Virus record (IMG/VR): IMGVR_UViG_3300017971_000190
Coordinates: 157,680-221,679 of that record
Strand: one strand, 5' to 3'
Length of the DNA: 64,000 bases
Shown here: in pieces, positions 1-64,000 of the stretch
Layout of the letters: every line of letters starts with the position of its first letter
Numbering within the stretch: position 1 is the stretch's first letter
Notes under the pieces: generated by a model
Databases searched by the model: none
What the model was told of the DNA's origin: nothing
Seen by the model: only the letters and a program-made list of their open reading frames with translations
Translations under genes and position numbers: made by a program

Positions 1-2
1 AC

Positions 3-278
3 ATTTTTATATAAGAGATTATTGTCAAGAATTACAATAAAATCATCTGTTGTATCTAGCAAAATTTCTAGTACATGATTTGGGTTGTGTGTAACCAATC
101 TGTAGCCCACTTGAACATCCCGAGAAAAACCGATCTCTCCCATTAGATGAGGATGTACATAATCATACACGGGTTCAGGTTCAAATACTCTAGTTTCGTC
201 AAAAGCATATCGTTCTTCAATGTCAATTAAGACATCAGTGATAAAATCATCAATAGTATTTAGTTGTTGTTTATTCAT
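3..278 (-). CDS. hypothetical protein, partial (runs off the left edge)
   Basis: Manual translation: ATG at 278 overlaps the stop of the previous gene; open to the window edge (MNKQQLNTIDDFITDVLIDIEERYAF...). Confidence 0.7.
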   Translation of the reverse strand, partial: MNKQQLNTIDDFITDVLIDIEERYAFDETRVFEPEPVYDYVHPHLMGEIGFSRDVQVGYRLVTHNPNHVLEILLDTTDDFIVILDNNLLYKN

Positions 279-570
279 AATCTTTATTCTCCTCTCGGAC
301 AAATCGAAGACCATCTTTGTTAAGTCTGTACCACACGTCATTTCCATACAAGATTTTGTTACCTTTACGTAACATACGAGTACCACATAAAAGGCGTCTA
401 CCAAGATTGGTTTTTGTGCTATCTGTATAATAGCTACGTGTAGATAAATCCGTCATATTTAGAATACCATGATCTTCTACCCGGATTGTGTGGTAAGTCT
501 GGTATTTACCTTTATAAATAGACCAAAGCTGTGTCGTCTCTACTTTACTATGTAATCTTTTAGAGTCCAT
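271..570 (-). CDS. hypothetical protein
   Basis: 99-aa ORF tightly packed in the minus-strand gene array, with an SD-like site upstream. Confidence 0.7.
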   Translation of the reverse strand: MDSKRLHSKVETTQLWSIYKGKYQTYHTIRVEDHGILNMTDLSTRSYYTDSTKTNLGRRLLCGTRMLRKGNKILYGNDVWYRLNKDGLRFVREENKDYE

Positions 571-579
571 AATATTTCC

Positions 580-1464
580 CTATTCTAAAAATCCAGCTCT
601 GCTCCACTGGTCAATCATTTTCTTCACAGCTTCAGTAGCACTATTTCCTTCTGTATAGTCAGCAACACCGTAGGCTCCATCGTAAGGTTTACCTTCCATT
701 TCACTCAGGTAGGCTTTGTATTCGAAAAAGTCGGGTAGTCCACCGCCTTCTTCACTTTCGGGATCGTCATAGAATCCTGTTTGGTAAATATCTATGGTAG
801 CTACTGGTGCATCTGCTCTACCAACATCGTGCCAACGTGGTTCTTGAGCAGAAACCTTTAATCTATTAGCTGGAACCGGTGTGTCAATTACTGCAATGTC
901 AGCGTACTCTAACTGTCTTAGAGCTTCTTGAAGAGGTTTTCCTTTTAGGAGCTGGGAAAGTGATTTAACTCCTTCTTCACCGAAACCAGCATGGTACTCT
1001 AAATCTGTACCCCAATCTTCTTGAACTACTTCTGCCAATTCATCCAGTACACGGTCTTTAGAATGATGTTCCAAAGGAGTAATATAAAGCTGAGTAGGTT
1101 CTTCTAAGTAGTTTACCCAAATATAAGCTACTTCATCTTCAGAAGTAATGGCTACTTTTTTACGTCGCCTTACACTAGCTGTGGCTTCTAATCCTACAAC
1201 ACCAGCCATGGTATCATTCAATTCTAAAAACGAATCTAGAATTTTGTCTTCAACAACTCCGTCTAGTTTATGGAGGATTTTGTTGCTCTGATCGAACTGC
1301 TTACCCATGGTTGCTTTGTAAGCATCTGTGAGCGTTTTAACGATTTTGCCGCTTGCAGTTTCAAACTGCTGTAGCAGCTGTTGCAGCTGGGCTTCTCGGC
1401 GTTGGCTTGCTAAGTGCCTGCGATTTTTCATTTTCCTGATTGTCCCTTCAATTGCGATAGCCAT
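580..1464 (-). CDS. modular acidic protein with Arg-run/Ala motifs (putative internal head protein)
   Basis: 294 aa; motifs KNRRHLA and SVRRRKKVA precede acidic domains. Confidence 0.6.
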   Translation of the reverse strand: MAIAIEGTIRKMKNRRHLASQRREAQLQQLLQQFETASGKIVKTLTDAYKATMGKQFDQSNKILHKLDGVVEDKILDSFLELNDTMAGVVGLEATASVRRRKKVAITSEDEVAYIWVNYLEEPTQLYITPLEHHSKDRVLDELAEVVQEDWGTDLEYHAGFGEEGVKSLSQLLKGKPLQEALRQLEYADIAVIDTPVPANRLKVSAQEPRWHDVGRADAPVATIDIYQTGFYDDPESEEGGGLPDFFEYKAYLSEMEGKPYDGAYGVADYTEGNSATEAVKKMIDQWSRAGFLE

Positions 1465-1465
1465 G

Positions 1466-1720
1466 TTAGTCTATCCAATGTCTAGTGTTTGTTACACGCC
1501 TTACTACCTCATCATAGAGATAATCGTCATCGTTTTTAGATAAATCATTTTCTGTAATACCAAACTTGGCTAGTAGTGCATAGTATTTATCTTGAGCGCT
1601 TGGAGTGTCCATTATTTGAGCCAGCAAAATAGATAGTCCTTGCCTGAATCCTAAATTGTTAAATAAGTTCTCTACAACGTCAGCTATATTTGGTCCTAGT
1701 GCTTGTCTTCGTTTTCTCAT
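1466..1720 (-). CDS. small protein with Arg leader (MRKRRQA)
   Basis: 84 aa; basic leader ends in Ala. Confidence 0.65.
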   Translation of the reverse strand: MRKRRQALGPNIADVVENLFNNLGFRQGLSILLAQIMDTPSAQDKYYALLAKFGITENDLSKNDDDYLYDEVVRRVTNTRHWID

Positions 1721-1725
1721 TTGTT

Positions 1726-2181
1726 TTAGCCTTGTGAATTATTTGTTATTTCAATGTAGTAGGCTTCAGCTCCGCTACTTTTGTTACTGGACCTAAAACG
1801 TTGTAGAAAAGTCAAAACCTCGTGAATGGCCATTACTTTGTTAGCTCCAGAAGGGTAAGGTTGTGATCCGTCTCTAGACCAAAGCCAACCCAAACCCTCT
1901 TTTTTGCTTCCTATTTTAATGTACCACAGCTCTCCAGCTGCAGCAGCTTCCTCAGCCTTTACCAATTTTTCAGGGTCAATATCACCTTTTATTTCTTTGG
2001 GAATTTGTTTAATAGTTTTTGTAAATCCAGCTTCTCGGCCAGGAAGGTTTTCTCCTGTTTTGCTGCGGAGCAAAGCAAACACATGAAAAAGAATTCCGTC
2101 CCAACGGAAAAAACGATCATCGTAGACTACACTCTGGGCAGTCTTTTTAATGTAAGTTTTGCTACCTACTTTGATTTTCAT
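1726..2181 (-). CDS. hypothetical protein with KKTA leader motif
   Basis: 151 aa; N-terminus MKIKVGSKTYIKKTAQ. Confidence 0.65.
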   Translation of the reverse strand: MKIKVGSKTYIKKTAQSVVYDDRFFRWDGILFHVFALLRSKTGENLPGREAGFTKTIKQIPKEIKGDIDPEKLVKAEEAAAAGELWYIKIGSKKEGLGWLWSRDGSQPYPSGANKVMAIHEVLTFLQRFRSSNKSSGAEAYYIEITNNSQG

Positions 2182-2182
2182 T

Positions 2183-3016
2183 TTATCCTCCCATGACGTC
2201 TAGTTCAACTTCAAAAATAACTGTTTCATCTGCTGCGTGTACTTCAGCACTGTAGGGATAGTCACTTTCTTCTGCCCACTCCATGTTTAGACGACGAGGT
2301 GGATCCATATCAAGGTCATAAACAAAATACTCATTCACAAATCGTTTGATTTTAGGTTTAAGTGTTTGCAGTAGTTCTCTACTGTTCACCACAGCAGAAA
2401 GTAATTGGTGTTTTGAAGCATTGCTTAGATAACGGAAAAGCACTCGTCTTTGTTTACCAGCTAAACTAGCCAAACTTTGTCCACTTACTGCGAATCTAAC
2501 AGTAACAAGAGATATGAAGTCATTGTCTTCTGGTTCTTGGCCACTTGCAAATTCTATACCTTTTAGCTCTACATCGGAAGGATTTAAAACAGCAAACCTA
2601 TGGCGTCTCCTTAGCATGCTTGCAGCCTTTGGCCTTTCTACCACTGTTTCTGTGGTATCCTTTTTCAATTTTGTTTCTTGCTCGCCCCACCACTGAACAG
2701 CCAATTGCCACACTTTTTGCTCTAACAGACTTTGAAGAATGCTAAAAAGGTCAAGATAGTTCAACTCCTTAATAGGAGCAGTACCTAGTTTTTCGTTGTA
2801 GAAAAGAAGTTCGATTAATTCATTACCTGTTAGGTCATCTAAAGATGGTTTTGTTTTGAAAGCTGTGTTGGCATCTTTACCACTATCAACTTCTTTTTGC
2901 ACCTTTTTAAGATAATCGTCTACCAGCTTTTTTAAATCCGGACTGGGAGAGAAGGTTTGCGTACCTATTTCTCCTGGTTTAACTACTCTTGTGTATGCTT
3001 TTCTTTTTGGTCTCAT
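2183..3016 (-). CDS. two-module protein with basic leaders (MRPKRKA; internal MLRRRHRFA)
   Basis: 277 aa; internal ATG at 2617 starts an ML-Arg-run leader. Confidence 0.65.
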   Translation of the reverse strand: MRPKRKAYTRVVKPGEIGTQTFSPSPDLKKLVDDYLKKVQKEVDSGKDANTAFKTKPSLDDLTGNELIELLFYNEKLGTAPIKELNYLDLFSILQSLLEQKVWQLAVQWWGEQETKLKKDTTETVVERPKAASMLRRRHRFAVLNPSDVELKGIEFASGQEPEDNDFISLVTVRFAVSGQSLASLAGKQRRVLFRYLSNASKHQLLSAVVNSRELLQTLKPKIKRFVNEYFVYDLDMDPPRRLNMEWAEESDYPYSAEVHAADETVIFEVELDVMGG

Positions 3017-3028
3017 GCTTAATTCCTT

Positions 3029-3265
3029 TTAATAACTAGGAACAATGTGCATATACAACTCTGGAGGAAGCAGGTGTTCTAAATCCATGGGGTTACCTAC
3101 AAAACAAAACTGGCTTACTTCTACCCTTTGTTCTTTACCATTTTTAACTGTACTACCTACCAGGGTTTCAGTATTAAACCAAACAATATTTTCAACCCTC
3201 TCTCCATTTTTATCTAACACACGAAGAGTTTTCTTTAGTCTAATGTTATTGTTATCAATTATCAT
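3029..3265 (-). CDS. hypothetical protein, paralog of 3273..3536
   Basis: Aligns by eye with its neighbour (NGKEQRVEVSQFCFVG...LEHLLP vs NGSERRVQITKFLFLG...LELFLP). Confidence 0.7.
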   Translation of the reverse strand: MIIDNNNIRLKKTLRVLDKNGERVENIVWFNTETLVGSTVKNGKEQRVEVSQFCFVGNPMDLEHLLPPELYMHIVPSY

Positions 3266-3272
3266 AATTAAC

Positions 3273-3536
3273 TTACTCCAAATTTTCCACTCTGTAGTCT
3301 CTCAAACTATCAGGAAGAAACAACTCTAGGCTTTTATCTCCAAGAAAGAGAAATTTGGTAATTTGAACTCTCCGTTCACTTCCATTTTCTTCCATGACGT
3401 AAGCCAACATTTGAAGTGTATCAAAACAAATAAGATAGTCTGTAATAGGTAAACCTTTTTCATTCCACAAACAAAGAGAAGCCAAAAGCTCTGGTGTAAC
3501 TTTACTAATTAACAAAATAGACTCATAGGGTAGCAA
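3273..3536 (-). CDS. hypothetical protein, paralog of 3029..3265
   Basis: See neighbour; short overlap with the upstream gene. Confidence 0.7.
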   Translation of the reverse strand: MLPYESILLISKVTPELLASLCLWNEKGLPITDYLICFDTLQMLAYVMEENGSERRVQITKFLFLGDKSLELFLPDSLRDYRVENLE

Positions 3537-4998
3537 GCATTTTTAAAACTTCTACAGCATCTTCTATTTTTTCGTCCGCTTCTCTAAACATGGTTAAAAG
3601 CTCCTCTAATTGAGGACCCTCAAATTTTTTACTATTGCCGTAGGCCATGCGCAAAAGTACAGGGAGTCTATCTAAAATAGGAGTAAGACCACCAACTATA
3701 CTACGAATGTCATCTTCGACATCTTCATACTCATATCGTACAGCAACTTTTCTTCTACGTCGTCTCAACATTGCTTTTCTCCTGTTCGCTACCAAAGGTT
3801 CGTACTTTTTGTTTTCTTCTACCGCTTGAGCAGCAGCTTCAAAAGCTGGCCCTAAAACTGCATTTTCAATATCTTTAAGATAGTTGTAAATATTTTCTTC
3901 GTTTTCAGATCCGGGCGTTAATTTAAAAAGTATACCAGAAATTTCTCTGGAATAGTCATAATAATCTAAAGAACTAACGTCTCCTGTTCCACTTGTTTCA
4001 GCCCATGTTACAACTTGAGCAATTTCGTAAATCCAATTTTCTACAAGTTGATCAAACTGACTCCAGAGATATTCTCCCGCTTCACTGTCAACAAACCAAT
4101 CTTCATACTGGTTTAATTTGTTTTCTATAAAGGGAGTAATGGCCTCAACTACGGCCTCCTCTACTTGAGGATCGTTGTCGTAAAACTCTGCTCTCCTCTT
4201 AACACTGGCTGCTTTCTGTTCTGCTTGCTCATCTTCTTCAGCACTGTACTGCAAAACTTGGGCGGCAAATTTTTCTAGCTCTTTAAGTACTTTGGAGGTT
4301 GTCTGCTTAGCAGCTGTACCTGCTGTTTTGAATAGCTCTGCTTTTAGTTTACTAGCTTCGTCTGTGGGATCTACTTTTTTAAGCTTCTTTTTACTTTTCT
4401 TGCTTAAACCATGTTCCCAAATAGATTTAGCCAGAGCACCAGTTACCTTACCCAATTTTCTTTCAACGGTAGTTTTCTGACTTCCCCACGTATCAGGATC
4501 TACACTTTCTAGCACACCTTTAAGAGCAGTAAAATAAGCAATACGGTCAATAATATCATAAGCGTGGGTTCTATCTAAAATCTCTTCTGTAGATTCTCCG
4601 GTAGTAACGCTTATCCATTTATCTACAACTTCAACAGCAGCATTGTAGACAAAATCAAAAGAGCCCATGAGGAGTTTGGATCCAGCTTTTACTGCTTGAT
4701 CTACATATTCTTTTTGAGCCCCAGCTTCCTGACCTTTCATGAAGCTTTTTAAAAGGTCTGTTACTGTTTCTCCAAATAGATTTTTCCCTTTGTGCTTTTT
4801 GAATTCTTCTATTTTAGAGGGGTTAATAGCTGCTTGAACAATAAAATAAGCAAGTCTTTTATTTACTAAAGCTTTAAAAGCAGGGGATAATTTTTTAGGA
4901 GAAGCAATTGCAGCTCGGCAAACTTTACCAAGCTCGAAAAAATGAGAGGGATTTTCTAAAAATGGTAAAAAATCCCGAACTGCTATATTGATAGACAT
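3523..4998 (-). CDS. modular putative internal head protein with an SD-equipped internal start at 3771
   Basis: 491 aa; motifs SVKRRA and MLRRRRRKVA; AGGAG lies 7 nt before the internal ATG. Confidence 0.65.
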   Translation of the reverse strand: MSINIAVRDFLPFLENPSHFFELGKVCRAAIASPKKLSPAFKALVNKRLAYFIVQAAINPSKIEEFKKHKGKNLFGETVTDLLKSFMKGQEAGAQKEYVDQAVKAGSKLLMGSFDFVYNAAVEVVDKWISVTTGESTEEILDRTHAYDIIDRIAYFTALKGVLESVDPDTWGSQKTTVERKLGKVTGALAKSIWEHGLSKKSKKKLKKVDPTDEASKLKAELFKTAGTAAKQTTSKVLKELEKFAAQVLQYSAEEDEQAEQKAASVKRRAEFYDNDPQVEEAVVEAITPFIENKLNQYEDWFVDSEAGEYLWSQFDQLVENWIYEIAQVVTWAETSGTGDVSSLDYYDYSREISGILFKLTPGSENEENIYNYLKDIENAVLGPAFEAAAQAVEENKKYEPLVANRRKAMLRRRRRKVAVRYEYEDVEDDIRSIVGGLTPILDRLPVLLRMAYGNSKKFEGPQLEELLTMFREADEKIEDAVEVLKMLATL

Positions 4999-5014
4999 GA
5001 ATCTTTAATCCTTC

Positions 5015-5269
5015 CTATGCTGAGGGAAAAGCGGCTTGAACCAGACGAAAAGCTTTTTGGGCATCTACGGTATCAGGTACGTTTAACATGGTAAATGTAA
5101 TTTGGGTGTCACCAGTTTTTTTAATATTAATAGATGGAACCCCATTAAACATTCTAGTTTCAAATCCGTTTTCCGTTTCTAAATCAATACTGTATTTAGT
5201 ACACACAGCTTCTAAAGCTACCATTTGAGCTTCTTCTAAATCTACTACCTTGGTTACTTCTGCTGTCAT
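5015..5269 (-). CDS. hypothetical protein
   Basis: 84-aa ORF with SD (AAGG) upstream. Confidence 0.7.
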   Translation of the reverse strand: MTAEVTKVVDLEEAQMVALEAVCTKYSIDLETENGFETRMFNGVPSINIKKTGDTQITFTMLNVPDTVDAQKAFRLVQAAFPSA

Positions 5270-5283
5270 GATTTTTAACCTTT

Positions 5284-7302
5284 CTATTTTCTGCGGTGTT
5301 TACGTGGTCTATGACGCCATTTTTTACCCTCTACACGATCTGCCAAACTAGCACAGAATGCCCCCGGATCTGTAATCTCTGGATCACCTTGTAGTTCTTC
5401 AACACAAGAACTAACGCTACCACCCATACTATTCCAGTAGCTCTCTAAACTATCTTTGTCCCACCCCTCAGGTAAACTTTCCCACTTTCTACCCGTTCTA
5501 TGAGGACGACCACGACCACAACAAGAAGTGCGATGACGATGATGGCTTTGGGAAAACGTAGCTGATACTAAATTCATGTTACTGCAATAAAAAGCTAAAC
5601 GGTTTGCTTCGGTGTCGTTTTTGGGGGCTAAATCATTAAATTCGTCACCGCTTTCATTTTCTGCGTGCCACCCTGAATTGTCTTTGTAAATTAAAACCCA
5701 CATATCTTCTTCAATATTAGACAGTCTACGATCATAAAAATCATAAAGACAAGACAATGGCACATCAAATTCTGAATAATCTGAAAATGAATCAGCTTTT
5801 CTGTGACGTTTTCTAGCAATACGCTTTGCGTAAGCTTCTCGTTCAGCATCATATTCGGAGACGTAGTCTTTGACTACACTCCAAATGGCGTCACTTTCTT
5901 TTTTATTGTAGTGAAGGGTGGTATCACCAAGGTGTTCTACTACTGCTTTGACAATAGTATCAACTTCATGCCCCAGCTCAGCTCCGCGTTCAATTATGCG
6001 AGCTACGTGAGGATCTCTTTTCCAATTAATCATTTGTGAAGCTGTAGATGCATATCTATAGTCAATTTCTTCAAGTGTGGCATCAATATCTTTGAAGTAA
6101 AGAGTAGGGTAATAATGATTCTCATTGGCCCATTCTTTTATGAACTCAATAGCTTCATCCTGGTTATTAAATACACCAATTAATTCGTCATCAATTTCAA
6201 GTTGCACTTCAGAACCAAATTCATCGGTGTAACGAAGAAAAGCATCACCTCTACCAGCAAGTCTACGTCGTCTTCGTCTAAAGTTACCCTTACGGTCTTT
6301 TTTCCTACTAATCATAATTTTGCCCTTTTCGCTTTTAGTTAAAGCAGTTGTTTCCTTTTTGTCGTATTCTTTTCGGTAAACCCTTTTACCGTAAACGTTA
6401 TCCACGTACCAATCTTTAACACCATACTGCTTAGCCCACTTCTTTAACTCAGAGACACTTATAAATTCCAACTCTTTTTTCTGTTTAGCTTTATCTTTTG
6501 GTACATCATCACCGTACTTATCTTTTTTAGCCAATCCACCAGCCACTTCAGCTTTGCTAGGATTACCAGGAACTAATAAGTATTGTTGGCGTCTACGGTG
6601 CCAGTACACTTTCCCGGTTTTAACCTCTTCTGGATCTCCCCACCGCTCCAACTCTTTAATAAGAGGTTTTTCTCCAGAGAACCAATGTATTCCTTTAATT
6701 TCAGTTGCTACTCTACGACGACCCATTGTATTAAAATTCCCTTTATGAGTTTTGAAATTACTACCGGAATTAAAAGGATCTATGCGGTCAATTTCCAAAT
6801 AAATTTCAAAAAGGTCGGGTTCAAGTACGTGACCAGCACTATTTACTAACCATATTTTAGACACTTCAGGATAGTCACCGTCTCTATTTAAAGCTGGTTT
6901 AGGTAAACCATCCCAGTAAACTGTTGCGCTCAATTCTTCTTCTGACAATTCAGTTAACAGGTCTTCAGCATTCCAATCTAAGCCTGTTTGGTCTTCAACT
7001 GTATAAGAAGGATCTATTACTTGTTCCAGCACTTCTCTTAGAGTTGTGGGGTTTGTTTGCGCTTGTTTTAAAATCATGTTTTCAGCTTTCCTGGCTAACT
7101 CTACACAGACACCGTCATTTACACCGTTTTGTTGTCGAATTAAACTGTGAAGCTTATCTAAATCTTCACGATAAGGGTAACGGTACATAAGCTGTTCAAT
7201 GTAAATTTCCGCACCTTGACAATCCACAACAGAATTAGAGTTAGGATACCAGGTTACCCGAGGAGTAAACGGATAAACAGGACCAGTGTAAGCTTTTTTC
7301 AT
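5284..7302 (-). CDS. multi-module putative head protein (at least 3 Arg-run/Ala junctions; C-terminal C..DPGAFC motif)
   Basis: 672 aa; MGRRRVA, FRRRRRRLA, RKRHRKA; the C-terminal SCVEEL..ITDPGAFCASL motif resembles ones I recall from phage head-associated proteins. Confidence 0.6.
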   Translation of the reverse strand: MKKAYTGPVYPFTPRVTWYPNSNSVVDCQGAEIYIEQLMYRYPYREDLDKLHSLIRQQNGVNDGVCVELARKAENMILKQAQTNPTTLREVLEQVIDPSYTVEDQTGLDWNAEDLLTELSEEELSATVYWDGLPKPALNRDGDYPEVSKIWLVNSAGHVLEPDLFEIYLEIDRIDPFNSGSNFKTHKGNFNTMGRRRVATEIKGIHWFSGEKPLIKELERWGDPEEVKTGKVYWHRRRQQYLLVPGNPSKAEVAGGLAKKDKYGDDVPKDKAKQKKELEFISVSELKKWAKQYGVKDWYVDNVYGKRVYRKEYDKKETTALTKSEKGKIMISRKKDRKGNFRRRRRRLAGRGDAFLRYTDEFGSEVQLEIDDELIGVFNNQDEAIEFIKEWANENHYYPTLYFKDIDATLEEIDYRYASTASQMINWKRDPHVARIIERGAELGHEVDTIVKAVVEHLGDTTLHYNKKESDAIWSVVKDYVSEYDAEREAYAKRIARKRHRKADSFSDYSEFDVPLSCLYDFYDRRLSNIEEDMWVLIYKDNSGWHAENESGDEFNDLAPKNDTEANRLAFYCSNMNLVSATFSQSHHRHRTSCCGRGRPHRTGRKWESLPEGWDKDSLESYWNSMGGSVSSCVEELQGDPEITDPGAFCASLADRVEGKKWRHRPRKHRRK

Positions 7303-7317
7303 GATGAAGGTTTTGTT

Positions 7318-7614
7318 TTAACTTTTTTGGGCAATTGATAAATCAGTTTTGGTTGTGTCTTTGGTGTTGTGGGTTTGACCGCCGTTACTTTTAATGAAAT
7401 CTTCGACAAGGTCCCAAGCTCTTTCTTCATCACCACTAAAAGTGGCAGGTAAAACTGCCAGTTCTAAGGTGAGCTGATTATCAGCCCACCAAAAATGGAA
7501 AACGACGTCGTGGAAAAGTAGTCTGCCTTCAACTTCATCTAGACCACTGGCGTTCTCTTCTTGCAAACGCTCGAAAAAGTGGTCTTTAATATTTAGGAAT
7601 GTTTTGCTTTCCAT
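7318..7614 (-). CDS. hypothetical protein
   Basis: 98-aa ORF in the packed array. Confidence 0.7.
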   Translation of the reverse strand: MESKTFLNIKDHFFERLQEENASGLDEVEGRLLFHDVVFHFWWADNQLTLELAVLPATFSGDEERAWDLVEDFIKSNGGQTHNTKDTTKTDLSIAQKS

Positions 7615-7619
7615 TTTAA

Positions 7620-8180
7620 TTAAACGCAGCTAGGGAGGACAGCTCCACAGCTAGGACAACTGGTGATTTCTGAATCCCGAGGCGCTGGATTTCCACAATA
7701 GCGACAATCACACTTAGTTTCCCGTTGCAGGTAAAAAGGAATATTTTCAGTGTTAATTATTAAACCAGCCTTGACATAATTTGGTTTTCCTCTAAACCTT
7801 ATCCGTCTAATAGTTTCTATTCTAGCTGTGGTGGGGTTTCCCTCAATAGCAATAGACAAATCACTACCAGGGCGAACTTTAATCGCTTTACTATTTAAAG
7901 TTTTTGCGGGAGCGTCGAGCCTCCGGAACCGGAACGGTGTTGAATATGAGATAGCTACTACCCTTCTACCATGCTCTAAAAGCTGTTCTTTACTTATGGA
8001 GGTGGAAACCACAATTGTGGAACTGTCAGCAGCTGCTGTTTTCTCTTTGCCTTTCTCCTTAATTAAAGAGAGGAGAGCAGCAGCATTTTTTCTAGACCAC
8101 TTGGTACCTGTTTCAGGCCACAACCTTAAGAGAGTGGGAAACAGCTTTCTGAAGTCTTTTGTGGTGAAGTGAAGGAGCAC
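7620..8180 (-). CDS. hypothetical protein with C-terminal double CxxC zinc ribbon
   Basis: CRYCG...CPSCG at the C-terminus; GTG start. Confidence 0.7.
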   Translation of the reverse strand: MLLHFTTKDFRKLFPTLLRLWPETGTKWSRKNAAALLSLIKEKGKEKTAAADSSTIVVSTSISKEQLLEHGRRVVAISYSTPFRFRRLDAPAKTLNSKAIKVRPGSDLSIAIEGNPTTARIETIRRIRFRGKPNYVKAGLIINTENIPFYLQRETKCDCRYCGNPAPRDSEITSCPSCGAVLPSCV

Positions 8181-8185
8181 GTGTT

Positions 8186-8467
8186 TTACCTTCTAAAACG
8201 TCTGCGTCGTCTAACCGAACCACCCCGTTGTCTAAACCGTTGTTCGTTAATAGCAGTTTTTAATTTTGCAGCAGCATCTTCCAACCACTCTTCTAAGGTC
8301 TCGGCTTCATTATCTGTTAAAAGATCTGGTCTAAGTCGAGCCTGGTATACAAACTCTGCAATGTCTTTTGCGTCTCTTTCAATGAGTTTGGCAAGTTGTC
8401 TAATGTGACGAAAGGCGAATTCTCTATCACTGAGGGCTAAATGTCGTCTTCTGCTTCTTCTTAACAT
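8186..8467 (-). CDS. small protein with ML-Arg leader (MLRRSRRRHLA)
   Basis: Start moved to ATG 8467, which removes the overlap with 8502..10331 and matches the leader family. Confidence 0.65.
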   Translation of the reverse strand: MLRRSRRRHLALSDREFAFRHIRQLAKLIERDAKDIAEFVYQARLRPDLLTDNEAETLEEWLEDAAAKLKTAINEQRFRQRGGSVRRRRRFRR

Positions 8468-8501
8468 TTTTAAGTCTCTCTCTCTTAAAGAGGTTGTTTT
8501 C

Positions 8502-10331
8502 TTACAGTCCGCGTTTGTACACATCTACACTATTTACTAATTCCCAAATTTTATCTGTTAATTCAAAAATAAAATTGGGTCCGGGATTTTCAATGTCCCC
8601 AGAATTAACACCTTCTTTAACCAAGTTTTTCATAATGGTCATAATATGTAAACTAGCATCCTCTCTAGCATCTAGGTAGCTTCGTGAAGGTTTGTAAGTT
8701 AAATCAGATTTTCTACGTCGTTTACTACTACGAGCAATAGATGGTCTGTGAGGAAAGTAAGACCTTATGAAATCTTGAACATCACTTCCCCCGTATACTA
8801 CGTCGCCTTTTACATCGGTAATGGATTCATCTGATCCTAGTTCACCATACAACCAAGATTCTAATTCTTCATCCTGCATCATTGTAGCAACATCTTTTTC
8901 TATGTTACCTGTTAAATTAACACCGGGAAGGATGTAAAGCGTACCATATTCGTCTTCTGTTACTTCTATTTGTGAAGGGTCAAAAGCGGCTTTTCTACGT
9001 CGTCTTAAACTAGAAGTTCTAATTGTGTCTTTAACCACTGGGTAACCGTATGGTAACTCCTGGTAAAATCTTCTACGTGGGGTTATTTTTTTCAGATACC
9101 TAACTATGCTTTCTTCTCTACGACTACTATAACCGTCTATGGCATAAATATTGTCACCTTTTTTAACAGCAATTACTGTACCACCCAAACCCATACTTTC
9201 TAGTTTTTCGCCGTCTGTCCATAAGGTTCCGACTCTACCACCGTCGTTAGGAACACCTTCAACAAAATCGTTTACCACTCTTTTATCAGCTGGTTTAAGT
9301 GCTGCTGTTCTAACTTTACTTTCCCTGACAACATACTCACTACGACTACTACACATAGTATATAACTCTGCGGCTTCAAGGTCGTTTAGTCTTGGAATAG
9401 TTTTTTGAATATCTCCTGTTGGGTCGTTACCATAATCAGTATTGGCGATCCATTTACCAGCTACGTGGAGCATATCTATAGGAAAGTTTTTAGTTACCCC
9501 AAATTGAGTTGGTTCCATTCGCAGAAAATCAAAGAGGCAAACAGCGCCTACTTCAAATTCAAGAGGAGCTACTCTGTCTGCACGACGTTCCTTGTGTAAT
9601 TTACCAACTGTAGTTCTACGTTTGCGTCCCATGATTTTGTTTCCTTTTCGTTGACTGGTAACTGGCATTTTAGGTGGTCTACCAGTAATGAGTGCTCTGG
9701 TGATGTCTGTTACTCTGTTAGGTCTTCTTACCTTCATGGCTGCTAAAGCGCTTTCTTTAACTAGTTCTTCGTTGTCGTAGGGATCAGCTGGGAAAGGGTG
9801 AGGTACGTCACCCTCTAATTGTGCCACCCAACTGGAGGCTTCGTCATCCCAGTAAACGGAAATAACATCGTCGTCCATGGAAAAACCTTTTTTGTCTTGT
9901 GGTCCGTACCTCAGCATGACGGTAGGAATTAACTCGTCTAGAGGTAACTCTTCACTGATAAGGTAATAGTCTTCGTGAGGGTAGTCTTCTTTTAATTTCT
10001 TAGTTAGTTTATTTCTGGCTTCTTCAACGCAACTTACAAAAGCGCTACCAAAAACACCGCGTTCACCACCAGAAAGACGATTATACTGTTCATCTAACCA
10101 ACGGTCTGGAGCAGAGAGAAAATCAGGTTCTTCTCCACTAATTATAGAGCGTATGAGATGCATCCCGTTCGCCAGCCCATGCATGTAGGGGTTGACGTTC
10201 CAAGTACCGGGGCTACACTGAATGGCGAGTAAATCGTCAATGCTGTCTAACAAGGCTTTGGTTTCGTAGGTAGTAGGTGGTTCTACTTTAACATGTGGAC
10301 GAGAAATAAAGTTGAAATCACCCCACGGCAT
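8502..10331 (-). CDS. multi-module putative internal head protein
   Basis: 609 aa; junctions MGRKRR..ERRA, SKVRTAA, SLRRRRKAA, KRRRKS; N-terminal PGTWNVNPYMHGLANG domain. Confidence 0.6.
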   Translation of the reverse strand: MPWGDFNFISRPHVKVEPPTTYETKALLDSIDDLLAIQCSPGTWNVNPYMHGLANGMHLIRSIISGEEPDFLSAPDRWLDEQYNRLSGGERGVFGSAFVSCVEEARNKLTKKLKEDYPHEDYYLISEELPLDELIPTVMLRYGPQDKKGFSMDDDVISVYWDDEASSWVAQLEGDVPHPFPADPYDNEELVKESALAAMKVRRPNRVTDITRALITGRPPKMPVTSQRKGNKIMGRKRRTTVGKLHKERRADRVAPLEFEVGAVCLFDFLRMEPTQFGVTKNFPIDMLHVAGKWIANTDYGNDPTGDIQKTIPRLNDLEAAELYTMCSSRSEYVVRESKVRTAALKPADKRVVNDFVEGVPNDGGRVGTLWTDGEKLESMGLGGTVIAVKKGDNIYAIDGYSSRREESIVRYLKKITPRRRFYQELPYGYPVVKDTIRTSSLRRRRKAAFDPSQIEVTEDEYGTLYILPGVNLTGNIEKDVATMMQDEELESWLYGELGSDESITDVKGDVVYGGSDVQDFIRSYFPHRPSIARSSKRRRKSDLTYKPSRSYLDAREDASLHIMTIMKNLVKEGVNSGDIENPGPNFIFELTDKIWELVNSVDVYKRGL

Positions 10332-10333
10332 TT

Positions 10334-10603
10334 TTAGTCTCCGTAAACACCCACCAAACGATACTCGGTTATGGTTACTAAATTACCGTGATAAAGAAGA
10401 TCGTTTTTCCTACCTGTTGGTTCTGCCTCTAAGCCGTAGCCTTGATTTTCACCAAAATAATTTTCATCAAACCAGATCACACTTTGAAGCTCTCTTGCAA
10501 CACTGTAAGGGTCTTCCAATTCATCTTCTTTAACCCAAAAGGTTGTTCCTTCAGATAAACGAGCTTTTGTAGCTGCTACTCTACGGCGTCTTCGTTTTAG
10601 CAT
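10334..10603 (-). CDS. small acidic protein with leader MLKRRRRRVAA
   Basis: AGGAG SD; 89 aa. Confidence 0.75.
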   Translation of the reverse strand: MLKRRRRRVAATKARLSEGTTFWVKEDELEDPYSVARELQSVIWFDENYFGENQGYGLEAEPTGRKNDLLYHGNLVTITEYRLVGVYGD

Positions 10604-10630
10604 TGCTAAATTCTCCTAAAAAGTCGGTTC

Positions 10631-10984
10631 TTATGGCATATCTAAGTACGCCCAACCTTTACTATCAAGTTCGTCTTCTATTTCTTTTTGTGAAAGGATT
10701 AACCCTTCTCTGCTTCCAACATCACGTAGTAGTTGTTTTAAATCCGTTATTGGTTGTTCTCCAGACCACTTAACCTTAAAGTTTTCTTCATCGCCTAAAT
10801 CTGTATGACTAAAAATTGCCGCTATGCCAATAGCATCGTCAATTGCTTCTTGTAGTTGTCTTGAGTTTATCGCTACTATTTCAAATACGTAAGGTTTAGA
10901 TTTATCTTTCGAGGTAAATACTTCTAAATAAGTGTAAACATATGTATATTCAGCAGCCATTCTGCGTCGTCTTCGTCTTAACAT
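10631..10984 (-). CDS. small acidic protein with leader MLRRRRRRMAA
   Basis: AAGGAG SD; 117 aa. Confidence 0.75.
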   Translation of the reverse strand: MLRRRRRRMAAEYTYVYTYLEVFTSKDKSKPYVFEIVAINSRQLQEAIDDAIGIAAIFSHTDLGDEENFKVKWSGEQPITDLKQLLRDVGSREGLILSQKEIEDELDSKGWAYLDMP

Positions 10985-11000
10985 GGCACTGTCTCCTTTG

Positions 11001-11324
11001 TTATTTGTAATAACGATTCCAATAGGTTGTATTATATAGATTAGTGGTAAGCATTGAAACTAAAATATTGCGTAGAGGAGATTTGGCAGACCGTTTTTCT
11101 GGCCAAATGACAGGAATACCAGAAAGAGTCAGTTCTTCTACAATTTGAAACAATTCTTCCATATCAAGTCTGTAAAAAAAATCATCTAGTTGGGTATGAC
11201 TAAGATCCACATGATGATCTGTAAATTCAGTGAACACTTCTAAAAGAGTAGGAGAAGCTTTCAAAATAACATCCGATGCTGCTCCTCTAAAACAGGTATT
11301 TTTGTGTAATCTTCGCCTTAACAT
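11001..11324 (-). CDS. small protein with leader MLRRRLHK..RGAA
   Basis: Start moved to ATG 11324 (AAGGAGG SD). Confidence 0.7.
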   Translation of the reverse strand: MLRRRLHKNTCFRGAASDVILKASPTLLEVFTEFTDHHVDLSHTQLDDFFYRLDMEELFQIVEELTLSGIPVIWPEKRSAKSPLRNILVSMLTTNLYNTTYWNRYYK

Positions 11325-11338
11325 GATTTTACCTCCTT

Positions 11339-11557
11339 TTATCCCTGAGAACACCAAACAGAACCGTTACCGTCTTCATCAGCGTCCATCCAAACCTCAC
11401 CAAAGGCTTCACTGGCTTCAGTTAGCTGTGTGGCTTGAGGTTCAGACCAGTCACCAGCTTCATCTAAAAATTCATCAAACAGGTAACGAAGTTGTGCACT
11501 AGCTTCAAAGGGAGAAACAGCAGCTAATCGTCTTCTACGTCTATGTCGTCTTAGCAT
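11339..11557 (-). CDS. small acidic protein with leader MLRRHRRRRRLAA
   Basis: Start moved to ATG 11557 (AAGGA SD). Confidence 0.7.
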   Translation of the reverse strand: MLRRHRRRRRLAAVSPFEASAQLRYLFDEFLDEAGDWSEPQATQLTEASEAFGEVWMDADEDGNGSVWCSQG

Positions 11558-11598
11558 GACAGTTCCTTTTCTCTCAGCTAATATTACGTTGTTTCGCT

Positions 11599-13203
11599 TT
11601 AACAAGCTACACCCCCTTCACCAGAAGAGTGTCCATAAAGATCCATTTCAAAAGCCTCACTAGCTTCGTACATTTGTCGGTCTAATGGATCTGGCCAATC
11701 ACCATCCATGAAGCCAGCTCCCGTACCTTGGGCGGTCATAGCAAAATCGTGACCTGCATCAGCAGGACTTCCGGCTTCCATAATTGCATCACCAAAATGA
11801 ATCCAAAATTCGGCGCAGTTTTCTTCCATCTGGCTATAACAATCATTATCAATATCATTGGAACCGAAAACAGAATCCATTGGAACACCTTCATCATCGC
11901 CATAAGCAGTACTAACAAATAACAAACCTTCTACGTAAGCATCAAAGAATTCTTTAAAAGCAGCATCTTGTTCTTTACCACGCAAGGAACTAGGTTTCGG
12001 TTTATATCGACCATGCTGCGCTATAATGGCTTTAGTATTGCGGAGCAGTTTTTCGATACGATTTAATTCTTCATCGGATGTATCGTCTTCTAACCCTTGT
12101 GTGTACCTTACTAACCATCTTTCCAAAGTCGATTCTAAAGCATTCAATTCGTCAATAGAAGCTTTAGTTCGTCCAAGATCTTGTGGCCGGTGCGATACTA
12201 ATCTAGAACCAAGAGCATAAACTGGATCGCTCTGTCCACTATGGAACCACAAAATAACTTCGGGATCTAATTGAGTAGAAGTGACAGGAATAAAATAATC
12301 AGAACCTAAATCACCAGCTTTTCGTTTTCGGTCAAAAGGGCGACGGGTACCTTTCCTTTCTTTTTTGGCAACTGGAAAATATCGTTTAGCCCACTTTTCC
12401 AAATCAGCAGCAGAAACTTCTTGAACCACAGCGTAGTCTTTGGTCAGTTTCTTAGCCAAAACTACTTGAGCTTTTTGCATGTAACGGAAAGCAGCCTGAG
12501 CTGTTTTAATACCTTTTCTCCTCAGCTTGCTCACACCACCTGTGACTTTAACCAGATCTTTAATTTCCAATTCGGCTTCTTTAGCCACTTCACCCTTCTT
12601 AAGCCTTACTGGTTTTTTGCTTTTCCAGCGACGAGGACCCTTTTTAAATCCTGCTTCCCCTTCTCCCATAAGGTCTTCAAAACCAACTTCCCCCTCACCT
12701 TCAGCAGGAGCAGCTTCCTCACCTTCAGCAGGTGCTTCCTCCTCTGGTTCAGCTACCGGCTCCTCTTCTACCTCTTCCACTTCTTCTACACCAAAGAGTT
12801 CGTCATCACTTTCAGAAGAATCTTCTTCTGTGCTTTGAATAAATTCAGCAGCAGCACTGCTAGCTAAATCTTCTAAAGAATCACTTATTTCTCCCATACC
12901 CTCTTTCATGACAGACTGAACAACCTCTTTAATGAACTCACCAAAGTGTTTGGCTGCCTCTTCCTTACCTCTTCTTCCTAACTCGTCACCAATTTCTTCA
13001 GTGAGATCGTCAATAGCGGTTTGGAAAATCTCTTTTAGACCGTCTTTAATGGTGAGCACACTATTGCTGTACAACTTAGTACCAGCAGCGTTGAATAGTG
13101 AAGTCAAATCTGGCCCCATGCGGCGTTCCAATTTGCTACTTACGCTACCAGGTTGGGTGCTATCAGCTGCTTTTCTCAAAGTGGTTTTGGTTTTTCGTGC
13201 CAT
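11599..13203 (-). CDS. multi-module putative internal head protein
   Basis: 534 aa; LRKAA, IKTA and RKRKA junctions; Glu-rich linker; C-terminal AGHDFAMTAQGTGAGFMDGDW motif. Confidence 0.6.
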   Translation of the reverse strand: MARKTKTTLRKAADSTQPGSVSSKLERRMGPDLTSLFNAAGTKLYSNSVLTIKDGLKEIFQTAIDDLTEEIGDELGRRGKEEAAKHFGEFIKEVVQSVMKEGMGEISDSLEDLASSAAAEFIQSTEEDSSESDDELFGVEEVEEVEEEPVAEPEEEAPAEGEEAAPAEGEGEVGFEDLMGEGEAGFKKGPRRWKSKKPVRLKKGEVAKEAELEIKDLVKVTGGVSKLRRKGIKTAQAAFRYMQKAQVVLAKKLTKDYAVVQEVSAADLEKWAKRYFPVAKKERKGTRRPFDRKRKAGDLGSDYFIPVTSTQLDPEVILWFHSGQSDPVYALGSRLVSHRPQDLGRTKASIDELNALESTLERWLVRYTQGLEDDTSDEELNRIEKLLRNTKAIIAQHGRYKPKPSSLRGKEQDAAFKEFFDAYVEGLLFVSTAYGDDEGVPMDSVFGSNDIDNDCYSQMEENCAEFWIHFGDAIMEAGSPADAGHDFAMTAQGTGAGFMDGDWPDPLDRQMYEASEAFEMDLYGHSSGEGGVAC

Positions 13204-13233
13204 GATATTGAAGTCCTTTCTGACTTTTGTTTC

Positions 13234-16200
13234 TTAGCTTCTACGGCGACGAGCAAAAACGCCTACGCCGGGAATTTTCAGTTTTGCAGGGGGAATTGTT
13301 TTAGTTTCGTAGCGATTTAAACGAGCTTTACGATTTGAAGCGCTGTAACTGTGCTCAACAGGTTCCACCTCGTCTAAACGCACACCTTGCACTATCTCAT
13401 TGGTTTCTGGATTAAAAAGAACAAGTAAAATACCTTCAGGAGCACCACTTTCAGCATCGGCATCATAATACTGCCAAATATCACCATCATAGTAAAATTG
13501 TTTTCCAACTTCAATACCAGCAATATCTCTTCCATAAGATTTATAGAGGTGTATGTCTTCTTTAACTCTAGCTACATCCTGATCATTTAAAACATGACGA
13601 AGGTAAGGAGCTGCTTTTCTTTTTCTCACCGAAGCAAACCTACCTTCTTCAAACTGTTTCACTAATTTTCTCAGTTCCCCAGTTAAAATAGCGGTAGTTT
13701 CGTGTTTGTCTCCACGACCAATAATACGCGGTTTAACGTTCCAAATAAATTGTTCCAACTCTGGTCCTGGATTACGTTTTAAATCAACACCAATGATCAT
13801 ATCAAAACCACGAGGAAGACGGTTGTTAAATGCTTCTCCGTAAACAACGTCGTCCATGGCTTCTAAAAAATAAGCCCAGCCACGTTTGTACTCTGTATTG
13901 TAGTGGTTTAAAATCTTCTCGGCTAAGTCATAGTAGTAATCAGCCTGTTTAATTCTAGTCTTACCTGTGGTGGGAGGCAATTTGTAGAGAGGTTTAGATT
14001 TTAGGCCAAACTCGGGATCAATATCAATGCGTTTACTGGCAAAGGTGTCTGATGCTATAGCTTCAGCTACCTCAAAAGTGGGAAGATTATCCCAAGCATT
14101 GCCATTATAAGTTTCGGTAAACATTTCGCTACCTGCTTCTTCTCCATGCTCTTCTACCAATTCATCATAGTGTTCTCTATAATGCTCAAAATTCCACATT
14201 TCTAAAGTTTCAAAAGCTTGCTGAATACAACTTTCAGCACTTTCATAACTGTCCACTACTACAGCTGCAGCGGGATTAAATCCGCTACCATCGTGAACAA
14301 TGGCTACGTTGACAGTTTCAGAATCGGGATCAAGATAACCTTCTCCGTCTACCACTGAAACCCCTTTTAACATGGACTTAAATTGTTCTAGATCACCCCT
14401 AGCTGTACGTTTTCTAGTTTTAGCCGTTGCAGCAAAAACTCCCGGAAAAAGCCTTCTAGCACGGTCGTTATCCATTACACTAATGTGCCAGGAACCATGG
14501 TCTGGAAGACGCGACGTACTCCACGGTGCGTTCTTTTCATGACTAAGAGCGTCTTCAGCCCAAACACTGACAGTAGGCCCTTGAAGAAAAACAGCGTAGT
14601 CGCCACGAGTGGTCACTTTACCAGGAAATTGGCTGAAAATGCGTTTCAAAAGGGGGATGGGATCTCGTCCGTCATCCCAGGCAAAATCTACACGGTAAGT
14701 ACCGTACTGAGGACCGTCAAAATAAGCCCTTACAGGTTGAGGACCACTGAGGTGACTAACACCTCTAAAATCAAAATCGTTGAGATCAGCTGCAATTTGA
14801 TCAGCTGTGGTTCTAATTTCTTCCAGGTTAGCTTGGCGTTTACGGTATCTCATTGATTTACCCTTTGTCAAGAGTGGGTTTTTAGACCCCACACTCATTG
14901 TGTCTTCGAGGAAGATGGTTACCCAATTTTTAAATAAATCTAGTTCAGAATATCTTTCGTTTTCTAGTTTATCATTGCGTAGGCTACTATCTTTGGGATC
15001 CCAAAACCAACCTGTACCATCATTAAGAAGATACCCTTCTACAGCCGTTCCTACGTTGACAGCAATTTTGTTTGAATCAACTTGCTGAAACTTAACAGTT
15101 GGATATTCTATTTCTTGGAAACGTTTTACCAATTCCTTAGTCATTTCGTCTCTTGGTTTAATAGGAACAATATCAGTCTTAACTCCGCTTTCTCTAGCAG
15201 CGTCGTAGACAGCAGAGTCAAAGTGGGAGAGTTCTTCCTCACTTAAAAATTCTCCATCACTACGTTCAATAAGTGCAGTGGTAATAAACATTTTAGAAGA
15301 GCTGCTATCAAATAATACTAAAGAATCGTCAACAACTTGAGTTTCATATGGCTTACTCCAACCGACGTTAGGCTCAGTGACTAGAGGCATGGAAGCTATG
15401 GCAAAGTCAACAGCAGCTGGAAAAGAGGAAAAAGTCTGCTTGTCTTTTTGCCCCTCTTGCTCAACTCTGTATTTGTCTTCAGACCATTGGGTATAAGTAA
15501 CAGTTACGGTGTAAGTAGGCTCATAGTCACTTTTCCTAATTTTCATGTTGCCCAACCTTTTGTAATCTGAGGGCTCAAAAACCCGTTCTCCGGTTTTGTC
15601 CGGAAGTAAACTAGAGTACCACTCTGGCTCTAGTTTGTACATGCGACCCTTACTGGTTTTTAAATTTCTAGCAATTGGTACACTGCGTACAATAGGATTG
15701 GTAGTAATAAAGTATTCTAATTTAATAGGAGTTTTTCTACTAAATGAAGTATATTCCATGCGACCGTTAAAACGGTCTAAATCTTCTTGAGCACCATAAG
15801 AGCGACAAACTAAAATCCAAGTACCATCTTTAATAATGACATTTACTGCTTTATTTAATGGTTTACCCGCATCCATGGTTTGTTTGCCAATGTCTTCACT
15901 AAGGGGTACATCTAAACCAAGACCGCGAAGTCTTTTTACTTCAGAACGGAAGTGGGCACCATGTTGATCTCGTTCCCACCTATCTTCTCCACTTTGCATG
16001 AACTTAACGTGTATTAATTCATGCCCTAAAATGCCAAGAAATGTCTCTCTGTCTAAATCGTAACGGTTGCTAATTTCCAGGCTCGTAACTTTGGTTTCTC
16101 CAGTGTTACGATTACGTCTTCCTTTTACTAAACCGTACTGGCGGTAGAACCGACCGTACTTGAAATGGAAACTTAAACTGAGTTCACCATTAAAGTACTT

Positions 16201-16326
16201 ACGGTTCAGCTCTTCAGCTTCTCTTTTTAAATTGAAGCGTTCCCAGTCTTTTTTAGCGTAGCGGTTAAACACTTGCTTAGAACTTTTTACGAGGTAACGG
16301 TACTTCCAGCTCACCACCAGAGGCAA
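13234..16326 (-). CDS. large modular protein with N-terminal SprT-like zinc metalloprotease domain
   Basis: GHELIH (HExxH) followed by QHGAHF, typical of SprT; junctions RKRQA, RKRTA, IKQA, RKRKAA; exact start uncertain. Confidence 0.7.
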   Translation of the reverse strand: MPLVVSWKYRYLVKSSKQVFNRYAKKDWERFNLKREAEELNRKYFNGELSLSFHFKYGRFYRQYGLVKGRRNRNTGETKVTSLEISNRYDLDRETFLGILGHELIHVKFMQSGEDRWERDQHGAHFRSEVKRLRGLGLDVPLSEDIGKQTMDAGKPLNKAVNVIIKDGTWILVCRSYGAQEDLDRFNGRMEYTSFSRKTPIKLEYFITTNPIVRSVPIARNLKTSKGRMYKLEPEWYSSLLPDKTGERVFEPSDYKRLGNMKIRKSDYEPTYTVTVTYTQWSEDKYRVEQEGQKDKQTFSSFPAAVDFAIASMPLVTEPNVGWSKPYETQVVDDSLVLFDSSSSKMFITTALIERSDGEFLSEEELSHFDSAVYDAARESGVKTDIVPIKPRDEMTKELVKRFQEIEYPTVKFQQVDSNKIAVNVGTAVEGYLLNDGTGWFWDPKDSSLRNDKLENERYSELDLFKNWVTIFLEDTMSVGSKNPLLTKGKSMRYRKRQANLEEIRTTADQIAADLNDFDFRGVSHLSGPQPVRAYFDGPQYGTYRVDFAWDDGRDPIPLLKRIFSQFPGKVTTRGDYAVFLQGPTVSVWAEDALSHEKNAPWSTSRLPDHGSWHISVMDNDRARRLFPGVFAATAKTRKRTARGDLEQFKSMLKGVSVVDGEGYLDPDSETVNVAIVHDGSGFNPAAAVVVDSYESAESCIQQAFETLEMWNFEHYREHYDELVEEHGEEAGSEMFTETYNGNAWDNLPTFEVAEAIASDTFASKRIDIDPEFGLKSKPLYKLPPTTGKTRIKQADYYYDLAEKILNHYNTEYKRGWAYFLEAMDDVVYGEAFNNRLPRGFDMIIGVDLKRNPGPELEQFIWNVKPRIIGRGDKHETTAILTGELRKLVKQFEEGRFASVRKRKAAPYLRHVLNDQDVARVKEDIHLYKSYGRDIAGIEVGKQFYYDGDIWQYYDADAESGAPEGILLVLFNPETNEIVQGVRLDEVEPVEHSYSASNRKARLNRYETKTIPPAKLKIPGVGVFARRRRS

Positions 16327-16537
16327 TGGCTTTAAGTAGGTCTTCTACGTGTTTAACACCTTCTGAAAATTCCCATTTCATTCCTTCAAGAGTATCAACT
16401 ATAGCCTTCTTTCTTCCTAATTTTAAATTCTCTGCAAGGGCTTCTACATGCCAGTCTAAACTCTCCATTACGTCGTCAAGATTTTCTAACAGATCTTTGG
16501 TACTGTAAACTTCAACGTTGTTTTTAAAGTAAGGCAT
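16277..16537 (-). CDS. hypothetical protein
   Basis: 86 aa, AAGGA SD. Confidence 0.65.
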   Translation of the reverse strand: MPYFKNNVEVYSTKDLLENLDDVMESLDWHVEALAENLKLGRKKAIVDTLEGMKWEFSEGVKHVEDLLKAIASGGELEVPLPRKKF

Positions 16538-16569
16538 TGTTGTTGTCCTTTTTGTGGCGTTTAAACAAA

Positions 16570-17421
16570 TTAACCGTGGATATAGCTACTTAAACTTGTA
16601 ACATTTGCTTGGTCATTATTAGAAATTGCCGAATCCTCTATAAAATAGAGATCTCTTAAAATCTCCCAAACTATATAGTCACCAATAACTTGTCCTTTAC
16701 CTTCTCCATTAGCTACATGTTCGCAGGTAACGCGCCCATCACTGATATAGCCACAATCTGGGAGACTACATTCTGTCTTCTCTACAAGACATCCCATACT
16801 ATGACCAATTATTTCTCGTTTTTCTATTCGCTTAGCTAATTTAGAATCTTTGCTACGATCAAATCCTTTGAGTAACTTAACATGCGGTCTGCCCATAAAA
16901 GGAACCATAACAGCATCAAAAATAGCGCCTTTAGCTTTAGTTGGATCTTGATTATCATGATCCTGATGCGCTGGTTTACCAATAAAAGTTTGGTAGGTCA
17001 TTCTACTCATAGGTATTTTCCACTTTAACATTTCGTCCATGGTAAATCCATCCATATTTCTATTTGGGTACCCAATAACAAGTGCGGGAGACTCTGTTAT
17101 AATATAATCTGAGATTGATGGACTACAATCATAAGCTTCACTAGCACTCTTCAACCAACTAATATCCAGAGTATCGCAGCTGCAATTTTTTAAATCTGCC
17201 CCAGCAACACGCAATTTTCCACGGGGGTCTTTAAATTGCTCCAGTTTATGCCCTTCGATAATGAGAGGTTCAGGTACGTAAATCTGATTACGGGCATCGT
17301 ACCGTTCTGCCACATAAGCATCTCCCCGAACTACCATTCCTTCATAGTTGCCATCTTTATCGTAACTGGCATAGTGACCATCAACACGGGGTAGGCTTAC
17401 ATGACCGTTAATGTGAGGCAT
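16570..17421 (-). CDS. prohead (maturation) protease
   Basis: NRNMDGF, GKPAHQDH (catalytic His region), SMGC (catalytic Ser), followed by CSxxxCG/CEH; located in the head module. Confidence 0.8.
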   Translation of the reverse strand: MPHINGHVSLPRVDGHYASYDKDGNYEGMVVRGDAYVAERYDARNQIYVPEPLIIEGHKLEQFKDPRGKLRVAGADLKNCSCDTLDISWLKSASEAYDCSPSISDYIITESPALVIGYPNRNMDGFTMDEMLKWKIPMSRMTYQTFIGKPAHQDHDNQDPTKAKGAIFDAVMVPFMGRPHVKLLKGFDRSKDSKLAKRIEKREIIGHSMGCLVEKTECSLPDCGYISDGRVTCEHVANGEGKGQVIGDYIVWEILRDLYFIEDSAISNNDQANVTSLSSYIHG

Positions 17422-17444
17422 GAAACTTTTCCTTTTAAACCGAA

Positions 17445-17486
17445 CCGGTTGGGGTGAAGCGTTTTTGTTTTCTTCACCCCAACCGG
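17445..17486. terminator. 15-bp perfect inverted repeat, 12-nt loop
   Basis: ccggttggggtgaag / cttcaccccaaccgg between the scaffold-like and protease genes. Confidence 0.6.
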
Positions 17487-17531
17487 ATTTTTAACTGTCT
17501 ACTAATTACTGATTAAAGAAGGCTGGTTTGG

Positions 17532-19370
17532 TTACTTACCCGTTTTACGTTTAAACGCATCGTAACCAACGGTAAGGGCGCTAGCAGTGCGATTAGAAAG
17601 ACGACCCTTCATACGCTGACGCCAGTAATTGGGATCCCACTTCCTACCGCTAGCAGTACGTTCTTCTGTTTCATCAACAACAGGAGTACCATGACCTGTG
17701 GTAATGGGAACAGAGCGGGGCATTTGCCTGTTTTGCTGGACGGAGGCGGCAACGGGAATTGCTTCTTCCTCAGCAGCGTAGCCGGGGTGACGCCATTCCA
17801 TGCTAGCGATTTCAGCAGTGTGGTGAGCCATTACGTCTTGAGGTGCACCTAACAGCTCATCAGCTTTGTTAATAAGCATTTCGAGGTAGGAAGCCCCACT
17901 CTTACGGAAAGCGCCTTCTATTTTATTAACACACGTATTGGTGTCAATACCAAGGCTGTTAAACTGGTTAACGAGAGCTTCTTTAAGAGCATTCTCACCC
18001 CAATAATTCTTAACAGAGCCTTCAGCGACAACAGCCATGATATTCATGAACTCGTCTTTGAGGTCTGCCAGGGTAGCACGGCGCTCAGCTTGAATTTCTT
18101 CAGCTAACTGAGCCCTAACCTCAGAAGCAATCTCGTTTTCGTAAGCAGCTGTGGCATAGAAACGAGCGTTTACACTTTTAAGAGTCTCCTCAACACCAAA
18201 CGTAGTAAAGCCTTCTTTAATGCGGTCAATGTAGCTCGGTTTGAAGAATAGACCCTTAAACTCATTAGTAAGGTCAGTGTCAGAAAGGTGAATTTCTGCT
18301 ACCGGATGACCCATAGCGAAAATAGCGTAGAGGGGGTCCTCTTTGAACAATTCGTAATTCTCGTCTTCAGGATTAACCCCAAAAGGAATGAAATCGAAAC
18401 GAGCATTTTTAAGAGATTTTAAGTCACGTGTATTGTACACTCTCTCCATAAGAGGTTTACCAGCTTCTGTAGGACCACAACCCTCTTCGTCTTCAGCTCC
18501 ACATTCTTTAGAAGAAGCTGTTTCACCCTCGCTCTCTTCTTCTCCCTCTTCGCCTTCTTTGCCCTCTTCTTCCTTTTCTTCTTCCTCTTCTTCTTCATCT
18601 TCCTCTTCACCATCTTCAACAGGAACACACTTCATTTCCTGTCCCTCAGGGCAGCCACCTTCTTCCTCTTCACCTTCCATACCCTCTTCTTCTTCAAGTT
18701 CGAGGCCCTCTAAATCTAAATCATCTAGATTTAGATCTTCAAACTCGAATCCCATTTCCTCAGCAGGCTCGTCTTCATCTTCTTCCGCTTTGCGACGGCG
18801 GTCAAAAATGGGATGACGAGGTTTGTCTTCACTAAAACGACGGCGACGGCGACGAGAGAAAGGACTCTCATCATCTTCCTGTGCACGGCGACGGCGACGA
18901 GGAGAACGTAAGTCCTCATCATCGAGATACAGGTTTTCAGAGGTCCGACTACGACGACGAGGAGGCGTTGGAAGCCGATCTGCTAAACGGGAGCGGCGAG
19001 TTCTACGTTTTCTAAGACTCATGGTTCTTTTTCCTTTACCGGCAAAATTTGCGGTAGGTTGATTTATTGCTTGCTCGTCAATCAACTCTTCACTAAGAGA
19101 ACCTGGTGAGGTTTTTTCATTAAGTAAGAGTCGATAAGCTTTTGGGTGTTTGAATTTAAGCATCTGCAATATTACGTCTGCACGTTCGGGATCTACTGCA
19201 GATACCTCTTTAATGAATTCTTTAAGGTCTAAGATAGCTAAATCTTCGGCTAGTTGATCACATTTTCGCCAAAGCTTGTTATCATCAACCTTTAAATGTG
19301 GTGACGGTGCTCTCGCACGGGGAGGTGGTATTTCACCTACCCTCTTTCTAATTTTCCTTTTTCTCGACAT
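17532..19370 (-). CDS. capsid scaffolding/core-like protein
   Basis: Arg-repeat block, long Glu tract and helical C-terminal region; lies between portal and protease; start moved to ATG 19370 (AGGAG SD). Confidence 0.55.
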   Translation of the reverse strand: MSRKRKIRKRVGEIPPPRARAPSPHLKVDDNKLWRKCDQLAEDLAILDLKEFIKEVSAVDPERADVILQMLKFKHPKAYRLLLNEKTSPGSLSEELIDEQAINQPTANFAGKGKRTMSLRKRRTRRSRLADRLPTPPRRRSRTSENLYLDDEDLRSPRRRRRAQEDDESPFSRRRRRRFSEDKPRHPIFDRRRKAEEDEDEPAEEMGFEFEDLNLDDLDLEGLELEEEEGMEGEEEEGGCPEGQEMKCVPVEDGEEEDEEEEEEEKEEEGKEGEEGEEESEGETASSKECGAEDEEGCGPTEAGKPLMERVYNTRDLKSLKNARFDFIPFGVNPEDENYELFKEDPLYAIFAMGHPVAEIHLSDTDLTNEFKGLFFKPSYIDRIKEGFTTFGVEETLKSVNARFYATAAYENEIASEVRAQLAEEIQAERRATLADLKDEFMNIMAVVAEGSVKNYWGENALKEALVNQFNSLGIDTNTCVNKIEGAFRKSGASYLEMLINKADELLGAPQDVMAHHTAEIASMEWRHPGYAAEEEAIPVAASVQQNRQMPRSVPITTGHGTPVVDETEERTASGRKWDPNYWRQRMKGRLSNRTASALTVGYDAFKRKTGK

Positions 19371-19452
19371 AGATTTGTCTTCTCCTAATGTTGTGAACAA
19401 CTTTCAGGTCGGCATGTTGGTTGGTAATTAGTGGGCCTTCCTGAAACTACTG

Positions 19453-19650
19453 TTATAGTAAAACTCCCAATTGTTTGAGAGCATTTCTTATTTTGTAATA
19501 AGGGCTATCAGCAAGTAATTTTTTTCGAGCTACATCTATTTTTTCATTGGTTGCTAAAACATGGAGAATTTCTGCTTGTTCTCCAATAAAATCCCAAAGG
19601 CGATCTTCTGTCGTCTTTGCTGTTACTTTTTTAACTCTTCGTACTCTCAC
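19453..19650 (-). CDS. small protein with KKVTA leader
   Basis: 65 aa, GTG start. Confidence 0.55.
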   Translation of the reverse strand: MRVRRVKKVTAKTTEDRLWDFIGEQAEILHVLATNEKIDVARKKLLADSPYYKIRNALKQLGVLL

Positions 19651-19656
19651 TACAGT

Positions 19657-20085
19657 CTACTTTCTCAAGTTTTTAACGAGGTAGTTCATCAAATCTGAAA
19701 GGGTTTGAAAACTCTCTTCTCCAGCACTTTTTCTGGCACCTCTAGTCCAACTACAACTGATAGGGAAATTGCAGCTACCAGCAGCTGATAAATTCACAAC
19801 AGCTTTGTTACTTGTTGTAGAACTGAGTTGAAGATGTATAGCAAAAGAGTTAGTACCAACAGAAGATACATAGACGTTTTTAGCATGCAACCGTTTTTTA
19901 AGCTCTTCGCCAATAAGACTAAACGCTTGAGCACATGTAGCTACTTCATAACAAGAAAAAGCATCCAGTATGGTACCAGTACCCGTATTTTTTCTATTGC
20001 AACAATTTCCAAGAATATTGTATGCTGCCCCTATATTTCCTGCTTGTCCAGGCAATAGACGAGACCAACCACAACCAGTAGACAC
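19657..20085 (-). CDS. Cys-rich hypothetical protein
   Basis: 142 aa; GTG start with GGAG SD. Confidence 0.65.
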   Translation of the reverse strand: MSTGCGWSRLLPGQAGNIGAAYNILGNCCNRKNTGTGTILDAFSCYEVATCAQAFSLIGEELKKRLHAKNVYVSSVGTNSFAIHLQLSSTTSNKAVVNLSAAGSCNFPISCSWTRGARKSAGEESFQTLSDLMNYLVKNLRK

Positions 20086-20218
20086 GTGCGTTCTCCAGGC
20101 TAAAGGTACAGATTCACCCTGTTTAGGGTCAAATCACACTAAAATTACCTTCTCCATAGAAGATAAATTGGTTTTACAATTTTTGAGGAAGGAAAAGGAG
20201 GGAAAAGGAATGAAGGAA

Positions 20219-20599
20219 CTAGTCAAAAGAAAGAGTAATTGGTTCTACAAGCTCTCCATCAGCTATATAAGCTCTAAATACAATAGGAGCTTCACCGAAT
20301 TCGTCTAAAATAGAAAGTGGCCTACCTTCAGGAAACTTCAAAAAACCTTTAATGTTGAAACCAGATTCAGGTCCCCCATAGTCACTTTCCAATTCGGTCC
20401 CTATGAGAGTAACAGGAGTACCGTATTGAGTTTGCAGCACTCTAATAATAAGCTGTTCAAATTCTTTCCAGTTGGCTTGAGGACTGTCTTCAAACTTGTC
20501 CACTAATTCTTCTTCAGTGGGGCCTTCTTCTGGAGGATCTTGTGCTATTTTAATTCTCTTGTAACGTAGAGAACCGATAGCTATATTTTCTTTTGACAT
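20219..20599 (-). CDS. hypothetical head-module protein
   Basis: 126 aa directly downstream of the portal; RYKRIKIA motif. Confidence 0.65.
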   Translation of the reverse strand: MSKENIAIGSLRYKRIKIAQDPPEEGPTEEELVDKFEDSPQANWKEFEQLIIRVLQTQYGTPVTLIGTELESDYGGPESGFNIKGFLKFPEGRPLSILDEFGEAPIVFRAYIADGELVEPITLSFD

Positions 20600-20605
20600 G
20601 TGTTG

Positions 20606-22924
20606 TTAACCTAATTCATCTCTACGGACATACCCCGTAAGAGTTTTATTATGAGGAAGACTTCTCTCTCTATTAGAGAGAATGTTCCTAAATTGATCAA
20701 CAGAAAGTGGCCTTATTTCATTTTCATTGTGACCACTTAATCTAGCCAGGGCGACTAATTCATTAGCAATCGCTTTTGTCATTCTACCATTCATGCGGGT
20801 AGTAATATATTTACTGAGTAGACTATAGATTTCAGAACTGAGTTCAACAGGAGGAATATAACCTAATCGTATAGCTATATAAAGTATGGATTGCGCTTGA
20901 ATATCATTAAATCCTTCTTTGCGTAAGCCTTTATAAAGAGTAGAAGCTAATTTAATTCTTTCATCTTCGTGAGGATCTGTTTGAGCCACCTTGTAAAGTA
21001 CTTGTGCAATACGTCTTTTTGGTAAAGAGAAAAATGTTTCATTTTCATCCCAAAGCGGAAGTTCACTCAATAAACCAATAATATCTTTTCCAAGTATTCG
21101 ATAGTTAGATTTCTTAACACGATGAGGAGCAGCGTAAACTTCTTTGGTCGGTTTTTTGGGTTCAACTGGAAAACGAGCATGGTCTAAAGCAGCTCCAGCA
21201 CCTTCTTCACCAGCAGGCGCTTCGGCAGGGGGGGCAGGTTCTTCACCGAAACCACCCCCGGGTTCTTCACCGAAACCACCACCAGGTTCTTCTCCAAAAT
21301 CAAATCCTTCTTCCTCTCCAAAACCACCACCACCTAAACCACCTTCTTCTCCTTCACCCCCAACGTAAGTATCGTTTTCATCAAAACCCATTTTAGTACG
21401 AAGTTCAGCAACAGCTCGTTTATACTCGTACATTTTCTTACGAGTTTCTAAATCGCTTTTTGAATTTTCTAGTTCTTCATCAATATCTAAACCGCCTGCT
21501 TGGTAGAAGGTACGCATATTTAAAATGCCACCCTCTTCTTTAAGAGTGCGAAGAAGCTCCATATAAGCTTCATCACGAGTAGGAGTAAGAGGTCTACTCC
21601 ACTCGATTTTGGGAATGATTAAATCACTAACAGCTTTATTTTTGGGTCTAGCGATTCTGTAACGGTGATTTATTTCTGCCGTTTTCCTTTTAACAAAATC
21701 TTCTTGTTCTGACAACTGACGACACATTTTATCAATTATAATTTTTTTGGTAAAATAAGAACGAAGGTATTGTAGTTTTTCAATAAAGACCGTTCTAATG
21801 GTCTCCATACTATTCCAATTACTTTCACCAGTAACCAGTGTTTCACTAACTCCTAAAGCCCTCATTTTTCCTTCAACAAGGAAAGGCCATTCGTCAGAGA
21901 ATTTCCAGTAATCAGCAGAACCACCACCAACACTGGTAACTTCAACATCTTTTTTGGTTACAACTTTAGCTCCAACTGGATCTTCTTCACTAGCGAAGAA
22001 CAGATCTAACAATTCTTGAAGCTCTTCAGGAGTAGCTCCTTCAGGACCAGTAATATGAAGGAGGGGGCCAGCTCTACGACGAGCACCAGCAATAGATGCG
22101 TTATAAATAGCACTTTCATAAACCTTAAAAATGAGAACTCTGTTAAGATAACTACTGCCTTTACAATCCCAAGAGAAAGCACGACGGGGAAGGAAAATAG
22201 TATTTTCAGGAGACAGCGGAATCTGCTTTCCAGCTGCCATTAATTTAACAATTACTGGATCTATTTGAAGACGATCTTCCACCACTCGGGGGTCTTTAGA
22301 CGTTGCCCAAGATCTTTGTTCAGCTGTTGGTTGAATATCGATAATGGCGTTCCCACCAGGAGTTTCAGGATACTGAATAGAAAGGAAATTCAAATTGTGC
22401 GCAATTACTCCATCCCAATAATTAAGGCTATCGTTATAAAGCAGGTGAGCTACAAATTTACCAAAAGTAAGGAAGTCATGTAACAACTCTGGCATAAGAG
22501 GAATCATGCCACTAGAGTAAAGAGCATCTTCAAAAAATTGTTTTTGATAGGAATCAACTACACCGCTAACAATGATATCTTCAGAAAAAGCAAGATCTTT
22601 CCAGTATTCTAAAGTAGGACTAACAATTGGATCAAATGTAGCAATTTCCTCGTACATTTTATTCTGACTGGCGCTATCACCAGGAAGAAATTGCTCTCCT
22701 AAAGTAGGAGCTTCAGCGCGATCTGTAACAGGGCTATATTCTTGATTTAAATTACCAGCAGCTGGGGTTAAAGAATTACCATAACCAAAACCGCCAACAC
22801 CATAGCCTCTTCGTTGTATAGCTCCCAAACGCTTTTTACGTTGTGTGCTACTAGCTCCGATAGCTCTTCTAGAAGAGCCTCTTCGGAGTCTCCCTTTTGT
22901 AAGGTCATAACGGATGTTAAACAT
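20606..22924 (-). CDS. portal protein
   Basis: 772 aa; next to TerL and upstream of the protease; layout (helical body, Gly/Glu low-complexity tail) resembles large-phage portals. Confidence 0.7.
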   Translation of the reverse strand: MFNIRYDLTKGRLRRGSSRRAIGASSTQRKKRLGAIQRRGYGVGGFGYGNSLTPAAGNLNQEYSPVTDRAEAPTLGEQFLPGDSASQNKMYEEIATFDPIVSPTLEYWKDLAFSEDIIVSGVVDSYQKQFFEDALYSSGMIPLMPELLHDFLTFGKFVAHLLYNDSLNYWDGVIAHNLNFLSIQYPETPGGNAIIDIQPTAEQRSWATSKDPRVVEDRLQIDPVIVKLMAAGKQIPLSPENTIFLPRRAFSWDCKGSSYLNRVLIFKVYESAIYNASIAGARRRAGPLLHITGPEGATPEELQELLDLFFASEEDPVGAKVVTKKDVEVTSVGGGSADYWKFSDEWPFLVEGKMRALGVSETLVTGESNWNSMETIRTVFIEKLQYLRSYFTKKIIIDKMCRQLSEQEDFVKRKTAEINHRYRIARPKNKAVSDLIIPKIEWSRPLTPTRDEAYMELLRTLKEEGGILNMRTFYQAGGLDIDEELENSKSDLETRKKMYEYKRAVAELRTKMGFDENDTYVGGEGEEGGLGGGGFGEEEGFDFGEEPGGGFGEEPGGGFGEEPAPPAEAPAGEEGAGAALDHARFPVEPKKPTKEVYAAPHRVKKSNYRILGKDIIGLLSELPLWDENETFFSLPKRRIAQVLYKVAQTDPHEDERIKLASTLYKGLRKEGFNDIQAQSILYIAIRLGYIPPVELSSEIYSLLSKYITTRMNGRMTKAIANELVALARLSGHNENEIRPLSVDQFRNILSNRERSLPHNKTLTGYVRRDELG
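21236..21300 (-). repeat. 24-nt coding repeat (GEEPGGGF) in the portal tail
   Basis: FGEEPGGGFGEEPGGGFGEEP. Confidence 0.85.
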
Positions 22925-22976
22925 TCAAATCACCTAAATACTGGTGCACCAATAGTTTAACAAAGTTAGAAAGAGA

Positions 22977-23062
22977 TTCACTGCTCACAAGAAGCCCTAG
23001 AAGTTCATATTTCAAAATTTTTCTATGGAGGGCTTTTGTCCCTCCTGCTTGTAAGCAGTGAA
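22977..23062 (-). ncRNA. candidate structured RNA element upstream of the portal gene
   Basis: Outer 15-bp helix with a G-U pair only on the minus strand, plus two mutually exclusive inner helices. Confidence 0.4.
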
Positions 23063-23067
23063 CCAAA

Positions 23068-23451
23068 CTAATCTTTCCATAACACAGCACGACAAGTTGA
23101 GCAGTACATTACTTCTTCCCCTTTTCTAATTTTAGGGTAACTAACGTTTTTATCGGTTTTGCACTTGGGGCAAATGCCTTTATCTCGCATTTCTTTGATG
23201 GCTTCAAAAGCACTTGCTCCACTTTTAGGAGAAGCAGCTGTTACGATAGAAGCTTTTCGAAGTTTAGGAATTTCAATTATTTTAGCAATTCGTTTACTTA
23301 CGATTATGAAAGCAGTTTGACGGTCTTTTTCATTTTTTAGATTTTCAAATCCAGCTACCTTTAAACTACCTACTATTTTTTCTTTTGCACTGTGTGTAAG
23401 TTGAACATCAGCCCGATCTGCAGCCAGTGCAACAAATTCGTAAAGGGTCAT
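23068..23451 (-). CDS. zinc-ribbon protein between TerL and portal
   Basis: CPKC...CSTC. Confidence 0.7.
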   Translation of the reverse strand: MTLYEFVALAADRADVQLTHSAKEKIVGSLKVAGFENLKNEKDRQTAFIIVSKRIAKIIEIPKLRKASIVTAASPKSGASAFEAIKEMRDKGICPKCKTDKNVSYPKIRKGEEVMYCSTCRAVLWKD

Positions 23452-23453
23452 TG

Positions 23454-25784
23454 TTAAAACCTTCCTCTGTTACCACCATTGTGGGATTGTCTTCTGGTTT
23501 GTTGTCGTCCTTGAGGGGAACGTCCTCTGCCTGATCGTCTAGCTCTACCACCACCGTAAATATATTTAGGAATATTAAACATTCCTGCAATTGGTTTATT
23601 GGCTCTTTTAAACCCCATTGCTTCCATACCAGCTCTACGGTATTTGAAACGGCTTTTCTTTTCAAATTCCTTTTTGTAAGATTTTATAAATCTGTGGGCT
23701 AGAACTGTAGTTCTAAAAAGGTCATCATTGCCAATATCGGGTTTAAATAATTTACGATTAAAAACATTAACAGTAAGTATTTGAGCTAGACAGTGAGAAC
23801 GAGGGTACATAGATCTCATCGCCAAATCTCTAGTTTTTAAAATAGAATCAATGTCGCTATCTTGAGTATTAAATCGTATCTTATTTCCGCCTAGGTCATG
23901 ACGGAAATTTTTGAAATCGTTAAAAGTCAAGCTGTAACGTTCGCTAATTACGTTGTGTTTAGTTCTTAAATCATAAAAAGCATGAGCACTTTGCCAACGG
24001 TCATACGCTACATAGAGTACATTGAATGAGTTAACAATAGGAACAATTACATTATCGTATGCCCAAGCTAAATCTACACTCATACCGTTTCTAGGAGCTA
24101 CCTCCATTAACTCTTCAATGTACGCACCATCCAACTCGGGAAGGTAACGAGCAAAAGTAAGAGCAAATGAATTCTTCTTTTCTCCGTTGTCAACAGCTAA
24201 AGCATAAGCATAGAGGTTGTTCTTTTTAGGAATTTTTACTTCTGGTTGAAGTGTTTGTAATCCTAAGTCGCTTTCATTTTCTTTTATGACGTAAGTAAAA
24301 GCTGGCTCTGGTTCGGTCATCTCATAAACTAAATCTTCTAGTAGAGTTTGATCTTTAAAAAACGGGTTACTTGCCTTTGGAGGAATAGCATAGAAATCAC
24401 GGAGAATATCTTCTTCCGGTTCTCCTGCAAATTCGTCTCTGATTGCTTCTTCTGTTTGTTTAGGGTTAACTTCCCAGGTAGCAAAATGCGTATAGTAAAT
24501 TCGAGGATTTTTAGCAGCCACTTCAGCCCGTTGCATGATCGGGTCTCCGATAGAAGACGGGCTACTAATGTTTGCCATTATTGCGTCTATGGCATTATAA
24601 TCTCCATTTTTACGTCTAATATCTGCTGCTGCACGAAGTGTTCTTAAATTATTTGTAAGAGAACGGAAAATAGCCGAACCATCTCGTACTCTTCTTTTTC
24701 TACCTTGATCATCATAATTAAACCATCCAAGCTCATCTATGATATTTATGAGACCTGTTTTTCCGCGAAGATTGGAACTGTTAGCTGCTGCCATAGAAAG
24801 AGCAAGACGTTTGCTAGGAAAGGTAAGAAATGTTTGCCCACTTTGAAAAAGATCTAAACCTAAACGTCTACCCTCATCTTTAAGGTAAGAGGCCACACTT
24901 TTAAACCAAGGACTACTGCGCAAAGCATCGCAAAACGGTACCCAAGAAAATTCGCTGCTCTGTTTGAGTGTAGGTGATACAAATGTACCACTCACAATTT
25001 TATTAGCAGGCTCATCAAAATAAGCCATTGGATTTTCAAGGGCAAGATAACGATGAATATGGTATGTAGCTACAAATGTAGAAGCACTGTGACTTTTACC
25101 GCTCCGCTGTCCCCAAATAGAGCACAGTTCATTAGGAGGTACAGGTCTTAATCTGGAAAGTGCATAATCTCCGTAATCATTATATTTGTGGAATTTTGGA
25201 TCCACAATCCATTCCTGCAACATCTCTGTTCTGTTACGTTTGCAGACAGGACAAACACCATGTTCTAAAAGAACAAAACGCTCCATAAGCTCGCCATAAT
25301 TAGCATCTACTGGAACGTCAAAAATATAATCTAAATCTGAACAACTATAACAAGCATCTCTATTAAAATGAACAACTACTTGAAATTGTTTTGCATAAGG
25401 TTTAGTAGAACTGTTTAAAAAAGAGGGACTAATAATCCAATCTATAATGTTAGACGCTTCTGGGAATTTTTGGTCTGCAAAAACTCCCATATCAAAATTA
25501 GAGTCAATAGCTTTCTCAATTAAATCTTCCGGATTAGGTAATTTGTCAGGATCTGAAGGAAGGGAGTCAAAATTAACTACATCGTAAACAACATTGAAAA
25601 AGTCAATTTCTTCTATTGTAGGAGTAGGTAACTCGGTAGTAATTAATTCTGCGACTAATGGTGATTTCTTTTTCTTTTTACGACGTTTTTTCTTTTTTGT
25701 TTTAGTCTTGTCCTTTTTAGATGCACTTTTGGGCATCTCCTGAACAGCATTGATTTTAGGAGAAAGGAAATCTACTTTTTTCAT
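23454..25784 (-). CDS. terL: terminase large subunit
   Basis: Walker A GQRSGKS, Walker B IIDE, coupling motif ISSP, RNase H-like nuclease LAVD. Confidence 0.9.
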   Translation of the reverse strand: MKKVDFLSPKINAVQEMPKSASKKDKTKTKKKKRRKKKKKSPLVAELITTELPTPTIEEIDFFNVVYDVVNFDSLPSDPDKLPNPEDLIEKAIDSNFDMGVFADQKFPEASNIIDWIISPSFLNSSTKPYAKQFQVVVHFNRDACYSCSDLDYIFDVPVDANYGELMERFVLLEHGVCPVCKRNRTEMLQEWIVDPKFHKYNDYGDYALSRLRPVPPNELCSIWGQRSGKSHSASTFVATYHIHRYLALENPMAYFDEPANKIVSGTFVSPTLKQSSEFSWVPFCDALRSSPWFKSVASYLKDEGRRLGLDLFQSGQTFLTFPSKRLALSMAAANSSNLRGKTGLINIIDELGWFNYDDQGRKRRVRDGSAIFRSLTNNLRTLRAAADIRRKNGDYNAIDAIMANISSPSSIGDPIMQRAEVAAKNPRIYYTHFATWEVNPKQTEEAIRDEFAGEPEEDILRDFYAIPPKASNPFFKDQTLLEDLVYEMTEPEPAFTYVIKENESDLGLQTLQPEVKIPKKNNLYAYALAVDNGEKKNSFALTFARYLPELDGAYIEELMEVAPRNGMSVDLAWAYDNVIVPIVNSFNVLYVAYDRWQSAHAFYDLRTKHNVISERYSLTFNDFKNFRHDLGGNKIRFNTQDSDIDSILKTRDLAMRSMYPRSHCLAQILTVNVFNRKLFKPDIGNDDLFRTTVLAHRFIKSYKKEFEKKSRFKYRRAGMEAMGFKRANKPIAGMFNIPKYIYGGGRARRSGRGRSPQGRQQTRRQSHNGGNRGRF

Positions 25785-25788
25785 ACTC

Positions 25789-25986
25789 TTAAATATCTTC
25801 TAAGTCTTCAAGATTTATTTCTTCTTCTTCGTCTTCAACCAACTCTTCTTCATTTGGACTGTCTGCTGTCAACCTTTTCAGTTCTTTAGCCTCTTCTTTT
25901 AATTTAATTCTTATTTGTTTAAGTTCTCTGGTATTTAATGCTTTGTGCAAATCGGTTATAGGAAGATTCATCTGTTGCCCCCTCAT
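25789..25986 (-). CDS. small protein with acidic C-terminus
   Basis: 65 aa in the packed array. Confidence 0.6.
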   Translation of the reverse strand: MRGQQMNLPITDLHKALNTRELKQIRIKLKEEAKELKRLTADSPNEEELVEDEEEEINLEDLEDI

Positions 25987-26004
25987 GCGCTACGAACCAG
26001 TTCC

Positions 26005-26523
26005 TCATCTACCTCTCTTACCTGCTTGCTGTAGAATAGCATCGTAGACTTTATCTAATTTATCTACAGCAGTGATAAGTAAATCACTCTCTTTTTCAAA
26101 TAATTCTGCCATATTAAATATAGTTTTCTTTAACGACTGTGAAAAATACCAAACAGGAATACCATCTCCATCTTTAATATCGTGAAGTTTATCTTGAGTT
26201 TTTGCCAACTCTAAAAGTTGATTAAGTGTTAGTATTTGTTCTGAGGAGCTTTTTTGAAGTTCTCTTATCTTGCGATCCATGTCCGCCATACCAGCATCAA
26301 ATTCAGCACGAAGAAGAATTCTATTTTCACCTTTATCATCTACCCAATGAATAGGTTTTTCATTTTTGTTTCTTCCACGTTCGCTTAACCAAGTAACAAA
26401 TTTAAGAAGGCCAAGCACAAAACCAGCAATGAAGGTGGCAATACCAATTATTGCTCCCCAGTTCATCGTTGGATTTTTTGCAGTTTCTGCTGCTAAAGCA
26501 GGTAGTAAAAGTAACAGTAACAT
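26005..26523 (-). CDS. membrane protein (possible holin/antiholin-like)
   Basis: N-terminal hydrophobic signal plus a TM helix (WGAIIGIATFIAGFVLGLL), then a coiled coil; two genes from the SLT lysin. Confidence 0.5.
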   Translation of the reverse strand: MLLLLLLPALAAETAKNPTMNWGAIIGIATFIAGFVLGLLKFVTWLSERGRNKNEKPIHWVDDKGENRILLRAEFDAGMADMDRKIRELQKSSSEQILTLNQLLELAKTQDKLHDIKDGDGIPVWYFSQSLKKTIFNMAELFEKESDLLITAVDKLDKVYDAILQQAGKRGR

Positions 26524-26555
26524 AATCCTAATCCTTCCTACCGCGTGTGTTACCT

Positions 26556-27242
26556 TTACTCCTCTTCCAACGTCTCCTCTGTATCCTCAGGCTCAAACTC
26601 ACGGTTTGTAAGCAGCTCAACAAAAATGGTAAGGTGTCTTTCTGCCTCCTCATTAACAACTGGACTGTTTACCATAAAACCAGCAACAGCTTTCATAAAA
26701 TCAATATCGATTTCAGATTGAACTTCCTCTGTTGCACCTTCTTCAAGCTCTTCACTATAGCTCAAATCTACAAGAATTTGTTTTTGAAGTTTTCCAATAG
26801 CGTAAGCAACCGAGGGGCACTCAGTTTCAACTACTTCTTCATTTCGGAGAACATCAAAAGTGGTACCAGAATCAGGGCTTGAGATGGAGTAGGTATTTTC
26901 TCCGTAAGTAGCTGAAAAAGGGACTTTAAGAGGTTTGACTTCATTTTCAGCTGTGCGAAATTTGTCCCCAACATTTTTAAGCGTGAGAGTTAAAAAAGAA
27001 CTGTTTCTTTTCACAGAAACATTTTCTGTAGATCCCAAAACCTGTTTAGCACACAGTGTCAACAGTTTCCCAACTCTGACAGGATCTTTAGAACAATAAA
27101 TAGTAAGACGAGATTTATTCTTAGAAAGGGACGACGCAACTGTTACTTCGCGGAGATCACTTTTCTTAACAACCAAAAACAACCTATCTTTAATGCTGTG
27201 AAGTATTTTTTCCATAACGAACCAATCTAGGGTAGAGCACAC
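26556..27242 (-). CDS. hypothetical protein
   Basis: 228 aa; start may instead be ATG 27215. Confidence 0.65.
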   Translation of the reverse strand: MCSTLDWFVMEKILHSIKDRLFLVVKKSDLREVTVASSLSKNKSRLTIYCSKDPVRVGKLLTLCAKQVLGSTENVSVKRNSSFLTLTLKNVGDKFRTAENEVKPLKVPFSATYGENTYSISSPDSGTTFDVLRNEEVVETECPSVAYAIGKLQKQILVDLSYSEELEEGATEEVQSEIDIDFMKAVAGFMVNSPVVNEEAERHLTIFVELLTNREFEPEDTEETLEEE

Positions 27243-27247
27243 AACTA

Positions 27248-27273
27248 GGATTTACACTCTAAAGTGCAAATCC
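27248..27273 (-). other. 10-bp RNA hairpin in an intergenic region
   Basis: ggatttgcac/gtgtaaatcc; G-U wobble on minus strand, mismatch on plus strand. Confidence 0.45.
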
Positions 27274-27284
27274 CCATCCTCTCT

Positions 27285-27298
27285 TATAGAATAACTTA
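27285..27298 (-). promoter_or_regulatory. candidate late-promoter motif TAAGTTAYTYTWTA (copy 1)
   Basis: TAAGTTATTCTATA; matches copies at 34634 and 46345. Confidence 0.35.
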
Positions 27299-27304
27299 AA
27301 AGTG

Positions 27305-28336
27305 CTACTTTTTCGTTAAAAGTAGCTTTTCGGTGGGTTTCTTAGTTTTAGAGGGTGGGTAAAATTTGGTTCGAATAGATTTTATACGAAAGCATCTTCT
27401 ACAACTACGTTTACTACGAATCTTGTTTCTAGCTCCATAGTAAAAACAGCTGAGTTTTGTCCAGTAAGCTGCAATAGCAAAACACTTTCGTTTACCCCTT
27501 TTACAACCTTTGTATTCTGCGTACCAAATAGCTTTACTGGGATAGTGACTGATAAACATGCGGTTACAACGATAAGAACTTCTACAACGATTACGGGTTT
27601 TATAGTATGTACCTTGATTGTATCGATTCATAACACAACGGTTGAGAGGTTGATTGGATTTAAAGTTGGTTTTACAAAAAGATACATGTCTAGCTAATTC
27701 TTTTGCACTTTTTAAAAAGACCAAATTATAATCGCTGGCATAACGTTTGCACATACGTCGCACATACGCAGCTTTTCCATAAATGCGGTGCTGGGTAATT
27801 CCGCAATCTGCACCACAAGCCCGTCTACCCCCGAAAGGAAGAGGTTGTCCACAACGTGCATCTATGAGTTGAAGAGGACGGAAATCACTTTCCATACGTC
27901 CTACAGCAATAAGGAATGTGGCATCTATACCAGTTGCTTTTTCTGCCTTCAAAGCAGCTGTGACAATTCTTTCACGTTTCTTTTGAGATTTCTTAGCATG
28001 CTTAAAACAATACCTTAAACGACGATTACACTTTTTAAAGAGATATTTGCTTTTCTTTTCCCAACGTTTGCAACGGTGCCGTTGCAGACAGTCTTTACGG
28101 GAAACCATAACTCCCTTGTCTTCAATAGCCTCAACAGATTTAAGCAGCTCTTTTCTTCTCTCTTCTAAATTGACTTTCGATTTCTTAGCCACTATACCAT
28201 CAAATAAATGATCTACTTTTTCTACCACGTCTTTCTCTTTTAAACTATCTCCTGTGGGAGGCTCTGCAACAACAGAAGTAGGGAGTAAAAAACAAAGTAA
28301 AATGAAGAATAACGAAAACGTTGCTGATTTTCTCAT
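27305..28336 (-). CDS. secreted Cys-rich lytic transglycosylase (SLT-like)
   Basis: Signal peptide; AEKATGIDATFLIAVGRMESDF (catalytic Glu) and a GITQ variant of the GLMQ motif. Confidence 0.75.
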   Translation of the reverse strand: MRKSATFSLFFILLCFLLPTSVVAEPPTGDSLKEKDVVEKVDHLFDGIVAKKSKVNLEERRKELLKSVEAIEDKGVMVSRKDCLQRHRCKRWEKKSKYLFKKCNRRLRYCFKHAKKSQKKRERIVTAALKAEKATGIDATFLIAVGRMESDFRPLQLIDARCGQPLPFGGRRACGADCGITQHRIYGKAAYVRRMCKRYASDYNLVFLKSAKELARHVSFCKTNFKSNQPLNRCVMNRYNQGTYYKTRNRCRSSYRCNRMFISHYPSKAIWYAEYKGCKRGKRKCFAIAAYWTKLSCFYYGARNKIRSKRSCRRCFRIKSIRTKFYPPSKTKKPTEKLLLTKK

Positions 28337-28433
28337 GGTAAAGTATTCCTTTCTTCCTTACGGTTACGATTGTTTTCCCTTTACAAAAGGAGGGAGTTAA
28401 ACTGTGAAGGGAAAAGGTGAGAACAGAACGTTC

Positions 28434-29117
28434 TCAGTGAAGCGTTGGGAGGGAGCTGTCTTTTTCTTTTTTTGAGGCGGAAGTTTTCTTTTTCTTACTC
28501 ACCTTTTTGGCGCTGTTTTGTTCAGCAATAACGCTAACCAATTTTGGTTTGAGTCTTTCTTCTCCAGCCTCAATTATGAAAAAGCGAGTGCTAATTTTTT
28601 TCCAAGTGTCTTTAACCAATTTTTGAACTTTGGTATCGTAGCGATTGGTAAGTAACTCTCTTAATTCTTGATCAAAAATACCACCTTCTTCAATTAATAT
28701 TTTAGCCATTTCACTAAGCAACGGTCTTAGAACCTGACCATGCACAGCATTTACTAAATCTTCATTGGGACGCATACGTTCAATACCAGCAGCATATTCA
28801 CGTACTTCTCGAATTAAATCCTTGTAAAAAATAGAAGCTCCAACACGTTGTTCATCACTACCAAATCTGTAATCGTTTCTGGCTTCTTCCAAATCTTTTA
28901 AAAGGGTATCGAGAATAGTTTGAAGGGTCTCTATGCCACTTTTAGGAGGGGTTTTAGGAGCACCACCTAGACAGTTATTGTAGTGGCGTAAAATGGCCCG
29001 GGGTGGTAAATCGTACTTCTCTGCCAACTGCTCAACAGACAGTTTTCCTCTCTCAATAGACTTGTTAAGCCGTTTGAGTTTTTTGAGTTTCAGTTTTTGG
29101 CAGAGTTTGCAGCTCAC
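28434..29117 (-). CDS. CxxC/HTH protein, possible terminase small subunit
   Basis: MSCKLC...SVEQLAEKYDLPPRAILRH HTH; helical C-terminus; upstream of TerL. Confidence 0.45.
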   Translation of the reverse strand: MSCKLCQKLKLKKLKRLNKSIERGKLSVEQLAEKYDLPPRAILRHYNNCLGGAPKTPPKSGIETLQTILDTLLKDLEEARNDYRFGSDEQRVGASIFYKDLIREVREYAAGIERMRPNEDLVNAVHGQVLRPLLSEMAKILIEEGGIFDQELRELLTNRYDTKVQKLVKDTWKKISTRFFIIEAGEERLKPKLVSVIAEQNSAKKVSKKKKTSASKKEKDSSLPTLH

Positions 29118-29126
29118 GAAAATCCC

Positions 29127-29498
29127 TTAGAACATGTGACTAGGCAGCTTCATACCAAGTGCGTGAGCTGCTTTGAAAATGTTGTTACGCATGAGGGAGA
29201 GACCCCACCGATCGCCATTTTCAATTACAGATCTCATGCGATTAAATGCTTCTAGTTCATTTCTGGTTAACTCGAATTTATTGTAGAAGTACTCATAAAC
29301 TTTATTTAACAATTCAACAGACTGTTCATCTTTATCTAAAACATCAACAGTATCCACATACGCAGTTACATCTACAAGGGCTTCGATAGCACTTTCAGCT
29401 CTTCGTTGCCTAGCAGCTAAACGTGAGCGACGAATACGTTTACGTCGCCTCCAGGAAGAATTATTTTTTGCCAATCTTGGTCGTCTGCGTTTTAACAT
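29127..29498 (-). CDS. small protein with leader MLKRRRPRLA
   Basis: Start moved to ATG 29498 (AAGGAG SD). Confidence 0.65.
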   Translation of the reverse strand: MLKRRRPRLAKNNSSWRRRKRIRRSRLAARQRRAESAIEALVDVTAYVDTVDVLDKDEQSVELLNKVYEYFYNKFELTRNELEAFNRMRSVIENGDRWGLSLMRNNIFKAAHALGMKLPSHMF

Positions 29499-29508
29499 GA
29501 GTATCTCC

Positions 29509-32500
29509 TTAAAGTTCTTCGCCTTCGTAACCATGAAGGTAATTTCTTAGTTCATACATATCTTCTTCATCTGCAAAGAAAACAAGAGCTAGCCTACCTG
29601 TGTCTTCATCCAAAGTAATTTCGTAACTTCCAGCTGGGAGTTCGCTGTAACCACTGTTCATAGGCATAACAATATAACGGGTAAGGGCACTTTGTAAATC
29701 TTCTTCACTGGCTTCAGAACCCAACTTTTTACGTAAATCGTAGTGTTTGACTACAGTCCAAAACTCTTCATCACTAGCGTTGGCAGGTAAAATTTCGTCT
29801 ACCTCAAATTCCATAGAGTCAGCTTCGCCTTCATAGGCGTCACTGTAATTGAGGTGGTTAAGTACGTGGCCATCGAAAACAGCTACGTCGTCTTGGAGAT
29901 CGTAACGAGCCATAATCTTCCTCCGTTTGAAAGAGGCTTCCATTTCCCACGGAATAGGTTTAACAGGCTTCTTTTTACGACGACGTTTTCTTTGTTTTAG
30001 AGCTTTATCTGTAACAGGCCACAACGTTTTCTTCTCTAAAGCCAACTCAAAAATATCAGCAATAATTTTGTCGTGAAGATACCATTTATCATTTTTATCA
30101 TAACCTTCTTCCAAACGCTCTTTAGCAAGTCTATTAGACGTATCCTTATTTCGTCTAAGGTCATTAAAATCTCTATGTGCTGCTAACCAAGCAGCTCTTT
30201 CATCTATTTGCTGTTCGGTTAAATCAACAGGCATAATATCGCCATGAGGCATATGAGGTTTATCGTACCAATCAACTGGTCTCTCATTGTCAATTATACG
30301 TGCTTTTTTTCGGAAAGTAGATCCTCTTCTTCCCTTACCAAAAGTATTTACCAAACCTTGACAATCTGCATCAGGAGGACAGTAAAATACCATGACTAGT
30401 CTATTAGCGTCGTCTACAGTAAACTGGTAACGACCACCAAACTCAGCTAGTTCACTGTTGCCTTGATTAAGGGGTGTAGCAATATTGTAGTTTAAGCTGT
30501 TCACGACGAACATGCGAAGTTCTTGAAGGTCTCCGCTACTTCTTAAACTATCGGGAAGTGAGAGTCCCTCTTTCTCGGCCATAATCTCCCACTCATCCCA
30601 AGGGGCATCCCAACTAATAAGCGTATCAAGTACGCAATCGAGATGATCAATAGTAGATTTCCTAGCTTGCTCTCTAAGACACTGTTTGACCATGTCATCA
30701 TAATGGTGAGGTCTAAGGGGCATTGCTTGTCTACGTCGTCCACTACGCCTAACTCTACCTTCTCTACTATGTTCTTTTCTAAACGCCTCAACAGCAAATT
30801 CTAAAGCCTGACCAGCAACCTTGTCACTAAGATCAAAAAGCTGTTCATGCAGTGTAAAGTCACTGGACATGAGAGCTAAAATTTCTTCTCCCTCAATGTC
30901 CATGGCACAAAGTTCATCCCAAGTACCTTCACATTCCCACGTACCAATACCACTACCAGCTTCTTCCCAAACAGCGTAGAGAATACCATCATCTTCATCC
31001 ATAAGGAGATCATAAGCTTCTTCTTTTTGGTCCGGTGTTAAACTGGTGTTGGAAGCCAGATATTTTTTAACAGCTGCTTTCCATTTCTGCACCCAAGCAT
31101 TTTTAAATTGTTCTGTTTCCGCCCAAAGTTCATCGTGTAAATACTCAAAAGCGTGATTTACATAATCACCCCAATCTTGATAAAAAGTGTCTAACATTAC
31201 TTCAAGTTGAGCATCACTTAAAGACTCAACTTGTTTGGGGTAAGTCTCTCTGGCAAATTTTACACCTTCACTGCCTTCCAGTTCTTGACCTTCACTTTCA
31301 ACAACAGTGCTTTCAATTTCTTGCATGAGCCCTTCCATAAGGGTTCTAGCATGATGATAGTAAAGAGCTATTTTACGACGCATTCTTGCTTTCCCTTCCA
31401 ACCTTAATTGTTGTTGACGAGGGTCAACACCTTCGGTGTATTCTTTAACTAGATGCCAAATTGGATGGGAAGGATCAAGGTAATCGTCACCCCAATTTTC
31501 CGCCATTTCCCGGACTATATCTTCGGTAGAGAGGTATTTATCTCTAGATAATTTTTGTATGTTTTTTCTAATATCTTCTTCAGTACCGTGAAAAATAGAA
31601 CCAAATTCTTCTTCAGCCTTTTCTTCTTCCATTTCTTTAATTTTATTTTGCACAGCGTGTTGCGCTAAACTACGTGATGCTTTCATATCTTCTTGAATGC
31701 TTTTCCATTCTTCTTCACCAGCACTAGCAGTCACGTTTTTAATTTCTGGCCAGAGTAAACTTTCTACTTCACCTTTTAACTGACTTTCGTTTACATCTTC
31801 ATGCCAGAGAGAATCTACAATGTCATTCTGATAAGTATCAAAATCACCCCACTCAGAAACTCCACCAATGGCGTCAAAGAAAGCTTGGTCAGCAGCATAA
31901 TCTCCCATATTTTCTATGGCTTGTCTAACTTTGCCTTCTGCTAAACTCCACGGATCTTCCTCATTTCCCACTTTAGAGATTAATTGTGCCAACGTATTTT
32001 CAATCCAATCTTCAACAGTACTTTTAACATCATCTAAGAAGTAGTCAGGACTAGGAGCGCTGTCATAAATGGCACTGCTGTAAACTTCTTTAAGAACGTC
32101 TAGCATGAGTTTAGGGTCATCACTAGCAGGAAGTTCTTCAAGTTCTACTAAACGTAGGAAGTCATCTTTATCTAGAACCTCCATCTCATCAGCATACAGC
32201 TGATGATAAATAGAATTCTGATAATCTTCACCCCAGTAACCCGCTGTTCTCTTAAAAGCAGCCACCAAGGATTTAGCAAAAGCTTGTTTCATTTGAAACA
32301 TTTCGGCACTGACTTTTTTACCTTCCAAATCCCAACTAGCAAGAGCTTTAGTTTCTGGACCACCGTGCTCAATACCTGCCTCAGTGATATAAGCTTTAGC
32401 TGGTACAGGAAGTTCAAACTCATCGAAGTCTTTGCTACTGGCTGGGCGCAAACCAAATTTAGCTAGTTCATCAGCAGTTACATGAGTTTTAGTCGGAATA

Positions 32501-32901
32501 GCATTTTCTGGTGTGAGCAATTCTACCTCAAAAATCTGTCTATCACTATCGTCTACATTGATACTTCTAACGTAGAGGAAGGGATAACGATCTTCAGCAG
32601 CATCAGCGTAGTACCACTTGTTCTTTTCTAAATTAAGTCTGCTAGCGTTTCGCTTTTTAGGTTTCTTAGAGCTGCTTTCTATTTCCTGAAGACAGCTGCA
32701 GCGAGCTACTTTTAAATCATACTTAGTAGCAAAAGCTTCTAATTTAGGCAAGTCTGCTACTTTAACATTATTTAAACCAATAGTAGCTTCGTTAGTAGAA
32801 AAAAGAGAAGCTCCTCTTTCCTGTAACAAAGGTTTGGCTTTTTCTACAGCCCCTGGAGCACCAGTTAAAGTGACAGCCCCATAAAATTGGACTTTACTCA
32901 T
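29509..32901 (-). CDS. very large multi-module acidic protein (putative internal head protein)
   Basis: About 1130 aa; junctions MRRKIA, GRRRQA, FRKKA, KRRKIMA; internal duplicated module; start moved to ATG 32901. Confidence 0.6.
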   Translation of the reverse strand: MSKVQFYGAVTLTGAPGAVEKAKPLLQERGASLFSTNEATIGLNNVKVADLPKLEAFATKYDLKVARCSCLQEIESSSKKPKKRNASRLNLEKNKWYYADAAEDRYPFLYVRSINVDDSDRQIFEVELLTPENAIPTKTHVTADELAKFGLRPASSKDFDEFELPVPAKAYITEAGIEHGGPETKALASWDLEGKKVSAEMFQMKQAFAKSLVAAFKRTAGYWGEDYQNSIYHQLYADEMEVLDKDDFLRLVELEELPASDDPKLMLDVLKEVYSSAIYDSAPSPDYFLDDVKSTVEDWIENTLAQLISKVGNEEDPWSLAEGKVRQAIENMGDYAADQAFFDAIGGVSEWGDFDTYQNDIVDSLWHEDVNESQLKGEVESLLWPEIKNVTASAGEEEWKSIQEDMKASRSLAQHAVQNKIKEMEEEKAEEEFGSIFHGTEEDIRKNIQKLSRDKYLSTEDIVREMAENWGDDYLDPSHPIWHLVKEYTEGVDPRQQQLRLEGKARMRRKIALYYHHARTLMEGLMQEIESTVVESEGQELEGSEGVKFARETYPKQVESLSDAQLEVMLDTFYQDWGDYVNHAFEYLHDELWAETEQFKNAWVQKWKAAVKKYLASNTSLTPDQKEEAYDLLMDEDDGILYAVWEEAGSGIGTWECEGTWDELCAMDIEGEEILALMSSDFTLHEQLFDLSDKVAGQALEFAVEAFRKEHSREGRVRRSGRRRQAMPLRPHHYDDMVKQCLREQARKSTIDHLDCVLDTLISWDAPWDEWEIMAEKEGLSLPDSLRSSGDLQELRMFVVNSLNYNIATPLNQGNSELAEFGGRYQFTVDDANRLVMVFYCPPDADCQGLVNTFGKGRRGSTFRKKARIIDNERPVDWYDKPHMPHGDIMPVDLTEQQIDERAAWLAAHRDFNDLRRNKDTSNRLAKERLEEGYDKNDKWYLHDKIIADIFELALEKKTLWPVTDKALKQRKRRRKKKPVKPIPWEMEASFKRRKIMARYDLQDDVAVFDGHVLNHLNYSDAYEGEADSMEFEVDEILPANASDEEFWTVVKHYDLRKKLGSEASEEDLQSALTRYIVMPMNSGYSELPAGSYEITLDEDTGRLALVFFADEEDMYELRNYLHGYEGEEL

Positions 32902-32905
32902 GATC

Positions 32906-33145
32906 TTATTTCCCTCTGTAGTACCGGTCATAAAGGGCTTTTACCACTCTTCGCCGTTTTGATGGTATGCTAAGAAAGCGACTATTTTCCAAAACGTGCA
33001 TGAAAATTTTAGCCGCTATATCGTCTGAGTTCTGAAATCCACCCGTCGCCCGAAAAATAATTTCAAAAATGTTATCTAAGCGCCGCAGTAAAGCTGCACC
33101 GATTTTGGTATCAGTGGTGCCTTTCTTTTTTCTACTGACTCTCAT
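32906..33145 (-). CDS. small basic protein
   Basis: 79 aa, GAGG SD. Confidence 0.6.
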   Translation of the reverse strand: MRVSRKKKGTTDTKIGAALLRRLDNIFEIIFRATGGFQNSDDIAAKIFMHVLENSRFLSIPSKRRRVVKALYDRYYRGK

Positions 33146-33158
33146 AATTAGTACCTCT

Positions 33159-34019
33159 TTAGTAGCCCATGATATCTATGGGTAAATCTTTCAATTGTTC
33201 ATCTCGTTTTTTAGCTTCAGCATCTTTAGTGGCTGTTTCTTCTAAGCGATCTGCCAAGTCTTTGTAACGAAAACGTTGCACTACCAACCAAATAAGAGGA
33301 GTGGGAAGATTACCTGTTGCAGAGACTGCTAGTGGTAAATCTTCATCTTCGCTTTCAACTAACTGACTTTCAAAAGTTTCAACTTTCTTCCAAAGGTCTT
33401 TACTACCAGCTCTTTTCAAAGCTTTTTTAATCAATTGGTCAATATGAAAACCTTGCTTTTTAAGATCGTCAATTACCTGAATTTTATCTTTATCCGCAAG
33501 TTCGTTGAAAGCAGCAAATACGTAAGTCCATTGCAGAGGAAAGAGATCTAGAGTTTTCTTATATTTAAAAAGTTGCCAGTTAACATAGGCTAAAATGGCT
33601 TCTGGCCTAGCCAGTTGTGAAAGACCAGGTACTCTACGACCATACCAAACCACTTTAATTACATCATACAACAAACCAAATTTGGAAATAAGCATATCTG
33701 TAGTTACAGTAGAAGGAAGTAAGTACCAGTAGATTAAATGATCTGTGGGTAAAAGATTTCTACCGTTAATAAAAGGAAGTTCCTCTTCGTACTTTTTTAA
33801 ATCTTCGGTTGGAACTAAAACAATGACATCTAAATCTGATTTTTCGTCGTAGTAATTGGTTACTAATTCACCCGCTAAAAGTACACCTGTAGCAGTGGGA
33901 AAACGTGTAGCAATCACGTCTTCAATTTGCGCTCTGGTACGGGGTAGCAACTCGTTTTCGTTGCTAGTTTGCCACACATCAGGGGCAAGATATAGATGGT
34001 AAAATTCTTCCCAAGGCAT
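33159..34019 (-). CDS. Pol-beta-superfamily nucleotidyltransferase-like protein (degenerate)
   Basis: LLAGELVTNYYDEKSDLDV: DxD retained, GS motif changed to GE. Confidence 0.6.
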   Translation of the reverse strand: MPWEEFYHLYLAPDVWQTSNENELLPRTRAQIEDVIATRFPTATGVLLAGELVTNYYDEKSDLDVIVLVPTEDLKKYEEELPFINGRNLLPTDHLIYWYLLPSTVTTDMLISKFGLLYDVIKVVWYGRRVPGLSQLARPEAILAYVNWQLFKYKKTLDLFPLQWTYVFAAFNELADKDKIQVIDDLKKQGFHIDQLIKKALKRAGSKDLWKKVETFESQLVESEDEDLPLAVSATGNLPTPLIWLVVQRFRYKDLADRLEETATKDAEAKKRDEQLKDLPIDIMGY

Positions 34020-34034
34020 TTTAAAAATGTATTA

Positions 34035-34074
34035 CTGTGGGAGGGAGAAAATAATAGCTCTCTCCCTCCCACAG
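34035..34074. terminator. 14-bp perfect inverted repeat, 12-nt loop
   Basis: ctgtgggagggaga / tctccctcccacag downstream of 34099..34542. Confidence 0.65.
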
Positions 34075-34098
34075 GGTTTCACAAGTTTAGATTGTTAA

Positions 34099-34542
34099 TT
34101 AGGCCGGAGCCCCAGTTGCATCTACGAATCCAGTGCCGTCGCTGTAATTCGGTAAATCCGTATTTGTGTTAAACCCATTAAATCCTTCAGGCACATCATT
34201 AAATGCAGGTCTGGTACCAGCAACGGAATCGAAGAATGAAGTCATTCCATAAGGCATTCCTGTAGCAGCTTGCAGAGATTTAATGTAACACGGGGTAACC
34301 GTACTTCCATTAGTTCCACCAGTGAAGCCCATATCATCATACTTCGGGAATACACTGACCCGACCAACAGATACTAGAGCAGCCAAAGCGATACAGCGGT
34401 CTACATTGCCAACAATATGACGAGCTGGAACGTCCGCAAATTTACCTGGGTTAATACGAGTATTACCCACAATGACTGCGCTACTGTGAGTGTTGTGAAC
34501 TCTAAACAAGAGTTCGTCTTTCTGAATCCATCTTTGCGCCAT
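34099..34542 (-). CDS. putative structural protein
   Basis: 147 aa, AAGGAG SD, flanked by the candidate promoter motif and a strong hairpin. Confidence 0.6.
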   Translation of the reverse strand: MAQRWIQKDELLFRVHNTHSSAVIVGNTRINPGKFADVPARHIVGNVDRCIALAALVSVGRVSVFPKYDDMGFTGGTNGSTVTPCYIKSLQAATGMPYGMTSFFDSVAGTRPAFNDVPEGFNGFNTNTDLPNYSDGTGFVDATGAPA

Positions 34543-34633
34543 AACTGTTTCTCCTTGGCTGCAAAACGTGAAACGATTTTGGTCTAAACTGGTATTTGAT
34601 ATCGTTGTTGTGAAGTGGGAGTTTTCCTCCCGT

Positions 34634-34647
34634 TAAAAAGTAACTTA
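34634..34647 (-). promoter_or_regulatory. candidate late-promoter motif (copy 2)
   Basis: TAAGTTACTTTTTA; overlaps the patatin stop codon. Confidence 0.3.
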
Positions 34648-35541
34648 AATTTCCTCTATTTTCATCAATATCTCTTTAGCCTTATCAATACCATACTTTC
34701 TTCGTTCTCTAATCAACTTGGGATCAAAGTCTAAACCACTGCCTAAACTATGGGAAGGCATGAATACTCTAATAGTTAGTTTTTTCTTTCCTTTTGCATT
34801 TGGGTGTCCAATATCAATGAGATCATTATAAAGTAGTGCCCGTTTAACATCTCTTAAGAATATTTCACTGCTCATGAGATCTACACAACGAAACCCAACT
34901 GTAACAGCATTTCGTTTGGTCCCAGACCAGTTATCATGGGGATCTACTGTACTAGTAATTGGAGGACCAGTTAAAACTACGTCCATGGTAGTGCAACCAG
35001 CATCAATAGCAGATTGAAGAGGAGTAACACAACGGTAACCACCGTCCATCCAGAGATCGTCATTGATCCACTTACCTAAAAGATACGGTTCTAAACCACT
35101 ACTAGCACAAACCCATTTCCACAAATCTGGAGTAAACTGAGTAGCTTCCCAATAATTACCAGCTCCATAAGCACAACAACCTATTCTTATTTCTCGTCCG
35201 CTTTCAGCTGCTTTTTCATCTTTCACATTTGTTTTAATTATTTTCTGAAGCGGGCTGCTATTATAAAAGGCATCTTTACTAACTAGTCCTGCCAACTTTC
35301 CCCAAATCCAGCGTTTGTAAATACTCTCATTTCCTTTAAGACCTAGCCATATTTTATCCAAGACTTCTACAGCTTCTCCAAAAGCACCAAGTGGAAATTG
35401 GCTAACCATGCCAGCTTCCAATGCTCCTACACTTACCCCACTCACAAAACTATAATCCTCACCATTTTCGGCTAAAACAGTAAGAACGCCTTGTGTGAAA
35501 GCACCTTTACTTCCACCACCACTCATGACTAAAGCTTTCAT
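34645..35541 (-). CDS. patatin-like phospholipase
   Basis: GGGSKG, GVSVG (GxSxG) and DGG motifs; start moved to ATG 35541. Confidence 0.9.
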   Translation of the reverse strand: MKALVMSGGGSKGAFTQGVLTVLAENGEDYSFVSGVSVGALEAGMVSQFPLGAFGEAVEVLDKIWLGLKGNESIYKRWIWGKLAGLVSKDAFYNSSPLQKIIKTNVKDEKAAESGREIRIGCCAYGAGNYWEATQFTPDLWKWVCASSGLEPYLLGKWINDDLWMDGGYRCVTPLQSAIDAGCTTMDVVLTGPPITSTVDPHDNWSGTKRNAVTVGFRCVDLMSSEIFLRDVKRALLYNDLIDIGHPNAKGKKKLTIRVFMPSHSLGSGLDFDPKLIRERRKYGIDKAKEILMKIEEI

Positions 35542-35542
35542 C

Positions 35543-36529
35543 TTAAACGGCTCCATTTGTAGTTGCATCCCAACGGAAAAGCATTATTACACCATTAATC
35601 TCTACTTCGTTGACTGGCTCTTTAACTTTAACTAATTCCATACCCATTTTCCAATGATGACTTACCCATTCTACCAAGTAGGCATCAATTTCAAATATTC
35701 CTCGCGGAGATCCCATCGTAACATTTCTAACTAAGTACATTGGAGGAGGAACAACTCCATAAAGGAGAACTATTCTTCGATCATATTTTCCCCGTTCTTG
35801 CTCCTCTTGATAAACGGTTATTTCTTCAGTTCTTTCATTAACTACCCAAGGGCCTTGACTACTTGGAATTGGACATGCAGCTGTTAAATCAACATCGTAA
35901 TCACCATTTCCATCCATGGGGTAAATTATGTAACCATCTATAATAGTGCAATTACCGGTACCACTTCCATTTGGTGTAACATCAGAACTTCCAAATTTAA
36001 TGTAAACAGAAAAAAAATCTTCTCCGTTAAAATCATCCGTATTTTTCCAATTTATTTCTCCATCATGAACATAGACTGATTCTGCAAATTCCAATTCTAT
36101 AAATTTAGTTCCAGTTTCTGTAGCTGCAAAAGTAATCCTAACAGGAGTACCTTCTCCTCGTTTAAGAGGGTCTAATTGATCCCCTTTTGACGTATACCAA
36201 GTAAAACTGCCACCAGGAGCTGGGGTAGGTACGATTACTTGTTTTCCATCACGATCAATACGAGCCCCATCTATTTTAACATCGGTAGCAGGTGGGGCAA
36301 GAGGTTCTCCACTATGACTGCCAACTATAGTATTTAAAGTGGTTTCATCTTCAGTTGAAAGTGCATCTTTAAACCAAATAGAACATGTGTCTGTTGCCTC
36401 TGCAACATCAATTCGATCTAGTGCTGTTACAATAGTGCTGGCTCTTATTTCTTCTGTTAAGCAGTCAGGAGCCACTTTTCCATTAGGAAAATCCGTACTA
36501 ATTGTATAATTATATTCTGTTGCTGCCAT
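35543..36529 (-). CDS. putative virion structural protein
   Basis: N-terminal YxxSTDFPNGKV domain shared with 36532..37149. Confidence 0.6.
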   Translation of the reverse strand: MAATEYNYTISTDFPNGKVAPDCLTEEIRASTIVTALDRIDVAEATDTCSIWFKDALSTEDETTLNTIVGSHSGEPLAPPATDVKIDGARIDRDGKQVIVPTPAPGGSFTWYTSKGDQLDPLKRGEGTPVRITFAATETGTKFIELEFAESVYVHDGEINWKNTDDFNGEDFFSVYIKFGSSDVTPNGSGTGNCTIIDGYIIYPMDGNGDYDVDLTAACPIPSSQGPWVVNERTEEITVYQEEQERGKYDRRIVLLYGVVPPPMYLVRNVTMGSPRGIFEIDAYLVEWVSHHWKMGMELVKVKEPVNEVEINGVIMLFRWDATTNGAV

Positions 36530-36531
36530 GA

Positions 36532-37149
36532 TTACTCTCCGATTCCCATAATTTCAAGCCTAACACGCCTAATCTTAGAAGCCCCATTTGTTTGCGTAGT
36601 ACAGTAATCTAAGTCAATAAAATGATCTCCAGCGGTTAATGTTACTTTTCCAAATCCGCTACAAGGTCTCCATCCAGCACTAGGACGAAGTTCTTCATCG
36701 ACTTCATAAATAGTAGTTAAATCATTCACTTGAACTCTAGCTTTAAATTGTCCTTGATTAGATCCCATACATTCATAACTGAAACCAACTCGATACGAAC
36801 CTTCTTTAACACTTGAAACATTTAGTCTCAGCTTTTGTTGGAATTCAGTAGACGTAGTAATAGTAGTAGTTTGATCTTCTGCTATAGTATACGCATCTCC
36901 GAATTGTACTGGAGGAGGGAGAGGTTCTCCGCTATGATTAGCAACAATGCTATCTAAATTTATTTGGTCTTCGGAACTTAGATTGTCAGTAAACCAAATA
37001 TCACACGTATCGGCAGTTTTGTTTGTAGTAATATGATTTAATGGAGTAACAATAACACTAGTGTTTATTTCTTTAGTAAGTCGTTCAATATCTACTTTCC
37101 CATTTGGAAAATCTGTGCTAATTGGGTAAGTATATTTAGTTTCAGCCAT
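36532..37149 (-). CDS. putative virion structural protein (two shared domains)
   Basis: N-terminal domain shared with 35543..36529; C-terminal beta domain shared with 37149..37931. Confidence 0.6.
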   Translation of the reverse strand: MAETKYTYPISTDFPNGKVDIERLTKEINTSVIVTPLNHITTNKTADTCDIWFTDNLSSEDQINLDSIVANHSGEPLPPPVQFGDAYTIAEDQTTTITTSTEFQQKLRLNVSSVKEGSYRVGFSYECMGSNQGQFKARVQVNDLTTIYEVDEELRPSAGWRPCSGFGKVTLTAGDHFIDLDYCTTQTNGASKIRRVRLEIMGIGE

Positions 37150-37931
37150 TAGCTAATTCTCCAGAGTTCCAACCTGACGTTCCAAATATAAGATGCCTGA
37201 AGCGCAGAAGAAGACCAAAAATCTAACGTGATATTATGCTCTCCTGCACTTAAAGTTCTGACAGCAAATCCTCCTGTGGGGGAATAATTACTTGTTCCAG
37301 AATTTGTAGGGTACTCACTGTGATCCATTAAATTTGGATCTGTATCATCTAATCTTACTCTAGCTTTAAAAGATTGATTACTAGCGTCTTGTGACCATTC
37401 GTAGTTCCACCCAATTCTATAAACACCAGTAGGTAAAGTTGCAAGAGTTGTTAACGTCAGTACATTGACAGGGGTGGTGCTTGTAGTTCCTAGTCCACCA
37501 AGTTCCTCATCTGTTTGATATTCAGATCCAAATACCACAAAAAAAGGGTAAGGCTCCCAAGTTGCTTGAGACTCGTTCCAAGTAAGCAGGTCTTTATCTG
37601 TGGGTGTAGTTACTGCAACGTTGTTTCCTTGTAGTCTATTTGCATTCCATTGAGCAACATCATTACCTACTTGTTCAGCTGTAACTACATGAGGATTACT
37701 TTGAGAATCTACGTGTCCATCTAATTCTAAGTGGGTATGGGATCCTCTATTTTGAATTAGGGTATGGTCTATTAAATTTTGATTTCCAGAATCTATTAAA
37801 ATATAGGTAGTATCTTGATAATGAATTTTGTATTGACCATCAGTAGTATTAAACCACAGCTGTCCATCTTCAGGTGTAGAAGGATCTGTTGTCAAAAGGT
37901 CGAAATTTAAACCATCACTTTTAATAGGCAT
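37149..37931 (-). CDS. fibre-associated protein
   Basis: DPSTPEDGQLWFNTTDG motif, typical of fibre proteins; shared C-terminal domain. Confidence 0.6.
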   Translation of the reverse strand: MPIKSDGLNFDLLTTDPSTPEDGQLWFNTTDGQYKIHYQDTTYILIDSGNQNLIDHTLIQNRGSHTHLELDGHVDSQSNPHVVTAEQVGNDVAQWNANRLQGNNVAVTTPTDKDLLTWNESQATWEPYPFFVVFGSEYQTDEELGGLGTTSTTPVNVLTLTTLATLPTGVYRIGWNYEWSQDASNQSFKARVRLDDTDPNLMDHSEYPTNSGTSNYSPTGGFAVRTLSAGEHNITLDFWSSSALQASYIWNVRLELWRIS

Positions 37932-37933
37932 AA

Positions 37934-39811
37934 TTACGCCTCACCATAAGGAGCAGCAATCCATAAAACTTCCACCAATCCATTGATATTATTTGCTCCC
38001 ATATTTATTGTAAAGCCAGCAGCTGTTTTGTTTTCTACAGCAGGTGAAAATTGAACATGGAAAGATGTAACACAGGTCAAAGAAATAGAATAATCAGCAT
38101 TGGTGTAAGCAGTTGCAAAAACAACAGAAGCTTTTTTTGGATTTCCGGCAAAACTAGCAGCTACTACATGATCGGCCTTCATTCCAAGTGCGGGACCACC
38201 AACACGTAAGTTACCTATTTGTATTTTCTTTTTGTTATTTGCGTCAGCACTATCTTCTACCAATAAAATATCTGTATCTATAGGGTCAGCTTTTTCAACA
38301 AATGTAGTAAAATCAGCTGCTCCTCTTTTTAACTGAGCATCATCAGTTACATTTCCAAGTCCAACATCAGATTTTGTAACATCATGGGGATTACCAACTA
38401 CAGTACCACGATGCGTTGTATTGGCAGCAACATCAGCATTTGCAGAAACTCTACCTTCAGTGTAATAAAGATTTACCCCTTCAGTTAAATGGGAAGTGGT
38501 TTTAGTTCCTAACCAAGTATCTGCCCTTCCGTCAGTATGGTATTGTGCATGATCATCTGACCCAAGCCCCAATAAATTAGCATGAACAAGCGTAGATCCA
38601 ACCGAACCAGCCATTCCGTAACCAAAAATTCGACTTAAAATAGGTCTTATGTCATATAAACGGTTAGAAATAGAAGTGTCATTTTTTTGACATACAATAT
38701 AAGCAAGATAAACAACACCACCTTTTGTTAATGCATTTGGTAGTGTTGGAAGCGCACCTTTAAGAGCTTCAGTTTCGGTAGCGTATTCAGCTTGACCAAA
38801 GGAATAGTAAACTGAACCGGTAGAAGTACGAACCAGTACATCTTTTTTCCAGTAACTATCGGTCATAGTTACTAAGGCACTAGCTTCTGGTTGTGTTCTA
38901 TCATTCCATTGTGTTGTATTAACATGATTAAGATTATTAGTATCTACTACCCAGTCATTATCTGTTGTTTTATAGAATTTGGTAAATGTACTAGTATCTC
39001 CTACATCAAATTCATTTAATTGAATGAAAAATTTACCAGATGTAATATTAAGTTCTAAAAAATCTGGATCTGCTTTTTCAGCTACAATGCATCCACTTTC
39101 TGCCAGCGTACCAATTCCCAAACGAGCAAAATTATGCACCATCGTCTGAAAAGATTCAATAACATTTTGTGTATTAGAAAATCCTAGTACAATAGAATTT
39201 GTTGGGTCAGTTCTTATGTAACCAACTTTAGCTAAATTAGTATTAGGGAAAGAAGATGTTACACTAACTGCCCCATCTTTATCAATAGAGATATAGTTAT
39301 CTCCAGCAAATAAGGTGTTCCCTGAAACAGGATTAGTCCATTCAGGAAAATAAAGAACCCCTCCATCTTTGACTAAAGCAGAACCAGCAGAAATGGAAAA
39401 ACCGATTCCACCTGTTAAAGATAAATTGGCCCCACTTACAATTCCTGTACCAGTAGATGCTGCAAAAGGAGCTAATCCGTCTGCTAGAGATGACATTGTA
39501 GGAATTGTATCTGTACCACCAATTCCCGAATTTTCTAAAGCTGCTTTTGTTGCAGAATTGGGAACATTTGTAGCGTTAAGATGTAAATTAAAAACTTGAA
39601 CAAGTCCAGAATATGTACCAGTAAGAGTAATGGTAAAAGAATTGGTTGGATCAGTAGTATCGGGAGTTACAGAGCTAATTAAATCAGCTCTGACTTTGCT
39701 CCCAATAACAACTTGAAGTCCAAGAGAATCTGTATTTTGTCCATGATTTAGTACTATGGTATTAGTAGTACTAAAAGACTGCGTAAAAACTAATTCTACA
39801 ACATTGGCCAT
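37934..39811 (-). CDS. fibre-like structural protein
   Basis: Thr/Gly/Ser rich; NPHDVTKSDVGLGNV and DDHAQYH fibre motifs. Confidence 0.65.
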   Translation of the reverse strand: MANVVELVFTQSFSTTNTIVLNHGQNTDSLGLQVVIGSKVRADLISSVTPDTTDPTNSFTITLTGTYSGLVQVFNLHLNATNVPNSATKAALENSGIGGTDTIPTMSSLADGLAPFAASTGTGIVSGANLSLTGGIGFSISAGSALVKDGGVLYFPEWTNPVSGNTLFAGDNYISIDKDGAVSVTSSFPNTNLAKVGYIRTDPTNSIVLGFSNTQNVIESFQTMVHNFARLGIGTLAESGCIVAEKADPDFLELNITSGKFFIQLNEFDVGDTSTFTKFYKTTDNDWVVDTNNLNHVNTTQWNDRTQPEASALVTMTDSYWKKDVLVRTSTGSVYYSFGQAEYATETEALKGALPTLPNALTKGGVVYLAYIVCQKNDTSISNRLYDIRPILSRIFGYGMAGSVGSTLVHANLLGLGSDDHAQYHTDGRADTWLGTKTTSHLTEGVNLYYTEGRVSANADVAANTTHRGTVVGNPHDVTKSDVGLGNVTDDAQLKRGAADFTTFVEKADPIDTDILLVEDSADANNKKKIQIGNLRVGGPALGMKADHVVAASFAGNPKKASVVFATAYTNADYSISLTCVTSFHVQFSPAVENKTAAGFTINMGANNINGLVEVLWIAAPYGEA

Positions 39812-39814
39812 TGT

Positions 39815-41086
39815 TTAGACTCTTTCACCAAGTGAAAAATTAGATCCGCTTACTTCTACTTCTAGTACTGCAATATCTGCTCCATTTAACGTAGCAGCTT
39901 CAAACATAAATACTATTATATCGCCTTCATAATAATTAGAAATATCAATTCCAGAAAATTCTAATGCAATAAATTTATTTGTTTGTGAAACGTCTACATT
40001 TGTGTGAGTCACTGTTTGAGCAGCCTTTGCTGTTCTACTTTCCGTATTAGCAAGTGTTCTTGGAACTGGAACTATTCCTCCTGTAGGGTCTGCTTCCAGT
40101 ACACCTACAACTTCAGTAGGTAAGCATGATAAAGTACAAGTAGCAGGAGATGTTCCTGTTGAAGTGGGAATATATATTATATAAAAATTAAGAGGAAGAG
40201 ATGTATCGATTCCACGTGGTAGTGAAAACTGATAATTAATTATGTCACCATTAGAATTTAAAAGGCAATTTTTAAGAATATGTGACCACTGTGTAGGAGT
40301 ACCTCCAGCTCCTACTGTTAGTACAGCATTTGTTACGCCACCACTTTCCCCAAAAACATTTCCACTAGTTGCAAGAACTTTTCTAAACCTAGATAATCCT
40401 CTAAGTACAAATGCTCCATTAGAAGAAATAGCAACATGTCCACTTGGAACTAATTTCCACCACTCGAATACTGGGGCAGTTGTTAAATTGTTGGTAATTC
40501 TAAATCGTGCCCAATATAGATTTTTCCCATTTATTGATTTTTTAACCCAAACAGTATCGCTAGCAATTCCAAAATTCACACACTCTTTATTAGCAGATCG
40601 GATAAATATTTCATTTGCATACTTGTATAAATTTGGTGATCCACAAGCCATTACCCCAACTGATACCCACTGAGAACCATTCCAGATTTCTACTACAAAA
40701 GAGCGTTTTACAATTTCTACAGCTGCTGTTACAATATATGCGCCTATTCCATAATGTTTGGCTTTATCAGCGCTTTCGATATCATCAACTTCACTCCCAA
40801 CTAAAATAGTATGATTAGCAGCTGTTCCTTGAAAAGAAAATGTAGAACCACTTTCGCTAGCAGCTTCAGCACTTACATCTATAAAATTTCCTCCATCTGT
40901 TGTTGGTGTAGCAGTAGCATCTGTTGTTAAAACCACCATTCCTTCTGTATATGGCAAACCTCGTCCAAGTGCAACTTCACCTCCGTCACCAGCAGTACCA
41001 ACATTTAGAGATTCGATGTCAATTTCATGACCTTCTTCTCTACCGTATCCACCATTGTCTCTTACTATGGGATGTTTTGCTGACAT
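39815..41086 (-). CDS. beta-rich structural protein
   Basis: 423 aa within the fibre cluster. Confidence 0.55.
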   Translation of the reverse strand: MSAKHPIVRDNGGYGREEGHEIDIESLNVGTAGDGGEVALGRGLPYTEGMVVLTTDATATPTTDGGNFIDVSAEAASESGSTFSFQGTAANHTILVGSEVDDIESADKAKHYGIGAYIVTAAVEIVKRSFVVEIWNGSQWVSVGVMACGSPNLYKYANEIFIRSANKECVNFGIASDTVWVKKSINGKNLYWARFRITNNLTTAPVFEWWKLVPSGHVAISSNGAFVLRGLSRFRKVLATSGNVFGESGGVTNAVLTVGAGGTPTQWSHILKNCLLNSNGDIINYQFSLPRGIDTSLPLNFYIIYIPTSTGTSPATCTLSCLPTEVVGVLEADPTGGIVPVPRTLANTESRTAKAAQTVTHTNVDVSQTNKFIALEFSGIDISNYYEGDIIVFMFEAATLNGADIAVLEVEVSGSNFSLGERV

Positions 41087-41092
41087 TATATT

Positions 41093-43858
41093 TTAAACCC
41101 TAACCGGTACATCCGGATCAATTATAATTACACAGCGTTGATTGCCACCATAATTACTAGCATCTAAAATTATTCCTGCTTTAGTTTGAAAATTATTTGA
41201 ATTTTTAATAGGAACGTCGTTTCTAAATTGCCCAGGATTAACCCAACTCAAAATAGCTGGATCTCCAGCAACAGGAGCAGGTACCAAAGCAGCATCAAAT
41301 TGTACTTCTACTTTTCCTGAATTTACTACTTCTCCTATGACAGCATTGTACACACCAACAAAGGTAGCTGATTTAAAAGAACCTGTGGCAGCAGAACAAT
41401 CTGTAGGGGAAATAGTATTATCCGCACTTACATATCCAGCTTGATACTGAACCATAGCAGAAGTATCAAGCCCGTTTATTTTTAACTCTTCATGATAATG
41501 TAAACCGTCAGCATTTGAGCCATCTAAAAGTGTATCCACATTGCTAGAAGTAAAGTTAGGAGTGGTTAATGCAACTCCCCCAATACTAAACCCTGTACCA
41601 CTTGGAACATCTAGCGTCGTAACATTGGTTTGAAGGTCTACTAAAGTAGAAGTGGCGTATATATCACCATTTATGTCTAAACGAGGAATTGAAAAATCCC
41701 CACCAATTAGTGGAGTAGCCGTACTACTATTGGCGATGTATAATTTATTACTTCCAAGTTCATTTTGCCCAGCATTGTGGCCGAGCATAACATTTCCACT
41801 CGCAGCACCAGTTAAACTGAGCCCAGTACTATTACCGATGCAAACATTTTGGCTTCCTGTGAGACCTACTCCAAGATCTCCCAAAGCACTTGACCCGACA
41901 GCTACATTATTATCTCCAGCTGTAGCACCGTAATGAGCACGAACCCCTACAGAAACATTATTTGATCCGGAAATTAAATTAACACTTGCGCTGCGTCCTA
42001 GTGCAGTATTATTAGATCCTCCAGAAGCTGCTTCAAGTGCTTTGTGACCTACAGCCGTGCTACTACTGCTGGCTCCATCTCTAAGAGCATGCCAACCAAC
42101 AGCAGTATTTCGAGTAGTTCCAGTTGTAACTGAACATGTTTCTTCACCTATGGCAACTGTTTCAGCAGTAGAATTACTTCCACTCATAGCATTGTAGCCA
42201 ACAGCTACATTTGAATACCCATTAGTAAGGGCTACTAAAGAATTTTCTCCTACGCCTACATTTGCTCCACCAGTAAGAGTAAAATTACCTGAATTTAATC
42301 CTAAGAAAGTATTGTTGGTGCCGTAAATGTGTAACGCTGGAGTAGTATCAAAAGAAAGAACACCAACAGTAGAAGAAATAGTAATTGGTAAATCAAAACG
42401 ATTGAAATAAATATTGGCCCCCCTATTTAAAGAGGTTCCTATATCCAACCCGGTAACTAAGACATCTGTTTTAATATCTACATAAAGTCCCGCTGGATTA
42501 AGACCAAAAAATTGAGTGTACCCAATTTCGTTTAGATCAGCTACGTCAGTAGGGTTGGTTTTATGTTCAAGCCAAAGAGTTGACGTTGGGCCAATTAAGC
42601 GAGTTCTGAATGCTTCTACGTTACCAGTCCCATCTCCCGCAGCAACAACATGTCCAGCTACTTCTCCAGTTGCACCATTTGCATCGTAGTTAATTACAAA
42701 AGGTTCAGCAGATGTTTGTAGAAGATCTGCATTGATCGTCAATTCACTAGAAGTAAAATCTCCATAAATTAATGGAGGATTGACAGTATTATTTGAAATA
42801 TAAAGTTTGTTACTTCCTACTTCATTTTGACCAGCTCTCCAACCGATAAAGACATTTTCAGATCCAGTAGCATTAATACCAGCTTGATAACCTACTACTG
42901 TATTCTTACTTCCAGTTAGATTATTTTGAAGAGAGTCTGTTCCGATTGCTATATTTTGATCACCACCAGTATGTAATTCGAGAGCACTATTACCAATGGC
43001 AATACAATCTCTAGAAGCTACTGAAGAATAAAATGATCTGTATCCTATTGCAACATTGTCATGACCATTATCATTGGAATAAAGGGCTTCATGGCCAAGT
43101 GCGGTGTTAGCGTCTCCAACTGTAATTTGATAGCCAGCTCTATACCCGACAACAGTATTATTAGCTGCGGTGGTTGTAGCTTTAAGAGTTTCTTTTCCTA
43201 TTGCTGTATTGCCTGAACCGGTGAGAGTTAGATTTCCAGAATCAGATCCTAAAAATAGGTTATTTACCCAGTAAGAGTGTAAAAATCTTTTTGAGTCTAC
43301 AAAAATAATTCCTTCAGGAACCGAGGTAGTAGAAGGTAAATAAATATTTGGACCGGAAATACTACCAGCATCTAAGGCGTCAGCGTAAAGTGTCCCAGCT
43401 CTATTGGCAGGATCTCCTAAATCATACCCTGTGGCATAAAAGTTATTATCAATATTTACAATACCAGTTCCATGTGGATCTAGTGTAATATCCCCATTAT
43501 TAGAAGTGGTAATTGTTTGGCCGTTTATCAGTGTGGTGGTAGCATCAATGCTGAAAGGAATTTCAACACTAAGAGTTCCACCATAAAAACGATGAGCACC
43601 AAAAGCAGGAACTGTAAAAGAACCACCACCCCCTACTTTTAAATCAGCTCCTCCATCAGTTCTTAGTTCTGCACCAACCCCCCATACTTGAAAATCATGT
43701 CCATTTTCTACATACACATCTTTTTGAGTAGGAGAACCTCCAATTGTTAATCGACCAGACTGGGGAGCAATATTGCCAGCAAGAAGAGTATCTGTATCTG
43801 CAATTTCCCCATGAATGCGTTGAATGACATCAAAATATACTGTTCTATAGCTTCCCAC
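41093..43858 (-). CDS. fibre/adhesin with YadA-like beta-roll repeats
   Basis: Many approx. 14-aa repeats NTA(I/V)G..AL....G..N in two arrays; C-terminal cement-like module. Confidence 0.75.
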   Translation of the reverse strand: MGSYRTVYFDVIQRIHGEIADTDTLLAGNIAPQSGRLTIGGSPTQKDVYVENGHDFQVWGVGAELRTDGGADLKVGGGGSFTVPAFGAHRFYGGTLSVEIPFSIDATTTLINGQTITTSNNGDITLDPHGTGIVNIDNNFYATGYDLGDPANRAGTLYADALDAGSISGPNIYLPSTTSVPEGIIFVDSKRFLHSYWVNNLFLGSDSGNLTLTGSGNTAIGKETLKATTTAANNTVVGYRAGYQITVGDANTALGHEALYSNDNGHDNVAIGYRSFYSSVASRDCIAIGNSALELHTGGDQNIAIGTDSLQNNLTGSKNTVVGYQAGINATGSENVFIGWRAGQNEVGSNKLYISNNTVNPPLIYGDFTSSELTINADLLQTSAEPFVINYDANGATGEVAGHVVAAGDGTGNVEAFRTRLIGPTSTLWLEHKTNPTDVADLNEIGYTQFFGLNPAGLYVDIKTDVLVTGLDIGTSLNRGANIYFNRFDLPITISSTVGVLSFDTTPALHIYGTNNTFLGLNSGNFTLTGGANVGVGENSLVALTNGYSNVAVGYNAMSGSNSTAETVAIGEETCSVTTGTTRNTAVGWHALRDGASSSSTAVGHKALEAASGGSNNTALGRSASVNLISGSNNVSVGVRAHYGATAGDNNVAVGSSALGDLGVGLTGSQNVCIGNSTGLSLTGAASGNVMLGHNAGQNELGSNKLYIANSSTATPLIGGDFSIPRLDINGDIYATSTLVDLQTNVTTLDVPSGTGFSIGGVALTTPNFTSSNVDTLLDGSNADGLHYHEELKINGLDTSAMVQYQAGYVSADNTISPTDCSAATGSFKSATFVGVYNAVIGEVVNSGKVEVQFDAALVPAPVAGDPAILSWVNPGQFRNDVPIKNSNNFQTKAGIILDASNYGGNQRCVIIIDPDVPVRV

Positions 43859-43861
43859 GAT

Positions 43862-44617
43862 TTAAGCCTTCTTTAAAGGTAATCCCAATTGTACAACTAA
43901 AATAGATGTAGTCTTAGCATAACCAACTTGCTGAACTACATTCCCGCTAGTATTGGGAGGAGTATTGGTTATGGCACCAGCTGTGGAAGGATCTACATAA
44001 TAGTACAAATCAGCAGTTAAAGCTCCAGCAAAACCGCCTATCTCTCCCGAACGATTAATAATACATGTAGTAGCCGTAGGCTTGGAAATAACAACACCTA
44101 CAGCTGGCATTGTACTTGTAGAATCTGCTTTTGCTTTGTCTACACTGCTAGCACCAGTTTGATATACAACGTCTCTTACGGCTACAGTAGCAGGACAATT
44201 CCATTCTGTTTCTAAAACTTCAATGTCAGGAATAGGATCTACACCCGTAAATACATGAGTAACACCGTGTGGAATAGGTGCTCCACCTGGACCAATTATT
44301 ACTCCATCTGTATCATGAGTAGCATCTCCCCCCGTTTTCATTCTTAAATTATTAGTAGCATCTACCCAAAGATGATAGGTACCTAAACGGAATTTATCAG
44401 GACCGAACCATGCAGAATCATAATGAACAGAAGTAGCATCTAAATCAACAATTTTAATTTGACCATTTCTTAAAAGAATGTCATATCGTTTATCATTTAT
44501 TGTTTTATCATACTCTATATGAGGGAAAGTGCGCGAAGAACGACTTCCCAAAACCCCATTTAAGGGACTGGAAAGTGATATAGCCTGTTGAGTAAGATTA
44601 TCTATTCTTAAGCCCAC
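43862..44617 (-). CDS. structural protein with tailspike-like and capsid-cement-like modules
   Basis: FRLGTYHLWVDATNNLRMK..TDGVIIG and a C-terminal AVGVV..YYVDPSTAG..QQVGYA module. Confidence 0.6.
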   Translation of the reverse strand: MGLRIDNLTQQAISLSSPLNGVLGSRSSRTFPHIEYDKTINDKRYDILLRNGQIKIVDLDATSVHYDSAWFGPDKFRLGTYHLWVDATNNLRMKTGGDATHDTDGVIIGPGGAPIPHGVTHVFTGVDPIPDIEVLETEWNCPATVAVRDVVYQTGASSVDKAKADSTSTMPAVGVVISKPTATTCIINRSGEIGGFAGALTADLYYYVDPSTAGAITNTPPNTSGNVVQQVGYAKTTSILVVQLGLPLKKA

Positions 44618-44625
44618 GTTTTCAC

Positions 44626-45453
44626 CTAAGGTCGATAGTCTTTCAATATTTTTTTGATTTTGCTATTTATGGTACCATCCTTTATTCTACCATTAATTAA
44701 GTCAGAAATATTAAATTCCCAGTTTAATTTTTGACTCTTAAATATACCAGGAGCTGTAATTACATCATGACCGCCTACAGGTTTATTTTCAGAAAGAGGT
44801 GACAAGTTGACAGCGCTTAGACGCAATTGAGCGTCAGAACAATCTTGTTGGAGTTCCTCTTCGTAAAAACTTAAATCTCCACCAATATCTCTAGCTTCAT
44901 CAATAGATACAATTATGTAGGCAAAATACTCTGTAAATCCAGCGCCCATTTTTTTACGATAATAAACAGAACCACCATACCGTTTAATTCTATTTACTAA
45001 TTTTCGGTGAGCACCCCTACTTTCGTCTGTGTGCCACCAAATACTAATAAATGCTTTATCGTCAAATTTTTTACCACGGGTAAGTGGTTTTTCTTTAGAT
45101 TTAGGGCCTTTTTGTTTAACCAAATAAGTCCCTTGATCTGTCTTTTTCCACCTGTAACCAGCTGGAGGATTAGAACTAATCTTTTTAATTAGCCCCTGAA
45201 TAAATTTACCACTTGGCACGTCTACTCTAGCCATAGCAGCTGCTAACTGTTCAATTAGGTCATCAGGAACAAATTCAGTAGGCACACGGGCAGTTTTCTC
45301 CTCTTTAGAAAGGAGCCCCTCTAACCAACCGATTACTTGTTCCTTGGAAAGCCTAAGACGATAAATTATAGAAAATAAACGGTTGGCAACTATGTTGACT
45401 AGATCGTACCAGCCTGCAACCTTATAGGTTAGGCCCGCTAATCGTAAAGGCAT
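44626..45453 (-). CDS. hypothetical protein
   Basis: 275 aa; YKVA and EKTA motifs. Confidence 0.65.
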   Translation of the reverse strand: MPLRLAGLTYKVAGWYDLVNIVANRLFSIIYRLRLSKEQVIGWLEGLLSKEEKTARVPTEFVPDDLIEQLAAAMARVDVPSGKFIQGLIKKISSNPPAGYRWKKTDQGTYLVKQKGPKSKEKPLTRGKKFDDKAFISIWWHTDESRGAHRKLVNRIKRYGGSVYYRKKMGAGFTEYFAYIIVSIDEARDIGGDLSFYEEELQQDCSDAQLRLSAVNLSPLSENKPVGGHDVITAPGIFKSQKLNWEFNISDLINGRIKDGTINSKIKKILKDYRP

Positions 45454-45489
45454 AGCTACGCAATTCTGTTTAGTGTTTAAAAATAAATT

Positions 45490-46266
45490 CTAGAGTTTTA
45501 CTAATTTTGTAGCAAAACCGCGATCTCCGTAGGCTTTAGTAAAAAAGTCAATTAATTCTTGCTCTGACATTTTTTTATCGCCTTCAGCAGCTTCTACTAC
45601 GTTCATAACAGAAGGCCGAAGTGTATCGATCGTAACACCATTTGCTTCAATTTTTACTTTATCACCATCAACAGCCAGTACTTGGCCTTCTAAGACACTT
45701 CCCTGATGCGTAAAAGCAACTTTATCACCAACATCAACGGCACTATAACCAACAGTACGGAGATCGTCTAAACGAGGACGTTTATGATAACTAGCAGTGC
45801 GAGTTGTTTTTTCGTGGTCTTTCAAAAGCTCGTCAAGATTCTCAGTTTCAAGTCTGGCTAAGAAACGAGCACCGTCTTTTTCACGTAATTCCCAAATGGC
45901 ATTGTTTTCATCTTGCCACTGAGAAACGCCTACTTTAACCATTCCTTGACGAACGTACTCCTCAGGCACAACTTGAGGAATCTTAAAAACAGACGCAGTA
46001 ATTAGCTTATCTTCGGGATGAAGCTCAATTGTCTCAAGCATTACTCTAAGCTGACCATCAAAACTAGCAGTAAAAAAGCGGTCAATATCCATACGTTTTG
46101 GAATACCAAGCTCTGGATTAAAACCTACTAGAACTTTAGCCGTCCTTTTGTCGGCCATTTTGTGATGCCACAAACACAGGTCAAAACGGCTTTTTCCTGT
46201 TTTTTGCGCTACTTTTGCCATGCGCTGATTGAATTTGGCGTTGAGGCGAGCGGGATCAAAACTCAT
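45490..46266 (-). CDS. putative head-associated protein
   Basis: Start moved to ATG 46266 (AAGGAG SD); MAKVA and TRTAS motifs; C-terminal SH3-like segment. Confidence 0.55.
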   Translation of the reverse strand: MSFDPARLNAKFNQRMAKVAQKTGKSRFDLCLWHHKMADKRTAKVLVGFNPELGIPKRMDIDRFFTASFDGQLRVMLETIELHPEDKLITASVFKIPQVVPEEYVRQGMVKVGVSQWQDENNAIWELREKDGARFLARLETENLDELLKDHEKTTRTASYHKRPRLDDLRTVGYSAVDVGDKVAFTHQGSVLEGQVLAVDGDKVKIEANGVTIDTLRPSVMNVVEAAEGDKKMSEQELIDFFTKAYGDRGFATKLVKL

Positions 46267-46344
46267 TTCGGAACTCCTTTTTACGTTAAAGCACACTACA
46301 AAGCGCGCACTTCACCTTAACTGATAGCTCTACCAACTTGTCTC

Positions 46345-46358
46345 TATAAAGTAACTTA
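46345..46358 (-). promoter_or_regulatory. candidate late-promoter motif (copy 3)
   Basis: TAAGTTACTTTATA. Confidence 0.35.
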
Positions 46359-46369
46359 AGATGACTGCT

Positions 46370-47215
46370 TTAAGCAGAAGGAAATGACAGATTGTAGGTA
46401 GTACACAAACGCTCCAAAGAAGCTCTATCTAATCCTAAACTGGTACTAATAACATTGAAAGATGAAAAGCTCTCTAAACAACAACGAAGAACTTTATTTA
46501 TAGGAAGTCCAAAATCTTGCTCTACTTTTAAAACATGAGGGGGTTTAAAATTGTAGCAATTTGTACTACAGTAAGAAATTCCCTTTTTAGTAACTTTGGA
46601 AGAGAGCCGTTTTTCACAGACAGGGCATACAGAAGAGGACAAAATCCTGTATTGACGATCTACTAAACTTTCTTCCTCAATTTTCTTTTTTAAGGCCGAT
46701 TGTCTTAATTTAAGCAAAGCTCCATTAAGGATCTTTTTCAATTCGTTGGTAGAAATTCCGGTAAGAATTGTTAGCTCATTATAGCTAAGAGAAGTACGTT
46801 TCTTTTTAGTTTGTTTGTTTTCTTCTTCTTCATTCTGTTTTGTAACATAATCTAAAATACAATTATTGCACCAGCTTTTTCCTGGAGTATGGAATAAACA
46901 ACTTTCTAGTCCACATGGCTGGTACATGGTAATATTCAACTCAGGACACTGATAAGAATTTCGGACAAGTAATTTTGGGTGAAAAGTATCACTAAGAAGA
47001 TAAGTATCTTCAAAAATTTCGTTTAAAATGGAAAATAATTCTAGAGAGTTTTCAGAGGGTTGTTTTTCATAAAGTAGTAAAATAGTTTCTAAAAGTCCTG
47101 AACAAGGGCAGCTATCTTCTTCAGGATTACAACAGGGAATGTCTTTTTTAAACATTCCTTCCTCACGTAAAAACTTGACTAGTATCTCGTAAAGGGGTTT
47201 GAAAGCACACGGCAT
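46370..47215 (-). CDS. sigma70 region-4-like HTH protein with Cys clusters (putative transcription regulator)
   Basis: LSYNELTILTGISTNELKKILNGALLKLR; CP..C..C..C cluster; CPVC..YCSTNC. Confidence 0.65.
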   Translation of the reverse strand: MPCAFKPLYEILVKFLREEGMFKKDIPCCNPEEDSCPCSGLLETILLLYEKQPSENSLELFSILNEIFEDTYLLSDTFHPKLLVRNSYQCPELNITMYQPCGLESCLFHTPGKSWCNNCILDYVTKQNEEEENKQTKKKRTSLSYNELTILTGISTNELKKILNGALLKLRQSALKKKIEEESLVDRQYRILSSSVCPVCEKRLSSKVTKKGISYCSTNCYNFKPPHVLKVEQDFGLPINKVLRCCLESFSSFNVISTSLGLDRASLERLCTTYNLSFPSA

Positions 47216-47344
47216 TTTTATTTTGTTCTCCCATCGGAAAAAGAGGTTGTTCTATCTTTGTTTAACAAAGTAGTCTATAAAATAAAGTACCGGTGTTACT
47301 GTTTAAACAGGCGGTTTTGTAAATCAAAGTCCAAGGAGACCAAA

Positions 47345-48346
47345 ATGCAAAACAGAGATTTCCCCTACTTCAGCTGTACTGTTGTCTTTGTAGACGAAAA
47401 AGGAAAAGAGGTAACTCAAACCGATTTCCCCACTCTACAAAAATTCTTTTTAGCTTGGAAGGAAGGAGAATTAAAAAGGAGGGTTAAAATCGTAGAAAAA
47501 GAAGATGGAGTTTTAAACTCCTACTTTAAAAAAGTAGAAAACGATACTAGAGCAGCTTTATTAAGTTTAACATTTAATTTGCAAGAATGTTATGATTGGC
47601 TTAATGTACATTTAGGATTGAGCAATCATATTTTAGCTTATCAGAAAATAGAAATGGGAGCACATGCCCGAGTTAGAATTCCTAAAAATGATTTGGTATT
47701 CTTTGCAGCACCTGGTGATTCCGCAGAATCTGCTGCCAAAGTAGGGTTTGTTTTTGTTCCATCCCTACCCATAGAATTTAATTTTGAAAGAAAACGGGGA
47801 GAGTTTAAGGACAATCCCAAAAAGGTAGTAGAAGAATTTCTAAATGAAATGGTAAAAGAAACTATTGCTAAAGACAATGCTACCGTAGTATTTTTACTCA
47901 AACAGGGGGCACAAGACACGGTGCTTTGCGAACAATTTTCTCCAGCATCTTTTAATACTATTAGGCATAAACTTTGGGAAAAACAAATACCAGCCCCCAC
48001 ACTGCTGACTACTCCAGCGGTATTAGCTTTTATAGTGGAAGAAGCTCAGTGGTTTTATCCAGATAATAAAAGTAATTGGGCAACAGGACAAGTTGGAAAA
48101 TTTGGAGATGTGTCTATTATTTGTGGTGGCTCTGAAAAAGATGAGTTTGGTTGTGGTCTCGATTTTACAGATTACTTCATGTTTGGACCACCCCAAAAAG
48201 TGGGCGTAAGAACTGAAAAAATTCCAATAGAAATAGAATCCATAGACAAGTCTATTTTAGGGGTTTCTTTAATGGGGTGGAGCCTTTATGGATCTCGGGG
48301 CACACTGATATTTGGCAGTGGAATTTCCCACGCCAAAATTGGATAG
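47345..48346 (+). CDS. divergent HK97-fold major-capsid-like protein
   Basis: Only plus-strand gene; AAGGAG SD before ATG 47345; segments such as FVFVPSLPIEFN, TGQVGKFGD and FGPPQKVGV..GWSLYGSRG resemble large-phage MCPs as I recall them. Confidence 0.55.
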   Translation: MQNRDFPYFSCTVVFVDEKGKEVTQTDFPTLQKFFLAWKEGELKRRVKIVEKEDGVLNSYFKKVENDTRAALLSLTFNLQECYDWLNVHLGLSNHILAYQKIEMGAHARVRIPKNDLVFFAAPGDSAESAAKVGFVFVPSLPIEFNFERKRGEFKDNPKKVVEEFLNEMVKETIAKDNATVVFLLKQGAQDTVLCEQFSPASFNTIRHKLWEKQIPAPTLLTTPAVLAFIVEEAQWFYPDNKSNWATGQVGKFGDVSIICGGSEKDEFGCGLDFTDYFMFGPPQKVGVRTEKIPIEIESIDKSILGVSLMGWSLYGSRGTLIFGSGISHAKIG

Positions 48347-48391
48347 TAGTGTATATTTTAGAGGAAGGAGGGGAGAAAGGGAGGGATTGGT

Positions 48392-48886
48392 TTAGAGCTT
48401 AAGATCTAGAAGATTCTTCTTGCTCTTCTTGGCCTTCTTACCCTTCTTTCCACTACCCTTGGGGCGACCACGCTTACCTGTTTTCTTTGCTGCAGCCTTC
48501 TTCTTGGGAGGACGACCACGACGCTTCTTGGGTGCATCATCGGCAGCCTTCTTCTTGGGAGGACGACCACGACGCTTCTTGGGAGCATCATCGGCAGCCT
48601 TCTTCTTGGGAGGACGACCACGACGCTTCTTGGGAGCATCATCGGCAGCCTTCTTCTTGGGAGGACGACCACGACGCTTCTTGGGTGCCTCTCCATCATC
48701 GGGAGCTTCTACCACCTCTTCTACCACCGTACCGTTAATCGGAACGATGTAGGTAGTGGTGTTCTTACGAGACGTCATCTCGACGGTAAGAACGCCAGCG
48801 CGGGCCTTCACAATGGACCCCTTTGTCAGTAGTCCGAACACCTGTGAAGCGGACATGTTAACAAGCTTGGTTTCTGGTTTTGCCAT
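48392..48886 (-). CDS. multi-AT-hook, Lys-rich DNA-binding protein (HMGA/H1-like)
   Basis: 4x KKRRGRPPKKKAADDAP plus KRGRPKGS; start moved to ATG 48886 (AGGAG SD). Confidence 0.8.
   Translation of the reverse strand: MAKPETKLVNMSASQVFGLLTKGSIVKARAGVLTVEMTSRKNTTTYIVPINGTVVEEVVEAPDDGEAPKKRRGRPPKKKAADDAPKKRRGRPPKKKAADDAPKKRRGRPPKKKAADDAPKKRRGRPPKKKAAAKKTGKRGRPKGSGKKGKKAKKSKKNLLDLKL
48492..48690 (-). repeat. 51-bp tandem repeat, about 4 copies
   Basis: Unit gcagccttcttcttgggaggacgaccacgacgcttcttgggXgcatcatcg at 48492, 48543, 48594 and 48645. Confidence 0.95.
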
Positions 48887-48917
48887 TTGATTTCTCCTAT
48901 GATTTGGCATTTGGGAA

Positions 48918-50540
48918 TTACGACAAATCTCGTCGTATACGGACAAATTGATTAAATCTGGCAACTGCTACTGGATCGGGATCTTTTTGAAAGAGGAAAT
49001 CTATTTTCATGCCTACCAACTCTTTCCTCTGCTTCCACAGCTCCATACGCTGATCAGATCCACCTTTATGTTCCAGACCTCCTCCAACTGCAAATTCCTT
49101 ACCGTCGTACCGTACAATAAAACGACGTAATCGGGCACTGTGTCTAAAGGTTACTACGCCTTTGGGGGTGCAATAAACTCTCCGAGCAGATGAGTCTTTA
49201 GCCGCTTTCTTAAGTCTCTGAATAAACGACTCCAGCTCTTCTACTGTATCAAAAGAAGGTCGAACTTGCAAGTAGTATTTTGTCTTTTTTACCTTTCCAA
49301 CCTTTTTCATTATCCTGTAGATTTTATCCGTAATCTCTGGATCTGCTGCTGCGTTCTTCCCCTTCTTCCCAGGCTCCAACCTCACAATGACTCCAGTAGC
49401 CTCTTCCTCTGCCTTAAATTTAATCACATCAGGGCCTCTGTGGTCATCCAAACGAAGCGGGGCATCTACAGTCTTAATCATTGCTCCCTCAAAACTACGG
49501 TCCAGAGCCCTATTGTAGAATTTATGGAGAGCTTCCTCCATTCTAAGAATTTTGTGGCCTAGAATACCTATGTTAGGGCTTCGATAGTACACCTTGGGGG
49601 TGATCTTTAAAGGATTGAGAGCCGCTCCTTCTTGCGAGCAGCCTAAGAGATGATGTTTGCGTTCTTCCCAAGGCATTTCAAAAATACCAGCTTCGTAGGC
49701 TTTAAGAGGTGCCCAATCCCATACTACAGCTCGAACATCATCTAGAAATTCTGCTTCATTGAAGTTCTTATAACTACTCACGATACTAGAAGTTTTATTC
49801 CACGACTTTGCTAGGAATTCTCCATCAATGAAGACATCTTCTTCAGGGCCTACCAAGTCTCTCGCCAAACTAAAAAGCTGTCTAGTAAAGAGTTCGACAT
49901 TTTCAATATGCTTTTTTCGCCGGTTAGCCCTACTGACTATAATTACCTTTTTGACTTTTTGAAAAATAAAAAGAAGGGCTCTTTCTCCGTCTAATTTATA
50001 CTCACCAGCTTTTGGAAATTTTAATGGTTTGTATTTTTTGGGAAGTCTTTTGTAGGCCAACCCCAACATACACCCTCTAAACTGCATAGAGGCATTGTTA
50101 GTACCAGTCTTACCTTCTGTGAGAAAACCTAAACCAAAAACGGATTTAATTGTTTTCGGACCTACTCCTACACGAAGGTCATGGTCTAAAATTCTCAATA
50201 ACCATTTAGCTACTAGAGGGTCACTTTTGAGAAGTAGAGCTTTGGTTTTAGCAGTAGCTTTTTTAGAACCCCAACGACGCTCTTTAAGGTAACTGGCCAG
50301 CTTAACAAATTTAAGCCAAGAGTCATGTGGAGTTATTTCGGAAGTACAACGGGCGGTTTTTATTATAGGATGAACAAAGTACCGATCCTGCCCAAGAGCC
50401 ATTTTAAAAATGGTTTTTAAAACTGGATTGGTTTTTGTTTCTTCCAAAAGGATTTTTTTCTCTTTGTTCTTTTCGTACACCTCCAGCCTTTCCAAACAAT
50501 TAAAGGCTTCCTCAACTTGTGTTTTGGTGGATTTTTTCAT
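48918..50540 (-). CDS. lig: ATP-dependent DNA ligase
   Basis: EYKLDGER adenylation motif, IDGE, EGAMIK, IKFK, OB-fold C-terminus. Confidence 0.92.
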   Translation of the reverse strand: MKKSTKTQVEEAFNCLERLEVYEKNKEKKILLEETKTNPVLKTIFKMALGQDRYFVHPIIKTARCTSEITPHDSWLKFVKLASYLKERRWGSKKATAKTKALLLKSDPLVAKWLLRILDHDLRVGVGPKTIKSVFGLGFLTEGKTGTNNASMQFRGCMLGLAYKRLPKKYKPLKFPKAGEYKLDGERALLFIFQKVKKVIIVSRANRRKKHIENVELFTRQLFSLARDLVGPEEDVFIDGEFLAKSWNKTSSIVSSYKNFNEAEFLDDVRAVVWDWAPLKAYEAGIFEMPWEERKHHLLGCSQEGAALNPLKITPKVYYRSPNIGILGHKILRMEEALHKFYNRALDRSFEGAMIKTVDAPLRLDDHRGPDVIKFKAEEEATGVIVRLEPGKKGKNAAADPEITDKIYRIMKKVGKVKKTKYYLQVRPSFDTVEELESFIQRLKKAAKDSSARRVYCTPKGVVTFRHSARLRRFIVRYDGKEFAVGGGLEHKGGSDQRMELWKQRKELVGMKIDFLFQKDPDPVAVARFNQFVRIRRDLS

Positions 50541-50561
50541 CGAAGTTTTTGATGAACTTAT

Positions 50562-50604
50562 GGGTGGGAAATGGTAGTCAAAGTTCGCTTACCATTTCCC
50601 ACCC
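50562..50604. terminator. 15-bp perfect inverted repeat, 13-nt loop
   Basis: gggtgggaaatggta / taccatttcccaccc. Confidence 0.65.
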
Positions 50605-50622
50605 TTTTAAAAATGGAGTAAT

Positions 50623-51705
50623 CTAGTCGTCTTCCGCCGTCATCTCCACGATTTCGACATTCATGTTTTGACGGAAGTTCTTTAGACGGAATGTACGACG
50701 TTTGCCTCTGTATTTACCTTCGAGAATGGCAATACTAATTTGCCCTTGGTAGGTCTTAAAAATAATACCTTCCAGACGCTCTCCAGTTTTCTCGTCATCC
50801 CACTGCACAGTCATGCCGCCCTTAAGAGGAAGGGCTTTTTGAGACTTCTGTTGACGTTGCCTACGATTAAGAGCACGAATAAGAGGAGTAATATAGAGAA
50901 TTTGATCCTCATGCACAAAGTTTTTCTGAAGCCAACTGAAAGCAGCAGCAAAAAGCTTAACACCTTCTCCAGACTCAGCATCATCTATAATCTTGGTCCG
51001 CATTTCTAACAGTTTGCGGTAAGACGGTAGTAACCTACGCACGGCTTCCCGAGCAGAGAAAGGAAGCTTGTCATTAAAATCTTCAAACGCCTTAGCATTT
51101 TCTACGTTGACGTAGTATTGCCCACAGCTGAAATTATTTTTAATGACTTTGGTTTTAGGATCGTCGGGATCTAGACGTTCCCCCTCTTTGCAGAAGACTT
51201 GTCCCATTATTTCCCGGTTAAACATGGTACATGTACCACAGGTAATCGGAATAACGTCCCCTACTTCATACTCCTTGTCGTCTACCGTAAATCCTTTTTG
51301 TACTTTGTAGACGGGTGTAGTGTCTTTATCTTTAGCTAGTTTCTTTTTGCGACCGCGCTTCTTCTTTTTCTTAGGCTTCTTCTCACGCTCATCTTCATCG
51401 TCATCATCGGAGTCATCATCATCACCATCGTCAGAATCGGAGTCATCGGAGTCATCATCATCACCATCGTCAGAATCGGAGTCATCATCATCGTCATCAT
51501 CGTCGTCGTCATCATCGTCATCATCGTCGTCGTCCTCATCTACAGTATCATCTGAGTCATCGTCATCGTAATCTTCATACTCTTCATCTTCCTCTTCTTC
51601 GTCCTCAGACTCATCCTCCTCCTCGGTCTCTACATCCTCATACTCGTCCTCTTCATGCCGATGGCTTTTGGACTTTGTGCTGTGCTTTTTTCTCTTCTTA
51701 GCCAT
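50623..51705 (-). CDS. basic-acidic-basic protein with Cys4 domain
   Basis: About 90-aa D/E tract, KKKKKRGRKKK, CGTC..C..C; start moved to ATG 51705 (AAGGAG SD). Confidence 0.75.
   Translation of the reverse strand: MAKKRKKHSTKSKSHRHEEDEYEDVETEEEDESEDEEEEDEEYEDYDDDDSDDTVDEDDDDDDDDDDDDDDDDDDSDSDDGDDDDSDDSDSDDGDDDDSDDDDEDEREKKPKKKKKRGRKKKLAKDKDTTPVYKVQKGFTVDDKEYEVGDVIPITCGTCTMFNREIMGQVFCKEGERLDPDDPKTKVIKNNFSCGQYYVNVENAKAFEDFNDKLPFSAREAVRRLLPSYRKLLEMRTKIIDDAESGEGVKLFAAAFSWLQKNFVHEDQILYITPLIRALNRRQRQQKSQKALPLKGGMTVQWDDEKTGERLEGIIFKTYQGQISIAILEGKYRGKRRTFRLKNFRQNMNVEIVEMTAEDD
51390..51650 (-). repeat. Asp/Glu low-complexity tract including a 39-nt duplication
   Basis: ggagtcatcatcatcaccatcgtcagaatcggagtcatc occurs twice. 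Confidence 0.85.
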
Positions 51706-51771
51706 TACGACTCCTTTGAAGAACAATCTGTTCCTGCTGTGATGCCCAAGGGCGTGTAAAGTGTAGCAGCT

Positions 51772-51799
51772 ATACTACTCAGGTTTACAAAAAAGTCAA
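51772..51799 (-). promoter_or_regulatory. sigma70-type promoter
   Basis: TTGACT-N16-TAGTAT upstream of 50623..51705. Confidence 0.55.
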
Positions 51800-51821
51800 G
51801 TACTTTGTGAGTCTCTAAATT

Positions 51822-52709
51822 TTAGCCCTCCGACACAGCAGCTTCTAATTTTCTGACAGCTTTGACAACCCACGTCAAATCTTTTGAACTTAGATTATAC
51901 TTTTTAGAAAGTGCACTGATTTTTTTGGGTTTTTTAGCATCTAGATAAAGTCGAGCAGCCTTTGACAGGCGTCGTCCTCCTCCTACATCCCATTTTTTTT
52001 CTAGAAAAGTGTACAGCTTTTTACATAGCTCGGTATTTTCTACATTTTCCTCTAAGAGTTTGCAGTGTTCTTTAAATTCTGAACGATCCATATCTTTGAT
52101 TATTCTTAGAATTATAGGAATAAGGACAGCATCTTGGTACTCTATATTATCTCCAGAGAAGCTGCTTTTAATCTCTTTCAAAATTGGAAGTAATTCAGGA
52201 GCCTCGGTTTTTTCCGGTATAGTTGCATTTTTATTTTTAGACTGTTTTTTCCTAGGCTTTATCGTTGTTTGCTTTTTATGACTTTTCCGAGGTGTTATTT
52301 TAATTAAAACAGCATCCTCCTCTATAATGTTTCGTAATTCATCTGCGGTTTTAAAAGACAAAGAGCGAACAACTTTATTATTCTTCATCTCTGCATCGAT
52401 AATTGGAACCCCTAAAGAAAGGAGCTGTTCAGGTTGTCCTTTTCCACAAATTAGAAGGCGATGTATTCTCTTAGCATGACGATAAAGTTCGTGATATTTT
52501 TCAGGAGCTGTTAGGATAACATAGTTTCTAGACTCATCTGTTTGCTTCGGAAGTTTAAATTCTTCTTCTTCTCCCTCAGGTGGGTAAACAAATACTTTAC
52601 CACCAGTATTAGGGGAATGAATGTGAAATACCACCACAAATGTTGGCTTCATAGTTGCAAGCCCAACAGCGTGGACTTTTCTGACTTTTGATTTTTTCTT
52701 TTTTGTCAC
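51822..52709 (-). CDS. hypothetical basic protein
   Basis: 295 aa. Confidence 0.7.
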   Translation of the reverse strand: MTKKKKSKVRKVHAVGLATMKPTFVVVFHIHSPNTGGKVFVYPPEGEEEEFKLPKQTDESRNYVILTAPEKYHELYRHAKRIHRLLICGKGQPEQLLSLGVPIIDAEMKNNKVVRSLSFKTADELRNIIEEDAVLIKITPRKSHKKQTTIKPRKKQSKNKNATIPEKTEAPELLPILKEIKSSFSGDNIEYQDAVLIPIILRIIKDMDRSEFKEHCKLLEENVENTELCKKLYTFLEKKWDVGGGRRLSKAARLYLDAKKPKKISALSKKYNLSSKDLTWVVKAVRKLEAAVSEG

Positions 52710-53215
52710 AGGGCTTGTCTCCTGATTAGATCTACCAGTACTGTTTGTAACCGTTTGCTGGAATTCAATTCCAAAACGGTTTCTTTTCTTTGTGTTTTCG
52801 TTACTACTTTACAACCTTTACTATCAGTTTTTGATAAGGATTTAGTTGATACTAAAGTAACAAGTTTACCAGCACTTATGTAAAAGGGCAACAGTTTAAA
52901 ATTTGTGTTTAGAGATTGATTCAAAAAATCGGTTAAAAGCTTATCCACTCCAATAGAGTGATCGTACATTCTACAAATTTCAACCAATAAAGGTATGGTG
53001 AATTTTGGTCTACCTCTCTTCAATTTCTTATATAGAATTCCATTGGTTAATTTAATTTCAGAGCCTTCGTGTGTTTCCAGTATAATGTGGTCTTTAATTA
53101 GATTAATTCTTCCTACAGTTTCTTCAGGAAGAAAATATTGTAACCAATAATGTAAACTGGTAGATCCTCCATTAGCTAAAGCTGTAAATACTCGAACCAA
53201 CATATCACAATGCAC
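52706..53215 (-). CDS. hypothetical protein with KRGRPK motif
   Basis: 169 aa; overlaps both neighbours. Confidence 0.65.
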   Translation of the reverse strand: MHCDMLVRVFTALANGGSTSLHYWLQYFLPEETVGRINLIKDHIILETHEGSEIKLTNGILYKKLKRGRPKFTIPLLVEICRMYDHSIGVDKLLTDFLNQSLNTNFKLLPFYISAGKLVTLVSTKSLSKTDSKGCKVVTKTQRKETVLELNSSKRLQTVLVDLIRRQAL

Positions 53216-55661
53216 CTTCTGTTGATAACATCTTTGCTGCTAAACGTCGGTATTTCTTTGGAGGAGCTGTTGAAGTATAAAGTTTACTTACATTGTTTTC
53301 TCGAATTGACCACCAAGTCTGGTCCCATACTGAACTGTTAATCACTTCAGGTCTATGACTTATTACAAATATAGAAGAGAATCTTTCTTTAAGCATTTCT
53401 AAAATGGAGAGTAGGCTTTCTTCTCCAGGAGGATCTAAATTACCAAAAGGTTCGTCAATAATCAAAATATTAAAAGAGCTATCTGTATAAAGCTCTTTTA
53501 AATCTCTCATTCCAAGTAGGAAAGCTAACCCAGCTTTATGTTTCTCTCCACCGCTCAATAACTGACTCTTAACTGATGATTTTCTACCTTTACGACAAAG
53601 ATAGAACTGAAGATTATTTTCTCCTCCGAATTCTAAGCTTACTTTCTTACGAGGCCATAACATGGAAGAATAGGCAGGAATTGTTTTTTCAGTGGCCTCT
53701 TTTAAAATATGTTGAAATCTAGCTTGTTTCATTCCTTGGGGATGAAAAGCAGTTTTAAGAGCCTTGAAACACGTTAGTTTATTCTGTAATTTAGAACTTT
53801 CTTTTAATTTGGAAGTTAGTTCTGAAATCCTTTCCAATAGACTTTTTATGTGATTTATTTTTATTTCTAATTTGGCTGCTTTGCTGCTATATTTTTTGTA
53901 TCGGCTACTCAAAGTTCTTACATCAGTTTTTAATTGCTGAACTGTTTTCGATACTTCATTTTTGTTTCCTCTTGGAAGAGGTTTAAGCTCCAAGTTAATA
54001 CGTCGTATTTTAATAACTACCTCTACCAATTTTTTAAGCTCTCGATAATTATTCCTGATTTTAGGCAGTTTTGTTTTAATGTCTTCCAAATTTCCTTCAG
54101 GTAGTGCTTCTAACAATGTCTCTAAACGTTCTTTTTGCTTTACAAGTTCAAGAATGGATGACAACTTACGTTCTTTTTTCTGAAGTTTAGTTATTTTAGT
54201 GTTTATTTCTTGAAGTGTGGAATCACAGTCAATAGTCTTTAGTTGATCTGCCAACCTAAGATATTGTTCATAAGATTCGAGAGATGACTTGAGTTTGAAA
54301 TTTCTACGTTTTTTCTTTTTTAATGCATCTCTCGAAGAAGCCAACTTAATTTGCAGTTCATCAACTTGTTCTTTAGTTAGATTTCTAGCTTGACCACATG
54401 TTGGGCAAACACCTTTTTCCAATCTATGATTAACAGATTTTATTGTACTGGTTAATTCTGCTATTGCAGAAATTTGAGCTTCGTTTTCTTCTTGAAGCTT
54501 ATGAATATTCGTTGGTGGTTTTTCGATTTGGGAAAGGTCTTCTTGCAGTTCTAGTTTCTTCTCTGCTTTTGGTAGCTCTACAACTTTTAAATGGTGTAAA
54601 GTTGTTTTTAGGCTAGTTAAGTCTTCTTCTATAGATTCCAATGATTCAATTTCTTCTAAAGACTCATCTAATTTACTTAACTGACTTTCAATAACAGATC
54701 TTCTTCTAAGATCTTCTTCTTGATTTTCAAGAGTGATTTTCTTTTTAGCTAAATTTTTGAGAGACTCTTGCAAAGATTTAAGTGCAACTTTAGTAAGTTG
54801 TTTTTTCTGTTCAAATTTAGGTTTCAGAAGATGGTCGTATTTAGACCATAAAGTTTGCAGTTCTTCCTCTTTGGTAAAACGCAGCTTAAGAGATGCTAGT
54901 AATTCTTGCTGCTCCTCTAATTCGTTTTGAGTTGCAATAAAACCTGCCTGCATAGCATCTGCTTTTTGAGCTGCTTTTACGTACTTATTTTTTAGGGTTT
55001 TAAGCTTGCCTGCTTTTTCTAACTGACTTTCTATTTCTTCAATTTGAGCTTTTAATCTATCAAGTTGAGAAATTTCAGTTTCTACCAAACTAATTTGTGT
55101 ATTTAATTGACTATAAAAATCATCGTAGACATTTAAACTAAACATTACGGTTAGTTTTTTACGACGTTCTCCGTCTTTACCGTGCAAGAGCACGTGATTC
55201 AAATCTTGGGTTAGATAAACTAAATTGAAGAAGCTAGTCTCATCAATCTGAAGAAGCTGGTCTCTAATCCAAGTATGAGGATGTTTTCTATGCTCTCTGG
55301 GTAAGATATCTTTTCCTGTATCTAAATCTAAAACTTCTACTTTATTGCCATATAGATTATGTTTTCTAAATTGATTAATTTGAATAGGTCGGTCATCTAT
55401 TTTTAAACGAAGACTTTTCTCCAAATTTTTCTTAGCTGAGAAATTAATAATATCGTCAGCTGTATCTTTCTTTCCGCTTTTTCCTACAAGTAAACGAGCT
55501 AAGCTATCAGGAACTGTGCTTTTTCCAGATCCTAAAAATCCCCCATCATCTAAATTTAAACCTCTATGTATAACTAAACCCTGATTAGCCAAAGGAATTT
55601 CAGCTGACAAATAAATAGAGGCATTTCTCAGCCTGAAATCTAACAATTCAATGGTAGGCAT
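53205..55661 (-). CDS. sbcC: SbcC/Rad50-like SMC ATPase
   Basis: Walker A GSGKST, zinc hook CPTCG, signature LSGGE, Walker B/D-loop IIDEPFGNLD, long coiled coils. Confidence 0.92.
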   Translation of the reverse strand: MPTIELLDFRLRNASIYLSAEIPLANQGLVIHRGLNLDDGGFLGSGKSTVPDSLARLLVGKSGKKDTADDIINFSAKKNLEKSLRLKIDDRPIQINQFRKHNLYGNKVEVLDLDTGKDILPREHRKHPHTWIRDQLLQIDETSFFNLVYLTQDLNHVLLHGKDGERRKKLTVMFSLNVYDDFYSQLNTQISLVETEISQLDRLKAQIEEIESQLEKAGKLKTLKNKYVKAAQKADAMQAGFIATQNELEEQQELLASLKLRFTKEEELQTLWSKYDHLLKPKFEQKKQLTKVALKSLQESLKNLAKKKITLENQEEDLRRRSVIESQLSKLDESLEEIESLESIEEDLTSLKTTLHHLKVVELPKAEKKLELQEDLSQIEKPPTNIHKLQEENEAQISAIAELTSTIKSVNHRLEKGVCPTCGQARNLTKEQVDELQIKLASSRDALKKKKRRNFKLKSSLESYEQYLRLADQLKTIDCDSTLQEINTKITKLQKKERKLSSILELVKQKERLETLLEALPEGNLEDIKTKLPKIRNNYRELKKLVEVVIKIRRINLELKPLPRGNKNEVSKTVQQLKTDVRTLSSRYKKYSSKAAKLEIKINHIKSLLERISELTSKLKESSKLQNKLTCFKALKTAFHPQGMKQARFQHILKEATEKTIPAYSSMLWPRKKVSLEFGGENNLQFYLCRKGRKSSVKSQLLSGGEKHKAGLAFLLGMRDLKELYTDSSFNILIIDEPFGNLDPPGEESLLSILEMLKERFSSIFVISHRPEVINSSVWDQTWWSIRENNVSKLYTSTAPPKKYRRLAAKMLSTEGAL

Positions 55662-55678
55662 GGTGTGGTAGGAAAGAG

Positions 55679-55885
55679 TTAGGAGTTGAGCTTTTTGATA
55701 AAAGCTGCTAACGTAGTTATTGGAATAAGACGCCTACTTCTTTTTCGCAATCCAGAATTTAAATGTTCAATTTGCTCATCTTCCAGTTGTACAGATACAA
55801 GTATTTTAGAGGGGTCTTCTTCAAATTGTTTTCCAACATCTCTTACATTTCGTCCAACAATACCTTCATAATTTTTTTTAGGCAT
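55679..55885 (-). CDS. small hypothetical protein
   Basis: Likely start ATG 55885 (MPKKNYEG). Confidence 0.55.
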   Translation of the reverse strand: MPKKNYEGIVGRNVRDVGKQFEEDPSKILVSVQLEDEQIEHLNSGLRKRSRRLIPITTLAAFIKKLNS

Positions 55886-55886
55886 T

Positions 55887-56126
55887 TTATTTTCCAGCTG
55901 TTCTATGCGATTCGATCTCACTTTCTAAACGAGAAAGAGCCGCTGGAATAGGATCAAATTCAATCTCACCGTTTTTGCTGGTTCCAGTACAAGAACCATT
56001 AAGACAATGCGCTACAACCGGTACCCCATAATTGGTGAGCTTGTAAGGATTTTCTGTGTCGATAATTCTATAGTCTTTAATTTCCGCTAAAAAATGTCTA
56101 GTACCACCACAAACTTTACAACGCAT
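55887..56126 (-). CDS. small Zn-binding protein
   Basis: CKVC...CLNGSC. Confidence 0.65.
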   Translation of the reverse strand: MRCKVCGGTRHFLAEIKDYRIIDTENPYKLTNYGVPVVAHCLNGSCTGTSKNGEIEFDPIPAALSRLESEIESHRTAGK

Positions 56127-56131
56127 AGGTC

Positions 56132-57298
56132 TTACTTCCTTTTCTTCCCCCAGGTTGATTTTCCAATAGAAATTGCTTCGATAGCCACACTTTCCAAAAC
56201 TGCATGAGCATTGATTGTATAGCTTTTAATAGATGCTTGAGCAGAAAGTAGGAGCTTGAGCATAGTATTAATATCTTGAATATGTTTAAGAGCTACCTCA
56301 CGTCCTACATGTTGTACATTTTTGACCGCCCAAAATTTAGATCTATCAGTAAGTTTTTTATCCACCCAACTAGTAAGTAACAAATGCAAAATTAAAACTA
56401 TTTGATCAATAAAAGATGTATGGTTTTCTACACTATTTACAGCTTGAAAAGCCAATGCTAAATCGAGAGAGAAAAGAGCACTGACATAATCTTGAGAAGC
56501 CAAGTAAGGCTTAGCCGCAGCACTCTCGCGAAGTATGGTTGGAAGATGTTTTTTAATATCAACTGACTTGCCTGCTGTCCTAACATAATTTACCACACTC
56601 TCTAACAGAATCAAGGCATCTCTTGGATGACCGTTAACCACACCAGCTATTTCTTGTCTAGTCTTTTTTGTTAAGTTCAATCCCTCTTTTTTGCCTATTC
56701 GGAGAAGTAATTTAGATGTAAGAGCCGGAGAAATAGGACGTAGTATAAATTTAGTAGCTCTACTACGGATAGTATTAGGCAACTTTTCTGGTTCAGTGGT
56801 ACAAAGAATAAATCGACTATCCCCAGGAGGATGTTCAAATGTTTTAAGAGCTGCTTGCCAAGCAGGACCAGTAATTTGGTGACACTCGTCCAGAATAAAA
56901 ATTTTGTAACGAGTAATAGGAGCATATTCGGCTTGCTCCTGAAGATTCCGCATATCTTCTATTTTTCGTTTATCAGCTGCATCTATTTCTTTAACATCTG
57001 GATGGGTACCTGTCCCCATTATAACAGAGCGCATAGCCTTACAACTATCACATTTTCGGCAAGGTTCACCCTGAGGAGTGAGTTTTTCACAATTGGCATA
57101 GAGAGCAATTAACCTAGCGAGGGTAGTTTTACCAGAGCTGTAAGGACCGGCTAAAAGAATAGTAGGTGGAATAGTTTTTGCTTCTACCATTCCTCTAATT
57201 TTTTGAACAGCTAAGTCTTGTCCAATTACCGTTTTAAGAGAACGAGGACGGTATTTGATAGCAAGAGATATATTTTTTGGGGCGTTTTCGGTTGTCAT
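56132..57298 (-). CDS. dnaX: DNA polymerase III gamma/tau-like clamp loader
   Basis: KYRP..VIGQ, GPYSSGKTT, C..PC..C..C zinc module, ILDECH, SRA. Confidence 0.92.
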   Translation of the reverse strand: MTTENAPKNISLAIKYRPRSLKTVIGQDLAVQKIRGMVEAKTIPPTILLAGPYSSGKTTLARLIALYANCEKLTPQGEPCRKCDSCKAMRSVIMGTGTHPDVKEIDAADKRKIEDMRNLQEQAEYAPITRYKIFILDECHQITGPAWQAALKTFEHPPGDSRFILCTTEPEKLPNTIRSRATKFILRPISPALTSKLLLRIGKKEGLNLTKKTRQEIAGVVNGHPRDALILLESVVNYVRTAGKSVDIKKHLPTILRESAAAKPYLASQDYVSALFSLDLALAFQAVNSVENHTSFIDQIVLILHLLLTSWVDKKLTDRSKFWAVKNVQHVGREVALKHIQDINTMLKLLLSAQASIKSYTINAHAVLESVAIEAISIGKSTWGKKRK

Positions 57299-58929
57299 GA
57301 CTTCTTCTTTACAAACAGTTTAGTCGGTTTTCCAATACGACGTTTTGCAATTCGAGCATACTCTTTATTTAACTCCATACCAATAAAAGTACGATTAAGA
57401 AGGCGAGCTGCTATACCTGTAGTTCCGCTACCACAATACGGATCTAAAACAATATCTCCAGGACGTGACCCGAGAGTAATTAAATAACTCATAAGTGTAA
57501 CGGGTTTTACCGTTGGATGGTGATTTGCCATTTTAGAAGGTGGTTTACCATCAATACGAGATGGTTTTTTCATCCTTCTACCTCTATGCCTAGCAATAGG
57601 ATCGCTTATTTTTTCCGGTAAATCTTCTAAACCAACATTCTTTTCTTTTTTACTAGGTTTAGGAACAATAAGAAAAGGAAAAGTCTTTTGAGCTTTACTA
57701 GGTAAGTCATTTACAAATTTTAAAAACCAAGCATCTAAATCAAAATAACGAGAAAATGAACCAGAATCTCCAATAGTTTCAGCATTGGTTTTCTTGGGCA
57801 TTTTACCACTATATCCTTTTCTATTTCTACGCTTAGTATTGGCTTTCATTTTACCACTAGTTCGTTTAAAACCATCATTTAAACTGTCATCACTTACAAG
57901 AATATTAGCAGGGAAACGACCCTCAGACGACATATAATAATCTACACCGGACCATACATAAGAATCATCGTTGAAATTATTCCCTGGTACACCTATATTA
58001 AGCACTGTTACAAAATCTTTAGTAGGAATTCTACAATCTCCCAACCAAGTACAACCTTTACCATTTACCAAAGCTTGAGTAAGAAATGTCTTAAAGGTGG
58101 TATTTTTGTATGGTTTACTTTCCAGTTTTTTCTTACCGCACCACACTTCATCTTTTAAATCAGGATTAAGAGCCAAACGTCGTTTAACTGTTTTACCAAT
58201 TTTGATATATTTTTTGGACCCGTATTTTTTCTGCAAAGCTGCAATTTGTTTTTTAGTTTTCAGTTTCCTTACGCTAGTGTACCAATAATCCCAACCAATG
58301 CTCTGATAGAGTTGTTCTCTTGTCACTTTTTCGATTGGTTTCATTACGCATAAGATGACTTCTGTGGCGGGTTTGGGTTGGAATCCTCCAAAAGATCCAT
58401 CCAGTTTTTTTGCTTCTGGAGTAGTTGGAATTGTATCGTCTGGTTGATCTTGAACAACTCCAAATTTTGTTTCTCTTTTTTCTTTGTACCGTTTTCCTTT
58501 ATAACCACCTTTTTTAGAATTCGGATTACTAGAGCTTAATCCAGATTTTTTACGTTTTTTATCGGCTTTCTTATCAGCTTCTTTACTAAGATTAGTACCT
58601 TTATTCATTCCTGTAGCAAATGTCCAGTAAAGACTGGTGAAATTGGTTTCAAATCCAGCCTCTTGTAAATTTAAAATCATTTTGCTGAGACAGTCTTGAC
58701 GAGGAATGCATTGTACAAAAGCGAAGCCACCAGGTTTAAGGACTCTAAAACATTCTTTCCAAACTTCAACAGGTGGTACAGCCTTATCCCAAAAAGGTTT
58801 AGATGCCATAAAGTTCAATCCATAAGGTGGATCTGTAACAATTAAGTCTACACAATTTCCAAAAGGAATGGATTTTAATCGCTCTAAACAGTCCCCCTGA
58901 TAAATGTGGTAATGACATTGTAAAGACAT
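57295..58929 (-). CDS. N6A/N4C DNA methyltransferase (beta class)
   Basis: TDPPYG, HPTVKP, LDPYCGSGTT. Confidence 0.92.
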   Translation of the reverse strand: MSLQCHYHIYQGDCLERLKSIPFGNCVDLIVTDPPYGLNFMASKPFWDKAVPPVEVWKECFRVLKPGGFAFVQCIPRQDCLSKMILNLQEAGFETNFTSLYWTFATGMNKGTNLSKEADKKADKKRKKSGLSSSNPNSKKGGYKGKRYKEKRETKFGVVQDQPDDTIPTTPEAKKLDGSFGGFQPKPATEVILCVMKPIEKVTREQLYQSIGWDYWYTSVRKLKTKKQIAALQKKYGSKKYIKIGKTVKRRLALNPDLKDEVWCGKKKLESKPYKNTTFKTFLTQALVNGKGCTWLGDCRIPTKDFVTVLNIGVPGNNFNDDSYVWSGVDYYMSSEGRFPANILVSDDSLNDGFKRTSGKMKANTKRRNRKGYSGKMPKKTNAETIGDSGSFSRYFDLDAWFLKFVNDLPSKAQKTFPFLIVPKPSKKEKNVGLEDLPEKISDPIARHRGRRMKKPSRIDGKPPSKMANHHPTVKPVTLMSYLITLGSRPGDIVLDPYCGSGTTGIAARLLNRTFIGMELNKEYARIAKRRIGKPTKLFVKKKS

Positions 58930-58936
58930 TTAAAAA

Positions 58937-59857
58937 CTAGTCGGCAAAAACTCTGGCAAATATTTCCTCTGGGCTTTTATCACTAGTGAATCCAGAAGCA
59001 GCTTTGTGTCCACCACCTCCAAAATGCTGGGCAAAAGAAGAGACGTCAAAACCATTATCACTAGCTCTCAAACTATAAACGTACTCACCGTCATTTTTCT
59101 GAAACCAACACACTCCCATATCACAACCTTTTACTAAGGCCAACTCTTCTCCAACTTCACTTTGCAGAATAGGACTATTGGCAATCATAACTTTAACAAC
59201 AGAAAAACCAGGAACAGAAGCTGCAACTCCAGGCCACGCTCCAGCTAGTAAAGATTTTTTCTGTTGATCTTGTGACCTTAAAATAGCTGCTCCATAACCA
59301 GAAACAGCATTTGGCAGTGTGGGTTCAGCGTCAGAAGATGTTTTAAGAAAATTTAGAATTTGAATCCAGGTTTCAATGTCTCTAGGCCAACTAGCTAACC
59401 ATGCGTTTACTTCTCTGCTTCCCAATAATTTCCATTGCCACAAATCTCTATCCTGAACGTAACCAACTAATTGTTCAAGAATAGATTTGATTTCTTTAAA
59501 CTCTTTGCTAGCAGCTGTAGGCAAACCTTTTACTAAATCAAATGCGAGTTGTGCTCCACTTCTGTTCATATCAAAAGTGGCAAAATCTAAACCTTCACAA
59601 TTGTTTTTAGCAGTTTCGTGATGATCTAAAACAATAAGATTGGAGGCAATTTCGTTCATGTGCACTAACGTATCTCGTGAATAACTAAAATCGACAATCC
59701 ATATGTCTCTATCTGTAATAACTTCATCTGGAGGAGGATCTTCTCCATATTGAGCAGACATGACTTCTGCTTTTTCACCCAAGCCTAAATAGAGAACAAG
59801 GGCTCCACAAATCCCATCACTACAACCCCGGTGATGTATAATCAAAGATTCTTCCAT
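58937..59857 (-). CDS. DHH/DHHA1 phosphoesterase
   Basis: CSDG, VDFS, LDHH, GGGGHKAASG. Confidence 0.9.
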   Translation of the reverse strand: MEESLIIHHRGCSDGICGALVLYLGLGEKAEVMSAQYGEDPPPDEVITDRDIWIVDFSYSRDTLVHMNEIASNLIVLDHHETAKNNCEGLDFATFDMNRSGAQLAFDLVKGLPTAASKEFKEIKSILEQLVGYVQDRDLWQWKLLGSREVNAWLASWPRDIETWIQILNFLKTSSDAEPTLPNAVSGYGAAILRSQDQQKKSLLAGAWPGVAASVPGFSVVKVMIANSPILQSEVGEELALVKGCDMGVCWFQKNDGEYVYSLRASDNGFDVSSFAQHFGGGGHKAASGFTSDKSPEEIFARVFAD

Positions 59858-60918
59858 TAGACTTTTTTCTTTCGCTTGTATTGTTTAGGAATAGGAACTT
59901 TAACACCTAAACTTTTTCCAATTTTCCTCAAATACCGCCAGCTGCGACCTTTCATCTTGTGGCTTAATCCAGCTTCATCTAAGTAGTCGTCAAGTTGAGC
60001 AAATAATCCAAACTCTATATTTTCTAGATTGCTTGTTCTTTGACGTTTAAACAACTTAGCATTTGGATGATATTTAACATTTGGAGGCAATTCTCCAACA
60101 GCAGCATCTGCGAGAGTTTCGGGTTCAAAATCTATAAAAGCATCTGACGGAATTTCTTCTGGTAATTTTGAACAATGTATAAGCGGTGAGCTAGTAATTG
60201 GAATAATTTCAGGTTCGGTAGGATTATCTGTATCTACTAAAAGAACACCTTTGGGTAATTTTTCATCAAAGCGAGTTTGATGAGGTGAACCACTATACCA
60301 GGCATTGGAGATTATCTTTTGGCACTTGTGAACATCTCCCAAAGCCCAGTAGGTAACTCTTGGAAACAAATTTTCCACAAGTACAATTTGTCCCCCTTTT
60401 TCTTTTACAAAACCTGTATCTGTTTTTGCCCCTCTTAGATATTCATGAAGTACAACCACAATAGGTAAATCATCTTCTGGAATATTTTCTAAGATAGCTT
60501 CAAGCAGTAACCTAAATTCGTTATTAGTCCAGTCTGCAAAAGGGAACAGAATAAAATAACAACCCTTTTTCTTAAAGAAAGAAGGGTAATTATCATAAAC
60601 AAAATGTTTTTTATGTTTTATTTTAGAAAGATAGCTAAGGGACGTATCCCCCAAATCTTCAGATCTATCTTCATGATTTCCGCTTATAGCAATAATAGGA
60701 AGGGGGCATGAACCAAGCCAATCGCTCAATAGTTGCCGTTCAAGGTGAGTAATACTTTTACTATGATAAATATCTCCAGCTACTACAATTAAATCAGCTT
60801 CATGTATAACAGCAATATCAGTTATACTCTGAAGTGTCTTCTCCACCCTCCTTAAAAATCCATCAAATTCTCTAAGGGCATTCAGGTGAATATCCGCCGT
60901 ATGGAGGAAACGAGTCAC
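59857..60918 (-). CDS. sbcD: SbcD/Mre11-like metallophosphoesterase nuclease
   Basis: ADIH, GDIYH, GNHE, LGDVH. Confidence 0.88.
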   Translation of the reverse strand: MTRFLHTADIHLNALREFDGFLRRVEKTLQSITDIAVIHEADLIVVAGDIYHSKSITHLERQLLSDWLGSCPLPIIAISGNHEDRSEDLGDTSLSYLSKIKHKKHFVYDNYPSFFKKKGCYFILFPFADWTNNEFRLLLEAILENIPEDDLPIVVVLHEYLRGAKTDTGFVKEKGGQIVLVENLFPRVTYWALGDVHKCQKIISNAWYSGSPHQTRFDEKLPKGVLLVDTDNPTEPEIIPITSSPLIHCSKLPEEIPSDAFIDFEPETLADAAVGELPPNVKYHPNAKLFKRQRTSNLENIEFGLFAQLDDYLDEAGLSHKMKGRSWRYLRKIGKSLGVKVPIPKQYKRKKKV

Positions 60919-60966
60919 TGAACTTAACCTGTTTAAGATTTAGAAGGAGGGTGGAAAAAGACCTAA

Positions 60967-61296
60967 TTAAAGGTCCCAGCCGCGCACAGTCTTACGACCA
61001 TTACGAAGGGTGCGAAGACACGCTTTTTTGATCATAGCATAAAGCTCATTGGCCAGCCATGCCTCAATATCTTTCTCAGCACGAAGACCGGTAGCTTTCA
61101 GCACTTCCTTAACCTTAGAAGTAGTCACAATTTTAACACCCACGTCTGCTTTCGCTTTCTTAATGCGAGCTTTTACCTGCTTTGCTGTAGGTGCATCACC
61201 AGCAGGAGTTCCAGCTTTCTTGTTTGTACTTCCCTTAGGACGCCCGCGCTTCTTAGGAGCTGCATCTGTTTTCTTTGTTCTCTTCTTTTTTGGCAT
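60967..61296 (-). CDS. bacterial-type histone-fold protein with Lys-rich N-terminal tail and AT-hook
   Basis: C-terminal IVTTSKVKEVLK..GLR..........L..MIKKAC......GRKTVRGWD resembles Bdellovibrio Bd0055 (VVTSKVKKLIK...GRKTVMARD, recalled); RKT-x4-D clamp. Confidence 0.85.
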   Translation of the reverse strand: MPKKKRTKKTDAAPKKRGRPKGSTNKKAGTPAGDAPTAKQVKARIKKAKADVGVKIVTTSKVKEVLKATGLRAEKDIEAWLANELYAMIKKACLRTLRNGRKTVRGWDL

Positions 61297-61325
61297 TTGA
61301 TGTTTCCTTTCGTTGCCAAAGGTTG

Positions 61326-61829
61326 CTACGGTTCAGTTACAATCACAACCTTATTTGATTTTCCGAAGTACGATTTAACAATTTTTCTCACTTCTTTTTT
61401 CCAATTTAAACCACCATTCCCACACCCGGGTTTTGGTAATAACACTCTCCTCCAATTTCTTTTCAATATCAGTTTATTTAACTGTTTACAACTTGTTTCT
61501 ATAAGCTCTAAATCCGCTTTATCTTTCCAGTGATACTTAACAGGAAAGGATACAATATGCCACGGAACAGCCACCAAAAGAGGATCTGTTCTCCTAGGTA
61601 AAGAAAGATAAGGAACCGCAGCATCGTTTTTAGTTAGAACCCTAACTCTGTTTCCTTTTTTACTTAATTTAGTGCCTAGTAACTTTTGTAGACCATACCA
61701 AGAACGAGCCGCTTGAAGTGCGACTCCTCTCCCCATTACTGCACCACCATCTTTTTTAACATCTCCGTTGGTAGTAATAACAATGGCATCCGCTTTTTCG
61801 AGAAACATATTACAACGTTTAATTTTCAT
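61326..61829 (-). CDS. macrodomain (ADP-ribose binding/hydrolase) protein
   Basis: ADAIVITTN..GGAVMGRGVA, IVSFPVK, LPKPGCGNGGLNW. Confidence 0.88.
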   Translation of the reverse strand: MKIKRCNMFLEKADAIVITTNGDVKKDGGAVMGRGVALQAARSWYGLQKLLGTKLSKKGNRVRVLTKNDAAVPYLSLPRRTDPLLVAVPWHIVSFPVKYHWKDKADLELIETSCKQLNKLILKRNWRRVLLPKPGCGNGGLNWKKEVRKIVKSYFGKSNKVVIVTEP

Positions 61830-63145
61830 TAGCTCGCCATTTCTTCTTCTAGTTCTTCATCATTTCTAGTTTGTTTTTTAGAACGTTTTTTCCCTTTTTT
61901 ACCTTGCTTACGTCTGCGTCTACGTAAGTCTCTGTATTCAGATCCTTCTTCTTCTACGCGACGTTGAACCTCTTCCTGATCTATTTCTTCTTCTTCATAT
62001 TCTTCAAAATCTTGATCATAGAAATAATTTTGAGGTCCGTCATGTTGCATATATTCTTCAAATACCCTATCTTTTTTCAAACGCCTGAATAAAAAAGCTC
62101 TAAATTTCGGATTTTCAACATGTTGTCGGAATTTCATCCAACTGAGCTTCTTAGTTTCTTTTTTGGGGAAAACAATTTGACGCAATCCATTACCAGTTAC
62201 TTTAAGATGACCAGTCTTTTTAAGGAAGACTTCAGCATCTAGAGATCTATCTAAACCACGTGCAAGAATAATTCCTAATCCCTCTAAAATCCGGTGAGGC
62301 ATAAATACTTTATTTTTTGTTGTTCTAGCTGTAATCGGAAGAACATCAACTTTGGTTTTATCTTTAACCAGTTTCCGTCTGGTAAGCATTATTTTTTGGT
62401 CAGGATAATACATAAGGGCAGCTCCACCATATTCTTTTTGTGGATTGCCCCATTGACCAATTGCAGTTCTCATTTGATTAGAACCTAGTAAAAGAGCGCC
62501 TTTCCTCTTAAGACGTGGGCGAATCATTTGAAGGAAATTGCTATGCATTCTAGCTTGCGGAGCAATACGACCCTCACCAGTTTCGTCGTCTACTTCTTCA
62601 GAACTCATAGCAGCAAAACTATCTACCAAAAATACAATTTGAGGTGGTTTATTTTCTACCTCTGGGAGGGCTTTTAAAGTAACGAGAATATGTCTGTACA
62701 TTTGTTCACCAAAATCAGGCTGACAATAAAAATAATTCGGGTACTCAATCTTATTACCTGTTTTAGCTGGTGTCCCATTTTTATTAATCTTTGGCAAAAC
62801 AATGCTGTGATCTAGATCGATACCTTGATTACTCATGTAAACCGGATCAGATCCACTTTCAAAATCATAATGAACTACAGTAATAAAATTCATTTGACAA
62901 CTAACAATTAATTCCTGCAATAGTGTACTCTTCCCACAACCTTCTGGCCCGAAAATAGTTACAAATTTTCCTGAAGGAAATCCACCCCCTAAAATTAAAT
63001 CTATAGAAAGGCTACCAGAAGATACAGTATTGTGTACTCGTCTAGCCTCTTTAAGAGGAGCACAATCCAAACCTTTAACAGCTTTAAAAGCATTAATGGC
63101 TGCAATTGCTGGATGAAATGCAAAGACGGGTTTCTTGGCTCCCAT
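61829..63145 (-). CDS. recA: RecA-family recombinase with charged C-terminal extension
   Basis: SLSIDLILGGG, GPEGCGKST, VDSFAAM, NQMR..IG..GNPQ...GG.AL.Y. Confidence 0.92.
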   Translation of the reverse strand: MGAKKPVFAFHPAIAAINAFKAVKGLDCAPLKEARRVHNTVSSGSLSIDLILGGGFPSGKFVTIFGPEGCGKSTLLQELIVSCQMNFITVVHYDFESGSDPVYMSNQGIDLDHSIVLPKINKNGTPAKTGNKIEYPNYFYCQPDFGEQMYRHILVTLKALPEVENKPPQIVFLVDSFAAMSSEEVDDETGEGRIAPQARMHSNFLQMIRPRLKRKGALLLGSNQMRTAIGQWGNPQKEYGGAALMYYPDQKIMLTRRKLVKDKTKVDVLPITARTTKNKVFMPHRILEGLGIILARGLDRSLDAEVFLKKTGHLKVTGNGLRQIVFPKKETKKLSWMKFRQHVENPKFRAFLFRRLKKDRVFEEYMQHDGPQNYFYDQDFEEYEEEEIDQEEVQRRVEEEGSEYRDLRRRRRKQGKKGKKRSKKQTRNDEELEEEMAS

Positions 63146-63168
63146 GAATTTTGTACCTTTTCATTTTG

Positions 63169-63534
63169 TTACGAAACTAATAACTTATAAAGTTCGTCAT
63201 AACTTTTAGTACCGTGATGCCGTGATATTTCTTTCCCAACATAAAAAATTCTTAATTGTGGTAGTATCGAAACAGAAAAGTAATTTAGTATCTCTTCTGA
63301 CTTTACATTTACTGCTACAATTAGATTATTTTGATGGTTTTCTCTAACTAAAAAATTATCAATAACAGTAGTAAAATGTTTACTAATAGGATTATCACTA
63401 AATAAATAAAGAATAAAAGATTCACCTAGCGATGATAAAGCACTTGGAATATACCACGGTACTTCTAAACAAGAACGCTGATGTAAAGTCTTAGCATCAT
63501 TCCAGGTTCCTGTATATTTCCAACTGCGTACCAT
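63169..63534 (-). CDS. thioredoxin-fold protein lacking CxxC
   Basis: VAVNV..FSVSILPQLRIFYVGKEISRHHG matches the C-terminal half of the Trx fold (cis-Pro). Confidence 0.5.
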   Translation of the reverse strand: MVRSWKYTGTWNDAKTLHQRSCLEVPWYIPSALSSLGESFILYLFSDNPISKHFTTVIDNFLVRENHQNNLIVAVNVKSEEILNYFSVSILPQLRIFYVGKEISRHHGTKSYDELYKLLVS

Positions 63535-63567
63535 CGCCAGTAATCTGGTTCTTTTATCTACAAATTA

Positions 63568-63762
63568 TTATCGTTTGATTGAAAGCAGTATCGTGTTTAA
63601 ATCCACACAAGGAGCTAACCAGATACACTTTTTGCACCGTGGTTTTTCACGATAATAACCATAGCAAGTTGGACTATTTCTTGCGCTTCTTTTTAGTTTT
63701 CTTATTTTTGCTGCCCTTTGGACGTCCACGCTTTTTCGGAGCTGCCTTTTTCTTTTTGGCAT
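63568..63762 (-). CDS. candidate small Cys4 protein overlapping the poly-Asp gene in another frame
   Basis: MPKRKRQ...CYGYYREKPRCKKCIWLAPC; weak SD. Confidence 0.4.
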   Translation of the reverse strand: MPKRKRQLRKSVDVQRAAKIRKLKRSARNSPTCYGYYREKPRCKKCIWLAPCVDLNTILLSIKR

Positions 63763-64000
63763 CTTTGCGCTTCTTACTATACCTACGTTTCTTAGGCGCT
63801 GGTTCTTCGTCATCATCGTCGTCGTCATCATCATCGTCATCATCGTCATCATCATCATCATCATCGTCGTCATCGTCGTCGTCATCATCGTCGTCATCAT
63901 CGTCGTCATCATCGTCGTCATCATCGTCGTCATCATCGTCATCATCGTCGTCATCATCGTCGTCATCATCGTCGTCATCATCGTCGTCATCATCGTCGTC
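63674..64000 (-). CDS. C-terminal part of a poly-Asp/AT-hook protein (5' end outside window)
   Basis: Manual translation: D64-EEPAPKKRRYSKKRKDAKKKKAAPKKRGRPKGSKNKKTKKKRKK-stop (TAG at 63674). The supplied MMTT.. ORF is a shadow frame. Confidence 0.85.
   Translation of the reverse strand, partial: DDDDDDDDDDDDDDDDDDDDDDDDDDDDDDDDDDDDDDDDDDDDDDDDDDDDDDDDDDDDDDDDEEPAPKKRRYSKKRKDAKKKKAAPKKRGRPKGSKNKKTKKKRKK
63809..64000 (-). repeat. GAY codon repeat encoding at least 64 consecutive Asp
   Basis: Uninterrupted mixed gtc/atc triplets up to the window edge. Confidence 0.95.

What the first reader, a model, noticed from the sequence alone, without database searches (positions are those of the whole stretch)
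580..32901. Arg-run/x-Ala tag on about 17 head-module proteins: candidate capsid-targeting and maturation-cleavage code
Seen: a motif [RK]2-7-x-(A/S), followed by an acidic domain, starts many small genes (MLKRRRRRVAA, MLRRRRRRMAA, MLRRHRRRRRLAA, MLRRSRRRHLA, MRKRRQA). It also punctuates the large proteins (RRRRRKVA, RRRRRRLA, RRRRKAA, RKRKAA, RKRQA, RRRQA). It is concentrated around the protease/scaffold genes and is largely absent as a domain junction from the replication block. Known: T4 internal proteins carry an N-terminal capsid-targeting sequence removed by gp21, and phiKZ gp175 processes many head proteins at a short motif. Inference: here an Arg-rich tag addresses cargo to the prohead, perhaps by binding the Glu/Asp tracts of the scaffold, and protease 16570..17421 cleaves after [RK]-x-[AS] to release acidic cargo for ejection.
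Basis: partly seen in the sequence, partly recalled or inferred. Interest (0 to 1): 0.85.

Follow-up and report, generated by a model that had tools for sequence, protein, structure and literature searches.

The report
Arginine-run leaders on phage head proteins
In an uncultured jumbo phage, about a third of the genes in the head module start with, or are divided by, a run of arginines ending in an alanine; this is probably a tag that sends proteins into the forming capsid and marks where the head protease cuts, but no experiment has tested that yet.

Summary
The motif is real and not due to chance. In the window's head block, [RK]4+-x-Ala occurs 9 times against 0.4 expected; elsewhere it occurs once against 0.4 expected. 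By a fixed rule, 16 of 57 head-block genes carry an N-terminal basic leader ending in Ala (2.9 expected), against 2 of 47 other genes. The block runs about 20 kb past the window start, beyond the major capsid gene.

The tagged small proteins are unrelated to each other. Arg codon use is ordinary, so selection acts on the peptide.

Gene 16570-17421 is a T4 gp21-like prohead protease.

A sister phage (protease 88% identical) keeps 21 of 28 motif sites while run lengths change. Modules bounded by the motif appear as separate genes in one phage and fused in the other.

More distant relatives (protease about 50% identical) lack Arg runs. They carry a different shared leader, roughly PxxIxYKGxxYxLA, on many head genes. 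At orthologous positions the two leader types end on the same invariant Ala.

The best reading is a swappable capsid-addressing leader plus a processing site, analogous to the T4 capsid targeting sequence.

Cleavage, the scissile bond and binding to the scaffold are untested. The claims of a following acidic domain and of A/S equivalence are not supported.

The parts
23454..25784 (-). large terminase; upstream limit of the core head module
   Evidence: phrog_17415, 2.8e-94
20606..22924 (-). portal protein. Its N-terminus is basic and ends in Ala (GRLRRGSSRRA at 22862-22894; RKKRLGA at 22820-22840).
   Evidence: phrog_16240, 8e-73; a basic N-terminus is also present in relatives
20543..20569 (-). 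leader end LRYKRIKIA|QDPPEE of gene 20219-20599; intermediate between the YKG-type and Arg-type leaders
   Evidence: alignment A3; AF2 residues 1-23 have pLDDT<50 and the folded body starts at about residue 29
19618..19650 (-). leader MRVRRVKKVTA| of gene 19453-19650
   Evidence: Alignment A2: orthologues carry a YKG-type leader, and the Ala is one of only 3 invariant columns. Sister phage has MRIERVKKIRVA|.
17532..19400 (-). scaffold-like protein with a basic N-terminus (19308-19370), an Arg-run cluster (RKRRTRRSRLA 18981-19013, RRRRRA 18882-18899, RRRRRRFS 18831-18854, RRRKA 18786-18800), a Glu/Asp tract of about 95 aa, and a conserved C-terminal domain
   Evidence: phrog_20988, the same family as the gene next to the protease in Dickeya phage JA29; sequence; orthologues; Arg sites kept in the sister phage
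16570..17421 (-). prohead maturation protease, T4 gp21-like fold; His155 and Ser208 are invariant
   Evidence: phrog_18299, 2.3e-38; alignment A4; AF2 pLDDT 83.8; only PDB match is 5JBL, E=4e-4
13234..16326 (-). 1030-aa multi-module protein with a weak SprT-like N-terminus and internal motifs RKRQA (14830-14844), RKRTA (14401-14415) and RKRKAA (13609-13626). It is two genes in the sister phage, the second starting MKRRVA.
16277..16537 (-). free-standing 86-aa module (starts MPYF...). In the sister phage the same module is fused behind RRRIA|LPYM...
13165..13203 (-). leader MARKTKTTLRKAA| of gene 11599-13203 (internal RKRKA at 12316-12330)
   Evidence: orthologue L004 starts MKHRNKLRRRLAA|; the conserved body starts just after
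11519..11557 (-). leader MLRRHRRRRRLAA| (true start at Met17 of ORF 11339-11605)
   Evidence: sister phage has a longer Arg-rich leader ending RRRFA| before the same body
11277..11324 (-). weaker leader MLRRRLHKNTCFRGAA (true start at Met12 of ORF 11001-11357)
10952..10984 (-). leader MLRRRRRRMAA| of gene 10631-10984 (orphan protein)
   Evidence: no homologue in 5.8e9 proteins
10571..10603 (-). leader MLKRRRRRVAA| of gene 10334-10603
8985..9005 (-). internal junction RRRRKAA| in protein 8502-10331
   Evidence: sister phage has KRRKA at the aligned place
8435..8467 (-). leader MLRRSRRRHLA| (true start at Met20 of ORF 8186-8524)
   Evidence: sister phage has MIKRRRRRVA| on a body 69% identical
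5794..6720 (-). three internal junctions in protein 5284-7302: RRRVA (6706-6720), RRRRRRLA (6256-6279), RKRHRKA (5794-5814)
3742..3783 (-). internal RRKA-MLRRRRRKVA| in protein 3523-4998: a complete 'ML' leader with its own Shine-Dalgarno-like site, either a fossil or an alternative start for the last 72 aa
   Evidence: sister phage has KRRRRLA here
2996..3016 (-). leader MRPKRKA| of gene 2183-3016
   Evidence: sister phage has MRRKRRQA| before the identical YTRVVKPG
2137..2181 (-). leader MKIKVGSKTYIKKTA| of gene 1726-2181, a degenerate YKG-type leader kept in this phage
   Evidence: orthologue L019 starts ...IQYKGCRYVLA
1700..1720 (-). leader MRKRRQA| of gene 1466-1720
1150..1437 (-). gene 580-1464: N-terminal RKMKNRRHLA| (1408-1437) and internal ASVRRRKKVA| (1150-1170) bracket a module of about 85 aa that is absent from the sister phage
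29415..29498 (-). leader MLKRRRPRLA| plus RRRKRIRRSRLA| (true start at Met13 of ORF 29127-29534)
29908..31380 (-). internal sites RRKIA, RRRQA and KRRKIMA in the 1140-aa protein 29509-32931
   Evidence: no orthologue available to test them

Best explanation
The Arg-run/x-Ala peptide is a selected signal of the head module of one jumbo-phage lineage. It comes in two forms. As an N-terminal leader of about 7-25 residues (typically M-L-[RK]-R4-6-x-A-A) it tags otherwise unrelated small and large proteins. As an internal linker it separates modules of large multi-module proteins.

Most likely mechanism:
- The polycationic part holds the protein in the assembling prohead core, probably on the long Glu/Asp tracts of the scaffold-like proteins.
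- The invariant Ala belongs to the site where the gp21-like prohead protease (16570-17421) removes the leader and separates fused modules.
- The result is mature internal head proteins plus small polycationic peptides.

Shown: the signal is non-random, acts at the peptide level, is confined to the head block, is conserved in position, is interchangeable with another leader class, and coincides with gene and module boundaries. Also shown: the protease is gp21-like.

Inferred: proteolysis at the Ala, electrostatic docking, and the fate of the products.
For: Enrichment and confinement to the head block. The tags stop where non-structural genes begin.

Codon use in the runs equals genome-wide use, so selection is on the peptide.

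The bodies of tagged proteins are not paralogous.

The protease is gp21-like.

Sister phage (ENA scaffold_85; protease 88% and capsid protein 94% identical):
- 16 of 47 head-block genes are tagged and 0 of 10 downstream genes.
- 21 of 28 alignable sites keep a basic run plus Ala while run length and residues change, even where the body is only 39-46% identical.

Module logic:
- The window's free-standing 86-aa gene (MPYF...) is fused in the sister phage directly after RRRIA|LPYM.
- The sister's 684-aa gene starting MKRRVA is fused in the window.
- An 85-aa module in gene 580-1464 and a 110-aa module in P0003 are insertions bracketed by motifs.
- 6 of 29 internal motifs have a Met within the 3 residues upstream (P=0.0045).

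Leader swapping:
- Relatives with about 50% identical proteases carry a PxxIxYKGxxYxLA leader on 35 of 270 genes. It occurs on 0 of 1193 genes in distant loci, and 0.1 is expected from shuffles.
- In orthologue alignments the Arg leader and the YKG leader end on the same invariant Ala.

Other points:
- The leader of 20219-20599 is modelled as disordered ahead of a folded body.
- The window protease is the most acidic in its clade, net -8 against -4 to +6.
- Precedents: the T4 capsid targeting sequence and the SPN3US propeptides (PMC10052503), and engineered deca-arginine tags that load cargo into negatively charged cages (PMC9051456).
Against: - There are no proteomic or biochemical data, and the phage is uncultured.
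- The only structurally matched protease (T4 gp21) and the phiKZ/SPN3US type cut after Glu, not Ala. Glu follows the Ala at no fixed distance, so the scissile bond is unknown.
- The major capsid protein (L085:11709-12848) has no clear motif.
- Terminase N-termini in the clade are also basic and end in Ala, yet terminase is not a head-internal protein.
- The acidic scaffold tract is shared by relatives that lack Arg runs, so it gives no specific support for electrostatic docking.
- The residues after the motif are not specially acidic.
- Some regex hits lie in conserved folded regions (portal).
Confidence: 0.5

Rival explanations
1. The Arg runs are kept in the mature proteins as polycationic segments. 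They bind packaged DNA or the acidic scaffold, neutralising charge in the way protamine or adenovirus core proteins do. There is no proteolysis at the motif, and the Ala is only a helix or linker preference.
For: Basic internal proteins are common in phage heads. The runs cluster in head-module proteins. No cleavage has been shown. gp21-type enzymes are known to cut after Glu (PMC10052503).
Against: - It does not explain the invariant Ala shared with a YKG-type leader that has no Arg run, at orthologous positions.
- It does not explain the equivalence of fused and free-standing modules exactly at the motif.
- It does not explain the excess of Met just before internal motifs.
Confidence: 0.2
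2. The motif is only a protease site, a linker that is cut. It has no addressing role, and incorporation into the prohead depends on the protein bodies or other regions.
For: Internal motifs at module junctions. The acidic tract is not specific to Arg-run phages.
Against: - Five to seven arginines are far more than a cleavage site needs.
- Unrelated orphan proteins share only the leader.
- Relatives use a 15-residue structured-looking leader, sometimes in tandem, which suggests a binding function.
Confidence: 0.15
3. The basic leaders serve something outside the head: RNA binding like lambda N-type arginine-rich motifs, localisation to a replication compartment, or control of translation.
For: Arg-rich N-termini bind RNA in other phage proteins (own knowledge). 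Terminase N-termini are also basic.
Against: - The leaders are confined to the block from portal to capsid gene and absent from replication, tail and downstream genes.
- Codon use is ordinary.
- Many internal copies lie at module junctions.
Confidence: 0.05
4. The pattern is a compositional accident of Arg- and Ala-rich proteins.
For: The head-block proteins are somewhat richer in Arg (6.8% vs 4.9%).
Against: Composition-preserving shuffles never reach the observed counts. Positions are conserved in the sister phage.
Confidence: 0.01

Closest known systems
T4 capsid targeting sequence on internal proteins (IPI-III, Alt), removed by gp21 (Mullaney & Black 1996, cited in PMC10052503)
   Same: A short N-terminal leader is shared by otherwise unrelated proteins encoded near the head genes. 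A gp21-fold protease and a scaffold sit next to them. The set of tagged accessory genes turns over quickly.
   Different: The T4 leader is not polybasic and ends in [LI]-x-Glu with the cut after Glu. Here the leader is an Arg run ending in Ala. Here the same signal is also used many times inside large proteins. Nothing here has been shown by experiment.
phiKZ gp175 / SPN3US gp245 processing of head and ejection proteins at A-x-E (PMC10052503, PMC5694885)
   Same: A jumbo phage with many head proteins carrying N-terminal propeptides, multiple cuts per propeptide, and a protease of the gp21 lineage.
   Different: That motif is small-x-Glu, and most of those propeptides are 111-254 residues long with no shared leader. 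Glu at +2 from the Ala is seen in only about 5 of 16 leaders here. No phiKZ-type genes were identified.
Herpesvirus assemblin maturation and release sites ([VLI]-x-Ala|Ser; own knowledge)
   Same: The protease fold family is related to phage prohead proteases. The site has Ala at P1 with an aliphatic residue two or three positions before it, resembling V-A, L-A, M-A and x-L-A here.
   Different: No Arg run, no leader function, and Ser at P1' is not seen here. This is a resemblance only.
Engineered deca-arginine tags that load cargo into negatively charged lumazine synthase cages (PMC9051456)
   Same: A polyarginine tag and an acidic interior partner give electrostatic encapsulation. This is the mechanism proposed here.
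   Different: It is man-made, not a virus, and involves no proteolytic removal.
Encapsulin cargo-loading peptides (own knowledge)
   Same: A short transferable peptide addresses diverse cargo to the inside of an HK97-fold shell.
   Different: Those peptides are C-terminal, bind the shell protein itself, are not polybasic and are not cleaved.
YKG-type leader of the sister clade
   Same: It is N-terminal, sits on many unrelated head-module genes, ends in [LRV]-Ala, and occupies orthologous positions.
   Different: It is a sequence-specific motif of about 15 residues (P-x-x-[ILV]-x-Y-[KR]-G-x-x-Y-x-[LR]-A) rather than a charge run.

Membership tests
T4-type capsid targeting sequence system | Short N-terminal leader shared by otherwise unrelated proteins | tested here: met
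   Leaders are shared but the bodies give no BLAST similarity. 16 of 57 head-block genes are tagged vs 2.9 expected.
T4-type capsid targeting sequence system | Phage encodes a gp21-fold prohead protease and a scaffold core | tested here: met
   PHROG 2e-38; AF2 model matches only 5JBL; scaffold-like gene is adjacent.
T4-type capsid targeting sequence system | Leader ends in the protease's consensus site ([LI]-x-Glu) and is removed in the prohead | tested here: not met
   Leaders end in x-Ala. Glu follows at variable distance. Removal itself is not testable with these tools.
T4-type capsid targeting sequence system | Leader is sufficient to package a foreign protein | not testable with these tools
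   Needs a leader-GFP packaging assay.
phiKZ/SPN3US gp175/gp245 processing | Cleavage C-terminal to [SAG]-x-Glu in many head proteins | tested here: inconclusive
   A-x-E or x-A-E follows some runs (e.g. MAAE, KAAE, IAQE) but only about 5 of 16 N-terminal leaders. There are no proteomic data.
phiKZ/SPN3US gp175/gp245 processing | Membership of the phiKZ-like phage group (shared core genes) | not tested
   The closest cultured protease hits are Dickeya/Erwinia jumbo phages at about 37% identity. Dickeya phage JA29 has no motif.
Sec/Tat signal peptide | Basic n-region followed by a hydrophobic h-region and an A-x-A site | tested here: not met
   No hydrophobic stretch follows the Arg run in any leader.
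Selected peptide signal (as opposed to a DNA or RNA element) | Synonymous codons vary and no nucleotide repeat is shared | tested here: met
   Mixed AGA/CGT/CGA/CGC codons, as genome-wide. Upstream DNA is unrelated apart from the Shine-Dalgarno site.

The most novel reading that the evidence does not exclude
A natural polyarginine address code. One jumbo-phage lineage replaced an ancestral sequence-specific leader (PxxIxYKGxxYxLA) by a plain charge run while keeping the same Ala processing point. It now uses that one signal both to load dozens of fast-evolving cargo proteins into the prohead by electrostatics and to punctuate polyproteins. As a result, genes can fuse and split freely without changing the mature products.
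Probability: 0.35. Interest if true: 0.8.

Novelty: new variant of a known kind. Interest (0 to 1): 0.62.

Why it matters
If confirmed, it would matter in four ways.
- It would be the first polybasic capsid-addressing leader described in a phage.
- It would be a natural counterpart of the engineered deca-arginine encapsulation tag.
- It would show that leader classes can be swapped on a fixed processing site.
- It would explain how a head module can grow from about 5 kb to about 27 kb between protease and capsid gene by adding tagged cargo genes.

It would also give a very simple, portable tag for loading proteins into large phage heads. In addition, it offers a sequence rule (leader present or absent) for predicting virion-internal proteins in uncultured jumbo phages.

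Tried and rejected
- Megablast of 24 kb against GenBank phages found no match.
- Pfam and PDB sequence searches of the protease and the large proteins found nothing useful.
- Dickeya phage JA29, the closest cultured protease relative, has no Arg-run motif. The motif is therefore not a property of the protease family at large.
- A strict DNA pattern for ML-R6-x-A-A across IMG/VR returned only this contig plus 5 chance hits in non-coding frames of high-GC contigs.
- A metagenome scan with the protease found no intermediate relatives. The sister phage was found later, through a protein search with a tagged protein.
- Gene 10631-10984 has no homologue at all.
- The idea that an acidic stretch follows the motif is not significant.
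- The idea that the scaffold's acidic tract co-evolved with Arg tags is rejected, because the tract is present in all relatives.
- Reading the site as A-x-Glu with a gp21-like cut after Glu is not supported, because the spacing to Glu is inconsistent.
- The candidate capsid gene L008:11133-12281 is rejected. The real one is L085:11709-12848.

Full report
**Context.** The window is the last 64 kb of a 221,679-bp IMG/VR contig (window x = contig x + 157,679). The contig is an uncultured jumbo phage with no close GenBank relative. Nearly all genes are on the minus strand. PHROG profiles identify:
- the large terminase (23454-25784);
- the portal (20606-22924);
- a scaffold-like protein (17532-19400);
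- a head maturation protease (16570-17421, E=2e-38).

An AlphaFold model of the protease, built on 37 homologues (pLDDT 83.8), matches only T4 gp21 (5JBL) in the PDB. His155 and Ser208 are invariant. The major capsid gene lies outside the window, about 27 kb downstream of the protease (L085:11709-12848, phrog_2522 5e-47). In relatives and in Dickeya phage JA29 that distance is about 5 kb.

**Observation.**
- Every quoted string is present.
- Four 'ML' leaders lie inside longer ORFs, but each has a Shine-Dalgarno-like site at the right distance.
- Against composition-preserving shuffles, [RK]4+-x-Ala is 9 vs 0.38 in the head block and 1 vs 0.39 elsewhere.
- Ala follows basic runs at +1/+2 in 14 of 27 cases in the head block and almost never elsewhere.
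- By a fixed rule, 16 of 57 head-block genes carry an N-terminal basic leader ending in Ala (2.9 expected), against 2 of 47 other genes.
- The tagged block continues about 20 kb past the window start and ends where HU-like, helicase and exonuclease genes begin.
- Arg codons in the runs follow genome usage and upstream DNA is unrelated, so the signal is a peptide.
The residues after the motif are not specially acidic, and Ser is not an enriched alternative to Ala.

**What it is.** The tagged small proteins share nothing but the leader, and one has no homologue in 5.8 billion proteins. That is the pattern of a transferable tag.

Three comparative results bear on its function.

(i) *Sister phage.* An ENA scaffold of 87.7 kb has a protease 88% identical and a capsid protein 94% identical.
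- It uses the same code: 16 of 47 head-block genes are tagged and 0 of 10 downstream genes.
- Of 28 alignable motif sites, 21 keep a basic run plus Ala while run length and residues change. For example, RRRRRKVA becomes KRRRRLA in a protein only 46% identical, and MRRRRRFA becomes MMRRRRTA in one only 39% identical.
- Several tagged small genes are simply absent from the sister phage, so the cargo-like set turns over quickly.

(ii) *The motif marks module boundaries.*
- The window's free-standing 86-aa gene 16277-16537 (MPYF...) is fused in the sister phage directly behind RRRIA|LPYM.
- The sister's 684-aa gene starting MKRRVA is fused in the window's 1030-aa protein.
- An 85-aa module in gene 580-1464 and a 110-aa module in the sister's P0003 are insertions bracketed by motifs.
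- Six of 29 internal motifs have a Met within the three residues upstream (P=0.0045). One, in 3523-4998, is a complete ML-R5-K-V-A leader with its own ribosome-binding site.

(iii) *A second leader class.*
- Relatives whose proteases are 38-52% identical lack Arg runs.
- They carry a different leader, P-x-x-[ILV]-x-Y-[KR]-G-x-x-Y-x-[LR]-A, on 35 of 270 genes. It occurs on 0 of 1193 genes in more distant loci, and shuffles give 0.1.
- No Pfam family covers it.
- In two orthologue groups the Arg leader of the window and the YKG-type leader of relatives end on the same Ala.
- In alignment A2 that Ala is one of only three invariant columns: MRVRRVKKVTA|KTTED in the window against ...VYKGRTYVLA|KTRED in a relative.
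- The window keeps degenerate YKG-type leaders on genes 1726-2181 and 20219-20599.
- The leader of 20219-20599 is modelled as disordered ahead of a folded body.

**Mechanism.** The best reading is a swappable addressing leader joined to a fixed processing point.
- The polycation would hold the protein in the prohead core. The scaffold-like proteins offer Glu/Asp tracts of 60-95 residues.
- The gp21-like protease would cut at or next to the Ala. That would release mature modules and small polycationic peptides, and would make fused and split gene arrangements equivalent.
- Weak supporting detail: the window protease is the most acidic of its clade.
- Caveats:
  - The acidic tracts also exist in relatives without Arg runs.
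  - Characterised gp21/gp175-type enzymes cut after Glu (PMC10052503), and no fixed Ala-Glu spacing is seen.
  - The capsid protein shows no clear site.
  - Terminase N-termini are also basic.
  - Nothing has been tested at the bench.

**Comparison and novelty.**
- It works like the T4 capsid targeting sequence, and partly like phiKZ/SPN3US propeptide processing. It fails the sequence-defined features of both.
- The aliphatic-x-Ala ending resembles herpesvirus assemblin sites.
- The charge principle mirrors the engineered deca-arginine encapsulation tag (PMC9051456).
- Literature searches found no description of an Arg-run leader or of the YKG-type leader.
- I rate it a new variant of a known kind. 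The statistics and comparative evidence show a selected signal. The cleavage and targeting steps remain inferences.

Noticed in passing
L010-L021, L027, L002-L004 (e.g. L027:5292-12333; L019:7195-19236): A second, previously undescribed N-terminal leader, P-x-x-[ILV]-x-Y-[KR]-G-x-x-Y-x-[LR]-A. It sits on 35 of 270 genes around the protease in the sister clade and is sometimes in tandem. It also sits on an AAA_33 kinase-like enzyme (L021:18297-19109). No Pfam or PHROG family covers it.
   Followed up: partly
window 13234-16537 vs L103:10001-13074: Genes are split and fused differently between the two sister phages: SprT-like domain + 86-aa module + 684-aa body. The break points lie at Arg-run/x-Ala motifs. 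The window junction reads MKIRKS, which looks like a decayed leader.
   Followed up: yes
window 1150-1170, 4189-4200, 13609-13626: Three internal motifs are preceded by the same tripeptide (A-S-V before the basic run), and the sister phage has ASVKRHRRGG. This may be a second conserved flank of the junction.
   Followed up: no
window 48392-48964: A protein with four nearly exact 17-residue repeats of AT-hook type (KKRRGRPPKKKAADDAP), encoded by a 51-bp tandem repeat that is 99% identical. Gene 60967-61296 also has an RGRP motif.
   Followed up: no
window 63807-64000 (contig end): A 12-bp tandem repeat of 16 copies runs into the end of the contig and gives an odd Met/Thr-only reading frame (ORF 63568-63993). 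It may be a repeat that stopped the assembly. A 298-kb assembly of the same phage exists.
   Followed up: no
window 50623-51726: A 367-aa protein with about 30% Asp/Glu and long acidic repeats, lying outside the head block next to Lys-rich proteins.
   Followed up: no
window 19657-20085 and 7620-8180: Two small genes are conserved across the whole clade. One is a Cys-rich protein between portal and scaffold. The other is a protein ending in a CxxC...CxxC zinc-ribbon-like motif.
   Followed up: no
L012:2709-6533 and L015:62-3775: The portal in L012 (1274 aa vs about 800) and the terminase in L015 (1237 aa vs about 780) carry large insertions in otherwise collinear proteins, which look like inteins.
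   Followed up: no
window 34645-35568: The N-terminus reads like a patatin-type lipase (a GGGxxG stretch and then GxSxG), lying between the head block and the tail-fibre genes. This was judged by eye only.
   Followed up: no
window 16570-17421: The protease N-terminus (VVRGDAYVA|ERYD; relatives have HVGDYMLA|Q) resembles the YKG-type leader. It could be the enzyme's own docking or self-cleavage site.
   Followed up: no

What the first reader, a model, noticed from the sequence alone, without database searches (positions are those of the whole stretch)
2183..31383. Large 'polyproteins' look like fused genes that keep an internal SD plus ATG at module junctions
Seen: internal Met codons at Arg-motif junctions have SD-like sequences 6-10 nt upstream. 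Examples are 3771 (AGGAG-N7-ATG, MLRRRRRKVA), 6726 (AAGGG, MGRRRVA), 9632 (AAGGA, MGRKRR), 14853 (AAGGG, MRYRKRQA), 19022 (AAGGA, MSLRKRR) and 31383 (AAGGG, MRRKIA). In protein terms this gives a recurring (K/E)G-x2-4-M signature, the same context as the true starts at 11324 and 11557. Inference: adjacent tagged genes fused by stop-codon loss. Cleavage at the tag would make such fusions neutral, and both long and short isoforms may be made.
Basis: partly seen in the sequence, partly recalled or inferred. Interest (0 to 1): 0.72.

Follow-up and report, generated by a model that had tools for sequence, protein, structure and literature searches.

The report
Shuffled phage head polyproteins with internal starts
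The long head-region genes of this uncultured marine jumbo phage are mosaics of gene-like modules that close relatives encode fused, split or rearranged, and several module boundaries keep a ribosome-binding site and start codon that probably still work as internal starts.

Summary
All six cited ATGs, and both true starts, lie on the minus strand with the quoted SD-like strings. In the head block 8 of 13 internal ATGs followed by an Arg run have an SD core. The figure is 9% for 889 other internal ATGs and about 20% for Arg runs without Met.

The fusion idea is partly right. Three near relatives (R, S, L002/L004) encode the same modules in different fused or split states:
- the 672-aa ORF is 385 + 251 aa in S;
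- the 1140-aa ORF is ≥580 + 220 aa in S;
- the 1030-aa ORF is 334 + 684 aa in R;
- the 534-aa ORF stops at its junction in S.

However, no difference is a simple stop-to-sense change. All are module insertions, deletions or rearrangements, and their breakpoints are enriched at Arg linkers.

The cited junctions behave differently from one another:
- 19022, 14853, 9632 and 31383 keep SD + ATG in relatives, and 14853 does so with three different upstream partners.
- 2617 and 3771 lack the Met in R.
- 6726 is a clean 33-nt indel.

Best reading: these are cassette-built head cargo polyproteins with some conserved in-frame internal starts, as in lambda C/Nu3. Initiation and cleavage at the Arg motif remain untested.

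The parts
29509..32931 (-). 1140-aa composite ORF (likely start at 32901). Modules are roughly aa 11-210, 226-443, 511-716 and 987-1139.
   Evidence: An exhaustive HMMER search found each module as stand-alone 150-320 aa proteins and also inside unrelated large proteins. Relative R has a 1030-aa form and relative S has >=580 + 220 aa.
31381..31407 (-). Junction 31383: GAA GGG AAA GCA AGA ATG, then MRRKIA.
   Evidence: R has GAGGGTAAA ATG and S has GGAGGGTTCC ATG. P0122 starts at the equivalent Met.
29911..29937 (-).
   Evidence: The SD is built from two rare Arg codons (synonymous resampling p=0.01; the same codons in R give p=0.016). The downstream module is a separate gene (P0094) in S.
17532..19370 (-). 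612-aa scaffold-like protein: N-terminal tag MSRKRKIRKR, an N domain, six Arg runs, a long acidic tract, and a conserved helical C domain.
   Evidence: It lies directly upstream of the head maturation protease.
19020..19046 (-). Junction 19022: AAA GGA AAA AGA ACC ATG, then MSLRKRR. This is the best candidate for a working in-frame internal start.
   Evidence: The site is identical in R. L002 has CAA GGA ...N9 ATG and L004 has GAA GGA ...N9 ATG at 39-45% protein identity. More distant homologs have AAGGAG-N9-ATG at about the same place, or lack the N domain altogether.
16570..17421 (-). Head maturation protease.
   Evidence: phrog_18299 E=2e-38. There are 89 homologs, the nearest at 88% identity.
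13234..16326 (-). 1030-aa composite ORF (gene call: 1012 aa from 16272). It has a SprT-like HExxH domain at its N terminus.
   Evidence: Pfam SprT-like E=6e-5, below the cut-off. R encodes it as 334 + 684 aa with the modules reordered. S joins its second half to a module of the 491-aa ORF.
14851..14877 (-). Junction 14853: AAG GGT AAA TCA ATG, then MRYRKRQA.
   Evidence: R has GAA GGA AAA AGA ACA GCC ATG and S has AGA AAA GGA ACT ACC ATC ATG. The three genomes have three unrelated upstream modules, and the Arg run is present only in the window.
11599..13203 (-). 534-aa ORF made of a scaffold-like core (aa 1-281) and a C-terminal module. The junction ERKGT-RRPFDRKRKAG at about 12310-12360 has an SD-like string but no ATG.
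   Evidence: S stops at ...VAKKQ*, exactly at this junction. R has both the core and the C module plus an extra N-terminal module. L002 and L004 proteins of about 300 aa end at the same place.
10334..11557 (-). Four small genes with N-terminal ML(R/K)RRRR-x-A tags. Their true starts are 11557, 11324, 10984 and 10603.
8502..10331 (-). 609-aa composite ORF.
   Evidence: S has 447 aa and lacks two window modules (about aa 250-337 and 449-545). R has 790 aa with other inserted modules, one of them homologous to aa 493-593 of the window's 672-aa ORF. L002 and L004 have 130- and 63-aa genes matching only the N-terminal part.
9630..9656 (-). Junction 9632: AAA GGA AAC AAA ATC ATG, then MGRKRR.
   Evidence: The Met is kept in R (TAGGGAGAACCAAAATC ATG) and in S (GGGAGAGTTAGAAAA ATG). 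In both the SD-like string sits in another codon frame, so the K-G peptide is not kept.
5284..7302 (-). 672-aa composite ORF.
   Evidence: S encodes it as 385 + 251 aa. The second gene has AAAGGAAAG-N6-ATG and starts MIRRRRRRW. R has 489 aa and lacks aa 1-83 and 503-586.
6724..6756 (-). Junction 6726: the 33 nt AAA GGG AAT TTT AAT ACA ATG GGT CGT CGT AGA (KGNFNTMGRRR).
   Evidence: This stretch is absent as a clean 11-codon indel in R. S has RKGSK-V(GTG)-KQRKTA at the same place, with a different upstream module.
6313..6339 (-). Junction 6315: GAA AAG GGC AAA ATT ATG, then MISRKKDRKGNFRRRRRR.
   Evidence: In R the Met lies 8 residues upstream, with AAGGAA.
3523..4998 (-). 491-aa ORF. Junction 3771 is AAC AGG AGA AAA GCA ATG, then MLRRRRRKVA.
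   Evidence: The SD depends on Arg codon choice (p=0.035). R has no Met here and has two Arg runs instead. In S the upstream module (aa 314-398) is joined to a module of the 1030-aa ORF.
2183..3016 (-). 277-aa ORF with junction 2617 (AAG GCT GCA AGC ATG, then MLRRRHRFAV).
   Evidence: R has GF-RRFA with no Met.
580..1464 (-). 294-aa ORF with an extra module (aa 24-98) bounded by two Arg runs.
   Evidence: R has 215 aa with a single Arg run.

Best explanation
The window is the head-assembly block of an uncultured marine jumbo phage. Its long ORFs are mosaics of short modules separated by basic linkers of the form (hydrophobic)-R/K(3-6)-x-A.

Shown here:
- Modules are gained, lost, reordered, fused and split between phages whose protease is 57-88% identical.
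- The breakpoints are enriched at the Arg linkers.
- A subset of boundaries carries an SD-like string plus ATG, like those in front of the small tagged genes.

Inferred: a module behaves as a cassette of SD, ATG, Arg tag and body. It can sit as its own gene or in frame inside a longer ORF.

Inferred: at junctions where SD + ATG survive across diverged relatives or across different upstream partners (19022, 14853, 9632, 31383, 29913), the internal site still starts translation. That would give a shorter product beside the long one, as with lambda C/Nu3. At junctions that the nearest relative lacks (2617, 3771, 6726), the signal is a lineage-specific relic or a recent acquisition.

Inferred, not tested: the Arg-x-A linker is the site where the adjacent head protease cuts, or a capsid-targeting tag that pairs with the acidic tracts of the two scaffold-like proteins. 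If so, fused and split arrangements would give similar mature products.
For: - The sites are verified and enriched, and the enrichment is reproduced in relative R.
- Fused and split states differ between relatives: 672 = 385 + 251; 1140 = >=580 + 220; 1030 = 334 + 684; 534 against 360 and 627; 609 against 447 and 790; 294 against 215.
- Modules of the 1140-aa ORF occur as stand-alone proteins in other phages, and one of them starts at the Met equivalent to 31383.
- 19022: NAA GGA N9 ATG is kept with K, Q or E before Gly and no conservation of the three spacer residues. Distant homologs lack the N domain.
- 14853: SD + ATG is kept with three different upstream modules.
- 9632: the SD-like string is kept in another codon frame in relatives.
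- 29913: GGAGG is made from the rare codons CGG AGG in both the window and R (p=0.01 and 0.016).
- Predicted accessibility at the junctions (0.53 unpaired) resembles true starts (0.54) and exceeds other internal ATGs (0.46).
- 9 of 25 homology breakpoints lie within 12 aa of an Arg run, against 9% expected (p=0.0004).
Against: - No translation or protein data exist for this uncultured phage.
- At six junctions the SD-likeness is fully fixed by the K/E-G peptide.
- The accessibility difference is not significant (p=0.087, n=8).
- Three of the cited Mets are absent in the nearest relative. 6726 is a 33-nt indel inside a conserved protein, and its spacer resembles the preceding residues (SNFKTH / GNFNTM). 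It may therefore have arisen locally and not from an intergenic region.
- 16 of 25 breakpoints are not at strict Arg runs, and three of the 25 are contig ends and not true breakpoints.
- The host anti-SD sequence is unknown.
- Ribosomes elongating from upstream would partly mask internal sites.
Confidence: 0.68

Rival explanations
1. Neutral relics only. The SD + ATG strings are leftovers of translation-start regions from genes that were fused. They no longer start translation and persist only because too little time has passed.
For: 2617, 3771 and 6726 lack the Met in relative R. The Met positions at 6315 and 31383 shift between relatives. The junction in the 534-aa ORF keeps an SD-like string but has lost any ATG.
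Against: 19022 is kept as NAAGGA-N9-ATG in L002 and L004 at 39-45% identity, while the surrounding residues are not conserved. 14853 is kept in three genomes with three different upstream partners. The rare-codon GGAGG at 29913 is kept in R.
Confidence: 0.22
2. Peptide-level motif. (K/E)-G-x2-4-M is part of the recognition site of the protease or of the packaging machinery, and its resemblance to an SD is a by-product.
For: Six of eight internal sites read the GG as an in-frame Gly codon, against 24% of 85 true starts. For these sites the SD-likeness follows from the peptide alone.
Against: N-terminal tags have no upstream residues at all, and stop codons lie 4-7 codons before several of them. 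At 19022 the residue before Gly is K, Q or E in three relatives. At 9632 relatives have G-R in another frame and no K-G. Arg linkers without Met mostly lack K-G.
Confidence: 0.05
3. Composition or chance. Purine-rich Lys/Arg/Glu/Gly coding sequence gives SD-like strings near any Met.
For: Acidic tracts in homologs of the scaffold-like protein show many SD-like strings before Met codons.
Against: Arg runs without Met have a core in only about 20% of cases, against 62-71% with Met. Background internal ATGs have 9%. The nearest relative reproduces the pattern.
Confidence: 0.03
4. Pause signals. Internal SD-like strings slow ribosomes at module boundaries to help each module fold, and the Met is incidental.
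For: The strings lie at module boundaries.
Against: It does not explain why the Met is enriched and conserved, nor why the spacing to the ATG is that of true starts. Whether SD-like strings cause pausing at all is disputed in the field (own knowledge).
Confidence: 0.02

Closest known systems
Lambda genes C and Nu3: an in-frame nested gene in the head-assembly operon (own knowledge; C-Nu3 interaction context in PMC3224144)
   Same: A head-assembly ORF contains an in-frame internal SD + ATG, so a shorter scaffold-type product shares its C terminus with the longer one. The genes lie next to the portal and protease. Site 19022 lies in a scaffold-like protein directly upstream of the protease.
   Different: Here there are many such sites in many ORFs. 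Both the long and the short form would begin with an Arg tag. No product has been observed. The proteins show no sequence relation to C or Nu3.
Head and ejection proteins of T4 and the giant phages phiKZ, 201phi2-1 and SPN3US, which are processed by the prohead protease and carry capsid-targeting propeptides (PMC10052503, PMC5694885)
   Same: A block of many head-associated proteins lies near a prohead protease. A short recurring motif sits at N termini and at several places inside long regions. Propeptides there are cut at multiple sites.
   Different: The known motifs end in Glu (T4 L/I-x-E; SPN3US A/S/G-x-E). This one is a run of Arg/Lys followed by x-Ala. Modules here look like independent cargo units and not one mature protein plus a propeptide. 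Cleavage is not shown here.
Polyvalent proteins of phages and conjugative elements (Iyer et al. 2017, PMC5512222)
   Same: These are large multi-module proteins in a late or virion gene context with highly variable architectures between relatives. They often carry a zincin-like peptidase thought to release the parts. The 1030-aa ORF begins with a SprT-like HExxH domain.
   Different: No recognisable effector enzyme domains were found in the modules. The SprT-like match is below Pfam's threshold. The boundaries here carry a defined basic linker and, in part, their own SD + ATG, which is not a described feature of polyvalent proteins.
Gene fusion and fission ('Rosetta stone') events
   Same: The same modules are encoded as one ORF in one genome and as adjacent genes in another.
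   Different: Turnover is very fast, with six of about ten larger proteins differing between phages at 88% protease identity. It proceeds by cassette indels and rearrangements and not by stop-codon mutation.

Membership tests
In-frame nested gene with internal initiation (lambda C/Nu3 type) | In-frame ATG inside a longer ORF with an SD at working distance | tested here: met
   The distance from GG to ATG is 9-15 nt at the junctions, against 8-17 nt at true starts.
In-frame nested gene with internal initiation (lambda C/Nu3 type) | SD + ATG conserved beyond the surrounding sequence in relatives | tested here: met
   Met for 19022, 14853, 9632 and 29913. Not met for 2617, 3771 and 6726.
In-frame nested gene with internal initiation (lambda C/Nu3 type) | A second protein product starting at the internal ATG | not testable with these tools
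   The phage is uncultured. Only DNA runs hold the sequence.
Gene fusion by stop-codon loss | Modules encoded by separate adjacent genes in relatives | tested here: met
   672 = 385 + 251; 1140 = >=580 + 220; 1030 = 334 + 684.
Gene fusion by stop-codon loss | The split point coincides with the cited SD + ATG junctions | tested here: not met
   None of the six cited junctions is split in R or S. The split point does coincide at 29913 (not cited), and at 31383 only in distant homologs.
Gene fusion by stop-codon loss | Collinear DNA differing only by stop against sense codon | tested here: not met
   Every fused/split difference comes with non-homologous flanking modules or indels. The one in-frame single-stop junction examined (1030|534) keeps its stop in both the window and S.
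Prohead-protease-processed head proteins with targeting propeptides (T4 / phiKZ / SPN3US type) | A prohead protease gene in the same block | tested here: met
   phrog_18299 E=2e-38.
Prohead-protease-processed head proteins with targeting propeptides (T4 / phiKZ / SPN3US type) | The family's cleavage motif (x-x-Glu) | tested here: not met
   The recurring motif is R/K(3-6)-x-A.
Prohead-protease-processed head proteins with targeting propeptides (T4 / phiKZ / SPN3US type) | Demonstrated cleavage and presence in the virion | not testable with these tools
   No proteome exists for this phage.
Polyvalent proteins (Iyer et al. 2017) | Several unrelated modules in one polypeptide, with variable architecture, in a virion gene context | tested here: met
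Polyvalent proteins (Iyer et al. 2017) | Zincin-like metallopeptidase domain | tested here: inconclusive
   SprT-like scores 23.2 bits against a cut-off of 25.6 (E=6e-5), with HELIH present, and only in the 1030-aa ORF.
Polyvalent proteins (Iyer et al. 2017) | Known effector enzyme domains (ART, nucleases, methylases and the like) | tested here: not met
   No Pfam or PHROG function was found for the other modules.

The most novel reading that the evidence does not exclude
The head block works as a cassette system. Each cargo module carries its own ribosome-binding site, start codon and Arg-x-Ala tag, where the tag serves both as a capsid-targeting signal and as a protease site. Any fused, split or reordered arrangement would then yield the same mature, packaged products. 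That would free the phage to shuffle, gain and lose cargo modules by in-frame recombination at the tags, much like exon shuffling, and to set module dosage by internal initiation.
Probability: 0.35. Interest if true: 0.78.

Novelty: new variant of a known kind. Interest (0 to 1): 0.62.

Why it matters
If this reading holds, it shows how a large phage can keep a rapidly changing set of packaged proteins. Gene boundaries become almost irrelevant, because the processing tag and, in part, the translation start travel with each module.

It also gives annotators a concrete rule for this clade. Long ORFs near the protease should be read as strings of Arg-x-Ala-delimited modules with possible internal starts.

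It points to a prohead protease or targeting specificity (a basic run followed by x-Ala) unlike the Glu-based motifs of T4 and the phiKZ-like phages.

Finally, the conserved internal start at 19022 is a clean, testable case of nested-gene expression in a scaffold-like protein of an uncultured phage lineage.

Tried and rejected
- Megablast of 10 kb against GenBank phages found no match. tblastn with the terminase found only distant jumbo phages such as PaBG and phiRSL1, at under 30% identity.
- The search for related loci with the single 609-aa protein found nothing.
- An all-against-all 'Rosetta stone' screen over 80 IMG/VR loci around protease homologs gave only the terminase interrupted in L069 and a few unrelated splits. 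The cargo proteins are too diverged at 50% protease identity or below.
- Synonymous-codon resampling at the K/E-G junctions was uninformative, because the peptide fixes the string.
- The predicted mRNA accessibility trend goes the right way but is not significant.
- I considered 'stop inside TAAGGA mutated to AAAGGA' as the reason for the K/E-G frame bias. I could not support it, because AAAGGA is simply the common SD context here and no relative shows the stop.
- My first hand count of breakpoints at Arg linkers (about 14 of 18) was too generous. The scripted count is 9 of 25.
- PHROG scan of eight proteins in the 20 kb of the record just before window position 1, downstream on the coding (minus) strand, gave no function, and the major capsid protein was not identified.
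- The genome search could not open the record behind L088.
- One protein search timed out and was repeated with a shorter query.
- Read laying was not used. The two runs that hold the stretch carry it as identical contigs, so no variant information was expected.
- No structure or complex prediction was run. There is no deep alignment for the modules, and no binding claim rests on one.

Full report
**What the window is.** The window is the last 64 kb of a 221.7-kb IMG/VR virus record estimated to be 63% complete. All genes in 1-47 kb lie on the minus strand. PHROG profiles identify a large terminase (23454-25784), a portal (20606-22924) and a head maturation protease (16570-17421). The terminase is under 30% identical to those of jumbo phages such as PaBG and phiRSL1. 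The same DNA is held by marine sediment and seawater metagenome runs, and an identical contig exists in another sample. The finding therefore concerns the head-assembly block of an uncultured marine jumbo phage.

**Check of the observation.** On the minus strand every cited coordinate is an in-frame ATG with the quoted upstream string and downstream Arg-rich peptide. The two true starts, 11324 and 11557, have the same context, and an independent gene call on the identical contig uses those two starts.

I scored every in-frame internal ATG of the whole record for pairing with a generic anti-SD. Of 889 ordinary internal ATGs, 9.1% have an SD core 4-13 nt upstream. In the head block 8 of 13 ATGs followed by an Arg run do (2617, 3771, 6315, 6726, 9632, 14853, 19022, 31383). 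The Mann-Whitney test on energies gives p=0.001.

Basic, purine-rich coding sequence is not the cause. Strong internal Arg runs without a nearby Met have a core in only 4 of 18 cases, and one of those four is the 31383 site itself. Arg runs with a Met have a core in 5 of 7 cases. The nearest relative reproduces the excess: 3 of 5 against 7.6% of 185, Fisher p=0.005.

Two limits apply:
- At the six sites that read K/E-G, the SD-likeness follows entirely from the peptide. Synonymous resampling gives p=0.3-0.7, so codon choice cannot tell RNA from peptide there. Only 3771 (p=0.035) and 2617 (p=0.056) depend on codon choice.
- Predicted unpaired probability around the junctions (0.53) equals that of true starts (0.54) and exceeds other internal ATGs (0.46). 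With eight sites this is not significant (p=0.087).

**The Arg motif.** Strong Arg runs are concentrated in the head block, at record positions 137-190 kb. They begin many small proteins, for example MLKRRRRRVAA, MLRRRRRRMAA and MLRRHRRRRRLAA. They also recur inside the long ORFs, often without any Met, for example SVRRRKKVA, NFRRRRRRLAG and SSLRRRRKAAF. The common form is a hydrophobic residue, three to six Arg/Lys, one variable residue, then Ala.

Several proteins also end in an Arg run. The two scaffold-like proteins (612 aa and 534 aa) carry long acidic tracts, and the 612-aa one has six Arg runs in a row.

**Ordinary junctions look like the internal ones.** Between real genes of this block the pattern is stop, 0-6 nt, AAGGA(G), 6-9 nt, ATG. 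Examples are TAAGGAGATACTC-ATG and TAAAAGGAGGTAAAATC-ATG. Five of 24 neighbouring pairs are in frame with only one or two stops between them. Reading such a junction through would give exactly the K/E/R-G/E-x2-4-M signature.

Six of the eight internal sites read the GG as an in-frame Gly codon, against 24% of 85 true starts. I could not explain this bias firmly.

**Relatives.** Homologs of the protease are plentiful. Contigs at 57-60% protease identity (L002, L004) show a run of small genes after the protease, many starting with M-x-RRRR-x-A. Their roughly 300-aa proteins match only aa 14-278 of the window's 534-aa ORF and end there. Their 130-aa and 63-aa genes match only the N-terminal part of the 609-aa ORF. 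Eighty IMG/VR loci at 50% identity or less were too diverged for the cargo proteins.

Two much closer phages then turned up:
- R is an 87.7-kb scaffold with 88% protease identity (L088, L092, L093).
- S is three fragments from a sister sample (L086, L091, L095).

**Fused and split states differ in almost every large gene.**

| Window | R | S |
|---|---|---|
| 86-aa gene + 1030-aa ORF | 334 aa (SprT-like module + the 86-aa homolog) + 684 aa, starting MKRRVA, with two inner modules in the opposite order | second half of the 1030-aa ORF joined to a module of the window's 491-aa ORF |
| 534 aa | 627 aa (extra N-terminal module) | 360 aa (N-terminal module + core, ending ...VAKKQ*) |
| 609 aa | 790 aa | 447 aa |
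| 672 aa | 489 aa | 385 + 251 aa |
| 1140 aa | 1030 aa | >=580 + 220 aa |
| 294 aa | 215 aa | not recovered |

Further details on these rows:
- 534-aa ORF: where S stops, the window reads on through ERKGT-RRPFDRKRKAG. The Met that starts the window's gene at 13203 is internal in S, with GGAG-N9-ATG.
- 609-aa ORF: the window has modules that S lacks. R has others, one of them homologous to aa 493-593 of the window's 672-aa ORF.
- 672-aa ORF: the second gene in S has AAAGGAAAG-N6-ATG and starts MIRRRRRRW.
- 294-aa ORF: the window's extra module is bounded by two Arg runs, where R has one.

An exhaustive profile-free HMMER search with the 1140-aa ORF shows the same thing at larger distance. Its four modules occur as stand-alone 150-320-aa proteins and inside unrelated large proteins.

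I took breakpoints objectively from BLAST segment ends. Nine of 25 lie within 12 residues of a strict Arg run, against 9% expected (p=0.0004). Three of the 25 are contig ends and not true breakpoints.

No difference between relatives is a stop-to-sense change in collinear DNA. The one in-frame, single-stop junction I could compare (1030|534) keeps its stop in both the window and S.

**The cited junctions one by one.**
- *19022.* The site is identical in R. L002 has CAA GGA N9 ATG and L004 has GAA GGA N9 ATG at 39-45% protein identity. So AAGGA and ATG are kept while the residue before Gly is K, Q or E and the three spacer residues are free. More distant homologs have AAGGAG-N9-ATG at about the same place, or lack the N-terminal domain altogether. 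This looks like a maintained internal start in a scaffold-like gene.
- *14853.* K/E-G-x2-4-M with an SD-like string is kept in the window, R and S, although all three have unrelated sequence upstream and only the window has the Arg run.
- *9632.* The Met is kept in R and S. The SD-like string (TAGGGAGA, GGGAGA) lies in another codon frame, so the K-G peptide is not kept. Codon-choice p values are 0.027 and 0.07.
- *31383.* The site is fused in R and S, with GAGG or GGAGG 4-5 nt before a shifted Met. The distant homolog P0122 starts at this Met and P0111 starts ten residues before it.
- *3771 and 2617.* R has no Met at either site.
- *6726.* The whole 33-nt stretch KGNFNTMGRRR is missing from R as a clean indel between conserved flanks. 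S has RKGSK-V(GTG)-KQRKTA there, with a different upstream module. The linker is therefore probably old and was deleted in R. However, its spacer also resembles the preceding residues, so a local origin cannot be excluded.

An uncited site, 29913, is the clearest fusion case. GGAGG-N7-ATG is built from the rare Arg codons CGG AGG in both the window and R (p=0.01 and 0.016). The module behind it is a separate gene in S, starting within two residues of the window's Met.

**Interpretation.** The proposed mechanism does not. The genomes differ by cassette-level insertion, deletion, translocation and partner exchange, preferentially at the Arg linkers, and not by loss of a stop codon.

The junction signals are of two kinds. 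Some are conserved across divergence or across different partners. That is hard to explain without function, and they most likely still start translation, as lambda Nu3 does inside gene C (own knowledge). Others are lineage-specific and may be relics or recent arrivals.

It is inferred, not tested, that the Arg-x-Ala linker is cut by the neighbouring protease, or that it targets modules into the procapsid by pairing with the acidic scaffold tracts. That inference rests on the linker's position, its recurrence, the small residue after the basic run, and analogy with T4 and the giant phages, whose proteases cut many head proteins at short motifs and cut propeptides at multiple sites (PMC10052503).

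**Comparison with known systems and novelty.** Four kinds of system are known:
- nested in-frame starts in head-assembly genes;
- protease-processed head and ejection proteins with targeting propeptides;
- polyvalent multi-domain phage proteins with fluid architectures (PMC5512222);
- gene fusion and fission.

This case combines them in a form I did not find described. It has a basic-run-x-Ala linker in place of the Glu-based motifs. Module boundaries partly carry their own start signals. Architectural turnover between close relatives is very fast. I rate it a new variant of a known kind. The strongest single testable item is the conserved internal start at 19022.

Noticed in passing
window 13234-13263, 5284-5320, 8186-8215, 16277-16300: Several head-block proteins end in an Arg run just before the stop (...FARRRRS*, ...RHRPRKHRRK*, ...VRRRRRFRR*, ...PLPRKKF*). 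Relatives R and S do the same. The basic motif is therefore not only an N-terminal or internal feature.
   Followed up: partly
window 17532-19370 and 11599-13203: Both scaffold-like proteins carry long Glu/Asp tracts. They could be the electrostatic partners of the Arg tags. The 612-aa protein has six Arg runs about 18 residues apart, just before its acidic tract.
   Followed up: no
window 13204-13236; L086 1610-1645: The stop of the 1030-aa ORF is in frame with the start of the 534-aa ORF, with a single TAA between them. The whole 30-nt spacer (TAA GAA AxA AAA GTC AGA AAG GAy ...ATC ATG) is conserved in relative S.
   Followed up: partly
window 16277-16537 versus L093 4595-5599: The 86-aa gene lies upstream of the SprT-like module as a separate gene in the window. 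In relative R it is fused downstream of that module. Two inner modules of the 1030-aa ORF are also in the opposite order in R.
   Followed up: partly
window 48392-48964: A 190-aa protein has four tandem copies of KKRRGRPPKKKAADDAP, which are AT-hook-like RGRP repeats.
   Followed up: no
window 34645-35568 and 33159-34019: A patatin-like phospholipase (Pfam E=2.5e-18) and a weak nucleotidyltransferase-like protein lie just upstream of the 1140-aa ORF. The phospholipase is conserved in relative R.
   Followed up: no
window 27305-28336: A 343-aa protein has a signal-peptide-like N terminus and is very rich in Cys, Lys and Arg. It is conserved in R and S (343 and 350 aa).
   Followed up: no
L095 493-1404: Relative S has an HNH/NUMOD4 homing-endonuclease-like gene inserted between the homologs of the window's 186-aa and 98-aa genes. 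The window and R lack it.
   Followed up: no
L069 1450-4953: In one distant relative the large terminase is encoded in two pieces separated by about 1 kb, which suggests an intron or an inserted element.
   Followed up: no
window 5284-5500; L019 7497-9836: The C-terminal module of the 672-aa ORF (…DPGAFCASL…) occurs in relatives inside quite different proteins. In L019 it sits inside the homolog of the scaffold-like protein.
   Followed up: partly

What the first reader, a model, noticed from the sequence alone, without database searches (positions are those of the whole stretch)
47345..48346. Lone antisense-oriented, degenerate major-capsid paralog
Seen: a 333-aa plus-strand gene with a good SD. 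By eye it follows the segment order of large-phage HK97-fold MCPs (E-loop GDSAESAAKVGFVFVPSLPIEFN; spine helix EMVKETIAKDNATVVFLL; TGQVGKFGD; FGPPQKVGV; terminal GWSLYGSRG..GSGIS) but is strongly diverged and far from the head genes. Inference: a separately regulated vertex or minor capsid protein, a capsid-size modulator, or a decoy for capsid-sensing defences (CapRel-type sensing of MCP is known).
Basis: partly seen in the sequence, partly recalled or inferred. Interest (0 to 1): 0.7.

Follow-up and report, generated by a model that had tools for sequence, protein, structure and literature searches.

The report
Orphan capsid-protein paralog in jumbo phage
This lone opposite-strand gene is an intact but fast-evolving copy of the jumbo phage's own HK97-fold major capsid protein, it belongs to a small undescribed clade found only in uncultured relatives, and its position, codon usage and conservation pattern suggest it is no longer a main shell building block.

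Summary
Window 47345-48346 (+) encodes a 333-aa protein with a good Shine-Dalgarno site, and it is the only + strand gene in a 92-kb minus-strand arm of a 221.7-kb jumbo-phage contig.

AlphaFold2 gives a confident model (pLDDT 89.6). Foldseek matches HK97 gp5, encapsulins and many phage capsid proteins at probability 1.0.

It is not the sole MCP. The canonical MCP lies 58 kb away, outside the window. That protein matches 'major head protein' models (5e-47 and 2e-48), follows the same 'virion structural protein' gene as in phiRSL1 and PaBG, and has strong codon bias. The two are homologous end to end (hhalign E 1.7e-38).

The target belongs to a monophyletic paralog clade. Only 19 relatives of the family were found among 1.84 billion protein representatives, and no full-length second copy was detected in 95 cultured-phage records.

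Clade members lie outside head modules in all nine contexts seen. They evolve faster than the MCP and their neighbours, carry more cysteines, are least conserved where MCPs are most conserved, and are split or truncated in two lineages.

Function is unproven. I favour an accessory capsid-protein mimic acting off the main assembly line (about 0.4) over a gp24-like vertex or minor capsid protein (about 0.3).

The parts
47345..48346 (+). CDS of the 333-aa HK97-fold MCP paralog (stop codon included)
   Evidence: ORF and sequence. AF2 pLDDT 89.6, pTM 0.88. Foldseek HK97, encapsulin and MCP hits at probability 1.0. BLASTP to the genome's MCP E 1e-25. hhalign of the two clades E 1.7e-38.
47333..47339 (+). 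Shine-Dalgarno AAGGAGA, 5 nt before the ATG
   Evidence: Sequence. AAGGAG is conserved at the same place in relatives L004 and L006.
47216..47344 (.). 129-bp divergent intergenic region shared with the 281-aa gene. Probable bidirectional regulatory region with conserved blocks: TTTAACAAAG at 47261-47270, CGGTGTTA at 47291-47298, and both Shine-Dalgarno sites.
   Evidence: Three-way alignment with relatives whose proteins are only 31-44% identical. Mean column identity 70%, with invariant blocks.
47315..47325 (+). TTTTGTAAATC, a copy of the genome's most enriched upstream motif (CTTTGTAAAAC class). Candidate phage-specific promoter element about 28 nt before the ATG.
   Evidence: TTGTAAA occurs in 15 of 88 upstream regions, a 5.6-fold excess. 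TTTGTAAA has 18 of 44 copies in the 11% of the genome that is intergenic. The motif is conserved in L004 but not L006. Function not shown.
47299..47310 (.). Perfect 12-bp palindrome CTGTTTAAACAG. Possible operator.
   Evidence: Sequence. Related k-mers (TAAACAG, TTAAACA) are 4.7-5.9-fold enriched upstream of genes. Only weakly conserved in relatives. Speculative.
46370..47215 (-). 281-aa Cys-rich protein with an HTH / sigma-70-region-4-like segment, divergently paired with the target in this sublineage
   Evidence: Ortholog in the same divergent position in L004 (53% identity), L006 (51%) and the split-gene lineage. Feature-based lead to Sigma70_r4/HTH at score 0.79, which is only a lead. In G001 its homolog (34%) lies about 28 kb from the paralog.
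48347..48391 (.). 45-bp convergent gap between the target's stop and the stop of the AT-hook-like gene. No intrinsic terminator predicted inside it.
   Evidence: Terminator scan found none in the gap, and the count was at chance level. Minus-strand read-through across the target is therefore possible (inference).
48392..48910 (-). Conserved downstream neighbour: a basic AT-hook-like repeat protein (172 aa as called), followed by the ATP-dependent DNA ligase at 48918-50540
   Evidence: Same order in L004 and the split-gene lineage. 51-nt x 3.8 tandem repeat. Ligase Pfam hits.

Best explanation
SHOWN.
- The gene encodes an intact HK97-fold protein that is a full-length paralog of this jumbo phage's own major capsid protein.
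- It belongs to a monophyletic, previously unannotated 'paralog clade' found only in uncultured relatives of the phiRSL1 / PaBG / Motura jumbo myophages.
- It has its own ribosome-binding site and a conserved upstream region, and it lies on the opposite strand at the junction of the replication and tail-fibre modules.
- It has ordinary codon usage, while the real MCP is strongly codon-biased.

INFERRED (my commitment).
- It is an accessory protein made at modest levels outside the head-gene programme. It is not a building block of the shell.
- It keeps the capsid-protein body, but constraint has relaxed on the N-arm helix and E-loop (the lattice contacts).
- New constraint has appeared on an N-terminal segment that corresponds to part of the propeptide removed from the canonical MCP.
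- I propose it works as a capsid-protein mimic in conflict. It would bind factors that recognise the MCP fold, either host capsid-sensing immunity (a non-activating decoy) or the assembly machinery of rival phages or satellites.
- Its rapid sequence turnover would reflect that arms race.
For: Fold and paralogy.

A separate canonical MCP:
- phrog_2522 at 5e-47 and NF042927 at 2e-48;
- the same 'virion structural protein then MCP' order as in phiRSL1, PaBG, Lu11, BcepSauron, Motura and others.

Clade structure: the paralog clade is monophyletic at 100/100. It attaches next to the uncultured-type MCPs, outside the clade of eight cultured-phage MCPs.

Not needed by the family in general: tblastn of the canonical MCP against 95 cultured-phage records found a single full-length copy in each. 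Profile searches of two of them (Motura, RHEph12) found nothing more than one 127-aa fragment.

Context: nine of nine contexts lie outside head modules. In distant lineages the gene sits inside arrays of small accessory genes, next to NAD salvage, RNA-repair, nuclease, HNH and faint PARP-like genes.

Rate:
- G000 versus G001 identities are TerL 48%, portal 47%, MCP 50% and paralog 27%;
- in L004 the neighbours are 53-82% identical and the paralog 43%;
- between L010 and L014 the flanking genes are 52-96% identical and the paralog 46%.

Dispensability: a frame-split ortholog occurs in at least 3 samples, and G002 carries an N-terminally truncated copy.

Composition: 3-8 cysteines per paralog (one invariant) against 0-2 in canonical MCPs. 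The constraint pattern is also shifted.

Expression proxy: MCP GC3 0.54 (rank 4 of 185), target 0.27 (rank 101).

Literature: the PaBG MCP loses about 20% of its mass on maturation (PMC7412058). Direct sensing of an MCP by CapRel is established (PMC9712102).
Against: - No expression, virion-proteome or binding data exist, and no RNA run was listed.
- All MCP paralogs of known function that I am aware of (T4 gp24, SaPIbov5 Ccm) are built into capsids. An off-virion capsid mimic therefore has no precedent, and literature searches found none.
- The whole HK97 architecture, E-loop included, is retained, as expected for an assembling protein.
- Virion genes of jumbo phages can be scattered, so genomic context is weak evidence.
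- T4-like phages also lose gp24 in some lineages (my own knowledge), so loss is not decisive.
- The rate comparison between G000 and G001 assumes that the target and P0006 are orthologs.
- The complex prediction gave no answer.
Confidence: 0.4

Rival explanations
1. Specialised minor capsid protein. This would be a gp24-like vertex (penton) protein, or a capsomer at a special position. It would be produced in small amounts and co-assembled with hexamers of the canonical MCP.
For: - It is a full-length MCP paralog with every HK97 element retained, including the E-loop, and collinear with the MCP model.
- Median codon usage fits a low-copy virion protein.
- Known MCP paralogs are capsid components: T4 gp24, and SaPIbov5 Ccm, a capsid-protein homolog that redirects helper capsid assembly (PMC8569155).
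- Duplication of structural genes occurs in this phage group, which has two sheath genes in PaBG-like phages (PMC7412058).
- In G000 the gene abuts the start of the structural block.
Against: - It is never adjacent to or co-oriented with head genes in nine contexts.
- No full-length second copy was detected in the 95 cultured-phage records of the family, which build their large capsids with one MCP gene.
- One complete genome has two different full-length paralogs plus a fragment gene.
- It is split or truncated in two lineages.
- The lattice-contact regions are the least conserved parts.
- It carries 3-8 cysteines, against 0-2 in MCPs.
- It evolves about three times faster than the MCP on the tree.
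Confidence: 0.3
2. Modulator of the phage's own capsid assembly, such as a size or shape determinant or a nucleator. It would act transiently on MCP assembly without being a stable virion component.
For: MCP homologs can redirect capsid size and shape (Ccm, PMC8569155). The protein keeps the MCP body but has a changed N-terminal, propeptide-equivalent region (PMC7412058).
Against: An assembly factor would be expected to be regulated with the head genes and to be conserved wherever this MCP family builds large capsids. It was not detected in the cultured relatives and is broken in some lineages. There is no conserved partner.
Confidence: 0.1
3. Self-assembling intracellular shell. This would be an encapsulin-like compartment made in the infected cell to sequester a cargo.
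For: Encapsulins are among the best structural matches. The higher cysteine content suits a cytoplasmic protein.
Against: No neighbour is conserved across subclades that could serve as cargo or scaffold. There is no encapsulin family hit. The best structural match is its own family's MCP (Motura, TM 0.73).
Confidence: 0.07
4. Functionless duplicate drifting towards loss.
For: Very fast divergence, no family-model hits, and split or truncated copies in two lineages.
Against: - Intact frames persist across lineages whose core proteins are only about 48-50% identical.
- The clade has 13 invariant and 8 near-invariant positions.
- The fold prediction is confident.
- The upstream regulatory blocks and Shine-Dalgarno site are conserved.
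- Both halves of the split copy are still 51-53% identical with no further disruption.
Confidence: 0.07

Closest known systems
Canonical HK97-fold MCP of phiRSL1 / PaBG / Lu11 / Motura-type jumbo myophages (phrog_2522; NCBIfam NF042927 capsid_Caudo_2)
   Same: Same fold and homologous end to end (hhalign E 1.7e-38). The best structural match is the Motura MCP at TM 0.73. The AF2 model is collinear with that of the genome's own MCP.
   Different: - Only 23-27% identical to the genome's MCP.
- Fails both family HMMs.
- Lacks the first ~34 residues.
- Has 'C.GS..D' where MCPs have 'TDGFRY'.
- Not preceded by the 'virion structural protein' gene.
- Lies outside the head module, has no codon bias and is cysteine-rich.
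T4 gp24 vertex protein (paralog of gp23)
   Same: A diverged paralog of the MCP kept alongside it in a large myophage. It would be needed in far fewer copies than the MCP.
   Different: gp24 is encoded next to gp23 and expressed with it (my own knowledge). This gene is 58 kb from the MCP, on the other strand, with its own regulatory region. Pentamer formation could not be tested here.
SaPIbov5 Ccm (capsid-protein homolog that redirects helper-phage capsid assembly; PMC8569155)
   Same: A capsid-protein homolog encoded away from the main capsid gene and used for something other than building the standard shell.
   Different: Ccm belongs to a satellite that parasitises a helper phage. This gene is part of the phage genome itself, in conserved synteny. 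There is no sign of a satellite: no integrase or packaging genes lie nearby.
Encapsulin shell proteins
   Same: HK97 fold of similar size, with Foldseek probability 1.0.
   Different: No encapsulin Pfam hit, no conserved cargo neighbour, and clear descent from a phage MCP.
MCP as trigger of bacterial immunity (CapRel SJ46; PMC9712102)
   Same: This only shows that the HK97 MCP is a molecule that host defences sense directly. That is what makes a mimic conceivable.
   Different: No phage-encoded MCP decoy has been described. Nothing here shows binding to any sensor.

Membership tests
HK97-fold capsid protein superfamily | HK97 fold: N-arm, E-loop, spine helix with P-domain, and A-domain | tested here: met
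   AF2 pLDDT 89.6 and pTM 0.88. HK97 gp5 at E 4e-9 and 306 PDB matches with E at or below 0.001, the 50 listed all capsid or encapsulin chains at probability 1.0. BFVD and Atlas MCP matches with TM up to 0.73.
phiRSL1/PaBG-type major capsid protein family (phrog_2522 / NF042927) | Significant sequence homology to family members | tested here: met
   phmmer E 5.9e-16 to a canonical-type protein in a library of 1.84 billion. BLASTP 1e-25 to the genome's MCP. hhalign E 1.7e-38 over 335 columns.
phiRSL1/PaBG-type major capsid protein family (phrog_2522 / NF042927) | Reaches the curated family models | tested here: not met
   No PHROG hit at E up to 10 and no NCBIfam hit. The genome's canonical MCP scores 5e-47 and 2e-48.
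phiRSL1/PaBG-type major capsid protein family (phrog_2522 / NF042927) | Position in the head module, directly after the 'virion structural protein' gene | tested here: not met
   All cultured relatives examined and G000's canonical MCP have this order. The target's neighbours are unrelated to that protein.
phiRSL1/PaBG-type major capsid protein family (phrog_2522 / NF042927) | Being the abundant shell protein of the virion | not testable with these tools
   Only a proxy is available: codon bias is extreme for the MCP (GC3 0.54, rank 4 of 185) and median for the target (0.27, rank 101).
gp24-like vertex (penton) paralog | Paralog of the phage's MCP | tested here: met
gp24-like vertex (penton) paralog | Encoded and regulated with the MCP and head genes | tested here: not met
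   It lies 58 kb from the MCP on the opposite strand, with its own conserved upstream region. Nine of nine contexts are outside head modules.
gp24-like vertex (penton) paralog | Forms pentamers at capsid vertices | not testable with these tools
The MCP plus target heterodimer run gave no answer.
Encapsulin | Encapsulin family signature and an adjacent cargo with a targeting peptide | tested here: not met
   No Pfam encapsulin hit. No neighbour is conserved across subclades.
Satellite-encoded capsid redirector (Ccm-like) | Encoded by a mobile satellite distinct from the phage | tested here: not met
   The gene sits in conserved phage synteny between the tail-fibre and replication modules in four related lineages. 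Its base composition and codon usage are typical of the genome.

The most novel reading that the evidence does not exclude
Jumbo phages of this uncultured clade keep one or two re-purposed copies of their capsid protein that never enter the virion. These copies would be transcribed apart from the head genes. They would act as capsid mimics, either soaking up host sensors that detect the HK97 capsid protein or poisoning capsid assembly of rival phages and satellites. That would be the first off-virion use of a major capsid protein by a phage.
Probability: 0.3. Interest if true: 0.85.

Novelty: new variant of a known kind. Interest (0 to 1): 0.55.

Why it matters
MCP paralogs are known mainly as vertex proteins encoded beside the MCP. 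This case differs in several ways:
- It is a conserved but very rare clade, with only 19 relatives of the family found among 1.84 billion protein representatives.
- It is dispersed in the genome and regulated on its own.
- It evolves faster than the MCP and its neighbours.
- It appears to be dispensable in some lineages.

If it is a vertex or minor capsid protein, it shows how capsids of this jumbo-phage lineage can diversify their building blocks. If it acts off the virion, it would add a new class of counter-defence or inter-phage weapon derived from a structural protein. That would be relevant to how capsid-sensing immunity is evaded.

Either way, it gives annotators a name for an orphan family.

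Tried and rejected
- **Family scans of the target.** Pfam, PHROGs and NCBIfam gave nothing, apart from a chance Dcp2 fragment.
- **Word-index protein search.** It found only the protein itself. The profile version added only canonical MCPs.
- **Megablast of 20 kb against phages.** No match.
- **Complex prediction, MCP plus target.** Score 0.00 and 'no answer', so it is not used as evidence either way.
- **RNA runs.** None was listed, and the only holders were DNA runs. I did not use read laying, because Logan contigs of DNA runs cannot show expression.
- **Near-identical contigs L021 and L022.** One synonymous difference in 21 kb, so no selection signal.
- **Duplicated two-gene cassette.** The 268-aa gene near the target is unrelated to the MCP's 268-aa partner, so this idea is rejected.
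- **Conserved cargo or partner across subclades.** None found.
- **Sigma-70-type promoter and terminator scan around the gene.** Counts were at chance level.
- **Using strong sigma-70-like promoters to label the + arm as 'early'.** Only 3 such sites in the + arm against 1 in the minus arm, which is too few to use.
- **Rfam scan of 45-50 kb.** Nothing found.
- **Recent horizontal import.** Rejected, because GC, GC3 and codon usage are typical of the genome.
- **DNA of the split ortholog.** Not retrievable, so the nature of the frameshift site is unknown.

Full report
**1. The observation**

Window 47345-48346 (+) is an open frame of 333 codons that starts at an ATG, with AAGGAGA five bases upstream. 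The mechanical ORF list extends it to a TTG at 47258. However, orthologs from other contigs align from the same methionine, so 47345 is the start.

It is the only + strand ORF of at least 120 aa in the window. The window is the last 64 kb of a single 221,679-bp contig with 39% GC. That contig is a virus record estimated to be about 63% complete.

The genome has two arms. Genes run on the + strand up to about 129 kb and on the minus strand from there to the end. The target is a single + gene between runs of 40 and 17 minus-strand genes.

**2. Surroundings**

Upstream in the minus-strand direction lies a replication block:
- an N6/N4 methyltransferase;
- a clamp-loader-like ATPase;
- an SbcC-like ATPase;
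- an ATP-dependent DNA ligase at 48918-50540;
- a basic AT-hook-like repeat protein.

Downstream lie these genes:
- a 281-aa Cys-rich protein;
- two proteins with no match;
- a capsule-depolymerase-domain protein;
- a tail-spike-like protein at 41093-43858;
- further on, the large terminase at 23454-25784 and the portal at 20606-22924.

The gene therefore sits at a module junction. It is about 22 kb from the terminase and about 58 kb from the canonical capsid gene.

**3. Fold**

With a 21-sequence family alignment, AlphaFold2 gives mean pLDDT 89.6 and pTM 0.88.

- Foldseek against the PDB returns HK97 gp5 (E 4e-9). It also returns encapsulins and dozens of phage capsid proteins at probability 1.0.
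- Against viral models, the best hits are the Achromobacter phage Motura MCP (TM 0.73) and Bacillus phage G gp27.
- ESM Atlas neighbours are all MCP families.

The 'spine helix' string lies in helix 158-188, and the 'E-loop' string covers the second E-loop strand and the next P-domain strand.

**4. It is a paralog, not the MCP**

An all-against-all comparison of the genome's proteins links the target to a 379-aa protein at G000:C1:146172-147311 (minus strand, outside the window). The match is 27% identity over 232 aa with E 1e-25.

That protein is the canonical MCP:
- It matches phrog_2522 'major head protein' at 5e-47.
- It matches the NCBIfam equivalog 'HK97-fold major capsid protein' at 2e-48.
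- It directly follows a 'virion structural protein' gene, as in RHEph12, Motura, phiRSL1, PaBG, Lu11, BcepSauron, pEa_SNUABM_1 and JA11.

The target reaches none of these family models.

A profile-profile comparison of the two clades gives 100% probability and E 1.7e-38 over 335 columns. Paralog positions 8-350 align with MCP positions 35-375. The AF2 model of the MCP (pLDDT 82.5) is collinear with the target's. It has an extra low-confidence N-terminal extension and two extra short A-domain helices.

Only the capsid gene was duplicated. The proteins near the target are unrelated to the MCP's 268-aa partner.

**5. A small, distinct clade**

An exhaustive HMMER scan of 1.84 billion representatives finds only 19 relatives. 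They split into canonical MCP-type proteins and a 'paralog clade'.

The paralog clade has its own signature. Invariant positions are F15, W38, G41, R45, L90, L92, D177, N178, C260, G262, G287, R289 and G311. It has 'C.GS..D' where MCPs have 'TDGFRY'.

Maximum-likelihood trees give 100/100 support for the split. Inside the paralog clade there are three subgroups. The clade attaches at the unresolved node shared with the uncultured-type MCPs. That node lies outside a well-supported clade holding the MCPs of all eight cultured phages sampled. The simplest reading is a duplication in the uncultured lineage followed by accelerated change. The root is not established.

A complete 350-kb relative (G001, with terminal repeats) carries the canonical MCP, two different full-length paralog-clade genes, and an MCP-fragment gene.

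tblastn of the canonical MCP against the phage collection matched 95 records. Only the two Motura records showed a second matching place, and it is a 127-aa fragment. Profile searches of Motura and RHEph12 found no other copy.

**6. Context and regulation**

In three close lineages (L004, L006 and a lineage with a split gene) the ortholog is again a lone opposite-strand gene. It lies between the 281-aa gene and the AT-hook and ligase genes.

The 129-bp divergent intergenic region keeps conserved blocks even though the proteins are only 31-44% identical.

One block, TTTTGTAAATC at 47315-47325, is a copy of the most enriched upstream motif in the genome. TTGTAAA occurs in 15 of 88 upstream regions, a 5.6-fold excess. 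This suggests a phage-specific promoter, but the temporal class cannot be read from sequence.

The divergent 281-aa partner shows only lead-level similarity to sigma-70 region 4 / HTH proteins. Group 2 jumbo phages, which include phiRSL1, PaBG, Lu11 and Motura, are reported to rely on phage sigma factors (PMC7824862, PMC7412058).

In six more distant contexts, the paralog-clade gene sits inside co-oriented arrays of small, mostly unknown genes. Its neighbours there include NAD synthase and NAPRTase, an RNA 2'-phosphotransferase, an RNA-ligase-like protein, nucleases, HNH, a faint PARP-like hit and an RF-1-like protein. Head genes are never nearby.

No neighbour is conserved across subclades. 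No RNA run was listed for the locus.

**7. Evolutionary behaviour**

Identity between G000 and G001:

| Protein | Identity |
|---|---|
| Large terminase | 48% |
| Portal | 47% |
| Canonical MCP | 50% |
| 281-aa protein | 34% |
| Paralog (target vs P0006) | 27% |

- In L004 the neighbours are 53-82% identical and the paralog 43%.
- Between L010 and L014 the flanking genes are 52-96% identical and the paralog 46%.
- On the tree, the G000-G001 path is about 0.85-0.9 for the MCP and about 2.8 for the paralogs.

The gene is nonetheless intact across this depth, with invariant residues, so it is under selection.

It is also dispensable in places:
- In one lineage, seen in at least three samples, the ortholog is split into 152-aa and 202-aa ORFs by a single frame change at about residue 153. 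Both halves are still 51-53% identical to the target.
- In G002 only the C-terminal half of a P0017-like copy remains.

**8. Shifted constraints**

- Paralog-clade proteins have 3-8 cysteines, one of them invariant. Canonical MCPs have 0-2.
- Canonical MCPs are most conserved in the N-arm helix and E-loop region (0.69-0.75 over target positions ~76-120). There the paralogs are at or near their lowest (0.42-0.53).
- Relative to the MCPs, the paralogs are more constrained only at residues ~31-60.
- The PaBG MCP loses about 20% of its mass on maturation (PMC7412058). By alignment, the paralog's first ~45 residues correspond to part of that removed region. Four of its invariant residues lie there.
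- The MCP and its partner gene are among the most codon-biased genes (GC3 0.54 and 0.45, ranks 4 and 8 of 185). The target is at the median (0.27, rank 101). Its composition is otherwise typical of the genome, which argues against recent import.

**9. Interpretation**

Identity is settled. This is an intact, separately regulated, fast-evolving HK97-fold paralog of the phage's MCP, and a member of an undescribed clade. Function is not settled.

I favour an accessory role off the main assembly line: a capsid-protein mimic used in host-phage or phage-phage conflict (about 0.4). The reasons are:
- consistently non-structural context;
- fast turnover relative to neighbours;
- cysteine content;
- relaxed lattice-contact regions;
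- patchy loss;
- more than one paralog in a genome;
- no full-length second copy detected in the cultured relatives.

The main rival is a gp24-like vertex or minor capsid protein (about 0.3). It has the better precedent, and it fits the fully retained HK97 architecture and the low-expression codon profile.

Less likely alternatives are a transient modulator of the phage's own capsid assembly (0.1), an encapsulin-like shell (0.07) and a decaying duplicate (0.07).

The complex prediction gave no answer and is not used.

**10. Novelty and verdict**

I found no description of full-length MCP paralogs in this phage group, or of any phage-encoded capsid decoy.

This is a new variant of a known kind (MCP paralogs). 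It is interesting mainly because its features do not fit the known vertex-protein pattern. The word 'degenerate' and the functional alternatives remain the open parts.

Noticed in passing
G000:C1:65763-66479 (+), outside the window (L003:5763-6479); also G001 L015:1273-2109 and Motura L026:1468-1851: Short MCP-fragment genes of 238, 278 and 127 aa. They match only the A-domain part of the canonical MCP and keep its 'TD.(F/L)RYDTLR' motif. They form a third kind of capsid-derived gene in these jumbo phages, and one is present in a cultured phage (Motura).
   Followed up: partly
window 48392-48964 (-), repeat at 48492-48685: Basic AT-hook-like protein built from a 51-nt tandem repeat (3.8 copies encoding KKRRGRPPKKKAADDAP). 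An otherwise identical contig (L021) has two fewer copies.
   Followed up: partly
window 50623-51726 (-): 367-aa protein with a very long Asp/Glu/Ser-rich acidic tract. It has irregular 9-39-nt repeats, no family match and elevated GC3.
   Followed up: no
genome-wide; examples at G000:C1:90335, 112751, 116428, 177858 (window 20179) and 186065 (window 28386): The motif CTTTGTAAAAC, often preceded by a C/T-rich tract, is the most enriched element upstream of genes after the Shine-Dalgarno sequence. It is a candidate phage-specific promoter class on both arms.
   Followed up: partly
G000:C1:146172-148148 (-), outside the window: The canonical MCP and the preceding virion structural protein have strikingly high GC3 (0.54 and 0.45, against a genome mean of 0.29). 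A few non-structural genes are even higher, at 15402-16031 and 114554-115591 (0.76 and 0.72).
   Followed up: partly
G000:C1:90431-92002 (+), outside the window; G001:C1:256635-257318: A 523-aa protein is about 25% identical to part of the large terminase (window 23454-25784). A similar second terminase-like gene exists in G001, so the packaging ATPase/nuclease also has a paralog in this clade.
   Followed up: no
window 35543-37931 (-): Three adjacent genes of 328, 205 and 260 aa share sequence modules. The first two share 59% identity over their first 80 residues, and the second and third share 36% over 136 residues. They look like a tail-fibre cassette with swapped distal parts.
   Followed up: no
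contigs carrying P0005 and P0003 (ENA ERZ23498358, ERZ23498365; Logan SRR10072857, SRR10072858): The target's ortholog is split by a single frame change at about residue 153, with a 62-nt overlap of the two ORFs. The DNA could not be fetched, so a pseudogene and a programmed frameshift cannot be told apart.
   Followed up: partly
window 43862-44617 (-) and G000:C1:28454-29572, 30109-32604: The 251-aa capsule-depolymerase-domain protein shares its C-terminal part (31-32% identity) with two + arm proteins. Receptor-binding or depolymerase modules are therefore present on both arms.
   Followed up: no
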